Notes: a model not told the origin generated them from the letters alone. Shown: positions 1 through 64,000, counted from the stretch's first letter. The stretch is DNA of 64,000 bases from Neoechinorhynchus agilis (GCA_051530055.1 CM121342.1:12973480-13037479); one strand, 5' to 3'. Made by a program: numbers and translations.

Positions 1-214
1 AACTCTTATTATATTTTCTCAATGTTGAATGAAAATTTCCAAATGCTTTCTCCCATAATTGGTGTATTATTAAATTTTATAAATATTATTGAATTGCTGT
101 CAAAAAAATTAAGCTGCGCTTAGTGATGATTTTCTTAATTGTGATTTTGAATCAACATCGTGTGATAGGCTAAGTTCAAATCCCATCCAAGAAATTGCCT
201 ATTGCGAAGAATCA

Positions 215-1672
215 TTGATTATCGACTTTGGTGATGGCGATATGAGAATATTTAACGTGAAATCAGGCGAAGGAAAGCTTTCAATTGTCGCGAACAGTGA
301 ATGTCGCGTTCGGAATTTAATCCCTGACGTTCCATCACGAATTCTTAATTCAAGCATTGACGAAGAAATTGTCTTCATTCTAAGCAATGAATCGCAGATG
401 ATATACTACGTTGAACTTGGCGAAGATCCAGCTATGAAAGGCTGTTATGATGCGAAAAAAATAAAATCGGCCAGATCGCCTATCTTTCTTGGTGATTCGG
501 AATCATACGGTACTCCAATGTTGTTCTTATCGGAAGATGGAAAAATAGTTTTATATGATGAACCGGATATGCGACATAATTACCGAATGATACGCCCACA
601 TGGCGGCGAATGTACTGATTTTGCCCTATTAAACAATGAGAATATTGTTTGCTGCGGAGCCGAAGGTATCGTGAGTTTAACTCCAATTCCTCGGGAATTT
701 CTTCAAAATGATATCAAGTGCATGGATGTATGCAGGTGCAAGAAATTTATGCTGACCGTGAATAGCCATAACGTGTTGACAAAATGGAAATGTGATGCAA
801 ACGGTAAACTCACAGAATATAAAAGTGAAACCAATTTAGCCGACTATCCTCGTTGTGTCTATGGATTTCACTATGCTTATTGTCACCACAGTTATTTTCA
901 TTTTCCTGGTCGGGCACTTCAGGAAGCGGTTATTACTTCTGGAAGTGATAGAATATATAGTTATGGCGATCTCGCTGAATACAGACAGATAATGTTAAAT
1001 AAGGATTTGCGCGTTGATCTATCGCGAAATTCAGACGGAAAAGTAATTTTAAATGCGGAAATTAAAATTATGAAAAATATCAAGCACGCAGTTGATCTAG
1101 CCGAATGGCCAGTTTGGTTCAAGATTCTCTTTTATCCAAATAACGAGTATTTAGCACTAGTAGTGACGACTGATCAGAATTTACTATACTGCAGGTTTAC
1201 AATGGACGAGATTTTAAATGAAGAAGACCAACAAGCGATTAGCTTCGACCGATGCCTTAACCTGCTTAGCATTGATCCAAATCTAAAATTGAAAGTTCTT
1301 CACGCATTCTTTAGCAATGATGAAAGCAAAGAATTGGCTTATATTGCAATTGGATCAAGCAGTGGAACAGCATTTGTGATCGATATCTTCAACAGGAAGA
1401 CGATAATTAAAGTCGAATTGAGCGACTTTGATATTACAGCCATTCATTATGACGAACCGAACCTTTATGTCGGATGTGAAGACCGCTCAATCAGTGTTAT
1501 ATCAGTCTTAAATCCCCAGAAAATCTTTGAAAGATATGTAATCGCTGATGTTCCGTTGTGCATAAATACAATCTTGGGAAAGAGACTCGCGGTACTGACA
1601 AACAGAGGTCAAGTTTTTGTTCAACAGTCACTTTCACTAATAAAGACCATGACGCTGAACACGCTTAAGTGA
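215..1672 (+). CDS. WD40/beta-propeller-like protein (485 aa ORF; probably lacks its 5' exon, frame open from ~113)
   Basis: Long uninterrupted ORF with repeated beta-strand/WD-like segments (e.g. YIAIGSSSGTAFVIDI, ITAIHYD..LYVGCEDRSISV). Family inferred from motif pattern only. Confidence 0.55.
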   Translation: MIIDFGDGDMRIFNVKSGEGKLSIVANSECRVRNLIPDVPSRILNSSIDEEIVFILSNESQMIYYVELGEDPAMKGCYDAKKIKSARSPIFLGDSESYGTPMLFLSEDGKIVLYDEPDMRHNYRMIRPHGGECTDFALLNNENIVCCGAEGIVSLTPIPREFLQNDIKCMDVCRCKKFMLTVNSHNVLTKWKCDANGKLTEYKSETNLADYPRCVYGFHYAYCHHSYFHFPGRALQEAVITSGSDRIYSYGDLAEYRQIMLNKDLRVDLSRNSDGKVILNAEIKIMKNIKHAVDLAEWPVWFKILFYPNNEYLALVVTTDQNLLYCRFTMDEILNEEDQQAISFDRCLNLLSIDPNLKLKVLHAFFSNDESKELAYIAIGSSSGTAFVIDIFNRKTIIKVELSDFDITAIHYDEPNLYVGCEDRSISVISVLNPQKIFERYVIADVPLCINTILGKRLAVLTNRGQVFVQQSLSLIKTMTLNTLK

Positions 1673-1749
1673 AACAAACAATGAAAATCGAGAAGTGTCT
1701 TAGCCTTAATCGTGATTAAAAATGCTTTATTTAATGGAAGATTATTGCA

Positions 1750-3910
1750 ATGTTCTTTGATTTCACGTAAAAGTTCATCCAACATCCATCGATGCAACCC
1801 TCGTTGCCCATCTATCAGTCGACTGGGCCAACTATAAACAGCCACCGGGAACCGGCCTACCAATACATGACGCCGCAAAGCATTAAAGAACAATACTCAT
1901 TTGCCGTGCCAGCAGCTTTCAGTTTTCAAAATGACCTGCGAGCATCATAATAAGATTTATTCGGAAAAGGGGTCATAAGGAGATAGGTAGATCAGATCGA
2001 GCTATTGTGAGGATTAGATATTACAGGTCCAACTATTTTTGCATCTCAGAAGAAGCCCGTAAAGGATCATGATCTTGGATCAGGGGTAGCTTCTGCTGGG
2101 CATTGAGAAATACAGTTAGAAAATTCAGGCGTTGATCGGACGGCCAAACTCTTGAATAAAAGATTAGGCCGGATATAGCCCATTAGTTCCAAATGCTCTT
2201 CATTGCCTTGTCGTCCAAGCGGAACGTTAATGCCCGTTGAGCGTGTGCTTTGGCGGCTTTGAGCAATTTTTTCATCTTGTTCAAGTCGTCATTGATGGTA
2301 AGGTTGGCTGTAAAAGTGTAACCCAAAATATTAACGCTCATCGAGGAAATAAATTTTGAGACCCTTCGAAATACGAAAATGAGGTTATACGTTCTTTGTC
2401 GTCTTTGATGATCTTTAAGTAAGGAGCAAGAAAACGTCGATGGATTGATTTTCTAGATAGAATCGGATTAGATTTGATGGACACGATACTCGGCCATTTC
2501 TTGACTGGAAGATAGATGTATGGAGAATCGAAAGAGTCGGTTCTTTGGGTTGTATGTGATGAAAGGAATTCATTGATAATCGAAGATAAAGAAATTTTGA
2601 TCGTACCACGATCATCGGGAGGATCGGACGGTCTCAAATCATTGATTAAGAAGCTGAAACTATTTCGTTACAAAAACATTTTTGTACTTGGTTGTTCCGT
2701 GCTCGTATCAACAACAAAATTTATTCATCATGTAAATAACGATAATGAATGTTTACGGCAAGTTAAGTTACAAAATCCACCGTGAGATCCGATGTGTACA
2801 GAAACTCTTCAACTTTCTGGCCCAGGAAAACGCTAGGGAAGCCAGGTGTCTGTAGAAAGCGTTGACAAATAAAGTTTTTGTTATGGGGGGCCACCTCTTG
2901 TAAAGAACACTAGGCCGGGGATACCCCAAGTTTTCCAGATAGCTTGAGCTCGCGATGAACTCAAGCCTAGTTTCAACGCTTGTTTAGCCATTTTGTTGTC
3001 TAATTTTAGCAGTTTTTTCATCTTATTAATATCAGTTTTGGGGGACAGATGAACTGTAAACGTGTGCCCTAGAATACGTAAATTAAGAGGCGTGTTGACG
3101 TTGTCCGCTCCCGCATCCTTCACAGGGTTCATACGATTATTGAAAAAGGATTTAAGATCTTCCAGAAGTCGGGATGAATGGACTTTGAAAATGCATATTG
3201 ATTTTGATAGATTAAGGGACAAATTCATACGTGTTAAAATTGGGGGGCAAAAAGTGATTTCGAATCATCATCCTCACAATAAAAAGACTTGGTAAAAAGA
3301 ATATTGTAAATTCGGAAGATCAAATTGTAAGGAACGCTGAAGAACTCCAATATTTGAATTATAAAAGGCAGAGAGATCTAATAAAATGCCTGAGATATGT
3401 CAACCGCAAGAATGGCTCTCGTAGGTAGAGTGGAGTTCGAAAAACTCGCATAATTGTCAGCTAGCGGAGGGTGAACTGATTTTCCCTTTTGAAACCCGTG
3501 AGAGGAAGTCTCTATTGTGCTGAAGGAATTCGTACGATACAAAGTGGATCTTTCTGAGGTTATTCCGAAGTATGATATTGAGCGAATACGATGACAATCA
3601 TCTTTAAAGGTCTTGATCCACGGAGCAACATATAATTTGTGCTTCCCATCCCTTGGATGGATGGACTTCGATTGCAGGGAAATCGAATACGGCCATTTTC
3701 TAATTGGTAAGTCAATGAATTGGCGACTGTTCGAGAGATGAAAATCCTCCGTTGTTTGTTGGTGGTTTGTGCAAGACTTTGAGATCTCCACATAAGTTGC
3801 AGTTTGTGGGTGGCCGTTTGGCACCCTCCGCCGCAACAACAGGTTGCGAAAACATGGTTGTGCAGGTAACATAAGTATTTTTGTGCGTTTTCGTTAGTCT
3901 TTGTCAATAA
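1750..3910 (-). mobile_element. Degenerate non-LTR retrotransposon RT fragments (two partial copies)
   Basis: ORF 3378-3872 has RT motifs HGFQKGKS and AILAVDISQAFY; 2881-3228 has RT7/thumb-like LRILGHTF; 2338-2637 repeats the KWP..SI..RI.S.SYF block of the 3378 ORF. Confidence 0.65.
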
Positions 3911-4229
3911 AAACCATTACATACTATCACAACAATTTTATAAACAAAAACTAGATGTCTTCATCTTCTCAAATTTCGATATCTCATATTTTTAATCTTC
4001 GAAACAATTAACTGGAAATAATTCAAACCGTACACATTAGTATTGTCGCGTGATTCTTCTGATACCGAACAGCAGGGGCAAACACTGTTCCGAAACGTTC
4101 GTTGGCTTTATTACCTTCCATCGGTTGGACTGAGCATCCTATTTCAATGACTTCGATTATCAACCAATTCCGTAAATATGGCTGTACGCTAATTCACATA
4201 TTCGCTTAATCAAAATCAATTTGATGTCC

Positions 4230-5700
4230 ACAATTCACCGCATTAATTGATATGACTGAGGAAAAGTCATAACGTCTACATGCATATCTGTGCTGGAGAT
4301 CCTTTTGCTGAGTCAATGTTTGGTCTGTTCCACATATTTGGCTGGTCAGTCCTTGAAGTGGACCTGGGATTTGCGTAACATGGACAAAACGATCATTGTG
4401 TATAATACAAGGGGTGGCAACCATGCTGATATTCTTAAAAATAAGCCATAATATGAGCAGCATGAAGTGGTGGCCAAGGAAACATTACTAGTCAATCACG
4501 TTGTTTTCTTGAATTCAGACCCAATGGAAAGAGATATTCATATACGGAATTTCAAATCATGCCTACATTGTGCTGTCCTGCAATCCTATGCCTGTCATTC
4601 TTAAGATTACACTCATAGGTTAAATTCAAACCGAGAAGCAAACAAAGTGGAGTTCGTCAACATGATTGAGGCTATTCATTGTGAGCCTTCGTCGCTATTT
4701 TCGGAAGATTGTTTAAAATGGAAGCCGCTGACAACCCCGAAGGTATCCATCACATGTAAGGAAATTTATATAAACAGAGATAAAAAGATTACTGGATAAT
4801 GAAGTGATTGAGGAAAGCCGATCCCCTTGGAGCGCTCAGGTTCGGGTTGTGGAAAAAGATGACAAAAAGCCTCTGATTATAGACTGTTTAAGTACAGTAA
4901 ACAGGATGGTAGTTTTCTGGCACAGAAATTAAAATTAAGTTTTTTCAAGAAAAACTTACAAGCAACCTTGAAAAACGCGTACAAGATTGTGCCGAAATAT
5001 CAGATTTTAACAATAAAATCATTTTAATTTCCCGGTCAGAAAACAACCAATATGAACAATTGAATCATCAAACAGTAAACTGGATGTTGGGCGCATATCC
5101 CATGCCACGAATTGATGATATTATCGACTCAATTTCAGGCCCAGAGGTATTCAGCCGGGTAGACTTGCAATCTGCCTACCATCAGGTCAGGATAAGGTAC
5201 GAAGAAAGTTTTTCACAGGATTCGAAGCATAAGGCCGACTGTTTCGGTTTCGCAGGATTCCTTTAGGTCTTACGAACGGAGTGGCTGTTTCAGAGGATTG
5301 TCGATCAGATTACGGAAAACGAAAATCTACAAGGGGCACTTGCCCATTTGGAAGATGTGATCATTTGTGGAACCGATCAATCCGATCATGAATTGAAATT
5401 GGCCAAGATCCTACAAGTAACGAAAATATTAAATATCCATTAGAATACGACGAAAGTGTCTTTAGCGTAACCCAGAGAGGAATCCTTGGTTACGAAATCG
5501 TTAATGGCGAAAAGCGTCCGGATCCAGAGAAGGTTGCTGCACTGAAAAACCTTCGTATGTCCGAGAACACCCAACAGTTAAGAAGGGCACTGGGATTATT
5601 TTCAATAACTCCAAATGAGTCAAAAAAGTTTCTTCTTTAGTATATTCTCTCAGTCATTCGGATACTTTTTCGTTGACTACAGAAGCGAAGAACTCGTTAT
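4230..5700 (+). mobile_element. Ty3/Gypsy LTR retrotransposon pol remnant (protease-RT), frameshifted
   Basis: AYPMPRIDDIIDSISGPEVFSRVDLQSAYHQVRI (5060-5266) is a typical Gypsy RT; downstream PLGLTNG...LEDVIICG in shifted frames. Confidence 0.85.
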
Positions 5701-6820
5701 GTGCGCGGGGCTAAACAGCTGGGAATCGGTGCTATCATAGGTACTGCAATCAATACGAAGCTTAATAAGTACGGCGACTGGAGAAACATCTCATGAGCCA
5801 ATATTCCAATTCAAGAGGAAGCCGTCAACCAAATACTGTTTGCCAAAATGGATGTCTCCCGGTCCCATCTATATCCTAAACTTCGGACTGAACGGCAAAA
5901 AACCATGACATGATGGAGGAGCTAAAGCTTAAAAGTGTGAACATCAAAGGTTCCTCTCGCGAAACAATTCTAAAGAAGGCCAGCGAGCAGGCCGAAAATT
6001 CAAGTTAATAAATAAATTACAATTTTTCTTCGCCAAGTTCTACAATAAATGTGGAACTTATATTCAAAAACTCGAAGGAATTAGATCTTTAGGTACGAAT
6101 GCCTTGAAATTTTTACAGGTGTCGATTTTACTTGATTTTTTAAAAGCTACAATTGACATTGAAAGATTTTATTTTACGTTTCCCAAAAGGAAGCATTACT
6201 ACTTGGCAAATAATGATCAGTCATTAAAGACACATTGTAGGAATCATGTCCCCTTCATTATTGGTTTAATATTGCTGCTAAAATCTAATGACACCTACTG
6301 GAATCTATAAATTCATCTACAACATTAGCCACTCGTTCTATTCACGCAATTCAGCTCATCGAAATGACTGCCTGACGACCAAAAATCAGCTTCAGCTCTT
6401 GCCTCATGGTCAAACAAGGCTAATCTCATCGAACTAAAATCATTATATTTGCTTATAAATAAAGAACGTTTTGATAATAGTCGTCATTTTGCCAAAACAA
6501 AATTTGCACTGATTATATTTCAGTAAAATTTTAGCTTCATGAAGTCAATGAAACGGCTGGTCAATATGAAATGAAGTTTTAAGGGTTGAAAACAAATCCC
6601 AACTTTTCTGGAGAAAACAAACCGATCAATTTTCGCCATTATGTTAAATTCATATTTATTTCCATTATATAGGCAAAATCGATATACCAATTGGAGAATT
6701 TAAGCTGTCTTATTGAACTGCAAATAAGTTTTACGATTTTTATTAACCAAGTTTACTTTAGACACAGACTGCTACGATCTTTTCTACACCTCTGATTTGC
6801 CATGAAGGGGTCATTTCCTT

Positions 6821-9800
6821 GTGAATAAAGGAGCAAAAGAAGTTCTAGCTTTCATACGTGAAGTTGCTTTCGTCCATAGAACAATGTCAACGATCTTGCG
6901 CAAATCATGGGAGATGATTCGCCGACTTGACCCACTAATTCTCGAAGTTGGCAACGAAATATCTGAACACCCTAGAAAGGAAGATCTCGAACGCCGGGCT
7001 AAGTGGCGATATCCCAATCTATTCATTTGGGTATTTAGGGTCGGAATTGTAAGCGCCGGAGCCTTGTTCGGTTTCACACTTCTGGGCGTACTTTTAAAAG
7101 CTGACCAAGAAGCTTACAGGCTGCCCCAAAATATTCAACCAATAAGGCTTTTCGTATTTATAACTCGCATTTTCTTGTTTTAAATACGGAAACATTTACA
7201 CGCTGATTATGACATTGAAATCGCTGAAATTCATGGAATACTGAACGGGCGATTACAATTAAACTTTAGGGTAATTGTTAAAATTCTAAAATCTTTAGCT
7301 TATTGAGTACATAGCTTAAACACACTAGCCGTCTTTTGGTGTTTTCGGGGAAAAACATAAGTCTTACAAAACCGGCTGATATTCAATCGACAGATGAAAA
7401 TTTTAACTGTGAAGGGACAATTGTCTACTTTATAAAAGGTTTTATGTCCATAATGACGTCTAAGGCTTTAAGGGTCGGTTTCGACTCTTACAACTTTGTC
7501 AACATTTGACATTCTTAATTCAGCCTGGGTTGTATCAATTAAGAATGGAATTCACCTCACAGATAACTCGATCAAGTGGAATCGCCGTGGCTGGCGAAAA
7601 TGAAGCGAATGGTAGAATATTCTATACCATATTTAAGGTATTAATGTAACTACTTCTGAGCTTAATATGAGTTCGTTCATGCAAGATAGTATTTTTATTT
7701 AAATGGGCCGATTTTTTAAATGAATATTTTTGCTCTTGCCGCAATTCTGGATGTTCGAAACAATCGCAAATGCTATATAAGGACCCAAAGGTACATGGGT
7801 CCTGTTCTTCGTGCATCAACAAAACGAGTTATTGTTATAATACATTTTATCTTTTGAGGCGAAAACTATTAAGTGAATGTTAGGATGCGTCAGAACGCTC
7901 AGCTTGTATAAAGAATTAAAATATAAATTTAAAATAATTGTAAGATTTTAGGATTTCAATTCGCAAACATCGATTCCGTTTTTGGACGAACCACTGTTTA
8001 AATCGACTTTTCGATTTTGCATGAATGTTTACGGCACAAAATACGAGGCAGTTGGAAGCCGTATAAAAAGTGAACGTCTTTATAATGGATGGAAGCGGTC
8101 ATGCATTGTGGTCACCGAACCTGAGTATATCGGAAACATTTTTATGTTGATCGGTTCAATATCTTGTGAAGAACTGGTGGTTCAACATGTTCGGTATTAC
8201 ATTTGTCAGCAAAATCGAAGAAAAGTAAATTCTATAAACATAATTCGCGTCAGTATTTGCACTCGCCTTCAGAGAATTTTTCACCTCGATTTTAATAGAT
8301 TCACGTAAAGGTCATAAATGAGCTTCAAGCTTTTTTCGGATTTCCTGCAGGTAACCAATCGGAATATGGAATAGCTATGCTTTCTACTCGTATAGACGGT
8401 TAGTGAAGCTTGACTGAAATATTAAAATTACTTATGTGCCTTACTAGACATTTATCCATCGCCAGGAAATATTGTTTTCTACGTTGGAGAGGTTGATGCA
8501 AGTGAGAGACACATTGAACACGAGCTCATACGTCATGAAGTTCGATCATTCGTCAACGATCTTGTTTGTGAGTATGATGATCGATGGTGGATTCAAAGCG
8601 GACTGGAATGCGTTTTGGAACAACTTTTCATGGACAAGAATTTCAGTTCGACCGATCGTATGTTTCGATTTTCTATACCATCCATGAAAAAACAATTACT
8701 CGCTCTTACTGCAGGAAAGATCAAGGTTTGTTGCATAAATATTAGCGTACTTTAATATTTAGTGGAATCTCCGTAAATAGTAGATTACTGCATAACATTA
8801 AATTTACAAACATTCTAACTTTAACGAACTGTACAATTCATAACAAATGTATCGCTGCAAAATCGATTTCTAATCAGCAAATTTCATAATACCTGAAATT
8901 AACGCTGCATTTAATTTTCGTATTAACGATCAATACTCCATGTCGAAAAATCAAGATCACTTATTAAACGCGATCTAATATTTAGTACAAGTTGTCTAAT
9001 CTCAATCAAGCAAAAATGCGTTCTTTGGAAAGTCAGGACTTGGCTATTGCGTCAATATTGACTCTACCATTCGCGATTTATAAAGCCAAAGTTAGATTGT
9101 ATTTATTAATTTCATATTTAAATCAGATGAAAAAAGAAAGCATTTGATGTCGTAAAATTGCTTGTAAACGCTAAAGATGAATATACTGTTTTACATTTTC
9201 CTTCAATAGCAAATAAATTCAATCGATTGATCAACCGAGAGTTGGAGAGAGAATCAATTTCACTGATTTCAATTAAGGTTAGTTTTCCAATTCTTTTTAA
9301 CCAAAGTTTTACAACGCCGATGTGAAACACGATTTTTTAGTTTCCAATAAAAATTTAGTACCATTTAAATACGAAAATTTCCCTTAAAATGGTTATGCTT
9401 ACGTAAAAGTACACTTAAACAATAATTATTAAGAAAACAACTTTTGCACAATTGAAAGTAAAACTATTACTTAGGCGGATAATTTGAATCCAAATATTTC
9501 CGTCATATCAATTGAACATCTAAACGTGGAGTCGCCGTTGCCTGCACCGCCTCCGCCATTTCCTGTATTCTTTACTGATGCAACTACGAAAATACAGTTC
9601 TTAATAAATATAAATTATGGCCAGCGAAAAACTATTCGAATTTATCACACTGGTAAATGGATAAAGGTTAGTCGTTATCTTGAGACAAATCAAAACATTT
9701 TGTTCTAGTTTAATCCTAACAAAGTCATTAGAGGGGTAATAAAATACGATAGGACGCTGTTAGGAGGTATTCTAGAGTCAATTACTGATTTGAATGCAAG

Positions 9801-11510
9801 CGATCGGTTCGACATTGAGTCTGATTTGTTTTTCCAGGTATTTAGAAGGAACAGAGTCGAATTGCAGTGATATCTTGCTTAGGTGCTGAGTGGAGACTTA
9901 TCCGCCTTAGACTACATTGATAGTCTATCAAATTTCAAACATGAGCGTGATATTCGAATCTGGTTGGATATTTTTGACAATCTTCAGCGGTTAAGATCTT
10001 TATTTGAGCAAGAGGAATTTCTATTTTAGTCGTTGTTATGCAGGAAATACGATAACAACGATTAATTATAAAGATTTTGGACCAAAAGATTGAGTACACT
10101 TTATCGTATATTTTGAATTCTATTATACCACTTGATAAATTAGGTATGATTTAAAACCACGGGGGATCTCTCATTTTCTCCGATATTGCAATCGATGCAC
10201 AAAAATCGTAAATCTTGCTCACGCCGATTTGTAGTTGTTTATTCGATGATGTTTAAAGCATAGTAAAGTACTTGCTTATGGCGTAAAATTAAAGGAATTT
10301 ATGAAATCCAAAATTTCGGTACAATCCCGTGCCTTTATCAAGGTTGCGAATTAAACTCTTTAACAACCTTGATAAAGGCACGATATTGTGCCGAAATATC
10401 GGAGTTAGTAAATTCCTTTAATTTTTACGCCACAACAAAGCACGAATAGCTCAATATTTTAGCGCATAGTAAAGTATAGTGAAACGGATTAACCGCTTCA
10501 AATACGATGGGGCTACCTGAAGGATTGATGATGCTATATTTTATTCGAAATTTTCGATCTCATAATAATCAACTTGGAAATTTTTAATTCTTAAAGTCCT
10601 ATGTACTATAGACCGTACTATAATAGTTTCCAAAGATTTTAATACTTATCAGATAACAAATTGATGCAACTGTTAGAGAAACTGAGAGATCCATGCATCA
10701 GCTTATTAAGCAAATTCCACACGATTAAACTGTATTGATCATTGGTTGCTTGCCTATTTTTCACGCGTTTAATTTTTCTATTCGTTGCAGTTGCGAAGTA
10801 CGAGGATATTTCTGAAGATGACCAACGTGTATTAGGACTTGTCCTACGAATTCTCGCAGATTCTGGAATGACAGACGCGAAGGTGGCAGCTTTGACGTTA
10901 AGGACTGAACATTTGAGACCGAACACGATTTTTAAAGAATCTATCCTTAGCGTTCAATACAGGCATATGTTTGATTTGATCGATGCGCCGACAACAGTTT
11001 TGACAGAGCACTGTCTTCTTTTGCGATCGATGGCAAATTCATTTCGGGAAGATGAACTCTTTCAATTAGTTCAGAAGACGATGGTCAGTATTAATTATTT
11101 TGCCTGCTTATATATTATAACAGAGTAACATAAAGAAAGCGCCAGGTGCATGTAATATTATGCCAATATTTGAAACTATTTGCCAAACTCTCGTCGGTCG
11201 ATCAGTTTTTTTGAAGGTACTTCCAAATATAAGTTACCATCCTTCCAAACTCTTGTCTCGAATTATATTGGTACGGAACCTCTTTTTCTTTAATTATTAT
11301 TTATCATTCGCCTTTCAGACATGTATGTCATATTCTACGAATCCACAAGACGCTAACCAAGTCGAGAAGGTATTTTATTTAACACTTTAGTTTCGGAAAA
11401 CGAATCCATTCATTAGTTGTATTCACTCGACGACCTCGATATGAATCAGTTTATTACCAAGAAATTAAGCTCAACAATTGAGAGAAACTTGAATATCAAA
11501 GCAGCTATCA
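6821..11510 (+). CDS. Multi-exon M1-family aminopeptidase N/ERAP-like type II membrane protein (exon structure only partly resolved)
   Basis: TM anchor then YRLPQNIQP..YDIEI (7116-7215), IPFLDEPLFKSTF (~7970-8010), AFFGFP (~8330), and ERAP1_C-like VIKYD...DRFDIESDLF (~9735-9835) and exon 10790-11085. Recognised from recalled family motifs. Confidence 0.6.
10271..10440. mobile_element. MITE-like long hairpin inside the aminopeptidase gene
   Basis: Perfect 18-bp IR gtgcctttatcaaggttg / caaccttgataaaggcac, extending imperfectly over ~75 bp per arm; 13-bp direct repeat gcatagtaaagta at 10258-10270 and 10464-10476. Confidence 0.7.
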
Positions 11511-12559
11511 ATCAGTATTTATAACTTTTAATATTGAAATGTTTAAAAAAGACAAAAGCTACATTTGTTTTAAGTTTGCACGGTATATGGGAGAAAGTTA
11601 TCTTAGCTATGAGAGACTATTTTTGAATAATCGTTGCAGCTAGTGTCCCAATGCACGTCTATATAAGGTAGTATTGCATTTCCTTCGATGACACTGTTAT
11701 TTCCGAAATTCGAGCGATTTTTATGATTTTGACCGAAACAATAAATCCTTTCTTTTTGTAGTTTTGCCATATTTATCCGATATTTCGTCGTATAATTCGG
11801 ACATTATCAAGGTTTGTCATTGATTGTAAGTATTCAATTGGAAAAAAATTAGTGAATTTAAATACGGGGTGGCAAAACTACCAAAAGAACGTATCTTTTC
11901 GCCCGAAGATCATCGCACAAGAAACAATAAATCTTGAAATGTCGTTTGGAAGTGCGACGTTCGCGCATCAAACTCCCATTTTCACATCAGTCACTTCCTG
12001 CAGTTGATAATAGTACTCTTTCTTCAGTTTATTCACCATTTCAAAACGTTTTAATGTTATAACATTAATCATATTCCGATCTACAGTCTATTTGTATTGC
12101 CATTATTTTCATGCCATCTAATCTTCATGAATGTTATTTGGACAAACTGTGACTTATTTTGAGAACTTAAAACCATCTTCACGTATATATTTTCACTCTT
12201 TGCGCTATATAAAAAAAGACGGAAAGTCCATTTTTTGCATAAGCAATCATGAAATTTCTGCGGTATTATTCTAGATGTTAAAAGTAAAATACCTTTACAG
12301 TAAGAAACATTTATTAATAAATGCGGCACGAACTGCTCATGAACATTTTTTATGATACATAAATTGGTACATAACGAAGAAATTGCTCCTGTGATGCTCT
12401 ATCTTTATAACGGCAGCGATAAAAAAACTTTGTTTCATAATTAAGATACAATTCGCGTTTTGAACAGACAGTCGTTTAGCTTAGATAAAGTTTGTGAAAA
12501 TCATGATTATAAGCAAGTATTCATTTCTTACAAGCCATTTTTCTAGCCACGAGTAAGCG

Positions 12560-14040
12560 CAGTGCCGAAGCGAGACCAAAGGAGCGGTCACCAATTTTAG
12601 TATCAATCGACGGGATGGGTAAAGCGTTAAGAAAACCATCAGACCTGTGTCTTCGTGCTCATATGAAAATCCCGGATAAAATATATTTTACTGATCTCAA
12701 ATATTTCGCGAGGAATCTTCGCCTAATCAGTCATCTGAAAAGTTTTTGATGTTTTGTATTGTACGGCTGTGGTACGCGAAATAGGCATTTCCAAATCAAC
12801 ACGCTAAATTTTTTAAAAAATTTTGATGGGGACGGAGAAACATCTTTATCCTCCATTGCCTCGATTGCGAACAACCATTTTCCAACCTTGGTTAAAATTC
12901 TGCGGTGCTTGGTTCTACGGCACCAATTGTCTCAATGATGACAGGTTAGAAAATGTAGAGTGACGGATCAAGGACTGTATTTTTTCCATTTTTCGGAGCC
13001 TTTTTGGCCATTTTACTGGCTCCTGAAACTGCAAGGGAGAAGTTGCTCTTCGCAATCGTAAAGTCCCTAGGAGACGGTCTCCTTCCCACGGAACTATTGA
13101 GGAGCCGTCCGGTATTTTCCTGCGATCGCTGCGTAAAACGATCAACTCGACGAGAGATTTAATGCCCTCGCCAAAGCCCTACGTATTAGAGTATTTTCCC
13201 ATGTTGTAGTAATTGTGCCTGGCTATTGTTTTGGGGCAATGTCCGTCTTGGCACCGCACTTACACATCGCAGGAATTGAGCAAACTACGAAAAAGCGTAG
13301 TGCCGAAGCGATGCCACAGGGGCGGCCATCCATTTTAGTACCAATGGATAAGATTGGCAAAACGTTAAGAAACCTACCGGACCATTTGGCTGCCGCCACG
13401 AGTAGGCGTGCCTGTTCTTTGGAGTTCATACAATAACCAAGTAGGTTTCGAAATTCCTTCTCATTGATGTATCCGTTGAGACAGGCAGTTCGAGTTCTTT
13501 ATTTCAGTATTCAAAAGATTTGTCTTTAATTCCCGATCAGTCGGATAGGAATGCTTGTAAAATTAGAGCGGATTGTTCGGGACACGGATTTGCCAAAGGT
13601 TGGAATTGTTATTTCTGTCCCGTGTAGAACACCAAAACCTCCCAAGTGAACTGGGAACGATGCTAAATGCTACACCGAGCTGGAAAGTTCAACATTCGAG
13701 ATTCTGGTCATTGTGCGGCGGATCTCTTCATCGAACGAAGCAAGTATTTCGCTTTCGAAGCACATTGCGTAACGAAAGGGGAAATTCACTTTCTTTAAGG
13801 CAAGGCAGTGTCGAAGGATGAAGTAGGCGTCGTGTTTCGCCAATTTTAACAGCTTTACTGCTACTTGACTGAATTGATTTACTGCCGATTTTACTAAATT
13901 GTGGAGGTAGGATTTACAGCAAAGAGATGCACCGAATAGATTTGGACCTAACAAAAACTATCGTATCTTTGCAAAAACTTCTATTCACATTACTTTGCTC
14001 AACCAACTGTATTTGGTAATTTTTTGGTCGGCAATTAATA
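12560..14040 (-). mobile_element. CRE-clade (REL endonuclease) non-LTR retrotransposon fragment
   Basis: LLKLAKHDAYFILRHCL (post-RT), GTKMDGRPCGIASALRF..CKCG zinc knuckle and RRKIPDG..VPWEG REL motif. Confidence 0.8.
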
Positions 14041-15530
14041 ATGCACATCCCGTAGGCTCTACAATATTTCTTCACAGGCTACGACGCCCCTTTACCCCTG
14101 ATTTATAATCGGAACATTAGCTGGTCCCAACGCGAAGTGCAACAGGGTGGCCCCCTCGGCCCGATAGGCTTCTCCATTGCAATCAACCCATTGGTGAGGT
14201 CACTAAAATCGAACTCCAACGCGTGGTACCTGGACGACGGCACCATGGGAGGCGACCCTCTCTATCTGTTATGGGTGATCTTAACCGCATCATCGAGATC
14301 AGCTCCAAAATGGGCCTCGAGTTGAAGAGCTCGAAGTGTGAATTGCTACTAATGAACATGGACGAAACAGAAAGCTCGCAGCTACATCAGCAATTCAAAA
14401 ATGTCGCTCCGGGCATCAAACGAATCAATATTTGCGACTTCAGTCTCCTGGGTTCATGCGTTTTCAAGGAGAGTGTTCCGAAGGAGGTAGCAAATATCTT
14501 TGCCGCCCTGAATTTACTTTGTGAGAGATGTCCAGAGCTAGTCTCACGAAGCCGTTTTTGATTAAAAATTGCCTCTACATCCCAAAGTTTTTGCACAGAC
14601 TGAGATCTGCACCCGCCTTCGCGTGCAAGGATGATCTATCGAGTCTGGATGATCTTCTTCGGAATAAGCTCAGCCAAATCGTAAATATCGATTTCGACCA
14701 TTCCTCGTAGAAACAAGTGACGTTACCCTCCAACTACGGAGGTTCAGGACTCAGACTCATGGAGGACGTCGCATTGCCGGCCTTTCTTTACTCGATTTCG
14801 GCTAGTCGAGAGAACTCCCTTAAGATCTATCCGAAGTATAACGAAGAGCATTTTAATAATGCTGTCTCCTTATGGACCCCTAAAGTAGGACAAGCCACAA
14901 TACTCCAGAAGTACCAAAAGCAGTCATCGTGGGACTTACCGATGGTGCAGAAGGTTCACAAATCACTTATAGACCAACTGGACGAGAGGTCACGTTCGCA
15001 ACACATGGCTTGCTCTACGAAGGAGTCCGCCGCCGGGCTGAAAGCTATCCCGGCCGAAAAGTTTTTGGACTCTTTTGGACAACGAAACATTCCGGATAGT
15101 TTTCTCTTTGAGATTGGGTGCTCCCATCTGCTTCCCACACGAATGTCGCTGTGGCTCGCAAGTCGACGTCAAAAGATTACATGCTCTATCATGCATTCGG
15201 TCAGCTGGACGGTCGCCTAAACATGCCGAAACCAACGCGATCGTGAGTAGAGCCTTGCCCTCCATCAACATTTCAAACATCTTGGAGCCGAGCAATCTGT
15301 GTAGGTCTGGTGGTAAACGCCCAGATAGTGTGTAAGTCTTCGCTTGAAGCCGAGGGAAGTGCCTCTTATGGGATGCAACCTGCACCGACACCATGGCCAA
15401 GGTTGTTCGCTGATTTAGCCAGTAAAGTCCCCGGTGCTGTAGCGACCGCAGCGGAGCGTCTTGAAGCGGCAAAATACGCCGAGCTCCGCGTGATTACGTC
15501 ATTCTTCATGGTAAATCGGGCGTCTTGTTT
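14040..15530 (+). mobile_element. CRE-clade non-LTR retrotransposon fragment, head-to-head with the previous copy
   Basis: QQGGPLGPIGFSIAINP...NAWYLDDGT RT motifs, LRLGAPICFPHECRCG, GGKRPD and LWDAT REL motifs; multiple frameshifts. Confidence 0.9.
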
Positions 15531-16221
15531 CAAACACATCTACTAGTTATTTCGTGTCACATCCTACAAATGTGTCAGAAAGAAATGCGTAGGCGTCATT
15601 GTTCCACGTTAAGACTGCAAATACAACAGAATGTCCTTTATCCGCGAATTAACTGGGATCGAACGCCGCTCGAATAATAGATTTTTTTCGGGTAACCGAA
15701 ACCACCTCCTATTGTGATGTATCCAATTTTTAAATCTAGGTTACAGATATGCCGGAGGCAGTTGCTTAAAAAACTAGCATAGAATTTTATAATTCCACCT
15801 GTATTTGAAAATAATCACCTATTTGATCTCTTAAGCATTGTAAACTTTTTTCGCTGCAAAATCTCTTATTCTCTTGAGCAGTTGGACAGCATTGTGATAT
15901 GGACAATTGACGTTCGGATAATCGGTGTTCCACTGTATTTTGATTTTTTCCCGAGAGTAACCAATATAGCGTTTAATTTGACCAATGGGACACAGGAATC
16001 TAGTACAATATAATATTTATTTTCGGCTCCCCCGAAATGAAAGAGCTTTTATGTATTCTGATACACGCCTTCCTTGTCATGCAACTAAATTAGATTTTCG
16101 TTACTGTAGTCCTCTTTGCGCCATTAAAGCATTTTGTCTACCCATTATGAAAACGAGGCACAAAAGTTGTAATTTCGCAACACGCATTGCCTCCATTTCT
16201 CTTCTTCATTTCAGTTGATCA

Positions 16222-19200
16222 ATGGAAGTCCCGTCTTCGAGCCAGGCATTGGTTCAGGAAGGTCAACCTGCAATAACGGCAGATACTTCCAAAAGCCTAG
16301 AGGTCTACGCAGAATCACCGGAGGATTACAGTGCCCCGTATCGGCCTGATTTGGGCACAGAAGGCCGTGTCATTCGTTTGAGAGCAAACCATTTCCAAAT
16401 AGACGTACCACGGATCGTGATAGAGCACTATAGCGTCCATATTGTTCCGGAGAAATGTCCAAAGCGGATAAATCGAGAAATCATTCAAAAGTTATTTGAT
16501 CAGTGTGCGTTTGTCGATGCCCATCAACCGGTTGTTTATGACGGTCGAGAAAGTATGTACTCTTTGAGGCCTCTACCATTCGTAAGCGGCAAGGAGGAGA
16601 GCACGTTCAGTGTGACACTTCAGGGATCATACGAAGGTCAAGGTCGATCTTTTCAAGTAAAACTATCACCTTTGCCTCAACTAAACCTCGGTGTGTTGAT
16701 TGACGCACTAAATGGAAGCGTATCTGAGGTACCGACGGAGTGCATGCAAGCTCTTGATGTGATTTTAAGACATCTTCCAAATATGACTCACACTCCCGTC
16801 GGTCGAAGTTTCTTTTCACCGCCGGATATAAATAGGAATTACCTGGGAGGTGGACGCGAAGTTTGGTTTGGATTTCATCAAAGTATAAAGCCAACTCAAC
16901 ATCGCGTTTCTCTTAACATTGATGTCAGTGCCACCGCTTTCTATAAATCAGAAGATATGATTGATTTTATGTGCGAAGTTCTCGATATCAAAGACATATG
17001 AAGTTTGCTTTTTGATTCAAATTTCTTTATCATGCATCATCTACGATAAAGTATGGTTTAACGCGATGATCCCGGTATTGGTTCAACCGATCTGACCGAC
17101 ATGGAAAGTTCGATGGATTTGTATAAATGATTCGACAGGGGTTGAGAGGCGACTCCCAATCGGTATCGATGGTTAATTAATTTTTGATTTACTCCACATG
17201 TTAAATTCGCGTTATTAAAGTCCCGGGTAATCTTTAAGATTTTGCCAAAATAATGAGGTTGATGACTCGAATTTGATAAAATTGTTTTTCCGCTGCTAAC
17301 GCCATCAAAACCTTTATCTCCACTTCGAAAGAGCACAGCATTGAAAACTCAACTGATGAAGGATCTGATACTTTTCCCGAGGCGATGTGGAAAGGCTGAA
17401 TTTTAATTACATAAGCCTTTTTTTATCAAAGGGCGACTTTTATGGTTCACTTCTTTGGAGACTGTAAGCCGGCATGAAATCATTAGTCTTGAATTGACAC
17501 CTTTGAGCGAGCAACATTTCTTTGCATAGTGCTGGATTTTCGTGACGTATTTTTGAGTTTGCTTAACATTCGCAAATCTTTTGTTCAGCGAGCTTGGCCA
17601 GCTTTTCCTTGATCGCGATTTCATCATCAGTTTACCTTTAAACGGTTTAAAGACGTTACTAATAAGTTTGATATTTTGAGCGATGTAGGCTCATTATTGA
17701 TTCCCCCCCATTTCTCTCTTTTCCAACATTATTCAAAAAGCAAACCGTGAATGATCAACGCCGTCCACTAAATGAAAGTCAGCGTTTACGCCTAACTAAA
17801 GAATGCAAAGGTTTGCGAATCGAAGTAACTCATTGTGGTGGAATCAGGAGAAAATATCGCATATGTAACATAACTCGTAAGACGGCCCAGACGCAGACAT
17901 TTCCTCTGAAAACTACAGAAGGAAGTACAATCGACTGTTCAGTGGCCAAATATTTCAATGATCGGTATTCAATTAAGCTCAAATATCCGTATTTGCCATG
18001 TCTTCAAGTAGGTGCTGAACATAAACACACTTATTTGCCGCCTGAAGTTTGCCGGGTGGTTGCTGGGCAGCGATGTATAAAGAAACTTAGTGATATGCAA
18101 ACTTCTACAATGATAAAGGCAACAGCAAAATCCGCACCTGACCGTGAGCGTGAGATTAATGCACTTGTTCATCGAACTACGTTTAACACAGATCCATACG
18201 TCCTTGGATTTGGTATTCATCTCAACACCCAAATGACTGACGTCAATGGTCGAATCCTGTCCACTCCCAAAGTTCAATATGGAGGAAGAAGTAAACTTCA
18301 AGTGACGCCCGTGCTTGGAGTTTGGGATATGAGAGGAAAACAGTTCCATGTAGGTATCAGTATATCACATTGGTTTATTGCCTGCTTCGCCTCACAACGG
18401 ATGTGTCCGGAGGCGTCACTTAGATCGTTGATTTCAGATTTTGGATGCACATAGGTGGAAATCGAAATCAGCACATTCTCCTTTAGTCTAAAACATATTT
18501 AATGCTCTCTTTTTTCAATTGCTGCAATCAACGAAATAGATCGTTTGCGCAATCCCTTCAGAAAATTAGCAACGATGCTGGTATGCCGATTGTAAATCCT
18601 CCATTGTTTTGCAAATACGTCCCGAATGCAGCTGATCACGTTGAACCGCTCTTCAGATTTGGCCTTGAGAAAAACAAGGACATTCAGCTGATACTTGTTA
18701 TTCTACCCGGTAAAACATCGGTTTACGCTGAAGTCAAGCGAGTGGGCGACACAGTTTTAGGACTGGCCACTCAATGCGTACAGATTCGGAATGTGAATAG
18801 AACGACTCCTCAGACTCTAAGCAATCTTTGCCTAAAAATCAACGTGAAATTGGGAGGAATCAATAGCATACTTGTACCATCTGTGCGGCCAATCTCAGTG
18901 TTCTGCGAACCTGTTATCTTCATTGGCGCTGATATTACTCACCCTCCTGCGGGAGATCGAAACAAACCCTCGATTGCCGCGATTGTCGGTTCCATGGATG
19001 GACATCCCAGTAGGTATGCTGCTTGCGTTATGGCAGTGGATGCTGGGTTGCAGGGTGGTCGAAAATGTCTTGACAAAAATAACAGAAACCTTTTTCTAAT
19101 AGTGAAATCAAATTGGTGCAACAAGCTGTTTTTTAATTTAAAAAAATTGAAGTTAACCATCAGAAATTCTTCTTCTCTCGATCTGATACACTTAAGACTC

Positions 19201-20434
19201 ATTAGGGATAAATTTCGTAATAAAGAAAAACAACAAATTACCAATAATCACACTAAAATCATACTAAGATTTATATTTAGATAGTTTTTACAAGGTTCTC
19301 ATTAATGGAATTTGTACAAGCACTTTTTTGTTACAATTGTTAGGGGACTTATTTTTTACAGTCAAATATTTCATTTGTTCTAAATACTGTGTATTAACGT
19401 AAGGCGAACAACCAAAATTATTTGTGCTCTTTGAACGACTTTTGTACCAATGTTCAAAAGCATTGACATTTTATCACCTTTTTTTCTAATACACCATCGA
19501 ATAGCGTTTATAAATAAGTCTATTGTCTCTAATTGTGATTTAAACTTTCCTTAAGATCATCCAGCCACGCTGCGTTAGAATTCAGCAGCACCGACTCGAA
19601 TACATTGTTGAATTGAGCAAAATGGTCCGCGATGTTTTGGTGAAATTCTATTTGAGTACAGGATTTAAACCTGTCAAAATCATAATGTACCGAGACGGTC
19701 TTACTGATAACCAGGCTCGGGCGGTATTTGCACGCGAGCTCATGTTTATCCGAGAAGCCTGTATGAGTCTAGAGAGCGCCTATAAGCCAGGTATAACGTA
19801 TGTGAGCGTTCAAAAGCGTCACCATACCCGACTATTCTGCGTCGATCGTCAAGATCAGAATGGGCGAAGTGGGAACATTCCTCCTGGTACAACGGTGGAC
19901 GTGACTATCACTCATCCGAACGAATTTGATTTCTATTTATGCTCTCACGCTGGAATTCAAGGCACTTCAAGACCATCTTATTACCACGTCCTTTGGGACG
20001 ACAATGAATTTAAATCAGATGATCTACAAGCCTTAACGTATCAGCTTTGTCATACATATGTAAGATGTACGCGTTCAGTTTCTATTCCTGCTCCTGCTTA
20101 CTACGCTCATTTGGTTGCTTTCCGAGCTAGACACCATCTTGTTGACAGGGACCACTCAGAAGGATCGTCGAGTCTGTTCACTGATTTAGGAACATCTCAT
20201 GTACAATCGGATACAATGGAGAGCGAATATAGAGGCATCAATAGTGGAGTAAATGGATCTGAACTGACTAGTGATAGGTCCAACCCTCTTATTTCGGACT
20301 ACATAGTGAACAGTCTTAATCAAATATCGATCTCGCATCATGAAGAAGTATCTACGGAACCATTACAAACTACACCAACGCAATCACCCATTATTGTTCA
20401 TCCAAACACGAGGAAAGTCATGTATTTTGCCTAG
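16222..20434 (+). CDS. AGO: Argonaute, AGO clade (N, PAZ, MID, PIWI; catalytic Asp/Asp/His motifs present); 4 exons approx. 16222-16998, 17750-18422, 18539-19030, 19578-20434
   Basis: [93 protein letters not shown]. Junctions placed by recalled AGO consensus and are non-canonical (see findings). Confidence 0.97.
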
Positions 20435-20928
20435 GACGCGATCACGGATCGTCGTTGTACTGATTTATGAATAAAAAGATTGTGCTAATATATCACGTTC
20501 GCCGTTTTTGCATGCGTTACTGGTGAATTCTGGCAAAAAGGCTAGTAAACTTAGGAAAAAAAGAATTATTTTGTCTTGTTGGCGTGCCAAATTGAGTCGT
20601 TGGATTTTTCCGAAGTCGTATTTACGGGGAACTAATATGGGAAATGATCTTGTCAAAAGTTTGTGCCAGTCGCTGAAAACCAAGCTTCGCTGAAGTTCAA
20701 ATGTGTGACAGAAACATTGGAAATTAAATGTTGAATAAAATCGCGGAATTGGATTTGTCTTTCTGAATTCTTAGAGAACTGAATGGCGCTTCTCAGCCTT
20801 CTTAGCATGCAGCGTGAAAAAATAACGAATACTATAACAATATTTTTGAAGACTGACCAGCTGGTAACTTTTATTCAGTATCAATGTGCGGCCTTTTTTC
20901 CACGGCTTATAATTTTCCTTGGGCACAC

Positions 20929-21115
20929 AGTCCAGGTCAAGTGGACTAATGCTCCTGATCCCAGTTAAGGGTCAACTGGTTCGAATCCGTTACCGCCAAT
21001 GACGCACAACCAAAGGTAACAAAGTACCGATGATGAGAGTAGACTCACTGATGAGTCCCGCCTCCTTGGGAGATATCTGAGGATCCTGAGGGATGTACAA
21101 ACTCATAACCGTATT
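20929..21115 (+). mobile_element. tRNA-headed SINE-like repeat, copy 1, with hammerhead-like segments
   Basis: A-box-like ggtcaagtgg, B-box ggttcgaatcc followed by accgcca, then ctcactgatgagtccc and gatatctgaggatcct shared with the other copies. Confidence 0.65.
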
Positions 21116-21286
21116 TTTCAGGGTATTAAGTGATTTTATGCGCTTCCTTTAACCAGATCGGTGGGCTGCGTGTGCCCAAGAAATCTGCCGTTTAAAGGAT
21201 GCTCATTTCAACACTTAGACAATAAAATGTAACCGGCTATCCAGACTTTAAATAATATAACACCTTCCCTAGGCTAATACTGGCGA

Positions 21287-21449
21287 AGTTTGTACATTCC
21301 GTAGTTGCTTCGAGGTGGTCTAGTGGACTTGATTCACGAATTCCCGTTTCAGAGTAAAAAGGGTTCATAATCCATTATCGTCGATGACTCATAACAAAAG
21401 GGGACGAAATACCACTAAAGGAAGGAAACTCACTGATGAGTCCCGCCTC
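21287..21449 (+). mobile_element. tRNA-headed SINE-like repeat, copy 2 (3'-truncated, abutting a CRE fragment)
   Basis: Shares the agtttgtacattccgtagt start with copy 3; ggtctagtgg, degenerate B-box, gggacgaaatacc and ctcactgatgagtccc. Confidence 0.65.
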
Positions 21450-22130
21450 ACAAGCGGCTCTACCCAAACAATATGGAGGCTCTGGACTGAGACTTACCCA
21501 AGATACCTTGTCTGCATTCCTCGCCACGCTTCGCGAAAGTCCTTAGAAATCCTTTAGCATTTGCCCCAAGACCAACGAACGTGACTCTTCACCAACGCTA
21601 TTTCTTTTTTTGTTGGCCAAAACTGGTCTATCCGAGTCACCAGATATGAGCGAGAAGTCCCGAGCGATGATGATTGTGTGCTTTAACAAGTTATGAGGCG
21701 TGGCTTGAAGCGATCCCATCTGCGCAGTTTTTGAACTCTGTTGGACGATCACTCTCAATATCGCATTGTGCCTGAGATTCGGCCTTAGTATTTGTGTTCC
21801 TCACAAATGCCGCTGCGGATCATTGGTGGTCACAAAGGGCATACAGAGGTTATCGTGTAGCCGGTCGGAAGAAAGTTTACCGAGACACACCAAAATCAAC
21901 ACGATCATTAGTACGGCGCTGACTTCGATTCATGTTCCCAATATCTTGGAATCTCTCAATATTTGTAGATCGGACGGCATGCGACCGGATGGTGTGACTG
22001 TTTTTCTCTGTGCGCGAGGAAAGTGCCTCTTATGGGACGGGACTTCTGTGAACACATCGGCCAAGTCCAACGTCACGAGGAGAATCTTTTACCAGAAAAA
22101 ATTGAATCTCTTTAGAAAGGATTAAGGAAT
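21450..22130 (+). mobile_element. CRE-clade non-LTR fragment
   Basis: ALPKQYGGSGLR, LRFGLSICVPHKCRCG, DGMRPDGVT..GKCLLWDGT. Confidence 0.85.
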
Positions 22131-23708
22131 GCTGCATGCATCTTCGAGACAACGGACGGATAAATATGTTTGTTCGGAACTTTTATAAATTGGAAAAATG
22201 GCTTCTAAGAAATGAATATAACAAATTTAGCAAAGATTTTTTTAAACTTAACAGTGATCGACAGCATATTTTGTTTCTAGTTAATTAAATCAATACGACA
22301 CTTATTATGGGCGGCTACTTTAATCGGGAATTCGTTTATAAAACCTAAGTGTCTTTGTCGACGGCAAGTAATCCATGAAAGCACACACAAAATTAAAATC
22401 CTATGCAGCAGCTATTTAATAATCAACTTTAACAGATACATCAAACCCAACATTGAATTTAACTCACTTACTTAAGTTTGTGACTAACTTTCTTTAGCAC
22501 TCATCGTAGTCGCGCCGAGACGATTGATTAACTTACGGATCGTGAGCCCTATCAAAGTGCAGAAGTTGTACTTACTATGAATGTACTTGCTCAGTTTAAA
22601 TTCAAAATGGAACTATTTGTTAATATTTTTGTGGGTCCTCGACACCCGAAATATACCGACCAAAATAATAACATATCTAACCACCCGAATGCAATCCTCA
22701 ACGAAAAAATAGCACTATTTGTCTTGCAAAACGCAGGATTCACTCTAGCCAAGGTTTTTTGATTTTCTTGTCGTACAATTGTTGGAGCATTTGCTAGCAT
22801 TAGTTAATTGGTTCTTAATGCGACTAAGAGTGAATATGAATTATTCATAATTAATATTTTAAAGCAGGACTAAAAAGTGCTCTTTAAATGTTGGAACATT
22901 TGATTAAAGTTTGCAATTATTATTGGAATTCGGACGACGAGGGTTCATTATTTTATGGAAACGATTGCGGTCTCATTAATTTCTCAGTTTAAGTTTTTCA
23001 TATTTTTGGCCGGGGTTCAAATAGCACCCAACCATACTTGTAATCGAATTATCTAAGTACGCATGCATGGACGTTTTAGCTTATATTATATCCAAATGTT
23101 CTTAACCACTTTAATACAAAGTTATGTTTCAATACTGAAAGTGCATCTCTTATTCAACGGGGAAATTTTGGAGTTTGTGCGTCTCTCAAATTTTCAGCAA
23201 ATTCTCGACTCCACTTTGCATGATGTTACACACTTTATTTGATTAGCATAATATTTTAGCGTTAAGTTTTCTAGATCGCTCATACCCCATTTGCGGCATG
23301 CAAAAGAACTAATCTAATCAGTGCATTGTTCAAGCGAACATATTTAAGCCAATTTTAAACGACCAGCTTTATGGCCATCAAAGACTACAAAGAAAACATA
23401 ATTGGGTTTTTGGTATTTTCATATAAATGGGGCACCACGAAATTTCAGTTTCCCTTTATTTCAAATCGATTTAGAAATTTGTACTAGTGAGGATAGGCAA
23501 CAGAGTTATCATTTAAAGCGGAGTGTTTGCAAATGTTCTCCACATACGCACAGCAGGCGCACTGATTAGAAGTTAAAGGCGATAATTACTCCTTTCTCCG
23601 TGAAAATGCCAGAGCAACTGACACTAATTTCTTTGGATTAATCAACTTACTTCCCCTGTTTTTCGATACTCCTGCAGAATAACGTCCTCGTTTCGGTTTG
23701 TTCCCTCA

Positions 23709-24647
23709 ATGGATCGATTTTGTGCTGTAGTATCAAAAACGTGCGGATTGGGTCATAAATTGGATAAACCAGTACAAAAATCAAAAAAATTCTCTTTAAA
23801 CAAGGTACTAAGACGCAATAAACTTCCCGTTGCAACAAAAGATGAGATTTCAGGATACACATCTCGAGGTACAGGGTCGACTGATGAATTTAAGAACCAG
23901 CCGAGGATCATTAGTTTTTTAAAGGTAACTAAAGGAACGCCAAGGTGGGCTTTTAGTGAAGATGAGAGTAAAATGAAGATTGTCATTTGTTCGTGATGGT
24001 TTGTTTTTTGTAGAATGTAACGTGCAAGAGCGAAATGTGCTAGCTAGATAGATAGTAAATCAGTTTTATTTTAATATATCAAGTAGTTTAGGAACAAATT
24101 TAATCTCCGGTACATCTAAAATCAGATTAATTTGGACGCTCACCAATTTGTTGAAACAAAGACAATCTTTAATAAGATACTTAAATCATCAATTGATGCC
24201 GTCTTTACAACGGTGAATGAAGGCGGTGAAGATCTCTTTAAGCGGGTGTTCAATTACGACGCATCGTTTAAAGAGAAGATTAAAATACAAAGGAATTACT
24301 CAGCAGAACGAGTGGACTCGCTTTTTAGTACACATTCGATTCGCGTTCTAAGAATTGTAAAACAGTTAATTTATAACATCAATGATCCCCAATTCGCACA
24401 CGATGAACTGTCGCAGTTGGGACGAACGCACAAAGGATTTCGGGTTGATAGTCCTCAGATGGATGTTATGCTCACGAATTTTCTCGATCTACTTGAACGA
24501 TTCGATTGGCAGAATTGGAACTCGGCTAGCGAAAACGCATGGATGAAATTCATCGCCGGCGTCTTCTCGTTACTTACATTGCCCCTGGAAACTAGTGAGG
24601 CCAAAGCTGAGAAAATCGATTCCGTCCAATGTGTAAGAGTGTCTTAA
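23709..24647 (+). CDS. Globin with N-terminal extension; exons approx. 23709-23970 and 24175-24647
   Basis: A-helix FSEDESK+ILKSS, GEDLFKRVF, distal THSIRVL, proximal LGRTHKGF, NAWMKFI. Confidence 0.85.
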
Positions 24648-25160
24648 TGATCACATCACAAGTGTGATTGTCAATTGTGTTATCACTAACGACCCTAATA
24701 GGCAATAAATTGCTCATTGAGTGCCGTGGAAACGTTTCCGAGCTAAATCCAAAGGCGAGGAATTCCTTGGCTTTGCAATAAGAAAATACTCAGTTCGTTC
24801 CCTTGTAACCTTTAGATATTTAAGGGCCTATATTAAAATTACGCAAATAGAATAAGCGGCAATCCGACAATCGATAGACAAATGTTATTATTACGATTAA
24901 AGTACTAATCGCTCTAAGGGCCAGGTTCGCACTTCGTAATCACCATAAAGGAAAATCGCCGGTTAAAAACAAGCTACCAAATTGAACATTGCCGAAAATC
25001 CATTCGACGAACAATGCAGACGCAACTGAGAAAATGAATTTACTTGGCCCAGTGAATTCCAAATAGTCAATCCGTCATATTAGACTGTCAAGTCCTAATC
25101 TAAACAGATCCAAAATGTTAAATGTTTTTACTGGCAAGCCAGGTCTATTGATTCAGATTT

Positions 25161-25382
25161 AGTTTGTACATTCCGTAGTCCGTAGTTACGCCGGGGAGGT
25201 CAAGTGGACTTGTGCCCTAAATAACGGTTTCAGGGTCAAAGGGTTCGAATCCAGGATTGACGATGGCGCACAACCAAAGGGAACTTAATACCGATGAAGG
25301 GCGGAGGAAACTCACTGATGAGTCCCACCCTACCGGGAGGTATCTGAGAATCCTGAGGGATGCTAAACTTATAATCGTATGC
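25161..25382 (+). mobile_element. tRNA-headed SINE-like repeat, copy 3, with hammerhead-like segments
   Basis: ggtcaagtgg (A box), gggttcgaatcc (B box), aggaaactcactgatgagtccc, ggtatctgagaatcct. Confidence 0.65.
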
Positions 25383-25949
25383 GCACCAGAGTCTAAATGA
25401 TTCAGCCACTTCTCTGATGTAAGACATCGGTGTGGCTTTATGCCAAGAATGAAAACCAAAAAATCCTGTTCTCAAAAGCGCATTCGAAAGAACGGTGATC
25501 CTCTAACGTTTGTTTACACTGAACAAAAATCTAGCTTTTTCAACACAAACTTTAAGCATTTAGGCTGTAGATCGTTACATTTTCGCACCAAATAAGGCCA
25601 CTTGGCGTGTTTTTTGCATTTAATCGATTTAAATTTAGACCTAAATATCGGGTTGATCCAACAAAATCCACTGGAATTACCGCTCCTGTAGAAGTGACCA
25701 ATTGTTCATGCAGCGAAGTTTAGTTTCTTAGGAACCCATTTGATAATTTTTGTGAATTCATTTGCGAACCAACCGACCAATGAGCTATTGCTATATTTTC
25801 GTTGATGCTGTTTTATTAGCCTCACGAAAATGTTCTCAATTACGAACTATATAATTAATAAGACGTTTATTTGTTTTTTACTTAAGAAATTAGACCCATG
25901 AACCGTTGGATCCTCATAAACACGCGGTTGCTGATTTTCGAGTGAATTG

Positions 25950-26115
25950 CGGGTTAAGTCGGATTTGCAAATCCGGTCGGAGGATGTCCGTTCGGGTGGG
26001 AATAGATGGTAGTTGGAAATACGTCCGGGTGGGCAAATCCGGTCGGAGAATGTCCGTTCGGGTGAGAATATACGGTCGGGTATCCTGTCGGGGGTTTATC
26101 CGGTCGGGGATATGC
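25950..26115. repeat. Short GC-rich imperfect tandem repeat (atccggtcgg / gtccgttcgggtg motifs, ~66-bp period)
   Basis: gcaaatccggtcggagRatgtccgttcgggtg occurs twice, with further partial atccggtcgg copies. Confidence 0.7.
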
Positions 26116-26208
26116 GGTCATGTTCAATCCCTGTTCTCCGCCCATTTTCCTTAGAATCAGCGCCGAAGTTTTGTTAGCGTAACTCAAACACAACTAGTAA
26201 GATTTTAG

Positions 26209-28052
26209 ATGCGCTCGCATAGGGCTCAAAAGTCTATCTGTCAACTCGACTTCGTCCATGGTAACTTTGGTCTAACTCGAGTGTCATGTGGTCGACTTTG
26301 GTACCAAGAAAGTTTGAGAATCGATGGTCAATCTAAGACCTCATTTCCTCCAACAGTAGCAATACTAAACATCCCAATGACTGTTATGATTGACGATTTG
26401 GTTTCAAGCTTGTCTATAACTGACTGTTCCTGTTTTGCTGAAGTACGAATCGTTCTGGCACTCCCCTCGGCCGCCCAGTCGATCGAAACCGGCAAATGTA
26501 CGATCATTTGCCGCTTACATAATGAACGTTGCTTAAAAAATTTCGTTCGCATGTACGCTGACCGATGTATTATGCGGCTCAATAACTACAAGACTCGGAT
26601 AGTTCGTGTAAAAGCTGTGAACTTCTCATCGACGGATGAACCACCTCAGCCATGCATCCAATCAATTCTGCCCGTAATCAATGAGCACTCACATTGCGCC
26701 TTTTGCTTAGAATCGGCGATCAATCGCGATGAATGCTCTGTGAAAGAAGTGGATGACACTGACGTTCCTGTGGCTGTTCTTTGTAATCACATATTCCATG
26801 CACGATGCCTCAAAAACTGTCGGAATGTTCAATGCCCCGTTTGCAGACATGGAATGCTTGGACCGATCACTCCTCCCGGTCAATCAAACCATCAACGATG
26901 TAGACTTTGCAACTCGAAAGACGGACTTCTTATGTGCTTGTTCTGCGGGGAAGTGAACTGTGGTCGCCTCAGCGGTTCACATGGTTATTTACATTTTGTT
27001 GAAAGTGGACATTGCTTTGCGCTCGAAATGGATGATCTTCTTTCTAACCGATTTGATCATAGATTGAGAGACGAAAATGAAGGAATGGACTCTGATTGCA
27101 GCCATGAACAGCGCGTATGGGATTTTGTCAAAGTAAAATCTGGGAACAAATGTGCCGGGGGATTGCTGAATGTAACGAAGCCTTGAATTTTTACTGGAAA
27201 TTACGTTATTTTTAGGTAGTGGTATAAACATGTACGTTCTTGAATCTTTAGGTTGAAAATGCTTGACAGCCACGAACTGCTACCCTGCCCATAAAGAAAA
27301 TAGAAGTCCTTTTCATTTTGCGTCCTTAGTTGGTATACGAGGCATAAAAAATTCTGCTAAATTTGAATGACTTTCTTTGTGACACAGAAAATTAGAGGTT
27401 GGGATTAGACTGATATAAGTATCCGGCACATTGGTCCGTATCATTTGTGGATCGCATAATTGTGGCTCAATTGGATAATGAGGAGGGGCGAAAACTTATT
27501 GCAGGAAAGAGCCGGGAAGCGCCCTTGATTGGCGGTATGTACAGTGCAGAAATCCATTTCCATTTGGAGCAATACATTGCGGACGTGATGGTAGACCAGG
27601 CAAGACTTTTTGATCAGCAAATACTTGCTATTGAAGCTCGCAAGGTTGATGAGATGCGTAAGGTTAAAATTGCAGGTCTTGAGAAAGAAGTGGCTGATTT
27701 GGTAAAGTGTTTGAATTCCCAGGAAATCGAAAGTGGTTATATCCAAGAAAAATGCTTGCAAAGTGATAAAGAGTTTCGCTTGGCTAAGGAAGAGACAAAT
27801 GTGCTTTTAACTGAGATTGAATCTATTCAGAGTGAGAACGACCAACTTGACGCAGAGCTTAAGGAAATGACCTCCGAGTATATTGACTTGGTATCGCAAA
27901 TTAAGGATGTTACGTTCCACTTGAAAGCACATGAAAGTGTGAAGAATTTGGATGTAAATGACGAGGAGTTACAGAATGCGAGTATTGAGACGAGACAGCC
28001 ACCTTTAAATGCAGAAAGTAAAACGCATAGACGGCGGCGAAATAGAAGGTAG
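26209..28052 (+). CDS. BRAP: BRCA1-associated protein BRAP/IMP-like E3 ligase (BRAP2 domain, RING, zf-UBP, coiled coil); exons approx. 26209-27135 and 27441-28052
   Basis: RING CAFCLE..LCNHIFHARCL..CPVCR; zf-UBP LLMCLFCGEVNCGR...HF.ESGHCFAL; QRVWDF; C-terminal coiled coil. Confidence 0.9.
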
Positions 28053-28691
28053 TCGGATCGAGCCTTCACTTGTATACAGTTCACTCCGTGGTTAACTATT
28101 CAAGCGACATATCCCATTCATAAATTGAGATAAAGAGAAAACGTAGAGTGCTGGTCTCTGTATTAAAACGATGTGATGTTCTCAATTAATTTTTTGAGAA
28201 GCAGAGAATTTTAGAGTGAGTGTTATACGAGATTGTAGAAAGAAAATAATCTGCTTAATTAAAATGAAATCGTTTAAACCGATAGACATGTTTCTACGTA
28301 AAATCCTATCTTATTATCCATTGTATTTATTTTCCTAATTTAGCTCTTGAAATAAACAAATATTAATGAATTGTTTAAAATGCTAATTAGAAATCATCAC
28401 AACCATTTTATTTTCAGGGATTTTGGTAAGACAAGACATATACATCGTTAAAAATTGTTCTTATTGAGGATAAAAATTGTTTCTGGTTCGCCTGGATTGC
28501 TAAAAATAGATTAATAGCACTTACGATCGTTATTATATGTATTAAGAATGCGTTGTTAATAGAGCTTAAATAGTAGAAAACTTACGAGCAACCTGAAGAA
28601 GTCAGGCGAGACGGACGAGATATTGAGAACAATAAACCAATGCCTGGAATTATTGTTTAGGTTTACACCCGGTAAATGATTATTTCGATTA

Positions 28692-28724
28692 AAACGTTTC
28701 GAACCTCGTCCGGTTCATCATCAG
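28692..28724 (-). ncRNA. Minimal Penelope-type hammerhead ribozyme motif (solo)
   Basis: Minus strand reads CTGATGA T GAACC ggacga GGTTC GAAAC GTT: intact core, 5-bp stem II, palindromic AACGTT stem III; stem I weak. Confidence 0.55.
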
Positions 28725-29026
28725 TTTGTTAGTTAGTAATAGATGCCTCACATATCCACAAATCAAACTCTATTCTTTTCATCACCAAAAAACACACAAA
28801 TAATAGATATCTAGAAACTTACGGAAAAGTATGAGTACTGCTGCAGTCTCAATAAGTTTTGAGCGCGATAGAAGTTCACGGCATCGCACACAAAACGAAG
28901 ATTACAAGGCACCTTGGATCATCATTGATGAGAAACAAAACAACTGTAGATTTAAACGCAAATCTAAAACAAACCCCAACTACGAATTGTATTAAAGAAC
29001 TGGACTCATTTTCATTTTATGTATTT

Positions 29027-31796
29027 TTATACCCAAGCGTTCTTAACAATCGACCGCTGAGCAAAAAGTTTTGCTAAAAAGCAACTAACTGTTAGCATTG
29101 CCATAATTCCTGCTATCAGCCGGCGATCGAAATCCTCTCGGAGTGCATCAAATGAGATTTCTGATGGAGTGAACGAGCGAAGCATTAAATCAGATCCAAA
29201 TACAAATGCAAGTGAGACTGATTCCAGTCTACCGGACTCACTGGTTTCGATTCCTCTGACTCGCGCCAATTCTTCTTTTTTATTAAGACTCGTACGATAA
29301 TCCTGCGGTAGAAAAATAAACCTAGGATCCTGTAAATAAGCATCCGGGCATGGATCTATAGAACTCCATGGTACGATGAAGCAAGTCCCTTCTTTTGTGG
29401 CGAACAAAAGGGACCGTGGAGTCAGTGCTTTACTTGTCTCTGAGACTCCAAGAGAGACCACATTCGTAAGGGGTGGTAAGAATTTGATGCATGTCCTACT
29501 CGTGACATCCGATCCATCTCTAAAGAACGAAATAGCGACCAAATATCCGCCAAACCGTTTGTTTTCGCTTTTACAAGTGTACGCTACCCAGTTATCGGTT
29601 GAGATCATTCTCAGCGATTTTTGAGAGCACAGTTCGCCGTGATTTGCTTGATAAAGAATATGGCCCGTCTTTGAGTTGAATACTGTTGTATAAGTACTAC
29701 TAATTGATGAAGAAATTACAGTTAACATGTGCGGATCGCAGTATTTGTGAATCAATGTTCCGTTTGGAAGAGAAATCTGCTCAGCGTATGCCTTTATGTC
29801 ATGTTTCGGCTGAAGCAGAAGTATCATATCACCAGGAACACGCGCAGTCCACACAAATTCACCGTTTGACAATCGAGCCTCAATTGTGGTCACGTCTTTC
29901 AACATATATACAACCATTTGTTCTTTTTCCTTTCCCACTTCGGCCAAACCTCCTTTGTTCAGATAAACAACGGTCTCCTTGAAATTTAAACGATCCATAA
30001 TAGCGCCATCTAATGAGTTCAATCTTGTAAAAACACTTCCAGTGATGTGTAGCAACATTGTAGAGTTCAATCGCAAAAGTTTCCCTTCGCCAAGTTTTGT
30101 TTGCATCCACAGAACCCGACCTCCGGCACCCAGACAATATACGGATCCTGATTCGCTGAGAACGTATACTCGCTTCTGATTGGCTGAAATTACAGCATGC
30201 GACAATCGAGCCAGATCTTCGTAGCGAGTGTATTTAAGAATTAACGTATCACCATCCATCTCGAAACAATGAACATTCTGTAGAAAATCTTTTGCTATCA
30301 GAACATTGTTATGGTAATAAATCAAAACGACTTCCATATTTAAGTTAAATATTCGATTTCCGGGAACATGCACGTTATTGTTTGTGTCAACAATAGCCCC
30401 GCTCCTGTGATCAATGGTTTTTATCATCAAGGGATCCACATCCATAGCACGCTTACCATAATAACATTCGCCATTGGAAGAACACAAATATCCATTCTTT
30501 ATATAATGCCCTTGAAGTATCTCTGTCGTTAAATCACCTCGAACCATTAATAATCCATTGGTCTCAAAGCACACAAGTGCCTCATTTGACAGAATCTCAC
30601 AGTTTTCAAGGGGAAAATTAAATGACTGAACAAGTGCTCGACCGTTTAACGGGTTGAGTTTCAAGACAACTTTTGTATCCAAGTCTATTATTGATACTTG
30701 GTCTAACTTTACAATCAGATGCGGGTTGACAATGGGCGTTTCTAATTCAGTGCGAAAAAGCTGATTACCGTCTCCGTAATGGAACGCCGATATTGATTTA
30801 TTATTAAGAACGTATACTCCTTTAAGCCACTTTGAGTAAACAAGCTGATCTTCGGGATTTACAATCAGCAAATATTTTCACAAAATTGGACATAATTTTC
30901 ATCAAGACTTATAACCAAGTGAGAAATTCATGTCTACACTTTTTTAATTTCATAGGAAACAATTGGTTGCTGTTATTAAAACACATCATCGATGACAAGT
31001 TTCCTAACTAAACAAAGTTAGCGGTTGATGGCGAACTCTCTAAAGTTTCGAAATTTAAATCATAAAATAGTCACATTGTGCATAGAAGCGGGTAATTGAT
31101 ATTTTTCGTCGTTTTCTCGAGAAAATGGATGCAACTAATAACGGTATAATGATCAGTGGAAATGGACATGTGACTGACTGACTTGGGGTAATAATTATTT
31201 AAGCTAGAACAAAAAACTACATTACCAACTCATTTGATGCAAAAGTAAAGCGTATTTGACTCCAATGCGTTTTACTTCGATAAAAAATGTTTTCTGTGCT
31301 CTCGTTGGCTACTCCATTGTTCCTGGAAGAAACGCCAAGATTTAGCACATGGATTTGGAAAAAAAGGGTTAATAATGTTGATAAATGAGCCATTGCAAAC
31401 AACATTGGTGTCGTACCAAATTCGAACATTCTGATAATATTTGACGATTTCGTATATACCCCGTTCCCACACGATAAATCCGTGCTTGACATCCATGCAG
31501 ATTAATCGTCCAGCAGTGGTTTTAAAGATCAATCGATCACCTGTTTCATCGATGAACTCGTGTTTGACGATCTCACAATCGTCTTCGAATGTTTTTCGCC
31601 ACTTGATTGTACCATCGTACACGGAAATTGCCGCGATGACGTTAGACCGACCGACCAAGACGAGATCGTTAAAGCTGTTCAATCTAAAGCCAACTACATC
31701 GCCAACCAACTGAACATACCACTGAAATCCATCAAGTTTTGAAGTTCCTGAATCGCAAACGGACAAAATAGCTAGGAAAGCGATTAAAATTAACAT
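29027..31796 (-). CDS. EMC1: ER membrane protein complex subunit 1; exons approx. 31796-31438 and 30872-29027
   Basis: Signal peptide plus PQQ-like N-terminus (VLVGRSNVIAAISVYDGTIKWRK), LGVSETSKALTPRSLLF, GIETSESGRLESVSLAFVFGSDL, FDALREDFD plus C-terminal TM helix ending KNAWV. Confidence 0.9.
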
Positions 31797-32279
31797 CGGC
31801 AGTTTTTAAACATCGTTGTAAACAGTGATTACGTCGATACCGAAAATGCCCAAAGCGCTGAAAGAAATCTGCATGGTTAGACACGGAAGAATCAACGGGA
31901 AATAGCACAGCTGACGTTATCGCATTGAATTTGATAAAAGCGTAGCAACATTCTTTCGAAATGGAACGCTGTATTTTCTATTATACAATTTTTCTCAATT
32001 TAGATCAATATAATGGTTGTGGAAACACATGCGCAGATTTTTCTTTAAGCTTCAAGAATTCGCGAGTGCAACGGATATGAACCCTTTATGTACGTAACTA
32101 TGAAAAATAATTGAATTTCGACAAATAAAAGATTACGAGATTTCACGAAAGCTTATCTTTCGCGCCAATTTTTGCAAGGTATTTACATAGGAATGCTTTT
32201 GCCTCATCATCATCAAGGAGGATTAAACGGGATCGAACATGTCGATATGTCAGGAGGTACCTAAGAGTATATGATTAGA

Positions 32280-32676
32280 GAATTATTGTTTAGAAGTCTC
32301 CATTCGCGGTAAATAATTTTTTTATTAAAGACGTTCTGAGAACCTCGTGTCGGGTTTAGAAGCCTTCATTCGCGATAAATAATTTTTTATTGAAGATATT
32401 TTGAGAACCTCGTGTCGGGTCTAGAAGTCTTCATTCGCGATAAATAATTTTTTATTAGACATTCTGCGAATTTCTTGTCGGTTTTAGAAGTCTTCATTCG
32501 TGGTAAATAATTTTTTATTAAAGACGTTCTGAGAACCTCGTGTCGGGTTTAGAAGCCTTCATTCGCGGTAAATAATTTTTTATTAAAGACGTTCTGTGAA
32601 TTTCTTGTCGGGTTGTTCGAAACGTTTTTAATAAATAATCATTTACCGCGGGTTGAAGACTTGTAAACAATAATTC
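32280..32676. mobile_element. MITE-like element with ~40-bp terminal inverted repeats enclosing ~5 copies of a ~64-bp tandem unit
   Basis: Ends gaattattgttta / taaacaataattc are perfect inverted copies and continue imperfectly (gaagtc..cgcggtaaat); internal unit tttagaagtc..ttcgcggtaaataattttttattaaagacgttctgagaacctcgtgtcggg. Confidence 0.75.
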
Positions 32677-33139
32677 CGAAGTCGCTGCTTGCTATAAAAT
32701 TATTTTAGAATTTTTGGTTTAGCGAAAATTTTATTGGCTTTGTGTACGCTTAGACAACTTTACCCATGGCCGAAAGCATCGCAAGCAAAATTCATTAAAT
32801 TTAACGGAGTTTTTATGACAACTTTCATCTTTTGTGTAGACATCGTTATGCAACTCTGGATTTTCCTATTGTGTGTGTGAAAAGCAATCGACGGGTCACC
32901 AGAGTGCTCATTGTGTATGTAAATTCGTTAGGCGCACAAAATCGCAGATATTCCCTTCAGCGTTATAATTTTGCCACGAAGACAGTGCATACATTCCCGG
33001 CGGCGGTGGCGGCGGTGTTGCGAGTCTTGCACAAAACGGTGTTCTCATTCCCAACGACTCCCATGAGCATCCACATTGATTTGGTGTTGTGTGCTCACGC
33101 GCGCGGAAGCGTGATACTTTTTAGAACGAAGGGAATTCT

Positions 33140-36100
33140 TTGTCGAGGGGGGCAATGAATGAACATTGTTCATACGTCCGACCAACAGTGATCCCTTCCA
33201 AAAGTGCCTGCATGCGAAGACGGATTTTTAAGTATAATCGCTCTTTAACTTCTCCCCCGCCACCCGCTCGTGAACCGTCACCTTGCGTTGTACCCATCGA
33301 ACAAGCTTCCTGTCTTCAACACGGAAGCGTAAGGAAACTATGCGAACTCTTTACCGCAAGTGATTCTTGTCTGGTGTCGTGATCCTAAATCGGGCGAGAA
33401 TTACTCAATTACGACTCAGCCTTTGTTGACAAATGCGCTTACTCAAAAGATGCTCACAAGATCAACATCGAACAATGATCGATTTTTAACTAAATCAGAT
33501 ACTAATCATCAACAGGTCTATAGGACCAGTGTGATCCTTCTCCCTGGGAGAAACTCACATTCCTCGAACAATTACGACCATAGGCCACTAAAAACAACGA
33601 CCATGGGCCCAACTACTATTAGCCAACCGGTGGATTACAGCCGTCCACTTTTGCGGTCACTTCCAGTGGCGCAACGCCCCACCATGGCATACCACCATCG
33701 TCGTATCCCTAAAGACGTTTTGAAACGTTCACAGTCAATGGATGCCCTTCTTCAAAGACAGTGCTCTTTATCAAAAGTAGAGAAACCTAGAAAATACTCA
33801 CCACCACCGCTGTCGTCGTCGTTCCCTGTTGACTCGGCTTCCTCGCTCGATCCATTAAATAAGACATACTCACGGAGCACTCTACGAATCCCAATTCATC
33901 TTCGTCCACCATGTACCCTAGCAACAAGTTCAACGAATTCTGGTCCAGCTAGTGGGGAGTACGACAGTGATGATAGTGTTTGTGGAATCCCCAAACCGGC
34001 ATTCTCAAGATTTGTGCGATTCAGATGTCAATGAGAGGGAGTGATTGTTCGCAGCGTATCTAAAGAATTTCTTTAGTTCCGTTTTCTCTCGCTTCATCTG
34101 TCGCAGTAATGGGTTTCCGTCTGTCCAGAAAACAATGGCATTTTAATACAGCAGGGACTTGTCCAGTTTTTGGATAACAACCCATCGGGAAAGCGGTAGA
34201 GAATAAGTAAAGAAATGGTATGTGTTTGTGTACAATTTAGACTCATTAAAAGACCGAGATGGTATCTTGTAAGGAGCTGCTCCTCATCTAACCGAAACCA
34301 ATGAGTGACTTATTCTCGTGTACTCGGTGCCAATGTTCGAGTGAAGGTGTAAGTCATGTGATGCCTAATTCGAAGAGGTGGATACGTGTTGTCTCAAGTT
34401 GAGCGGGTTGCATGCGTATCTCGCAGGGAAACAAACGCGGGGTGCCTTTTCCGTAAAGTCTTTTGCTCCCTTCCAATTCTTTAGCGAAACGTTACGGTGG
34501 AGGAGATGTCGACTGCCGACCGCTCGTACTCGGGCGCTGTGTTCAGCAGGCTTCTGTCATCGACCTACGAATCTAACAAGGATTTTAAAAAGAGAAAATC
34601 CTTTGCGCAACGAGCAAAGTTCAGACTTAGCGGACTATTCCACGCGCGCAAAACCGAAGGGTCATCGGATCCAGCAGGACGAAGAAAACGGCCTTTTGTG
34701 GGTCTCTTTAAGCAGATCATCTCTGGTCGAAAGAGGCACTTAAAAGCTAGACGGCGAATAAGGTCTTTGGAGAACGTGTCTCGTCTCAGTTCATTTTCAG
34801 TTAGTCTTCGTCCTTCATTTGAAAGGATACAACGTAGACCGGAATTCTGAAGCGGGTATTCTCTCTTGGAACTCTTTAGTGGAGAATCGCTGCTGCGTCA
34901 CACTCATTTCTGGTAATTATCAAAAGATTCCTGAGAAATTCGAAGACGGCGAGAGCGTGGGGAAAAGGCGGTATTTTCAAGAAGTGTGCATTTTACGAAT
35001 TGGAACGATTTCAGATTCAGAGAGTCGGCAAATGGCAAGAAGGCGTTAATGGGTGTCTTTGTCTATTTAACAACTTTTTGCTTCAAACAAGGTTTCGCTG
35101 AGGATAAGGTTGGGAAAAGTGGAATTGTCTCGACAATGGAACGGAATTCTGATTATCAGGATAGTGAGGAAGATGCATTAAACGGCGACGGCGGCGATAG
35201 TTCCACCGATGGTCGGTTAGAGGGAGACGATATTCTTTTAAAGGTATGTTTTGCTGCGTTTGAGAACTTTCCAAACGGCATGAACCTTGCTTCGAGGAGA
35301 TAAGTGCGAGTGTGCTGTCCTGATGATAATGTTCTCACTATTAGCACCAAAAGGCGATAGAATGCGTACAGTGCACTCGTTTTATTCTCTTTTCTCTTCT
35401 ATTCTCTCCCTCTAACATAATAAAACTTTTCCCTACTGACAGGCAAGACAAACACTGCACCAACGACCGATTGGTATACCAATGGCAAAGACAACTAGTG
35501 GAAATGGCGGTGTTTCAAGGACGAGCTGGAAAAGAGTTGCCGAACGGAAAAATCCGCAATCAAGATCGCAGAGCCTCACGGCTGCCGTTAGAAGGCGAAG
35601 TAGTACTGATAGTAACGGTTGGCTAAATTCTTCAATCACCGCTGGATATGGTAGTAGCGGGAGCAGTAGTAGTAGTGGAGATGATATCTACTTTGAGCAA
35701 TGGACTGAAGACCGCAAAGTTCAAGCTAATGGACGTGAGTCCAAACGACGAAGTGATGTTATTCGTGAAGAGTATCACGAGCGCGTCTTGAAGTCATCAG
35801 ATATATTCCCTTCAAATAACCAAATATACGTCCAAAGTCCATTTCGCCAACCAATTGAAATGACACCTTCGGAGTGTTGTCTTTATAGCGACGTTATAAA
35901 GCATTATGATGACCTTGCCCAAAGAAAGTCTCCTTTGGACCCAGATCTAGAAAACATGCGAATTCGAATTCTTCAGTCTTCGCAACTTCCTACATATTCA
36001 TCTTCTCAGGCCTCGTCCGATCAAACTCAGGATAATATTGTTAGAAAGGAAGAACGCCATGAATTTACAAACAAGAAGAATGAGAAGACTTCAACCTTGC

Positions 36101-36432
36101 ATCGGACTTTTACACCTTCAAGGAACCGAACTGTAATCGAAGAAGAGGAAGAAGAGCATCGAAGAGTTTATGAGACAACGACCACAACAACACTTACCAC
36201 AACTACAACCACCGTTTCGAAGGTAGAAAGTCAAGCATCAGTTGGAGCGCCACATGGGAATGATCGTGAAATCCACTTTTATCCAATTCCGATTCACGTT
36301 AATCCCAGTAAACGAAATAAAGAAAGGAGCACTGAATCTCCTAAACACAGAACGGCTTTTAGGCCTAATAATAGTCCAATAGGTTTCAAATTCAAAAACG
36401 TCACTCTTCACAAGATAGGAGATCCTCTTTGA
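33140..36432 (+). CDS. Hypothetical low-complexity Ser/Thr/Arg-rich protein, probably multi-exon (ORFs 33140-33382, 33360-34034, 34497-34850, 34986-35303, 35482-36432)
   Basis: Series of co-oriented long ORFs with GC content above background and plausible GT donors; no recognisable domain. Confidence 0.5.
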
Positions 36433-37853
36433 ATGTTGGTTTTAGCTCTAATAAACACTTTGCATCTTCCCAGGGAACATGATACTATAGGTCTTCAGAA
36501 AGCCTTCGTTTCTGCTTCGAGCTTTGTTTCTAGAAAATTACTGTCATATGCGTGGCGAAAGTTTCCGGCCCTTTTCTCAGAAGCTGCATTTGAAGATGTA
36601 ATGTGATTTCAGGTCAATGTACCATTTTTGTCTTCTTAAAACACTTGACAACCCCATCTAGATTTCCAAATCTTTATTACGAATTCGTCAAGGCGTAAAA
36701 GTCTTAAGCGTTGTTTAATTCAGAGTAAGGTGTAGTCAAAGCAAATCCAAACATTCTAAAAAAATTTTATTGCGTGTCTGAACATTGCTATACATTTATA
36801 TTGATTACACCTTACTCTGTATTGAGTACTGTTTTAATTTTGATTTGATTTTATAATAAGGATTTCGTCATTTAGTTCCAGAGATTCTAAAATGTGAAAT
36901 GGAAAGAAAAAGATATAATGGCCATGAGGCAAGTGATTGATATAAGAGAGCTGGACTTGTTTGTATGCTTTTCTGTGTTCGATGACATATAGTTCATCGG
37001 CTTAAGTTTTTTTAAAGAACCGCAGGATTATAATATTAAGTTTTGTTGTTGTATAGATCTCGAATACTCACCTGTAGTGCGTACATTCTAATCGTATACA
37101 CTATTTAATACATTCATTTTAAAGATTTTACTATTCATCGCATGTGATCCAGCGGTCAAATATTTTTGACTTCTCAGCAACCAATGTTTCTAGGGCACGA
37201 AAACCTTTTTCTTTACGTTGGAGTTAAGAGAGTGGTCACGGCAAAAGAAATTGGTTTAACATCGAGGTTTGTCGAGCTTTAAAGGAAACGCTTGTTCCAC
37301 GTTTTCCTCTCAGTCCCGTTTGCTAATCATCATCTAATAATTTCCTTCTTACATTTCCTGTTTCATTGGTTGTTTTTAGGATTCCTCAACTTGAAATGAA
37401 ATCAATTATCTTTGCATGCGTTGCAGGTTTGGTTCTTCATTTGCGATCGTAAATGAAAACATTGGAAGGCGCCCATCCAGATAGAGGGAGCAGTGTCCCA
37501 AGGGGATAATCAGCTCATTGGTCTCGACATAACTCGGGCATTCTCCAATGATAACCTGCCATCCCGCTCTCGCAGTGGCAGCAGACAACAGTCTAGCTGA
37601 GTGTGTATAGTAGTAGAAGTAACACAATCATCATCATCGCTGTTGTCGCCTCGTTTCGGTGCAAAGTGGAGTTTGCACAGAGTTTTGACGGGTAGGGGAA
37701 GGCGGGCGGGGTTATATAACATCGACATGGGTCTCAAGACGGCAGCGTCTTGGATGATAAGGAGAGTTGTGCGTTGATCTTTTAAGGATACTACCACTTG
37801 CGCCTATTCTATTGAACACAGTCAACAATTAACCCCTATTTTCCATGCGCTGA

Positions 37854-39361
37854 ATGAACGTACTCGTAATGGGGAACATACCAACCATTTCAGCCTCTAC
37901 TGTATTCTCAATGAACGGTCGTCGCAGACGTCGCAAGCAGGAGTGTCGTCGACAAAAGTGCACCGACCCAATACGGAGTGAAGAAAACCGTCACACCGAT
38001 GAGAATCCTATTTTGAATTCAATCAAGCAAATGGGGCGTCGTCTGAGTTCGTCTTTTCGCCTCCTATGCAACTCCGAAAGCGACTTTGGCTCTCGGCATC
38101 CTTGTAATACTTGTTCAATCTACGAAAATGTGACAACCAAAACAAAGTACGGCGATCAACAAAGAGCTTGTTTGTTGTTCATCGTCCAGATAGACATAAA
38201 AGCAAGTATTGTGCTATCAATGGAGATAATAGTCATTCTCATAATCTCGAGAATGGTGCAATCGAGGGGAATGAACACCGTTCTTCAGGTACGCTTGCAG
38301 GATGCTTCGCAAGTGTCCGTCGTCTTCATTCTCATGAATTCCGGCGTTCAAAGGAGATCAAACGTAGAGAAGATCAGCTTCCCGCCTCAGGTGAGCCGCG
38401 TGTTTCCTTTCGATCTACTCGAAGTCTCTGTGCATCAAGTGGACGCCGATCAGCCGACACTGTCTATCCAATAAGATCTCACGAAATGGCATTCCTTCCT
38501 GACTTTCCGTTGAAAGCGACAGTAAACGAAGCTAGTTTTGAAGTCGTGGATGTGATTGCCAGGGGTGCTTTCGGAAATGTAATTAAAGTACGGAATAAAA
38601 CCACCCTTCAAATTTACGCTCTAAAGATAATGTCAAAAAATCAAATTATTCGAGACAAGGCCATTCAACAGGTCAAGGACGAGGCAAATATTGCTCGAGG
38701 CGTCGCCGATCATCCGTTCATAGTATCCACATTCCATCATTGGCAGTCCAAACGATACTTGTATTTGTTAAGTGAGTTTATCCCACACGGAGAACTTCTT
38801 CATCTATGGGCACGATACAGACCATTGTCGGAGAATATCGTGCGGATATACATCGCTGAAATAGGAATAGTTCTAGATTTTTTGCACACAAACGGTATTA
38901 TTTACCGAGATTTGAAGATGGAAAACATTTTGCTGGATGCTCGAGGACACATTCAGCTTACCGATTTCGGTCTTTCAAAACCACTTTCTCATGGAAGTCG
39001 AACGACGACCATCTGTGGAACTTTGCAATACATTGCACCCGAGGTACTAACAGTGTCTCCATATGACCATGCCGTTGATTGGTGGTCACTCGGAATTCTT
39101 ATGTATGCTCTTCTAGTTGGTTCGTACCCTTATAAGGCAACCACAGATCATATATCGATGGCCAATAGAGTACTGAGCTCTTATATTGACATAGAAGGGA
39201 CGGATTGTAGCACAGATGCGAAATTACTGTTATACCGTCTTCTGGATAGGAACCCGACGGCACGGTTGCGCGACCTCCAGGAACTTGCCCGAGAACCTTT
39301 CTTGTCGGATGGAATCGAAACACTTGCCAATAAGGATGTTTCCGTTTTTCGTATGCTTTGA
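37854..39361 (+). CDS. RSKR: RSKR/SGK494-like AGC Ser/Thr kinase; canonical intron 38104-38189 joins the two ORFs
   Basis: ARGAFGNV, YALK, IYRDLKMENILLDARGHIQLTDFGLS, TICGTLQYIAPEVL; the KMENILLD and GTLQY pattern is typical of RSKR. Confidence 0.8.
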
Positions 39362-40269
39362 GTGACCGTGTAAGAAGTTTGCGCATGTGTATGTAAATAG
39401 TGGATATTCGATTCTTAGTTACTGGGTAGGAAACGTCTGAGATGGACTGCCAAGTTCATTTATTCTTGAGTTAGTTATGTTCTCTCATTTTAACCAATTA
39501 TGCAGGTATTGTCGTCATTGATATTACGTGAAGCTCTCAAAAGATATTTTTAAAAGTACTTTATATTAATGACACATAGCAAAGACCTTGAACTCATTTT
39601 ACGACTTTGTCCTTTATTTATCTGAATGCGCCTTGCAATAGCATCTCTAGGTCTTAACCGCTCCTTCTTTCTATTTGGTCGCGCTCTTCAACAATTTTTG
39701 AAATTCTGACTTTCTTTTTATTTTCGCTTTTCCTATTCCACAGTTAAACGCCGGTTTTGCCTTTTCCAATCGTAATCGCATCAATTCAGTTTCCCCGCAG
39801 TTTTTCCAGTATCGGTTAATTTAGTCCTTTTCGTGACCCCGTTTCACGTTTCATTCTCTTTTCGACTTTTGACATTCCCCTCTTTAATTATATTTTCCTC
39901 GCTTAACTTCATGTGATTTCAGACTAGAATTTTCAGCTCTTCTTAGATTTCACACATATTCTTTATCCAACAATTTGAACCGTGTCCTTCAAGTAGGTTG
40001 CAAAGCCTAATCGCAGTCTTCATGAATGATAATTTCATCCTTTCAAAAATTTTCATTTTCGCCTCCCTCCACCCTTAACGTTCTAAAATATCCACACGCT
40101 TCCCGACTAATTATTTATTCAATTCTTCCCCACGATTTCCCATTTTTCTTACATTCCTTTTAGATCACTTTCCGTTATTTATCAAAATTATTTCACTTTT
40201 CCTATATTTTAAACCGTTTAAGTCTATTCCAACATACCAACTCTTTCAAACCTTAGCATAGTTTTAACC

Positions 40270-41770
40270 TTCCGTCATTCCTTATAATGCGATTATACAA
40301 CTACCCTCTTAACCGCGCCAATTCCTTCTTTGAGTAAATTTCTGAAATATCAATTTCAAGTCGATTTCCCGAGCATTTAAGATTTTTCCCTATATTTTAT
40401 TTATTTTTTCTGTCTTTCGATTCACCAGTTGCGCTTTCATTTTCCAACTTAGTCCAAATTCATCGTGCCCTCTCTCTTTATTCTCCTACTTTTCAATGCA
40501 ATGAATGATGATACAGAAGCACAGAAAAGAAATGCCGTCTGAAGGCAGTTATGTGCGAAAATTCCATGCCAAAAGACTTCATTTTAATTTATTGCGAATG
40601 AAAAAAATTCCATTTTAAGCGACTATAATTTTTCTTATTTTTCGGTCCCTTGTCAAAGATTCTCACTGCGACGTTTAAATTTTTATACGTGCCATTTAAT
40701 TAAAGATGAATTTAAATACCTGCGATGCTATTGACAAAAAACTGATATCTTTTTCAATCGCTCATAAGAAGAAGCGCCAGCAATTTAGCTTTTGAGATTT
40801 GCACTGCAGATTGCAAAATCTGGAATCGATTCGCGGCTAATAACAACAAAAGGTATTATGTACCCGTAAAATACTGATTGATCGATTTACTCAAATAAAA
40901 GACTCATCCAATTCTCATCGATCAAATGGCAACAAATTTCAGTCTAGTTTTTCGCATTTACTTGGTTAAAACAATTCTTAGATCTTTTTATGACCTATCA
41001 AATTGATTTCGATTAAACTCGAATTGTACTCAAAAGAGTACTTGAGACAATAATGCGTTTCTCATCTCAACGGAAGCACAAGCAAGGCAAAATCATATTG
41101 ATAGATTGATGTTCTGATAAAAAGGAAAAGGTCACCGAATTTTTCTGATCTCGCCGACCGTGAACCTTCCTCCCCTGCTAGAAGTGCTGCTCAGTCGTTG
41201 ATTGGCTCAAGTTCTTTTTATTACTTCGCTCTTCATCATCGAGCTGCAAATCATAAAGATCGATATTCAAAATCAATAAAGGTACACCAAAATCAGATAA
41301 TTATGCTCATCCGCTACTTATTCATTCTTATTTTAACTTTTCGAATCGGGAAAGACCGCGTAAATCATTGCAAACAGGATCGGGATTCAATATTCTTGAC
41401 TCACAATAAATTTCATTATAAGAAGATTGCATTCAAATTATTGATTGTTGCCGATTTGTACTAAATATTAACGTTATAAACTAATAAATTGTCTTTTGCC
41501 TTTCAAAACGACACAAGTTGAAAAATGCTTATACACATTGTATTTGTAAAATGTTTTTATTTCGAGATTCTATTCTTTTCATTGTTTTTGATTGAAAAAT
41601 CAAATTAATATTGCAATGCTTCTGAGAAATAATTTTTGATTAAAACTTCGAGCATTTGGTAACTAAACCAAATTTTTATTATTTTATTTCACTTGTAAAT
41701 TTTAATATAAAATTCGCACTCTCTCATATAATCAGACTTTTTAAAGATTTTTTTGCTGCATCAAAAGGTT
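40270..41770 (+). repeat. ~1.5-kb non-coding repeat, copy A (inverted partner at 60960-62980)
   Basis: ORF 41198-41464 is nearly identical to minus-strand ORF 61264-61530; nucleotide similarity extends on both sides to the stated approximate ends. Confidence 0.9.
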
Positions 41771-42304
41771 CTATTTCATTAAATTAGAAAAAATGAAGTT
41801 CTTAGTGATGTAATAGGATTTCCAAAATGTTTGTAAATTTATGTTAAACACGTTAAACGGGCTTTAACAGCTTGCTTATTTTTCATTGAATTCTTAAGCA
41901 GCAAATCTCCGAATATTGCGAAAATTTTAAACCGAAAAATAGTATGTTAAAGAATTTCTGCTGCTCGCCAGACTTCAATACTAATTTAAATATTATACAA
42001 TTTAATATTGTTCAATTAAAAATGAGTAAATTTGCATATTTTATAAAAAATTTCACGGAGCAGAACTGAAAAAATCACAAAAAATTGTTTTAAAAATAAA
42101 GAAAGCAATTCGCTACGATCCGTCTGACTGCGCTAAAAATCACATATTCTCCCTTCAGCGCCATTTCAATTTATTAAATTTTTGCAGCGCTTCTAGTTTT
42201 GAAATTGTTGAATTTAACCAATAGACTGTTCATGAGTGCGGAAACTATTTTAATGGGGATCTTCGAGGATATTTCACATGTGTCCTATCACTGCCAAACT
42301 CCTT

Positions 42305-43446
42305 TTAATCCAATGACTCATAACCGATACGTCTTTTCCTCATGGCTCTTGTCACGAAGTACGCAGTGAGCACAATCATCAAAAGTATTAGCAGCAAAAC
42401 TCCAACGACAATCGGTACTACGTTTGCTCGGTTGAGATCAGCATTGCAGAAAATCACTAGTAATCGATGATTTGATTAGGTTTTGAAGGAAATCAACACA
42501 TACCCTTATTAAACATAAGCGCATCTTCTTCAGTTGCGTTGAATGGCATAAGTGTGTTTATTTTATTGATTCTAAAAATCAATTGATTTTGCTTTGAATC
42601 TGTGGAGTCGAACGGGATATCTGTTTTTGATCGGCAATGAAGTGATCGGTTTAAAGAAAATTCCACCGCACTATTGGACGATGAGTTCGAAGTGAATATT
42701 TCTGTAGGGAATGTTGAAGTTTGTTGGTTATTAAATAGTGCATTTGTGAAAATCAAATAGAAAATCCTTTAAAATCAACTACTGTAAGATGCGTAAAAAT
42801 AATGACAGCATACATTTAATTTAAAATGTAAAAAAATAGCGAGAATGAGCTTGATGGAATTCGCTAGGCGGCGGAAAAAAGCCGCAAAAAGTAGTTTGTG
42901 GAATTGCTAAAATATAAGACTTTTCGTGGAAAAGTTAAGAATTAAAATTCAATTTTGCTCAATTACGAAATCCATTTTGTCAGCTAGAGACAAAATCCGA
43001 AAACGGCTTAGAATAATTCAAATGTTCATCAAAATGAATTTACCCGAGATACCTTTATTCATCGTTGCATTGTTGCCATTTATAATCTGATTACTATTGT
43101 CGTATTCAAATGTGATCCAAATCGATGCATTGTATTGATCAATCACAATATTCATGCTTCTTTTTCTATCATCAGCAAAATCAGTAAAGAAGTAAGAAGG
43201 CGACTTGTTAACAACGAGTTCATCAGTCGTCGAAGATCCATTGTGCTTCTTTAATATTAAAGACATAGAGAAGCTACCGTAAAAATCACCGAGATCAATG
43301 TTATCGGTTTTAAGTGAAAAATTAAAAACCGGCGGTAACTGGTAAACATTGAAATAGAAGAATAAGACATTTACAAGACCACTGACCGGCTTTAAATAAC
43401 AGAAATTCGTGAACATGAGCAGACTCGCGAAGATGGAAAGCTGCAT
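42305..43446 (-). CDS. LAMP/CD68-like lysosomal membrane glycoprotein, 3 exons
   Basis: Signal peptide, many N-x-S/T sites, SLHCRS cysteine; last exon (42456-42305) reads FCNADLNRANVVPIVVGVLLLILLMIVLTAYFVTRAMRKRRIGYESLD with TM helix and GYxxL sorting motif. Confidence 0.85.
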
Positions 43447-43564
43447 TGTGTCTTGGTTGTCAACGACGATATTATGAGTATTTTAAACGAAATCTTATGT
43501 CGTTTTCGTGAGTACCATGAGTCATTCGCTTTTGCAAAATAATAATACTATTCTTCCAGACAAA

Positions 43565-44060
43565 TTACGAATGGTCCTCCGTCCAGTTCGGTCCTCGATC
43601 GAGGAAAATGGACGAAAGCCGTTCGTCGAGGGCATATGAAGCCTTGGTTAGGAATGCAGCTTTTTCAAAATCCACCTTGTGCTGGGTTGTTTGCTGGTGG
43701 TTCGAGATTGCTGAGGATTTGTCGAAAGTCCTGCAAGCATGTTTATGCTGCGAGATCCGTTTCTTGATCCTTTGCATGGCTTGTCCAATGTAGCTTTTGA
43801 GCATTCTGCACATGGAAATTTGTAGATCCCTGATTTGGTCTCTTGTTTGGTTTTCCTCGTGAGAATACCCGCAATGGAAAATCAAAAGATTTGCAGCGAG
43901 GTACTTGAGGGTCCTCGGTTTTCTGGTCGCTGTGCCACTTATGTGGTGAAAGCCGGTGATTTGAGGAAGATGCTTGTGGTACCCTTCTTCTTGCGATGGC
44001 CGATATGTGTTGCATTCTTGGGACCGATTTTGATGGCCCATTCAGGGAAGCGTGCATGCT
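43565..44060 (-). mobile_element. Penelope-like element GIY-YIG endonuclease fragment (frameshifted)
   Basis: SYIGQAMQRIKKRISQH...SSAISNHQQTTQHKVDF. Confidence 0.85.
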
Positions 44061-44085
44061 GTCTATATCGTCTCCTTTTTAGATA

Positions 44086-44125
44086 GCGACTGAAGAGGTA
44101 AGTGAAACCTTGTGAAATATTTCGC
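44086..44125 (+). ncRNA. Minimal type I hammerhead ribozyme (Penelope pLTR, inverted relative to the adjacent ORF)
   Basis: gcga CTGAAGA G gtaag tgaaac cttgt GAAA ta T T tcgc: 4-bp stem I, wobble-rich stem II, palindromic stem III. Confidence 0.55.
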
Positions 44126-44182
44126 AATTAAAAAAATTTTTACTTATTTAAAATTTTATTTTGCGGTCATATCAAATCCGCA

Positions 44183-45850
44183 TTACCCATACGTTATGAT
44201 TGTTCGGCAGCTTCCTTGATGGCCGCGGCATTGCCGCGTTGGATCGCCGCGCTGATTCGCTGCAGCAGAAAGCTGCTCGCTTCTTTTCCTCGCTGAAGCT
44301 CGCGACTGCTCCCGCTTTTGAGGTGGCATCCCGTAAGTGGGATGCTGCGAGCGTGTTGGGGCAGGTAAAATCCCAAACCAGTATTTTCCCGGAACACTAT
44401 GGGATGCAGGGTGTTTACCGTCGTTCCGGGAGAGTCCGACTGGTTCGAGTCGAGCGGGAAAACCGGCCGTTGAGAGGGCTTCCTTGATTATGCGGTTGAC
44501 TACTGAGTGCCGTGCGTGATGAGCATTTGAACGCTTGCAGTCAAGGCCGTGAGTTCCCGACCTTTTCACTGTCCCACCGCACCGACATGTATATGAGCCT
44601 GAGAATTCGATGCCCAGCCGAAGTCCCACAGCGACGGTGATGGCTTGGTCATCCAGCCTCGTGCCAACAGCCGTGATCGGGAAAGCCTTCAAGAAGTCGC
44701 TGGAGTGTGGAGCTGAGACTGCCAGAAGACGAGCGCTATCGGTGAGAGATGAGCATGAGTTGAGAAGCTGCTGATAATATGCAGTGTGGAGCAAGGCAGT
44801 CCAACGTTTTTGGGAGTTTGTTTCCGTTGGAACGACTTGCCCGAACACTGATGTCCATTGAGCGTGCGCCGAACAGCAGCATACTGGACTGGTCGAAGCA
44901 TAAGGACACGTACTGGTAGATTTCTGGTAGGTGCTGGTGGATAACCTCTGTCATCGCGGTGCGGCATATTGAATTGAACGCGTTCTCCATGTCAAGATTG
45001 ACCACAGCCGTTCCCTTACGGATACCATTCCGACTATACGCTCGTGATGCATGTACGGGCGCCTCGGTTCCAGCAGGAACTCCGACTCCTAATTGAACCG
45101 GCAAGAGTTGATCGATCAATCGATCGGTGGCGTACTGACACGCGACTTTGGATGCCAACCGACCGAAGGTACAACCCCCGGGAATGGGACGAATACCTTC
45201 ACCTTTTTTGTGAAAGCGATCAGCTTGGCACCGCAGAGTAGACGAGCGACTGGAGGAGGTACGGAACCGCGAATGATTATGCGTATGAACTAGGTGATTG
45301 CGTTCACAGGATCGCTGTCCTCCAGCTTCTCGGAGCATTTCGCGCGGAGTTGAGAGTCCGGGTCGTGATCAGCATTACGGCGATGGAAGCGATTGATTCT
45401 CGTTGGCTTCAGATGTTTGTGTGGGAACACATAAGACGGCTTTCGGAAACGCGAGGATGCACTCGATCAGGCATGCTAATTTGGAGGCTACGGAGGACCT
45501 GGCGCCTCGCGGGATTCGTCTAATCATTCGGGTACAGTGTGAAAGCATCTCGATCAGTGCTGGAGGTGGGACATTCGTGTCTGTGACCACAGTTGTGAGT
45601 TGGATTGGATGAAGACGGAGAGACATGCTGAGTTGGCGGTTTTCTGGATCCAGGGCAATGTGTGGGAGCGGACGAGACCACTGAGAATGAGTTTGAAGTC
45701 ACGAAGACAAACATTGCATTTGATCGATTGGTATTGGAGACTGGGCCCATCCTCGCCAGCGAGCGAAACAGCCGGCGCGGCGGACGTTGTTGCGGCGGAC
45801 GTTGTTGCGAATAATGAAACCACATCAGCCGATACCATGATAGAACGTTA
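44183..45850 (-). mobile_element. CRE-clade non-LTR retrotransposon, internally deleted
   Basis: N-terminal CxxC..H (IKCNVCLR..RSH), RPIPGG..QLGVGVP..LDMENAFNSI RT motifs, GTRLDDQAITVAVGLRLG..CRCG, and 3' LLQRISAAIQRGNAAAI. Confidence 0.9.
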
Positions 45851-46394
45851 GTCCCACGACGTCTTAAGTCGATCAATGAAGTCCTTTCCAGAGCATACTA
45901 CATTTGCACTCCGTTCCATTCTCTGACGAAGCATCAGAGCCAGTTTCCTAGACAAACTTTTGCAAAATGATGTTTGAGCCGCAACTATTGGTCTGAACTT
46001 AAACGGACATTTGTGTACCTTGGCTAATAGGTACATTATAGGTGTCCTAGAGTTCACGGACCTAACTGCCCAGTAGTCAGCACTCTCGATTTTATTTTGC
46101 TTCATCAGCTTCAGTAGTAATGCATTGAATTCCTTTTCCCTTTTTTTGAGTAGGACAAACATTAAGACGCTTGAACTCATTTCTCATTAATATCTTGAAA
46201 CCAGCCTCTTGATACTGTTCACGATTGGTAAAGCAATATCCATACCTTTTATCAATCTTCACTGGTACAATGTCATGGATTCCTTTTAACAAATCTATGC
46301 CTCTCTGCATCCTCCTTGATATGTTGGAATATAATGATCCATTGTGTACCATATGATTGCAATAGCGTTCCATCATCCAGAGAGGTATGCTCAA
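45848..46394 (-). mobile_element. Penelope-like RT N-terminal part (inverted relative to its 3' part)
   Basis: IVPVKIDK, PIMYLLAKVHKCPFKFRPIVAA: Penelope RT motifs. Confidence 0.85.
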
Positions 46395-47150
46395 GTTCTA
46401 TTTTACAGCTCCGGTTGCTAAGCTCTCCAGCTTTATTCTATCTCCTCTCAACCACGAGAATATAAGATCTCCAGGGATAGATCATTGGTACAACGAGCTT
46501 TTGCTTATTGTAGCTCGAGTACTGGCCTCGAGCATGAACTGGATTTTATGTTGGATTTATCAGGACGGATGGGTTATCCGTTGAATCTGGTTAGGAAGGT
46601 GATCAGGAACGCTAGGTTTGGGAGGCCGACAGTCGTGACATCGGATAAGGGCCGTGTGTTTCTTGAGTTGCCTTTTATTGACGATTCCTCCCATCGAAGT
46701 TTATCCAGGGTCTTATTGACAGGCCACCAGAGCAAACGTACGCTCGTCTATTTCAAACGAAGAAATAATCTTCATGGCCTGATCTGTCCGAGCATTCGTG
46801 ACAGCCCAAGTGGTGCGGTATATAAAATATCTTGCTCGGATTGTGATCGCTACTATATTGGCCAGACAAATAACTTTGGGAGGAGGATAAGGGAACATCG
46901 CTATTCACTAAGGAAACGGGACACAAACTCCGCTGTGGTTTCCCACTCTCTGAATACGGGCCATAAGGTCGATATTAACGACGCATATTTGTTGGTACGC
47001 AATGACCACAAGGTTGAGCGTGTTATTATCGAGGCCATGTACATTCAGGGAGCCAATACTTTCGAAGGAAACAATACAGATTATTCCTCAAAGTTGAGGA
47101 TACCTCCTGATAAGACAATTAGTTTGCCGAATTCCATTTCAGACAATTGA
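46395..47150 (+). mobile_element. Penelope-like RT thumb plus GIY-YIG endonuclease
   Basis: LVQRAFAYC, MGYP, GAVYKISCSDCDRYYIGQT..RRIREH..SAVVSHSLNTGH..IIEAMYI. Confidence 0.92.
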
Positions 47151-47189
47151 CTGAAGAAGTCCAGCGTGATTAGACGAAATATTTCAATT
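47145..47189 (+). ncRNA. Minimal type I hammerhead ribozyme at the Penelope ORF stop
   Basis: aattga CTGAAGA A GTC cagcgtgatta GAC GAAA ta T T tcaatt: perfect 6-bp stem I, 3-bp stem II, palindromic stem III; predicted cleavage after 47183. Confidence 0.75.
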
Positions 47190-47740
47190 AAAGTGATTTT
47201 TGGATATATTTTTTCCCCACTTTCATATACTCATGAAAGGAAAGTCCCATATTAGGAAGATGAATACATAAAAAATTCAGCACAATTACGCATGTTAAGT
47301 CGTCCGCATAGATATTAATTTTCTTATAGACCGTACAGTTAGGTATTGGGACGGAGAGCCCTGAGGTACCCCTTTCAACCGTAGGTGCCAGCAGACAGGC
47401 GCTAACGATGTTCCCGTGAATGGCCTCAGAAAGTCGATCTGAGACAGACCTTTCGTCGCGAGAGCTCACAGCTCTCTACTTTCAGGTTCTCGCGATGGGG
47501 TCGTTTGAGCTAGATTGTTGGTAGTTTCGACACGAGAATCGGGGATGGGGTTGGAGGCTGTTCCTCTGGAATCTGTGGGAACTCTTCTCACTGATGAGGT
47601 AACGAGGATCGCAATGTCCTTAAGATATGGTCTCCCGATATGAACGCCCCATCGCTGTCGATGTAAGTCTTTGGTTGATGCTTTCGAGCTACACGGTCCC
47701 GTTTGCCGATAGTCAGGAGGAAGGTTCTTACGCCATTCTG
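47190..47740 (-). mobile_element. L1/Tx1-like non-LTR RT remnant
   Basis: INIYADDLT (RT5) and an upstream GP...W..IG RT0-like segment. Confidence 0.6.
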
Positions 47741-47743
47741 AGA

Positions 47744-47914
47744 TCAATAGCGTAATTTCTCGGGCGTTGAGAACGGTGAACTTCCACAACATCTTGGAGC
47801 CCGCCCATCTTTGTCGACTAGACGGTCGTCGACATGACGGAATTTTGGTCTTTCAGTGGCGGGAGGACAAATGCCTTCTCTGGGACGCAACGCGTGTGAA
47901 CACCCTCGAACACA
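47744..47914 (+). mobile_element. CRE REL-domain fragment abutting the satellite array
   Basis: NILEPAHLCRLDGRRHDG..KCLLWDATRVNT. Confidence 0.8.
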
Positions 47915-50900
47915 CTCATCAGGGAGGTTGGATAGCGCATGGAGAAATCTGCGCATAGTTGACCGCTGTCCTTACTAACCGTATGTTCAACAACAACAAT
48001 TTATTCGGCCATGAATCATGGGTATAGATCGCAATTGACATTGTCAATGTAGCAGATGTATTCATATAAGATCGATCCACTTTGACGCTTTATCAGGCTA
48101 TGAGGATAGCTTGGCCCACTCATAAGTTAGGTTGGATAGCGCATGGAGAAAGCTGCGCACAGTTGACCGCTGTCCTTACTAACCGTATGTTCAACAACAA
48201 TTTATTCGGCCATGAATCATGGGCATAGATCGCAATTGATATTGTCAATGTAGCAGATGCATTCATGTAAGATCGATCCACTTTGACGCTTTATTGGCAT
48301 ATGAGGATTGTTTGGCCCACTCATAAGAGAGGTTGGATAGCGCATGGAGAAAGCTGTGCATAGTTGACCGCTGTCCTCACTAACCGTATGTTCAACAACA
48401 ACAATTTATTCGGCCATGAATCATGGGCATAGATCGCAATTGATATTGTCAATGTAGCAGATGTATTCATATAAGATCGATCCACTTTGACGCTTTATCG
48501 GGCTATGAGGATAGCTGGGCCCACTCATAAGTTAGGTTGGATAGCGCATGGAGAAAGCTACGCATAGTTGACCGCTGTCCTTACTAACCGTATGTTCAAC
48601 AACAACAATTTGTTCGGCCATGAATCATGGGTATAGACCGCAGATGACAATGTCAATGTAGCAGATGCATTCATGTAAGATCGATCCACTTTGACGCTTT
48701 ATTGGCATATGAGGATTGTTTGGCCCACTCATAAGAGAGGTTGGATAGCGCATGGAGAAAGCTGCGCATAGTTGACCGCTGTCCTTACTAACCGTATGTT
48801 CAACAACAATTTATTCGGCCATGAATCATGGGCATAGATCGCAATTGATATTGTCAATGTAGCAGATGTATTCATATAAGATCGATCCACTTTGACGCTT
48901 TATTGGGCTATGAGGATAGCTGGGCCCACTCATAAGTTAGGTTGGATAGCGCATGGAGAAAGCTGCGCATAGTTGACCGCTGTTCTTACTAACCGTATGT
49001 TCAACAACAATTTATTCGGCCATGAATCATGGGTATAGATCGCAATTGACATTGTCAATGTAGCAGATGCATTCATGTAAGATCGATCCACTTTGACGCT
49101 TTATCGGGCTATGAGGATTGTTTGGCCCACTCATAAGAGAGGTTGGATAGCGCATGGAGAAAGCTGCGCATAGTTGACCGCTGTCCTTACTAACCGTATG
49201 TTCAACAACAACAATTTATTCGGCCATGAATCATGGGCATAGATCGCAATTGATATTGTCAATGTAGCAGATGTATTCATATAAGATCGATCCACTTTGA
49301 CGCTTTATTGGGCTATGAGGATTGTTTGGCCCACTCATAAGAGAGGTTGGATAGCGCATGGAGAAAGCTGCGCATAGTTGACCGCTGTCCTTACTAACCG
49401 TATGTTCAACAACAAAATTTATTCGGCCATGAATCATGGGTATAGATCGCAATTGACATTGTCAATGTAGCAGATGTATTCATATAAGATCGATCCACTT
49501 TGACGCTTTATTGGCTATGAGGATAGCTTGGCCCACTCATAAGAGAGGTTGGATAGCGCATGGAGAAAGCTGCGCATAGTTGACCGCTGTCCTTACTAAC
49601 CGTATGTTCAACAACAATTTATTCGGCCATGAATCATGGGTATAGATCGCAATTGACATTGTCAATGTAGCAGATGCATTCATGTAAGATCGATCCACTT
49701 TGACGCTTTATTGGCATATGAGGATTGTTTGGCCCACTCATAAGAGAGGTTGGATAGCGCATGGAGAAAGCTGCGCATAGTTGACCGCTGTCCTTACTAA
49801 CCGTATGTTCAACAACAACAATTTATTCGGCCATGAATCATGGGCATAGATCGCAATTGATATTGTCAATGTAGCAGATGTATTCATATAAGATCGATCC
49901 ACTTTGACGCTTTATTGGGCTATGAGGATAGCTTGGCCCACTCATAAGAGAGGTTGGATAGCGCATGGAGAAAGCTGCGCATAGTTGACCGCTGTCCTTA
50001 CTAACCGTATGTTCAACAACAATTTATTCGGCCATGAATCATGGGTATAGATCGCAATTGACATTGTCAATGTAGCAGATGCATTCATGTAAGATCGATC
50101 CACTTTGACGCTTTATCGGCTATGAGGATTGTTTGGCCCACTCATAAGAGAGGTTGGATAGCGCATGGAGAAAGCTGCGCATAGTTGACCGCTGTCCTTA
50201 CTAACCGTATGTTCAACAACAATTTATTCGGCCATGAATCATGGGTATAGATCGCAATTGACATTGTCAATGTAGCAGATGCATTCATGTAAGATCGATC
50301 CACTTTGACGCTTTATTGGCATATGAGGATTGTTTGGCCCACTCATAAGAGAGGTTGGATAGCGCATGGAGAAAGCTGTGCATAGTTGACCGCTGTCCTT
50401 ACTAACCGTATGTTCAACAACAACAATTTATTCGGCCATGAATCATGGGCATAGATCGCAATTGATATTGTCAATGTAGCAGATGTATTCATAAGATCGA
50501 TCCACTTTGACGCTTTATCGGGCTATGAGGATAGCTTGGCCCACTCATAAGAGAGGTTGGATAGCGCATGGAGAAAGCTGCGCATAGTTGACCGCTGTCC
50601 TTACTAACCGTATGTTCAACAACAACAATTTATTCGGCCATGAATCATGGGTATAGATCGCAATTGACATTGTCAATGTAGCAGATGCATTCATGTAAGA
50701 TCGATCCACTTTGACGCTTTATTGGCATATGAGGATTGTTTGGCCCACTCATAAGAGAGGTTGGATAGCGCATGGAGAAAGCTGCGCATAGTTGACCGCT
50801 GTCCTTACTAACCGTATGTTCAACAACAATTTATTCGGCCATGAATCATGGGTATAGATCGCAATTGACATTGTCAATGTAGCAGATGCATTCATGTAAG

Positions 50901-53545
50901 ATCGATCCACTTTGACGCTTTATTGGCATATGAGGATTGTTTGGCCCACTCATAAGAGAGGTTGGATAGCGCATGGAGAAAGCTGCGCATAGTTGACCGC
51001 TGTCCTTACTAACCGTATGTTCAACAACAACAATTTATTCGGCCATGAATCATGGGCATAGATCGCAATTGATATTGTCAATGTAGCAGATGCATTCATA
51101 TAAGATCGATCCACTTTGACGCTTTATTGGCATATGAGGATTGTTTGGCCCACTCATAAGAGAGGTTGGATAGCGCATGGAGAAAGCTGCACATAGTTGA
51201 CCGCTGTCCTTACTAACCGTATGTTCAACAACAATTTATTCGGCCATGAATCATGGGTATAGATTGCAATTGACGTTGTCAATGTAGCAGATGCATTCAT
51301 GTAAGATCGATCCACTTTGACGCTTTATTGGCATATGAGGATTGTTTGGCCCACTCATAAGAGAGGTTGGATAGCGCATGGAGAAAGCTGCGCATAGTTG
51401 ACCGCTGTCCTTACTAACCGTATGTTCAACAACAACAATTTATTCGGCCATGAATCATGGGCATAGATCGCAATTGATATTGTCAATGTAGCAGATGCAT
51501 TCATATAAGATCGATCCACTTTGACGCTTTATTGGGCTATGAGGATAGCTTGGCCCACTCATAAGTTAGGTTGGATAGCGCATGGAGAAAGCTCGCATAG
51601 TTGACCGCTGTCCTTACTAACCGTATGTTCAACAACAATTTATTCGGCCATGAATCATGGGTATAGATCGCAATTGACATTGTCAATGTAGCAGATGCAT
51701 TCATGTAAGATCGATCCACTTTGACGCTTTATTGGCATATGAGGATTGTTTGGCCCACTCATAAGAGAGGTTGGATAGCGCATGGAGAAAGCTGCGCATA
51801 GTTGACCGCTGTCCTTACTAACCGTATGTTCAACAACAACAATTTATTCGGCCATGAATCATGGGTATAGATCGCAATTGACATTGTCAATGTAGCAGAT
51901 GTATTCATATAAGATCGATCCACTTTGACGCTTTATCGGGCTATGAGGATAGCTTGGCCCACTCATAAGTTAGGTTGGATAGCGCATGGAGAAAGCTCGC
52001 ATAGTTGACCGCTGTCCTTACTAACCGTATGTTCAACAACAACAATTTGTTCGGCCATGAATCATGGGTATGGACCGCAGATGACAATGATCAATGTAGC
52101 AGATGCATTCATGTAAGATCGATCCACTTTGACGCTTTATTGGCATATGAGGATTGTTTGTACCACTCATAAGAGAGGTTGGATAGCGCATGGAGAAAGC
52201 TGCGCATAGTTGACCGCTGTCCTTACTAACCGTATGTTCAACAACAATTTATTCGGCCATGAATCATGGGCATAGATCGCAATTGATATTGTCAATGTAG
52301 CAGATGTATTCATATAAGATCGATCCACTTTGACGCTTTATTGGGCTATGAGGATAGCTGGGCCCACTCATAAGTTAGGTTGGATAGCGCATGGAGAAAG
52401 CTGCGCATAGTTGACCGCTGTTCTTACTAACCGTATGTTCAACAACAATAATTTATTCGGCCATGAATCATGGGCATAGATCGCAATTGATATTGTCAAT
52501 GTAGCAGATGCATTCATATAAGATCGATCCACTTTGACGCTTTATCAGGCTATGAGGATAGCTTGGCCCACTCATAAGAGAGGTTGGATAGCGCATGGAG
52601 AAAGCTGCGCATAGTTGACCGCTGTCCTTACTAACCGTATGTTCAACAACAATTTATTCGGCCATGAATCATGGGTATAGATCGCAATTGACATTGTCAA
52701 TGTAGCAGATGGATTCATGTAAGATCGATCCACTTTGACGCTTTATTGGCATATGAGGATTGTTTGGCCCACTCATAAGAGAGGTTGGATAGCGCATGGA
52801 GAAAGCTGTGCATAGTTGACCGCTGTCCTTACTAACCGTATGTTCAACAACAACAATTTATTCGGCCATGAATCATGGGCATAGATCGCAATTGATATTG
52901 TCAATGTAGCAGATGTATTCATATAAGATCGATCCACTTTGACGCTTTATCGGGCTATGAGGATAGCTTGGCCCACTCATAAGTTAGGTTGGATAGCGCA
53001 TGGAGAAAGCTCGCATAGTTGACCGCTGTCCTTACTAACCGTATGTTCAACAACAACAATTTGTTCGGCCATGAATCATGGGTATGGACCGCAGATGACA
53101 ATGATCAATGTAGCAGATGCATTCATGTAAGATCGATCCACTTTGACGCTTTATTGGCATATGAGGATTGTTTGTACCACTCATAAGAGAGGTTGGATAG
53201 CGCATGGAGAAAGCTGTGCATAGTTGACCGCTGTCCTTACTAACCGTATGTTCAACAACAATTTATTCGGCCATGAATCATGGGCATAGATCGCAATTGA
53301 TATTGTCAATGTAGCAGATGCATTCATGTAAGATCGATCCACTTTGACGCTTTATCGGGCTATGAGTATTGCTTGGCCCACTCATAAGTTAGGTTGGATA
53401 GCGCATGGAGAAAGCTGCGCATAGTTGACCGCTGTTCTTACTAACCGTATGTTCAACAACAACAATTTGTTCGGCCATGAATCATGGGTATAGATCGCTG
53501 ATGACAATGATCAATGTATTCATATAAAGTTGACCGCTGTCGTTA
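47915..53545. repeat. Satellite array, ~201-205-bp unit, about 28 copies
   Basis: ggttggatagcgcatggagaaagctgcgcatagttgaccg recurs at 47926, 48130, 48331, 48535 and onward to ~53393; units highly similar. Confidence 0.98.
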
Positions 53546-53569
53546 CTTACCGATTAATAAACACGTTTT

Positions 53570-54150
53570 AATAATGAACACGTTTTATTGACTTAGAAAA
53601 ACGATCCATACACTTGCCAGCATATATCTTTGCTGAAGTTATCTGGATGTCGGATGTTGAGGCAGGGAGGTGGGATTTGTCTTTGGAGTTATACAGGAGA
53701 ATGACAAATTGGAAGTCTTTCCTTGTTCTCCGGTTATTAAGGAAAGATTGGACTTGGGGGAAGAAAGATTTTTCGTAGAGGCTGGTACGAGGGAGGGGGG
53801 ATTAAAAAGGTTGTGGTTCCGGGTGTTTACTAGGGACGAGTATTTAGAGATGAGGGAAGAAAATTGTGGAGGGGGTTGAAGAAGACGGAGGGCGTTTTTT
53901 GAGAAAATGGAGTTGATGTGGTCGTCGAGATGAGGGAGTTAAGTCCCGCATTTTCTCGCTGCTCTCTAGTGGAAGGTTTCGAGGGAATGGAGAGCATTGG
54001 CGGAAAGGGCGAGGAAAATGGGGTAGGCGTATGTAAGGATAGGGAGGATGGCAGAGAGATAAAGGTGGGCAAGGTGTTTAGGGGAAACGCCGAGACGCCG
54101 GAGGAGTTTGAGGAGGTAAAGACGAGGGTTTGCTTCAGAGAATGTAAATG
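53570..54150 (-). mobile_element. L2/Crack-like LINE ORF2 3' fragment interrupting the satellite
   Basis: ANPRLYLLKLLRRLGVSPKHLAHLYLSAILPILTYA and NPLHNFLP, typical post-RT LINE motifs. Confidence 0.75.
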
Positions 54151-54154
54151 AAAT

Positions 54155-54745
54155 GTGGGCATCCACAATTTATTCGACCATGAATTGTGGGTATAGATCG
54201 CAGAAGACAATGATGAATTTAGCAGATGTATTCTTGTGAGATCGATCCACTTTGACGCTTTATCAACCCATGAGGATAGCTTGGCCCACTCATAAGGGAG
54301 GTGGGTTAGGGCACGCCGAAAGCTGCGACAGTTGGCCGCTGTCCTTACTTACCGCATGTTCAACAACAACAGTTTATTCGTCTACAAATCATGGGTATAG
54401 ATCGCAGATGACAATTAGCAATGCAGCAGATGTATTCATATAAGATCGATCCACTTTTACGCTTTAATGGCCTAGCAAGAAAGCTTGGCCCAATCATAAT
54501 GGAGGTTGGATAGCGCATGGAGAAAGCTGCGCATAGTTGACCGCTGTCCTTACTAACCGTATGTTCAACTACAATTTATTCGGCCATGAATCATGGGCAT
54601 AGATCGCAATTGACATTGTCAATGTAGCAGATGCATTCATGTAAGATCGATCCACTTTGACACTTTATTGGCATATGAGGATTGTTTGGCCCACCTATAA
54701 GTTAGGTTGGATAGCGCATGGAGAAAGCTGCGCATAGTTGATTGC
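54155..54745. repeat. Continuation of the satellite (~3 units, the first markedly diverged)
   Basis: Same unit motifs (gatcgatccactttgacgc, ggcccactcataag) with more substitutions near 54155-54400. Confidence 0.95.
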
Positions 54746-54769
54746 TACTTTCTTTTTTTGCCTAAATCT

Positions 54770-55030
54770 AGTTTTGGATGGTTTGAGAGAAAAGCCCATG
54801 CGAACGAGAGTTTGATTTATGAAGGCAAGGAGGTAATGCAATGTTGAGATTGCCGCAACGTAATTAGCTTCCTTGACTACAACAGTTAAGTCATCGGCAT
54901 ATACTGTTATCGAATGTTAAATTCTGCAGTTTTGTACAATGAATTGCGATGCCAAAATAAAAGGGGTGGCTGAGAACGTTGAGCGTGTTGGAAGGTATAA
55001 ATATAGCTCTACTCCTTATAACTCGCTCTC
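54770..55030 (-). mobile_element. Non-LTR RT remnant (YADD)
   Basis: Minus strand tatgccgatgac (YADD) at ~54890 preceded by an RT4-like segment. Confidence 0.55.
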
Positions 55031-55296
55031 GGAGTTGATGAGTTCTTGACATGTTTAGTAAGTCGTCCAAATTGTCTTCAAATTATTCTTTCAAACACGT
55101 ACATCTACAGAGTATACTTACTTTCCGTGGAGAAAAATCGTTTATCCGTTTGCTCTCTAGAGTTGTTAACTCACAAATCATCCGCCGTATTTTGATCAAC
55201 ATAACCAAAATTAGAGCCGATGGAAAATGTACGCTCTGGCGCAATAGGAGTTTTTTCTTTAATGTGTATGTGATCATCGCGAAAAATAAGGGATTG

Positions 55297-56014
55297 TTAA
55301 GATCGATCACCAACATTTTGTGCTTCGTCGATTGTTGCGCAAACTCTGAAAGCCTCAACGATTTTCAGTATTTGATCAATTTTTCGCTCAATTTCTTCTT
55401 TATCATTGTTTTTAGAAGCGGCAGGCCAGCGTTCTTCTCTTCCTACATTTTCTTTTGATATTGAAGCAAATCCACTTTTGTTAAACAAGTGAATATCGTC
55501 AATGGTGATATGACGCAAAATTCCTTTTGGATCAACAATAACAAAACCTTTGTAAACAGCTCCATCTTTAATAAATCCAAAGGATTTCGAGATTTTTTGC
55601 TTCCCATCGGTGAGCATTGTAAACTTCATTGATCCTATAGCACCATCAGCGCGTAATTCTTTACTCCTAAATTTTTTGTTCAAATTAAATTTCAATTAGT
55701 ACTGATGTTTACCAAGCAAGATGATTGGATTTGCTAGCCGTAGAGCAGGTGAGAGCTTCACAATTGATTTTATGGAAATCCTTCGCTCTATTGTTTAGAA
55801 CAGCGATCGCCGTAGGACATGCATACTCGAATGCTAGCGGATAAAAGAATATTACTAAGAATTTTTCTTTATATTCCGACAACGAAACTATGTTTAATCT
55901 GCCTTCTACAACGGCTTCAGTCTCGAAATACGGTGCTGCATGGTTGATACCTGCTTCTTCCATTGAACGGGAACGAGAGACAAGGACACGTCTGAAAAAC
56001 AGTCCACTTGACAT
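55297..56014 (-). CDS. Peroxiredoxin (AhpC/TSA, Prx1 group), divergent, with possible mitochondrial leader; canonical 46-nt intron 55712-55667
   Basis: FFYPLAFEYACPT peroxidatic motif, HLAW|SKELRADGAIG, VIVDPKGILRHITI, KIDQILKIVEAF. Confidence 0.88.
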
Positions 56015-56726
56015 TGAACTTTTTAGTCGTTGCCTTTTTGTGCAAAGGAGACAATCTTAGGGGCAAAATGGTATGTCTACGAACATTAGTAGACGGATTT
56101 TTATTTCTTATAAAAATTAAAGAGTAACCGCCGAAACTGACGTCCGTTTGAACCGACCTACCAGAGCACGAATGATTCGAAGATTTTTGAACAAATTTCG
56201 ATTCCCGAGCTTTTCTTGTACAAACATAATGCGCCCAATGGCAGCTCTAAGTGGTTAAAGCCTGAAGTACTTTGGAAATATGATGCATTATTGGTTAAGA
56301 AGTCACAAATTGCCATATCTATTAAGAATCGTCCAAGCCATTTAATTATTGACGAGATCCTAAGATAAGTAAGTACTTAGAAAATTTGAAGGCACAGATT
56401 AAAGTCATGCGTCTTATTCATTTTTCGTCTTGAAGAATCAATCGAATGCATAATGTTGCAAATCACTGAATGCATCAGTCATTATCAATTCGAATTGTTT
56501 TATTCGCGCTTGGACTAACGATATATCTCTCCGGTGTTGATGATCGACTAAAATAATAGCCTCAGCGAGGAAAAGAAGCGGCATAAGTACTCCTCGCTCG
56601 ATGGGCATCAATATGTATTCATCCTGATTGTGGTGGAAACGCTGGGATGTCTCGGAAAAGAAGCCGATTATTTCCTCTCCCGACTGGGAAAGATGCTGAA
56701 ATATGCCACCGGCGATATGTGCTCCG

Positions 56727-56812
56727 GCAGCTTCCTGCTGCAGCGAATCAGCGCGGCGATCCAACGCGGCAATGCCGCGGCCATCAAGGAAGCTGCCGAA
56801 CAATCATGACGA
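56727..56812 (+). mobile_element. Short CRE 3'-end fragment
   Basis: Near-identical to the reverse complement of ~44203-44285 (LLQRISAAIQRGNAAAIKEAAEQS). Confidence 0.85.
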
Positions 56813-57033
56813 CAGTTGAAGAATTGAACGAAAAGCAAATGCAATGATTGCTTTCACGAATGTAAAGTTTGTTGATGCTTTTACATCATAAAAAACTGCC
56901 CGAATGCAATAAAGAATTTTATTTAAGAGCCACTGTGATATTCTGTAAGTATACACCAATTTGTTGCTTTGAGCAAACAGCACAACTTATAGACAATGGT
57001 TTATGTTCACAGATCTATGCCATTTGACTATTT

Positions 57034-58847
57034 TTATAGGAACCTCGTCCTATAGCCGAGACATTGAGCCTTTAGGGGGAGACAGAAGAGTCGAGCATGG
57101 AATAGTCGAAGATGGTCGACCATGTACATTCCAGTTAATACACCGGCAAGGACACTGATCTTCATCACCATTGCACTTGTTATCAATCCGTTTCCTGGCG
57201 TGAATGAAATTAGGCGGAGTATACACGCTTTCACGTAAGATGATAGATAATCGACCATTATGAGACATGATGCCTTCAGAAGGTTCTCATGAGAAATTGG
57301 ACAAGAACATCAAAACTCACCGCGACAATTGTGCCCGAAGAAGTGTCAACTAAGGGTGGACATGGACTGTAGAAAGCAATAAATACAAGATAGACTCCCA
57401 GCAAAATAACCAATAGCATGTATATGTTGAGCAAGAGAAGATTCTTGGTCGGTTTCTTGTATGCCAAAATGACTGCACTGAATCGTATGGCATTGGCTAA
57501 ACGAGGTGATAGCGAAATAAAGTACATCATTATGGAAAGTCTTCTTTAAATCAAGTCATGTACCGTCGGTAGAGTATCGATTTCCTTCGAAATTTCATTT
57601 TGGTTTAGCCCCTTATACAAAATCGACTATTCTCAAGTCGTGATGACAATTTTTCGAGGCTCGTCTATAGAAATCCCGATATAAGAAGAAACCAAAGAAA
57701 CGATTTGTGCCCGCTTAGCCTATGTGCGAGAGCCTCGATTTTCATTTGTTTCACGGTCGGTCTGAGGCGGATCTGTCGTACTATTCCTCTGATTAAAATT
57801 GCGTTATCATCCAAAGAAAAGTGGTGGACGTGGTATTCAAGTTGCCTTGGAACTTACCGATGATTATAACATTGTTTGCTGTTTTGAATCCGTACGGAAG
57901 GATCGTGTACGTGTAAAGGGAGCTCATAAGTCCCCAAAGCAAAAATGCTAATATAGCGAGAAGCAACATGAGTTCCCAAAAGATAAAAGGTTTCATTTGA
58001 TACTCATTCTTGATAGAATTAGCTGTTAATCGCTCTCGCTCGTTTTTGTCACCTTGATCGTCGATTCTAATTTGAATTTTCTTGAACTTCGGTACATACT
58101 CCATTATTATAAACGCCAAGAGACAAAGTCCCATAATGAACGCAAGGCAACCAAAAAAAATATTAACGCTAAATCGCGGTTCTGTGTACTTTTCAACTAG
58201 TACGGAATGATTAGAAGCTGTATGATGATCGAAGTACACCAGCGGATTGACCACTTGTCCATTGAGCTCACAATACGGTTCAGCGCCACCTTGGATCAAT
58301 TTCAATATGGCTGGTATGAATCCCGTGAGACTTTCCCCCACTAAAAGTGCTGATAGATACACCTGAGGGTATAGTTTTGTGTATGGATAAAAAATGATCA
58401 TTGAACAATTATCGACTAAACCGAGACATGTTGCAAGAAGAAGCAAGGGAATGCTGTGCCTTTGAGTGCCTACTAACACTGTATAGTTCCAGAATTTTGA
58501 CATGAGTGCAAGAGATAAACCTCCAGTTAAAATAACGACAATGATCGCAACGTTCAAATGAACGATTTCTGGTCTTAGCATCTGTAGTGCATACTGTAGT
58601 TGTCTTTAGATGATTGTTTCTATATTTTTAAAGACAACTACCTCGTCTAAATTACAATTGGTCCTATTATTGGAATTTCGATTGCTATGCAAAGATAGAC
58701 AGACAGTTTCCATCCTTCAGGGAGCATGGGCACCATTAAAGGAAGTTCAGCTAACACGCCAATTAAATCAATCCACGAAGAAAGTGAAAATATGGTTATA
58801 AGAGTAAATACGACTTTGTTGATTCTAATACTGTTACCGTTCTCCAT
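57034..58847 (-). CDS. SLC52A: SLC52-family riboflavin transporter, 4 exons; introns ~58650-58593, 57857-57497 (GT-AG) and 57320-57274 (GT-AG)
   Basis: SSWIDLIGVLAELPLMVPMLPEGWKLSVY, GLVDNCSMIIFYPY, YLSALLVGESLTGFIP, PRFSVNIFF, LPYG, SPCPPLV, SSYVK. Confidence 0.92.
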
Positions 58848-59478
58848 TTTACTTGCGTCAATGTCTCGAAATCGGATTGTTGAGTAAATGTATAAAAGAC
58901 TAGTTGAACGCAAAACGAGTGTACTCAAATCTTTGTGTTCGTCGAAAGGATGATTCAGCCAAACTTGACGATGCTGGCAGGAAGGGCAGTCTAGACTGGA
59001 AAGGTGTATCCTTATAAAGACAGTATTAATGCTGGTGGGCGTGCGAAATGTAAGCACGGCCTTGCTGTTTATAAAGTCGAAGAGTGCTAGGATTTCAGAC
59101 GTCAGTGGCTGATTTGGAAGCCCCTACAGCACCTCGAGGATTTGTATATCCACGAAGCTTAGAGGATGTTATGAATGCAAGTACCGGTGTCCTTTATCAG
59201 TTTTAACCGTGCGCCATATTCATAGCGCTTTAAAATTTTAACGGCACAATATAGATGGTTTTATGTCTTCAAATTTAATTGAATTTACCTGCAAGTAGAG
59301 AACCATAAAGTGCTGCTTTATAAATTTAATTTTTGCAGCACAAGGAGCTGGCCGACTAAGCTCCCCGATATGCGATGTCCTTTCGATAATGAAACGCAGT
59401 CGATTTAGCTTGCAAATATTTTATTGTAAAATAAACATTTCGTGCTTATAAACGAAATCAGCTTAAAAGTTGATCAAA

Positions 59479-60128
59479 TTACACAATCGAAAATCCAGCA
59501 AACCGTGCCTGGCGCTGTAAATTATTTCTTCCAACGAAGGATTCTCTACTTTCCTGAACTTGTTGTCTTGTGAAAGCAGACGGAGTACCGTGAAAATGAG
59601 GAGGAAATACGTTCAAGAGTTTTATCTCCTTTTCTGAATCCACGTAAGATTTCATCTTCTGAAAAAGTCGGCTCGAATCAGGAATCGGATCGAGCTGAAT
59701 ATCCCTTTCATGAAATGCATCCATCGCAGTCAATCATTCGGTTTCCCACATCAGCAGTAAATTCAATTTCTTCGAACTTCATTTTCTTTTTTCGCCCAGT
59801 AGCAAAGAAGAAAAAGCAGAATCTTTGGGACCTTTCAATTGTATCGTCGACATTACTTTGAATACTGATCGGTCTCTTTCTTCGGTTTTGAATATGTGTT
59901 TAAATGCTATCGTGCGAATCTCAGGGCGCTAACGGGGTCGTGATTGTGGGACATTATGTCTAGCAAACGCTGAAAACCTAAAATAAATTGAAGTTGTTCT
60001 TGTAGACCAAGAAGTGAATACCAACCTTGATTAATAAGATTCCGAATTCCTTCACAATCGTGAAAAGTTTTCTCAACTGTTAAACAATAATCAATGGATA
60101 ATTTTGCGATAACTAAAAAAACATGCAT
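59479..60128 (-). pseudogene. LisH/CTLH/CRA protein (GID8/TWA1-like), disrupted by an in-frame TAG and frameshifts, or with unresolved splicing
   Basis: KLSIDYCL (LisH-like), IRNLINQG, LQFILGFQRLLDIM..SALRFAR*HL, PKDSAFSSLL in shifting frames; family assignment from recalled consensus. Confidence 0.45.
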
Positions 60129-60959
60129 ACCGAATTTCAGATACTTTCAACTTTTTTACACGATGGATTGTAAAATACGTCCACTAAAGCGAACTGGACA
60201 ACAATGCGGTATAACGATGGTCTTAAGCTAAATCGACAAAAGCATCACTCATAACAAATGTACTCAATGTAGCAATTATAAAACCAACATCCCTAAAAGC
60301 CCAGTTGTTCGACTGCTGTTATGTAGTTGAAATTCTAAATGATTTAATTTGTGCTCGAAGAAACGAATGTCAGATCAGAAATTGGAGTGAATCTGACATG
60401 CTTTTATTGGAGGACCTAAGAAGCTCAAAAGTTGTCCCTATTCCTTAAGATTGCGAGCCAGATTTTAGACCGGCTTTAAAGAATGGATCACCTGCTCAGT
60501 GGGCGTGTTTTAATCGATGTATTGAGCAAGGAGAGAAAAGTCTTGGCATTTCAGCCTACTGAGTACCCGAAATCCTTTGAACCTGGGTACATAAAACTCG
60601 TTGACGTTTTTCATACTCTGAAGGGAAAATATGTGATTTTTAGCTCAAAGTCAGACGAATCGAAGCGAATTGCTTTCTTTTTTCTATAACAATTTTCTTG
60701 TGATTTTCTCAGTTCGGTTCCCTGAAACATCTTAAGTAACATACAAATTTGCTCATTTTTATATCAACAAAATTAAATTGTATAATATTTAAATCACTTG
60801 TTTATTTGTTATAATTGCATACATTTTTGAAAAGCCTCAAACAAAAAAGTGATTATATCTCATAGAAGAAAAGGACTGTCGAAATTATTAGTAATTTCGT
60901 GATGCCGATTAACAATAAAATAATCAGAAATTCTCTAGCGAACTATTTTTCGGTTGAAA

Positions 60960-62980
60960 CATTTTGATGCAACAAAAATTACTTTAATGAGTCTGATTGT
61001 ATGAGAGGGTGCGAATTTTATATTAAAATTTAAAAGTGAAATAAAATAATAAGAATTTGGTTTAGTTACCGAATGCTCGAAGTTTTAATCAAAAATCATT
61101 TCTCAGAAGCATGGCAATATTAATTTGATTTTTCAATCAAAAACAATGAAAAGAATAGAATCTCGAAATAAAAACATTTTACAAATACAATGTGTGTAAG
61201 CATTTTTCAACTTGTGTCGTTTTGAAATTCAAAAGACAATTTATTAGTTAATAACGTTAATATTTAGTACAAATCGGCAACAATCAATAATTGGAATGCG
61301 ATCTTCTTGTAATGAAATTTATTGTGAGTCAAGAATATTGAATCCCGGTCCTGTTTGCAATGATTTACGCGGTCTTTCCCAATTTGAAAAGTTAAAATAA
61401 GAATGAATAAGCAGCGGATGAGGATAATTATCTGATTTTGGTGTATCTTTATTGATTTTGAATATCGATCTTTATGATTTGCAGCTCGATGATGAAGAGC
61501 GAAGTAATAAAAAGAACTTGAGCCAATCAACGACTGAGAAGCACTTCTAGCAGGGGAGGAAGGTTCACGGTCGGCGAGATCAGAAAAATTCGGTGACCTT
61601 TTCCTTTTAATCAGAACATCAATCTATCAATATGATTTTGCCTTGCTTGTGCTTCCGTTGAGATGAGAAACGCATTATTGTCTCAAGTACTCTTTTGAGT
61701 ACAATTCGAGTTTAATCGAAATCAATTTGATAGGTCATAAAAAGATCTAAGAATTGTTTTAACCTAGTAAATGCGAAAAACCAGACTGAAATTTGTTGCT
61801 ATTTGATCGATGAGAATTGGATGAGTCTTTTATTTGAGTAAATCGATCAATCAGTATTTTACGGGTACATAATACCTTTTGTTGTTATTAGCCGCGAATC
61901 GATTCCAGATTTTGCAATCTGCAGTGCAAATCCCAAAAGCTAAATTGCCGGCGCTTCTTCTTATGAGCGATTGAAAAAGATATCAGTTTTTTTTTGTCAA
62001 TTGCATCACAGGTATTTAAATTCATAGCATCACAGGTATTTAAATTCATCTCTAATTAAATGGAACGTATAAAAATTTAAACGTCACAGTGAGAATCTTC
62101 GACAAAGGACCGAAACATGAGAAAAATTATAGCCGCTTAAAATGCAAATTTGTTCTGGTGTTAAAGTTCATTCGCGACAAATTTTATAGGCCATAAAAAG
62201 ATCTAAGAATTGTTTTAACCTAGTAAATGGGAAAAATCAGACTGAAACATGTTGCCACTTGATCGATGAAAATTGGATGAGTCTTTTATTTGAGTAAATC
62301 GATCTATCAGTATTTTACGGGTACATAATACCTATTCTTGTTATTAGCCGCGAATCAATTCCAGATTTTGCAATAATGAGTTCATAAAAGCTGAATTGCC
62401 GGCGATTCTTCTTATGAATTATTGAAAAAAAAGATATCAGTTTTTTTGTCAAAAGTATCACAGGTATTTAAATTCATCTTTAATTAAATGGCACGTGTAA
62501 AATCTTAAACATCACAGCTAGAATCTTTGGCAAGATATCGAAAAATAAGAAAAATAAGAGCCGCTTAAAATGCAAATTTGTTCTGGTGTTAAAGTTCATT
62601 CGCAATAAATAAATATGAAGTCGTTTGGCATGGAATTTTCGCAAAATATCTTTCCACCGTTACATAAATGTGCTCAGACGGCATTTTTTTGAATGCTTCT
62701 GAATCATCATTCATTGCAGTTTAAAGTAGGAGAATAAAAAGAATGGACACGCAAAATATGGGCTAAATGGGAAAATGAAAGCGTAACTAGTGAATTGAAA
62801 GTAATTAGCATCTAATTCTTCAAAAGGATGGGGTTATTAAAAAATCGAAAAATATAGGGAAAGATGCAAAACACTCGGGGAATCGACCTGAAATTGATAT
62901 TTCATGAATTTCATTCAAAGGAGGAATTGCTGCAGATTAAGAGGGTAGTCGTGTAATCGAATTATAAGGGATGAAGGAAA
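60960..62980 (-). repeat. Non-coding repeat copy B (inverted partner of 40270-41770) with an internal ~450-bp tandem duplication
   Basis: Reverse complement matches copy A; block starting ggtcataaaaagatctaagaattg at ~61733 recurs at ~62190. Confidence 0.9.
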
Positions 62981-63784
62981 CTGCAACGCAAAAAGATCAG
63001 ATACGCGGACCTTGGTCGAAATAATTACTTGGTTTTCAGTAGGCGTCGAGACACTCGGTTCGCTTCTACAACACGGGTGAACGTTTGATCAGTCCTTTCG
63101 AACATTACGCCAAAATAGCAACTGAGTGATCCAGAGCAATGGTGTGAAGGTTCGTAATCTCTACAGGGCATTAAAATTTTGATAAATAGCGAAAAAGGAT
63201 ATGGATGTTCGATAGACACCCGTCAACTGAATATCATCCCGACTCTGAGTTTTGCTTCTATGGTGCTTATTTTTGCCCCCCCCTTCTTAATGTCTCGTGT
63301 TTTCGATAGGTTTGGTACCTTAGCCTATGTTTTTGTACTTTATTGAGCTAAGATCTGCATTGCACGTATTAGGAAACGGATTCTCGGTGCTAATGTTTCC
63401 TGTGTCAATCAATCGCAATATTTGGGTCATTATTTCGTTTGATTGGTAAAATGTTTTTACATTCCAACGACTTTTTCGATGTGAGACCAAAAAATCGCAT
63501 ATTTACTTTTTCTTCTAATATTTAAGACGTAACAAATCAATTCCCGTTATCTTGATTTTTGTACTTCACAATTCATATTTTATGCAGCGCATTAAATATT
63601 GATAAGAATAATTTTTCCTATTGAATTTCCTTTGCCTTTTTACCCGAAACGACGCTCTCGGTTTAAAGTGGCGTCGTGCGTACAACACAATACGTTTGAA
63701 TGTGTTTAACTTTTAAAATAGACGGCAAACACCTTATAAGAAATCGTGACTCTTTTTTTCTTCAGACTACCACAGGCTCTAAAG

Positions 63785-64000
63785 ATGGATAATCGTGAGC
63801 CGAAAACTTCTCCATCAAAAACCAATCAAACTTCTCCAAAGCAGAAACGTAGTTACCTCGTTTTAGAAAATAGTCGATTATCAAAAGAGAAACAACAGAT
63901 ATGTATTTCACTTCTAATTTTAAATCTCGAAGGTCAGAAATGATTAATACTTTCAATCAAGAATGAAAGCGGTAGACAAAATCCTTTCATCGGGATTTTC
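63785..64000 (+). CDS. Possible 5' end of a gene running off the window
   Basis: MDNREPKTSPSK.. frame resumes as LSIKNESGRQNPFIGIF after a hairpin containing a stop; no homology recognised. Confidence 0.3.

What the first reader, a model, noticed from the sequence alone, without database searches (positions are those of the whole stretch)
7143..58649. A second class of gene interruption: TA-flanked, hairpin-closed, non-GT-AG intervening sequences in seven conserved genes
Seen in sequence: at homology-predicted or frame-rescuing junctions in the aminopeptidase, AGO (three), globin, BRAP, EMC1, peroxiredoxin and SLC52 genes, the segment to be removed (54-751 nt) has (i) inverted repeats of about 8-16 bp starting 0-7 nt inside each end, (ii) a TA just before it and a TA (TG once) as its last two bases, so TA-to-TA removal restores the frame, and (iii) often longer junction direct repeats (tagatcgtt, tgcgtta, aaatatt, gata). 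The inserts are unrelated to one another. The same genes also carry ordinary GT-AG introns. Established analogues: Tc1/mariner TA target duplications and MITEs, transposon-derived non-canonical introns of Fritillaria, structure-defined nonconventional introns of euglenids, and TA-bounded IESs excised from Paramecium DNA. Inference: this animal removes these segments either by a structure-guided non-canonical splicing route or by precise DNA excision (germline-limited IES-like elements). Caveats: TA is common in AT-rich DNA, the direct repeats make exact junctions ambiguous, and several cases have a weaker GT-AG alternative.
Basis: partly seen in the sequence, partly recalled or inferred. Interest (0 to 1): 0.93.

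Follow-up and report, generated by a model that had tools for sequence, protein, structure and literature searches.

The report
Repeat-bounded non-canonical introns, thorny-headed worm
In a fish-parasitic thorny-headed worm (Neoechinorhynchus agilis), the Argonaute and BRAP genes are broken by four transposon-like inserts with no usable GT-AG splice sites at the spot where they must be cut out, which points to an unreported non-standard way of removing them; no RNA data could be reached to prove it.

Summary
The window is Neoechinorhynchus agilis (Acanthocephala), GCA_051530055.1, CM121342.1.

**Solid cases (4 of 9).** The three AGO inserts (751, 116 and 547 nt) and the BRAP insert (305 nt) all break the reading frame. 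Exact removal restores proteins that align without gaps to 60 (AGO) and 12 (BRAP) orthologues. No GT-AG, GC-AG or AT-AC pair achieves this. The BRAKER models cut out conserved residues or split the gene.

**Repeats.** These four have end-pairing or inverted repeats far beyond chance: perfect repeats of 13, 9 and 10 bp, plus one imperfect pairing. Two carry target-site-like direct repeats of 9 and 7 bp. Three candidate GT-AG introns show no end pairing.

**Weak cases (5 of 9).**
- Globin and SLC52 have good GT-AG alternatives.
- The aminopeptidase insert has an AT-AC alternative.
- The peroxiredoxin segment is in-frame and stop-free, so it may be coding.
- EMC1 is not defined by homology.

The TA-TA rule does not exceed chance. 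A 681-nt candidate GT-AG intron also has paired ends.

**Best reading.** These are transposon-derived introns, some of them non-canonical, resembling those of Amoebophrya and Fritillaria. Whether removal happens in RNA or DNA cannot be decided here. Public RNA-seq (PRJNA1223661) would settle it.

The parts
16222..20434 (+). Argonaute (miRNA-class AGO) gene: four exons and three inserts, with no ordinary intron
   Evidence: Exact removal of the three inserts gives a 932-aa ORF collinear with 60 orthologues.
16996..17746 (+). AGO insert J1, 751 nt (1 mod 3). The register is ambiguous over 16995-16999 / 17745-17749. No direct repeat.
   Evidence: The best GT-AG alternative (16978-17740) loses 4 aa net; an AT-AC alternative adds 1 aa. 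The annotated GT-AG intron 16924-17740 deletes 24 conserved aa.
17003..17015 (.). J1 left inverted-repeat arm, GTTTGCTTTTTGA
   Evidence: 13-bp perfect inverted repeat, 4 nt inside the end. None of 3000 random segments of 751 nt reached 13 bp.
17733..17745 (.). J1 right inverted-repeat arm, TCAAAAAGCAAAC
18423..18538 (+). AGO insert J2, 116 nt (2 mod 3). Ten equivalent registers within the 9-bp direct repeat TAGATCGTT (18421-29 and 18537-45). Inverted repeat TCGTTGATT 18425-33 / AATCAACGA 18526-34.
   Evidence: A GT-AG alternative built from the two repeat copies (18427-18539, GTTGAT..AATAG) adds one Ser. The closing stem is not in the minimum-free-energy fold.
19031..19577 (+). AGO insert J3, 547 nt (1 mod 3). 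7-bp direct repeat TGCGTTA (19024-30 and 19571-77). Imperfect terminal pairing (TGGCAGTGGATG / CATCCAGCCA).
   Evidence: dG -24.5, P = 0.005. The GC-AG alternative turns the invariant SRYAA into SRYPR; the GT-AG alternative adds 3 aa. The annotation needs a 14-nt micro-exon.
27133..27437 (+). BRAP insert, 305 nt (2 mod 3). The register is unresolved over 27125-27136. 3-bp direct repeat GTA. Inverted repeat AATGTGCCGG 27149-58 / CCGGCACATT 27423-32.
   Evidence: The canonical GTAAAA..TATAAG intron (27133-27419) adds 6 aa where 12 orthologues have fixed spacing. BRAKER split the gene into P0241 and P0242.
58592..58647 (-). SLC52 segment: 56 nt (TA register) or 58594-58655 as a GT-AG intron (GTAATT..CTACAG, 62 nt). 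13-bp hairpin arms at 58629-41 and 58596-608.
   Evidence: z = -2.66. Homology prefers the 56-nt removal only marginally, so this is probably an ordinary intron with a hairpin.
7142..7201 (+). Aminopeptidase-like gene, short insert containing an in-frame TAA. Read as 54 nt (7145-7198, TA register) or 60 nt (ATAAGG..AC). 8-bp inverted repeat 7153-60 / 7181-88.
   Evidence: z = -2.8; no GT-AG or GC-AG solution; an AT-AC solution exists. Gene identity is weak.
7271..7951 (+). Candidate GT-AG intron (GTAATT..TTTTAG, 681 nt, phase 0) in the same gene, with a 27-nt, 78% terminal inverted repeat
   Evidence: (I8). Shows that end pairing is not limited to the non-GT-AG inserts.
23925..24125 (+). Globin: GT-AG intron (GTAACT..ATCAG, 201 nt), the only in-frame GT-AG pair whose length fits the annotated 245-aa model.
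   Evidence: The canonical reading is favoured.
30871..31435 (-). EMC1 candidate insert, 565 nt, with a 7-bp direct repeat AAATATT (31442-36 and 30877-71)
   Evidence: Not defined by homology. End pairing not significant (P = 0.31). A 7-mer match is expected by chance in the space searched.
55401..55493 (-). Peroxiredoxin extra segment, 93 nt (direct repeat GATA) or 96 nt (collinear). In-frame, no stop, no end pairing.
   Evidence: It may be a coding insertion.
55667..55712 (-). Ordinary peroxiredoxin intron, GTAAAC..TACTAAT..TTTAG (46 nt), used as a control
   Evidence: No end pairing.

Best explanation
These segments are relics of short, non-autonomous DNA-transposon-like elements, with inverted repeats at or near the ends and sometimes target-site-like duplications. 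They landed inside exons of N. agilis genes and now behave as introns.

Some appear to use ordinary GT-AG sites: the 681-nt aminopeptidase intron, SLC52 and globin. At least four do not have them where the protein requires the cut: AGO J1-J3 and BRAP. I infer that these four are removed from the pre-mRNA at non-canonical junctions. I also infer that pairing of the two ends brings the junctions together, as proposed for Amoebophrya introner elements, and that tolerance of odd termini is comparable to Fritillaria.

**Shown:** the inserts, their repeats, the lack of consensus sites at the homology-required junctions, and the failure of GT-AG-only gene models.

**Inferred:** removal at the RNA level, the exact junctions, and any role for the stem.
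For: - **Exact removal restores the proteins.** It yields an uninterrupted AGO that aligns without gaps to 59-60 of 60 orthologues at all three junctions. For BRAP it restores a spacing that is invariant in 12 orthologues.
- **The four inserts cannot be coding.** Their lengths are not multiples of three.
- **No standard splice pair works.** No GT-AG, GC-AG or AT-AC pair reproduces the conserved length and residues.
- **The RNA-seq-guided BRAKER models fail here.** They delete 24 and 32 conserved aa, invent a 14-nt micro-exon and split BRAP. This suggests that no canonical intron hints existed at these sites.
- **Direct repeats of 9 and 7 bp mark insertion events** into once-continuous exons. 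The chance of a direct repeat of 7 bp or more is about 0.1%.
- **Ends pair far more than chance.** Three of the four homology-placed inserts have a perfect inverted repeat of 9 bp or more, against a null of 0.3-0.8%. The fourth has an imperfect pairing with P = 0.005.
- **Candidate GT-AG introns do not pair.** Three of them have inverted repeats of 4-5 bp and P of 0.46-0.86. That is 4 of 4 against 0 of 3, Fisher P = 0.03 by my own calculation.
- **The genes look functional apart from the inserts.** The exons carry no other defects, and N. agilis has working miRNAs and piRNAs (PMC12256650).
- **Precedents exist.** Amoebophrya has inverted repeats of 8-20 nt plus direct repeats of 3-5 nt at non-canonical introns (PMC7789003). 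Fritillaria has a short repeat (YAY) before the 5' site and at the intron end (PMC13326754).
Against: - No transcript, cDNA or read evidence could be reached, so removal itself and its level (RNA or DNA) are unproven.
- Each insert has a near-canonical alternative costing a small change:
  - J2: GT-AG built from the two repeat copies, +1 aa and in frame
  - J1: AT-AC, +1 aa
  - J3: GC-AG, same length
  - BRAP: GTAAAA..TATAAG, +6 aa
- Polypyrimidine-plus-AG motifs lie 0-50 nt upstream of the 3' junctions.
- There is no common terminal dinucleotide and no fixed distance between stem and junction. The summed spacers are 6-21 nt, so no structural ruler is evident.
- The J2 closing stem is not in the predicted minimum-free-energy fold.
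- No second copy of any insert lies in the 64 kb, so membership of a transposon family is unshown.
- The sample is four solid cases from one locus.
Confidence: 0.5

Rival explanations
1. Ordinary spliceosomal splicing at nearby weak or cryptic GT-AG, GC-AG or AT-AC sites. The inserts would then be transposon-derived but canonical introns ('introners'), and the mature proteins would carry small insertions, deletions or substitutions.
For: - Alternatives exist for every case.
- In J2 the 9-bp duplication itself supplies GT in copy 1 and AG in copy 2, leaving an in-frame 3-nt scar. This is the way known introners create splice sites.
- SLC52, globin and the 681-nt aminopeptidase intron have consensus-like GTAA donors and YAG acceptors.
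- Polypyrimidine-AG motifs lie near the 3' ends of J1, J2, J3 and BRAP.
Against: - The alternatives change the length or residues of segments that are invariant in 60 AGO and 12 BRAP orthologues.
- The J2 and J3 donors are GTT.., whereas all six consensus-like donors in the window have a purine at +3 and A at +4.
- BRAKER, which takes GT-AG hints from RNA-seq, used none of these alternatives. It built worse models instead.
- J1 has no in-frame GT near the junction.
Confidence: 0.17
2. The inserts are disabling transposon insertions that are not removed. These would be insertion alleles picked up from the pooled-worm assembly, or young pseudogenes, with functional copies or alleles elsewhere.
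For: - The assembly came from a pool of worms (PMC12690905).
- The intact 9- and 7-bp duplications and perfect inverted repeats look young.
- No RNA evidence of removal is available.
Against: - Three independent frame-breaking insertions sit in one otherwise flawless 2.8-kb AGO coding sequence, and another in BRAP within 10 kb.
- No other stops or frameshifts occur.
- Only one N. agilis AGO appeared among the top hits, while miRNAs are functional in this species.
- High-frequency null alleles of an essential gene are not expected to reach an assembly consensus three times over.
Confidence: 0.12
3. Precise, programmed excision from DNA (IES-like germline-limited segments), with somatic nuclei carrying the restored genes.
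For: - Exact removal of the insert plus one repeat copy restores the ORF, as for ciliate IESs.
- Inverted repeats and duplications are symmetric DNA features.
- No splice-site consensus is present.
Against: - The inserts are present in an assembly made from whole worms, so they appear to be in the majority of the DNA.
- The ends do not match the Paramecium TAYAGYNR consensus (read directly).
- The duplications are 9, 7 and 3 bp, not TA or TTAA.
- From my own knowledge, precise intragenic DNA elimination has not been reported in any animal.
- No transposase-like gene is in the window.
Confidence: 0.05
4. For the in-frame, stop-free segments only (peroxiredoxin 93-96 nt, BRAP 72 nt at about 27036-27107): lineage-specific coding insertions that stay in the protein.
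For: - Both are multiples of three, have no stops and show no end pairing.
- Acanthocephalan proteins are fast-evolving.
Against: - Both interrupt motifs that are collinear in all relatives examined: DLP|VGRSVDE in peroxiredoxin and ALE..Q|RVWDY in BRAP.
- Both are flanked by 4-bp direct repeats (GATA, ATGA).
Confidence: 0.5

Closest known systems
Amoebophrya (dinoflagellate) non-canonical introns / introner elements (Farhat et al. 2021, PMC7789003)
   Same: - Non-GT-AG termini with no consensus.
- Inverted repeats of 8-20 nt between the intron's 5' and 3' ends.
- Short direct repeats overlapping the exon/intron boundaries, with variable splice position relative to the hairpin.
- The same inverted-plus-direct-repeat layout on a minority of canonical introns.
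- No transposase encoded.
   Different: - That system is a protist in which more than 60% of introns are non-canonical and removal is supported by RNA-seq.
- This is an animal, the sample is small, the direct repeats reach 9 bp, no repeated families have been seen, and removal is not demonstrated.
Fritillaria borealis (tunicate) non-canonical introns (Henriet et al. 2019; PMC13326754)
   Same: - An animal with exon-interrupting segments lacking GT-AG.
- A short repeat at the exon end and at the intron end.
[quoted passage not shown]
- Removed by the U2 spliceosome in that species.
   Different: - In Fritillaria 95% of introns are non-canonical, dominated by the AG/AC and AG/AT classes with a YAY triplet rule. 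Neither feature is met here.
- Terminal hairpins are not described in the paper I read.
- No U2AF or snRNA data are available for N. agilis.
Introners: DNA-transposon-generated spliceosomal introns (Huff, Zilberman and Roy 2016, cited in PMC13326754; recalled from my own knowledge)
   Same: - Terminal inverted repeats plus a target-site duplication.
- Insertion into exons.
- The duplication can supply a splice site, as in the J2 GT...AG alternative.
- The candidate GT-AG introns with terminal inverted repeats (7271-7951, SLC52) fit well.
   Different: - Introners are multi-copy families with canonical GT-AG sites.
- The four core cases here lack workable GT-AG sites and have no second copy in the 64 kb.
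Euglenid nonconventional introns (PMC12501133 and PMC11170887, listed; details recalled from my own knowledge)
   Same: - No GT-AG borders.
- Intron ends pair to juxtapose the exons.
- They coexist with conventional introns in the same genes.
   Different: - Euglenid introns have a defined pairing register near the ends and characteristic motifs.
- No fixed register is seen here.
- The lineage is unrelated.
Paramecium TA-bounded IESs (recalled from my own knowledge)
   Same: - Short, unrelated, transposon-derived inserts inside coding sequence.
- Precise removal restores the ORF.
   Different: - Those are removed from DNA by a domesticated piggyBac transposase.
- They have a TA duplication and a TAYAGYNR end consensus, which is not met here.
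- There is no evidence of DNA elimination in acanthocephalans.

Membership tests
U2-type GT-AG (or GC-AG) spliceosomal introns | GT (or GC) at the 5' end and AG at the 3' end, at the junction that yields the functional mRNA | tested here: not met
   - Not met for AGO J1-J3 and BRAP at the homology-optimal junctions.
- Met as a plausible reading for globin, SLC52, the 681-nt aminopeptidase intron and the peroxiredoxin 46-nt intron.
U2-type GT-AG (or GC-AG) spliceosomal introns | Removal from pre-mRNA through a lariat | not testable with these tools
   No N. agilis RNA data are in the reachable collections.
U12-type / AT-AC introns | 5' ATATCCTT-like donor and TCCTTAAC branch site; AT-AC or GT-AG termini | tested here: not met
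   - The J1 AT-AC alternative begins ATGAAGTT.
- The aminopeptidase AT-AC alternative begins ATAAGGCT. That resembles a U2-type AT-AC intron, not a U12-type one.
Terminal-inverted-repeat DNA transposon / MITE insertion | Terminal or subterminal inverted repeats | tested here: met
   - J1: 13 bp; J2: 9 bp; BRAP: 10 bp; SLC52: 13 bp; J3: imperfect.
- All are far above the null.
Terminal-inverted-repeat DNA transposon / MITE insertion | Target-site duplication flanking the element | tested here: inconclusive
   - J2 has 9 bp and J3 has 7 bp (7 of 8), both significant.
- BRAP has 3 bp and J1 has none.
- The lengths do not fit one superfamily.
Terminal-inverted-repeat DNA transposon / MITE insertion | Multiple related copies in the genome | tested here: not met
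   No second copy is in the 64-kb window. The rest of the genome could not be searched.
Amoebophrya-type introner elements | Non-canonical termini plus an 8-20 nt inverted repeat between the intron ends plus a short direct repeat across the boundaries | tested here: met
   AGO J1, J2 and BRAP meet the inverted-repeat criterion. J2, J3 and BRAP have direct repeats of 9, 7 and 3 bp. Criteria are taken from PMC7789003.
Amoebophrya-type introner elements | Junctions supported by RNA-seq | not testable with these tools
Fritillaria-type non-canonical introns | AG/AC or AG/AT termini, with a YAY triplet before the 5' site and as the last three intron bases | tested here: not met
   None of the equivalent registers of J1-J3 or BRAP gives YAY|...YAY| or AG..AY (registers listed; rule).
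Paramecium-type IES | TA at both boundaries with a TAYAGYNR end consensus | tested here: not met
   - A TA register is available but does not exceed chance.
- The ends read TATGAAGT, TAGATCGT, TATGGCAG and TAAAATCT.
Paramecium-type IES | Absent from somatic DNA, present in the germline | not testable with these tools
   No read data were available.

The most novel reading that the evidence does not exclude
An animal removes transposon-like inserts from inside essential genes by precise, programmed DNA excision (IES-like), or by a structure-guided RNA cut-and-join route that does not use the spliceosome.

The evidence does not exclude either route. The junctions share no splice consensus, exact removal restores the genes, and the ends pair.
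Probability: 0.06. Interest if true: 0.97.

Novelty: new variant of a known kind. Interest (0 to 1): 0.68.

Why it matters
**Intron evolution.** If RNA data confirm the junctions, Acanthocephala would be a new animal lineage, after the tunicate Fritillaria, in which exon-interrupting transposon relics are removed without GT-AG. That would give an independent system for two questions: how transposons become introns, and how splice-site recognition relaxes.

**Gene annotation.** GT-AG-only gene finders mis-model these genes. The AGO model lacks more than 56 conserved residues and contains a fabricated micro-exon. BRAP is split into two genes.

This may inflate the apparent gene loss and sequence divergence reported for these parasites. 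Genome BUSCO is 47% against 55% for the transcriptome (PMC12690905). It could also distort drug-target lists built on those annotations.

Tried and rejected
- **Transcript evidence.**
  - A junction-spanning AGO peptide found no near-identical protein; the best hit was 61%.
  - An exact look-up of a window ORF returned nothing.
  - An SLC52 search returned nothing.
  - The paper's supplement had nothing useful.
- **RNA families and tRNAs.** Rfam and tRNA scans of the window found nothing.
- **Repeat copies.** Self-BLAST of the inserts found no other copies.
- **Homology for two genes.** PDB and Pfam searches for the aminopeptidase N-terminal part and for the EMC1 N-terminal junction found nothing usable. 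Those junctions therefore stay undefined.
- **TA-TA as a rule.** Rejected as not exceeding chance.
- **Other end rules.** The Paramecium end consensus and the Fritillaria YAY rule are not met.
- **A fixed stem-to-junction distance.** None found. The spacer pairs are (8..4, 0..4), (4..-5, 2..11), (16..13, 5..8) and (8..6, 2..4).
- **ORFs inside the J1 insert.** Two 95-aa minus-strand ORFs have no family match.
- **J2 as a single closed hairpin.** Not supported by the fold (z = -0.43).
- **Literature.** I found no report of non-canonical introns or introners in acanthocephalans.

Full report
**Where the window comes from**

- An AGO query built from the window's ORFs hit one protein at 93% identity: 'hypothetical protein ACOME3_007724 [Neoechinorhynchus agilis]' (P0001).
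- Its gene lies on GCA_051530055.1, CM121342.1, at 12,979,701-13,003,913, and window position 16222 corresponds to the start codon.
- The window is therefore a 64-kb stretch of the chromosome-level assembly of this fish-parasitic acanthocephalan.
- That assembly was made from a pool of worms and annotated with BRAKER using RNA-seq (PMC12690905).
- Neither that paper nor the related ones mention introns or splice sites.
- Full-text searches found no report of non-canonical introns or introners in Acanthocephala.

**The AGO gene: the strongest evidence**

AGO is four long ORFs. tblastn with tick and Brachionus AGO places them in order, with overlaps of only a few residues. For every donor/acceptor pair around each gap, I translated the joined sequence and scored it against the orthologues. 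The best solutions were:

| Insert | Length removed | Registers | Direct repeat |
|---|---|---|---|
| J1 | 751 nt | 16995\|17747 to 16998\|17750 | none |
| J2 | 116 nt | ten equivalent registers | 9 bp, TAGATCGTT |
| J3 | 547 nt | eight registers | 7 bp, TGCGTTA |

- None of the lengths is a multiple of three.
- Exact removal gives a 932-aa ORF. In a MAFFT alignment with 60 orthologues it has no gap within 14 residues either side of any junction, and 59-60 of the 60 orthologues have no gap there either.

Canonical alternatives exist, but each has a cost:

- **J1:** GTTCTC..AAAAAG loses 4 residues net. An AT-AC pair adds one residue.
- **J2:** GTTGAT..AATAG, built from the two copies of the duplication, adds one Ser.
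- **J3:** a GC-AG pair of the same length turns the invariant SRYAA into SRYPR. A GT-AG pair adds 3 residues.

The deposited model P0001 uses none of these. It removes 24 conserved residues at J1 (intron 16924-17740) and 32 at J2, and it threads a 14-nt micro-exon through J3. BRAKER takes its intron hints from canonical spliced reads. This behaviour is therefore indirect evidence that no canonical junction is used there. It does not show what is used.

**BRAP**

- A search of 1.8 billion representative proteins returned the two halves into which BRAKER split this gene (P0241, P0242), together with distant orthologues.
- All twelve full-length orthologues have exactly five residues between (V/T/C)WDY and the (Y/W/F)VHRL motif.
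- Only a 305-nt removal reproduces that spacing. The register is unresolved over about 12 nt and includes a 3-bp repeat, GTA.
- The attractive canonical pair GTAAAA..TATAAG adds six residues and scores 10 points lower.

**Are the repeats more than chance?**

I placed the insert ends by homology, not by looking for repeats. I then measured the longest perfect inverted repeat between the first and last 30 nt plus 10 nt of flank.

| Insert | Longest perfect inverted repeat |
|---|---|
| J1 | 13 bp, 4 nt inside each end |
| J2 | 9 bp |
| J3 | 6 bp |
| BRAP | 10 bp |

- In 3000 random window segments of each length, 9 bp or more occurred in 0.3-0.8% and 10 bp or more in 0.1-0.2%. 13 bp or more occurred in 0-0.2%. 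A direct repeat of 7 bp or more occurred in about 0.1%.
- With G-U pairs and bulges allowed, the end-to-end duplex energies were also beyond most random segments: P = 0.059, 0.048, 0.005 and 0.011.
- Three candidate ordinary introns show nothing comparable: peroxiredoxin 46 nt, globin 201 nt and kinase 132 nt have inverted repeats of 4-5 bp and P of 0.46-0.86.
- The inverted and direct repeats are therefore real features of the four solid cases.
- The J2 closing stem is not part of the predicted minimum-energy fold. An RNA role for the pairing is inference.

**The other five cases are weaker**

- **Globin.** The Pfam match starts downstream of both.
- **SLC52.**
  - The 13-bp hairpin is real (z = -2.66).
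  - GTAATT..CTACAG (62 nt) is a consensus-like intron.
  - The two human transporter structures favour the 56-nt removal by only a few points.
- **Aminopeptidase-like gene.**
  - Its identity rests on a sub-threshold ERAP1_C match (no match).
  - Its short insert carries an in-frame stop and has no GT-AG or GC-AG solution.
  - It does have an ATAAGG..AC solution of 60 nt. That solution restores the P-x-x-Y spacing I recall from M1 peptidases.
- **Peroxiredoxin.** The segment is 93-96 nt, in frame, stop-free and without end pairing. It may simply be translated. I found a similar 72-nt segment in BRAP.
- **EMC1.** The junction is not defined by homology. Its 7-bp repeat AAATATT is about what the search space would yield by chance. 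The ends do not pair significantly.

**The TA rule**

- A TA-before, TA-at-end register can be found for all nine cases. So can many other in-frame TA..TA/TG pairs at each junction.
- 44%, 35% and 13% of the window's 9-, 7- and 3-mers contain TA. The chance that the three duplications all contain TA is therefore about 2%, before allowing for the choice of dinucleotide.
- A 'GT-first' register is available in three of the four solid cases, with about the same probability.
- The 9- and 7-bp duplications are not TA target-site duplications. The ends do not match the ciliate IES consensus.

**Hairpin closure is not specific to the non-GT-AG inserts**

The window holds 53 inverted-repeat pairs of 12 nt or more within 900 nt of each other. 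One pair (27 nt, 78% complementary) sits exactly on the ends of a 681-nt, phase-0 candidate GT-AG intron in the aminopeptidase-like gene: GTAATT..TTTTAG, 7271-7951. Together with SLC52, this suggests a wider population of introns derived from transposons or foldback elements. Some of these have consensus splice sites and some do not.

**What it most likely is**

The duplications show that J2 and J3 were inserted into once-continuous exons. The inverted repeats give all four solid cases the anatomy of small non-autonomous DNA elements. The exons are otherwise intact, in genes this species needs, and its miRNAs and piRNAs are documented.

I therefore think the inserts are removed. The most economical route is from the RNA, at non-canonical junctions, as in Amoebophrya (inverted repeats of 8-20 nt plus direct repeats of 3-5 nt, variable junction relative to the hairpin) and, among animals, Fritillaria.

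I put this at about 0.5. The rivals:

| Rival | Estimate | Main point |
|---|---|---|
| Cryptic canonical splicing with small protein changes | 0.17 | Alternatives exist for every case but change invariant segments |
| Unremoved disabling alleles or pseudogenes | 0.12 | Unlikely three times over in one otherwise flawless essential gene |
| Precise DNA excision | 0.05 | The inserts sit in an assembly made from whole worms |

I found no common terminal dinucleotide and no fixed stem-to-junction distance, so I cannot offer a cutting rule.

**Comparison and novelty**

The anatomy matches the published criteria for Amoebophrya introner elements. It fails the Fritillaria AG/AY and YAY rule and the ciliate IES consensus. 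It is not shown to belong to any multi-copy transposon family. I rate it a new variant of a known kind: transposon-derived, partly non-canonical introns in a phylum where none have been described.

**Limits**

There are four solid cases from one 64-kb locus. No RNA or read data could be reached. The public RNA-seq project PRJNA1223661 and the deposited transcriptome would settle both the junctions and the RNA-versus-DNA question quickly.

Noticed in passing
window 16222-20434 and 26209-28052: The deposited gene models are visibly wrong here. AGO (P0001) lacks 24 + 32 conserved residues and contains a 14-nt micro-exon. BRAP is split into two genes (P0241, 327 aa; P0242, 171 aa).
   Followed up: yes
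window 27036-27107: A 72-nt in-frame, stop-free extra segment lies in BRAP between ALEMDD and QRVWDF. It is absent from 12 orthologues and flanked by a 4-bp repeat, ATGA. It contains a sequence resembling a 3' splice site (CTTCTTTCTAACCGATTTGATCATAG). It could be a coding insertion or another odd intron.
   Followed up: partly
window 47913-53518 and 54165-54741: A 204-bp satellite: 27.7 copies at 93% match, plus a diverged 2.9-copy block. It carries short ORFs that repeat with the unit.
   Followed up: partly
window 40414-41770 versus 60958-62801: Two copies of a repeat of about 1.2-1.8 kb, 82-94% identical and in inverted orientation about 20 kb apart. They bracket the retroelement, the satellite, and the peroxiredoxin and SLC52 genes. 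They contain a 119-aa ORF with no family match.
   Followed up: partly
window 43000-47900: Retroelement remains. One ORF (46422-47147, +) has a GIY-YIG endonuclease domain (E = 1.6e-6), as in Penelope-like elements. This fits reports that such elements are abundant in acanthocephalan genomes (PMC8557442, seen in the search list only). Further reverse-transcriptase-like debris may lie at 4900-6300, 12500-15700 and 21300-22100. Family searches there gave at best a sub-threshold RVT_1 match (4913-5263, E = 0.07).
   Followed up: partly
window 32280-32676 and 10268-10443: Nested or near-perfect inverted repeats (23-40 nt arms; a 62-nt, 87% foldback at 10285-10425). They look like small foldback or MITE-like elements in non-coding or intronic DNA. 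No clear target-site duplications.
   Followed up: partly
window 8426-8752: The aminopeptidase-like gene reads HELIRH where M1 peptidases have HExxH (motif recalled from memory). It may be catalytically inactive or very divergent. Neither Pfam nor PDB recognises the N-terminal two thirds.
   Followed up: partly
window 57279-57309 (minus strand): The last two SLC52 exon ORFs overlap in different frames. By spacing to the human transporter, a segment of about 47 nt must go (GTCCAA...ATAATG), and no GT-AG pair of workable length is present. This may be a further non-canonical case. The homology is weak.
   Followed up: partly
window 16999-17749, minus strand: The 751-nt AGO insert J1 contains two 95-96-aa open frames in the same minus-strand frame (17690-17406 and 17348-17061). 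That is unusual for AT-rich DNA. They have no family match.
   Followed up: partly
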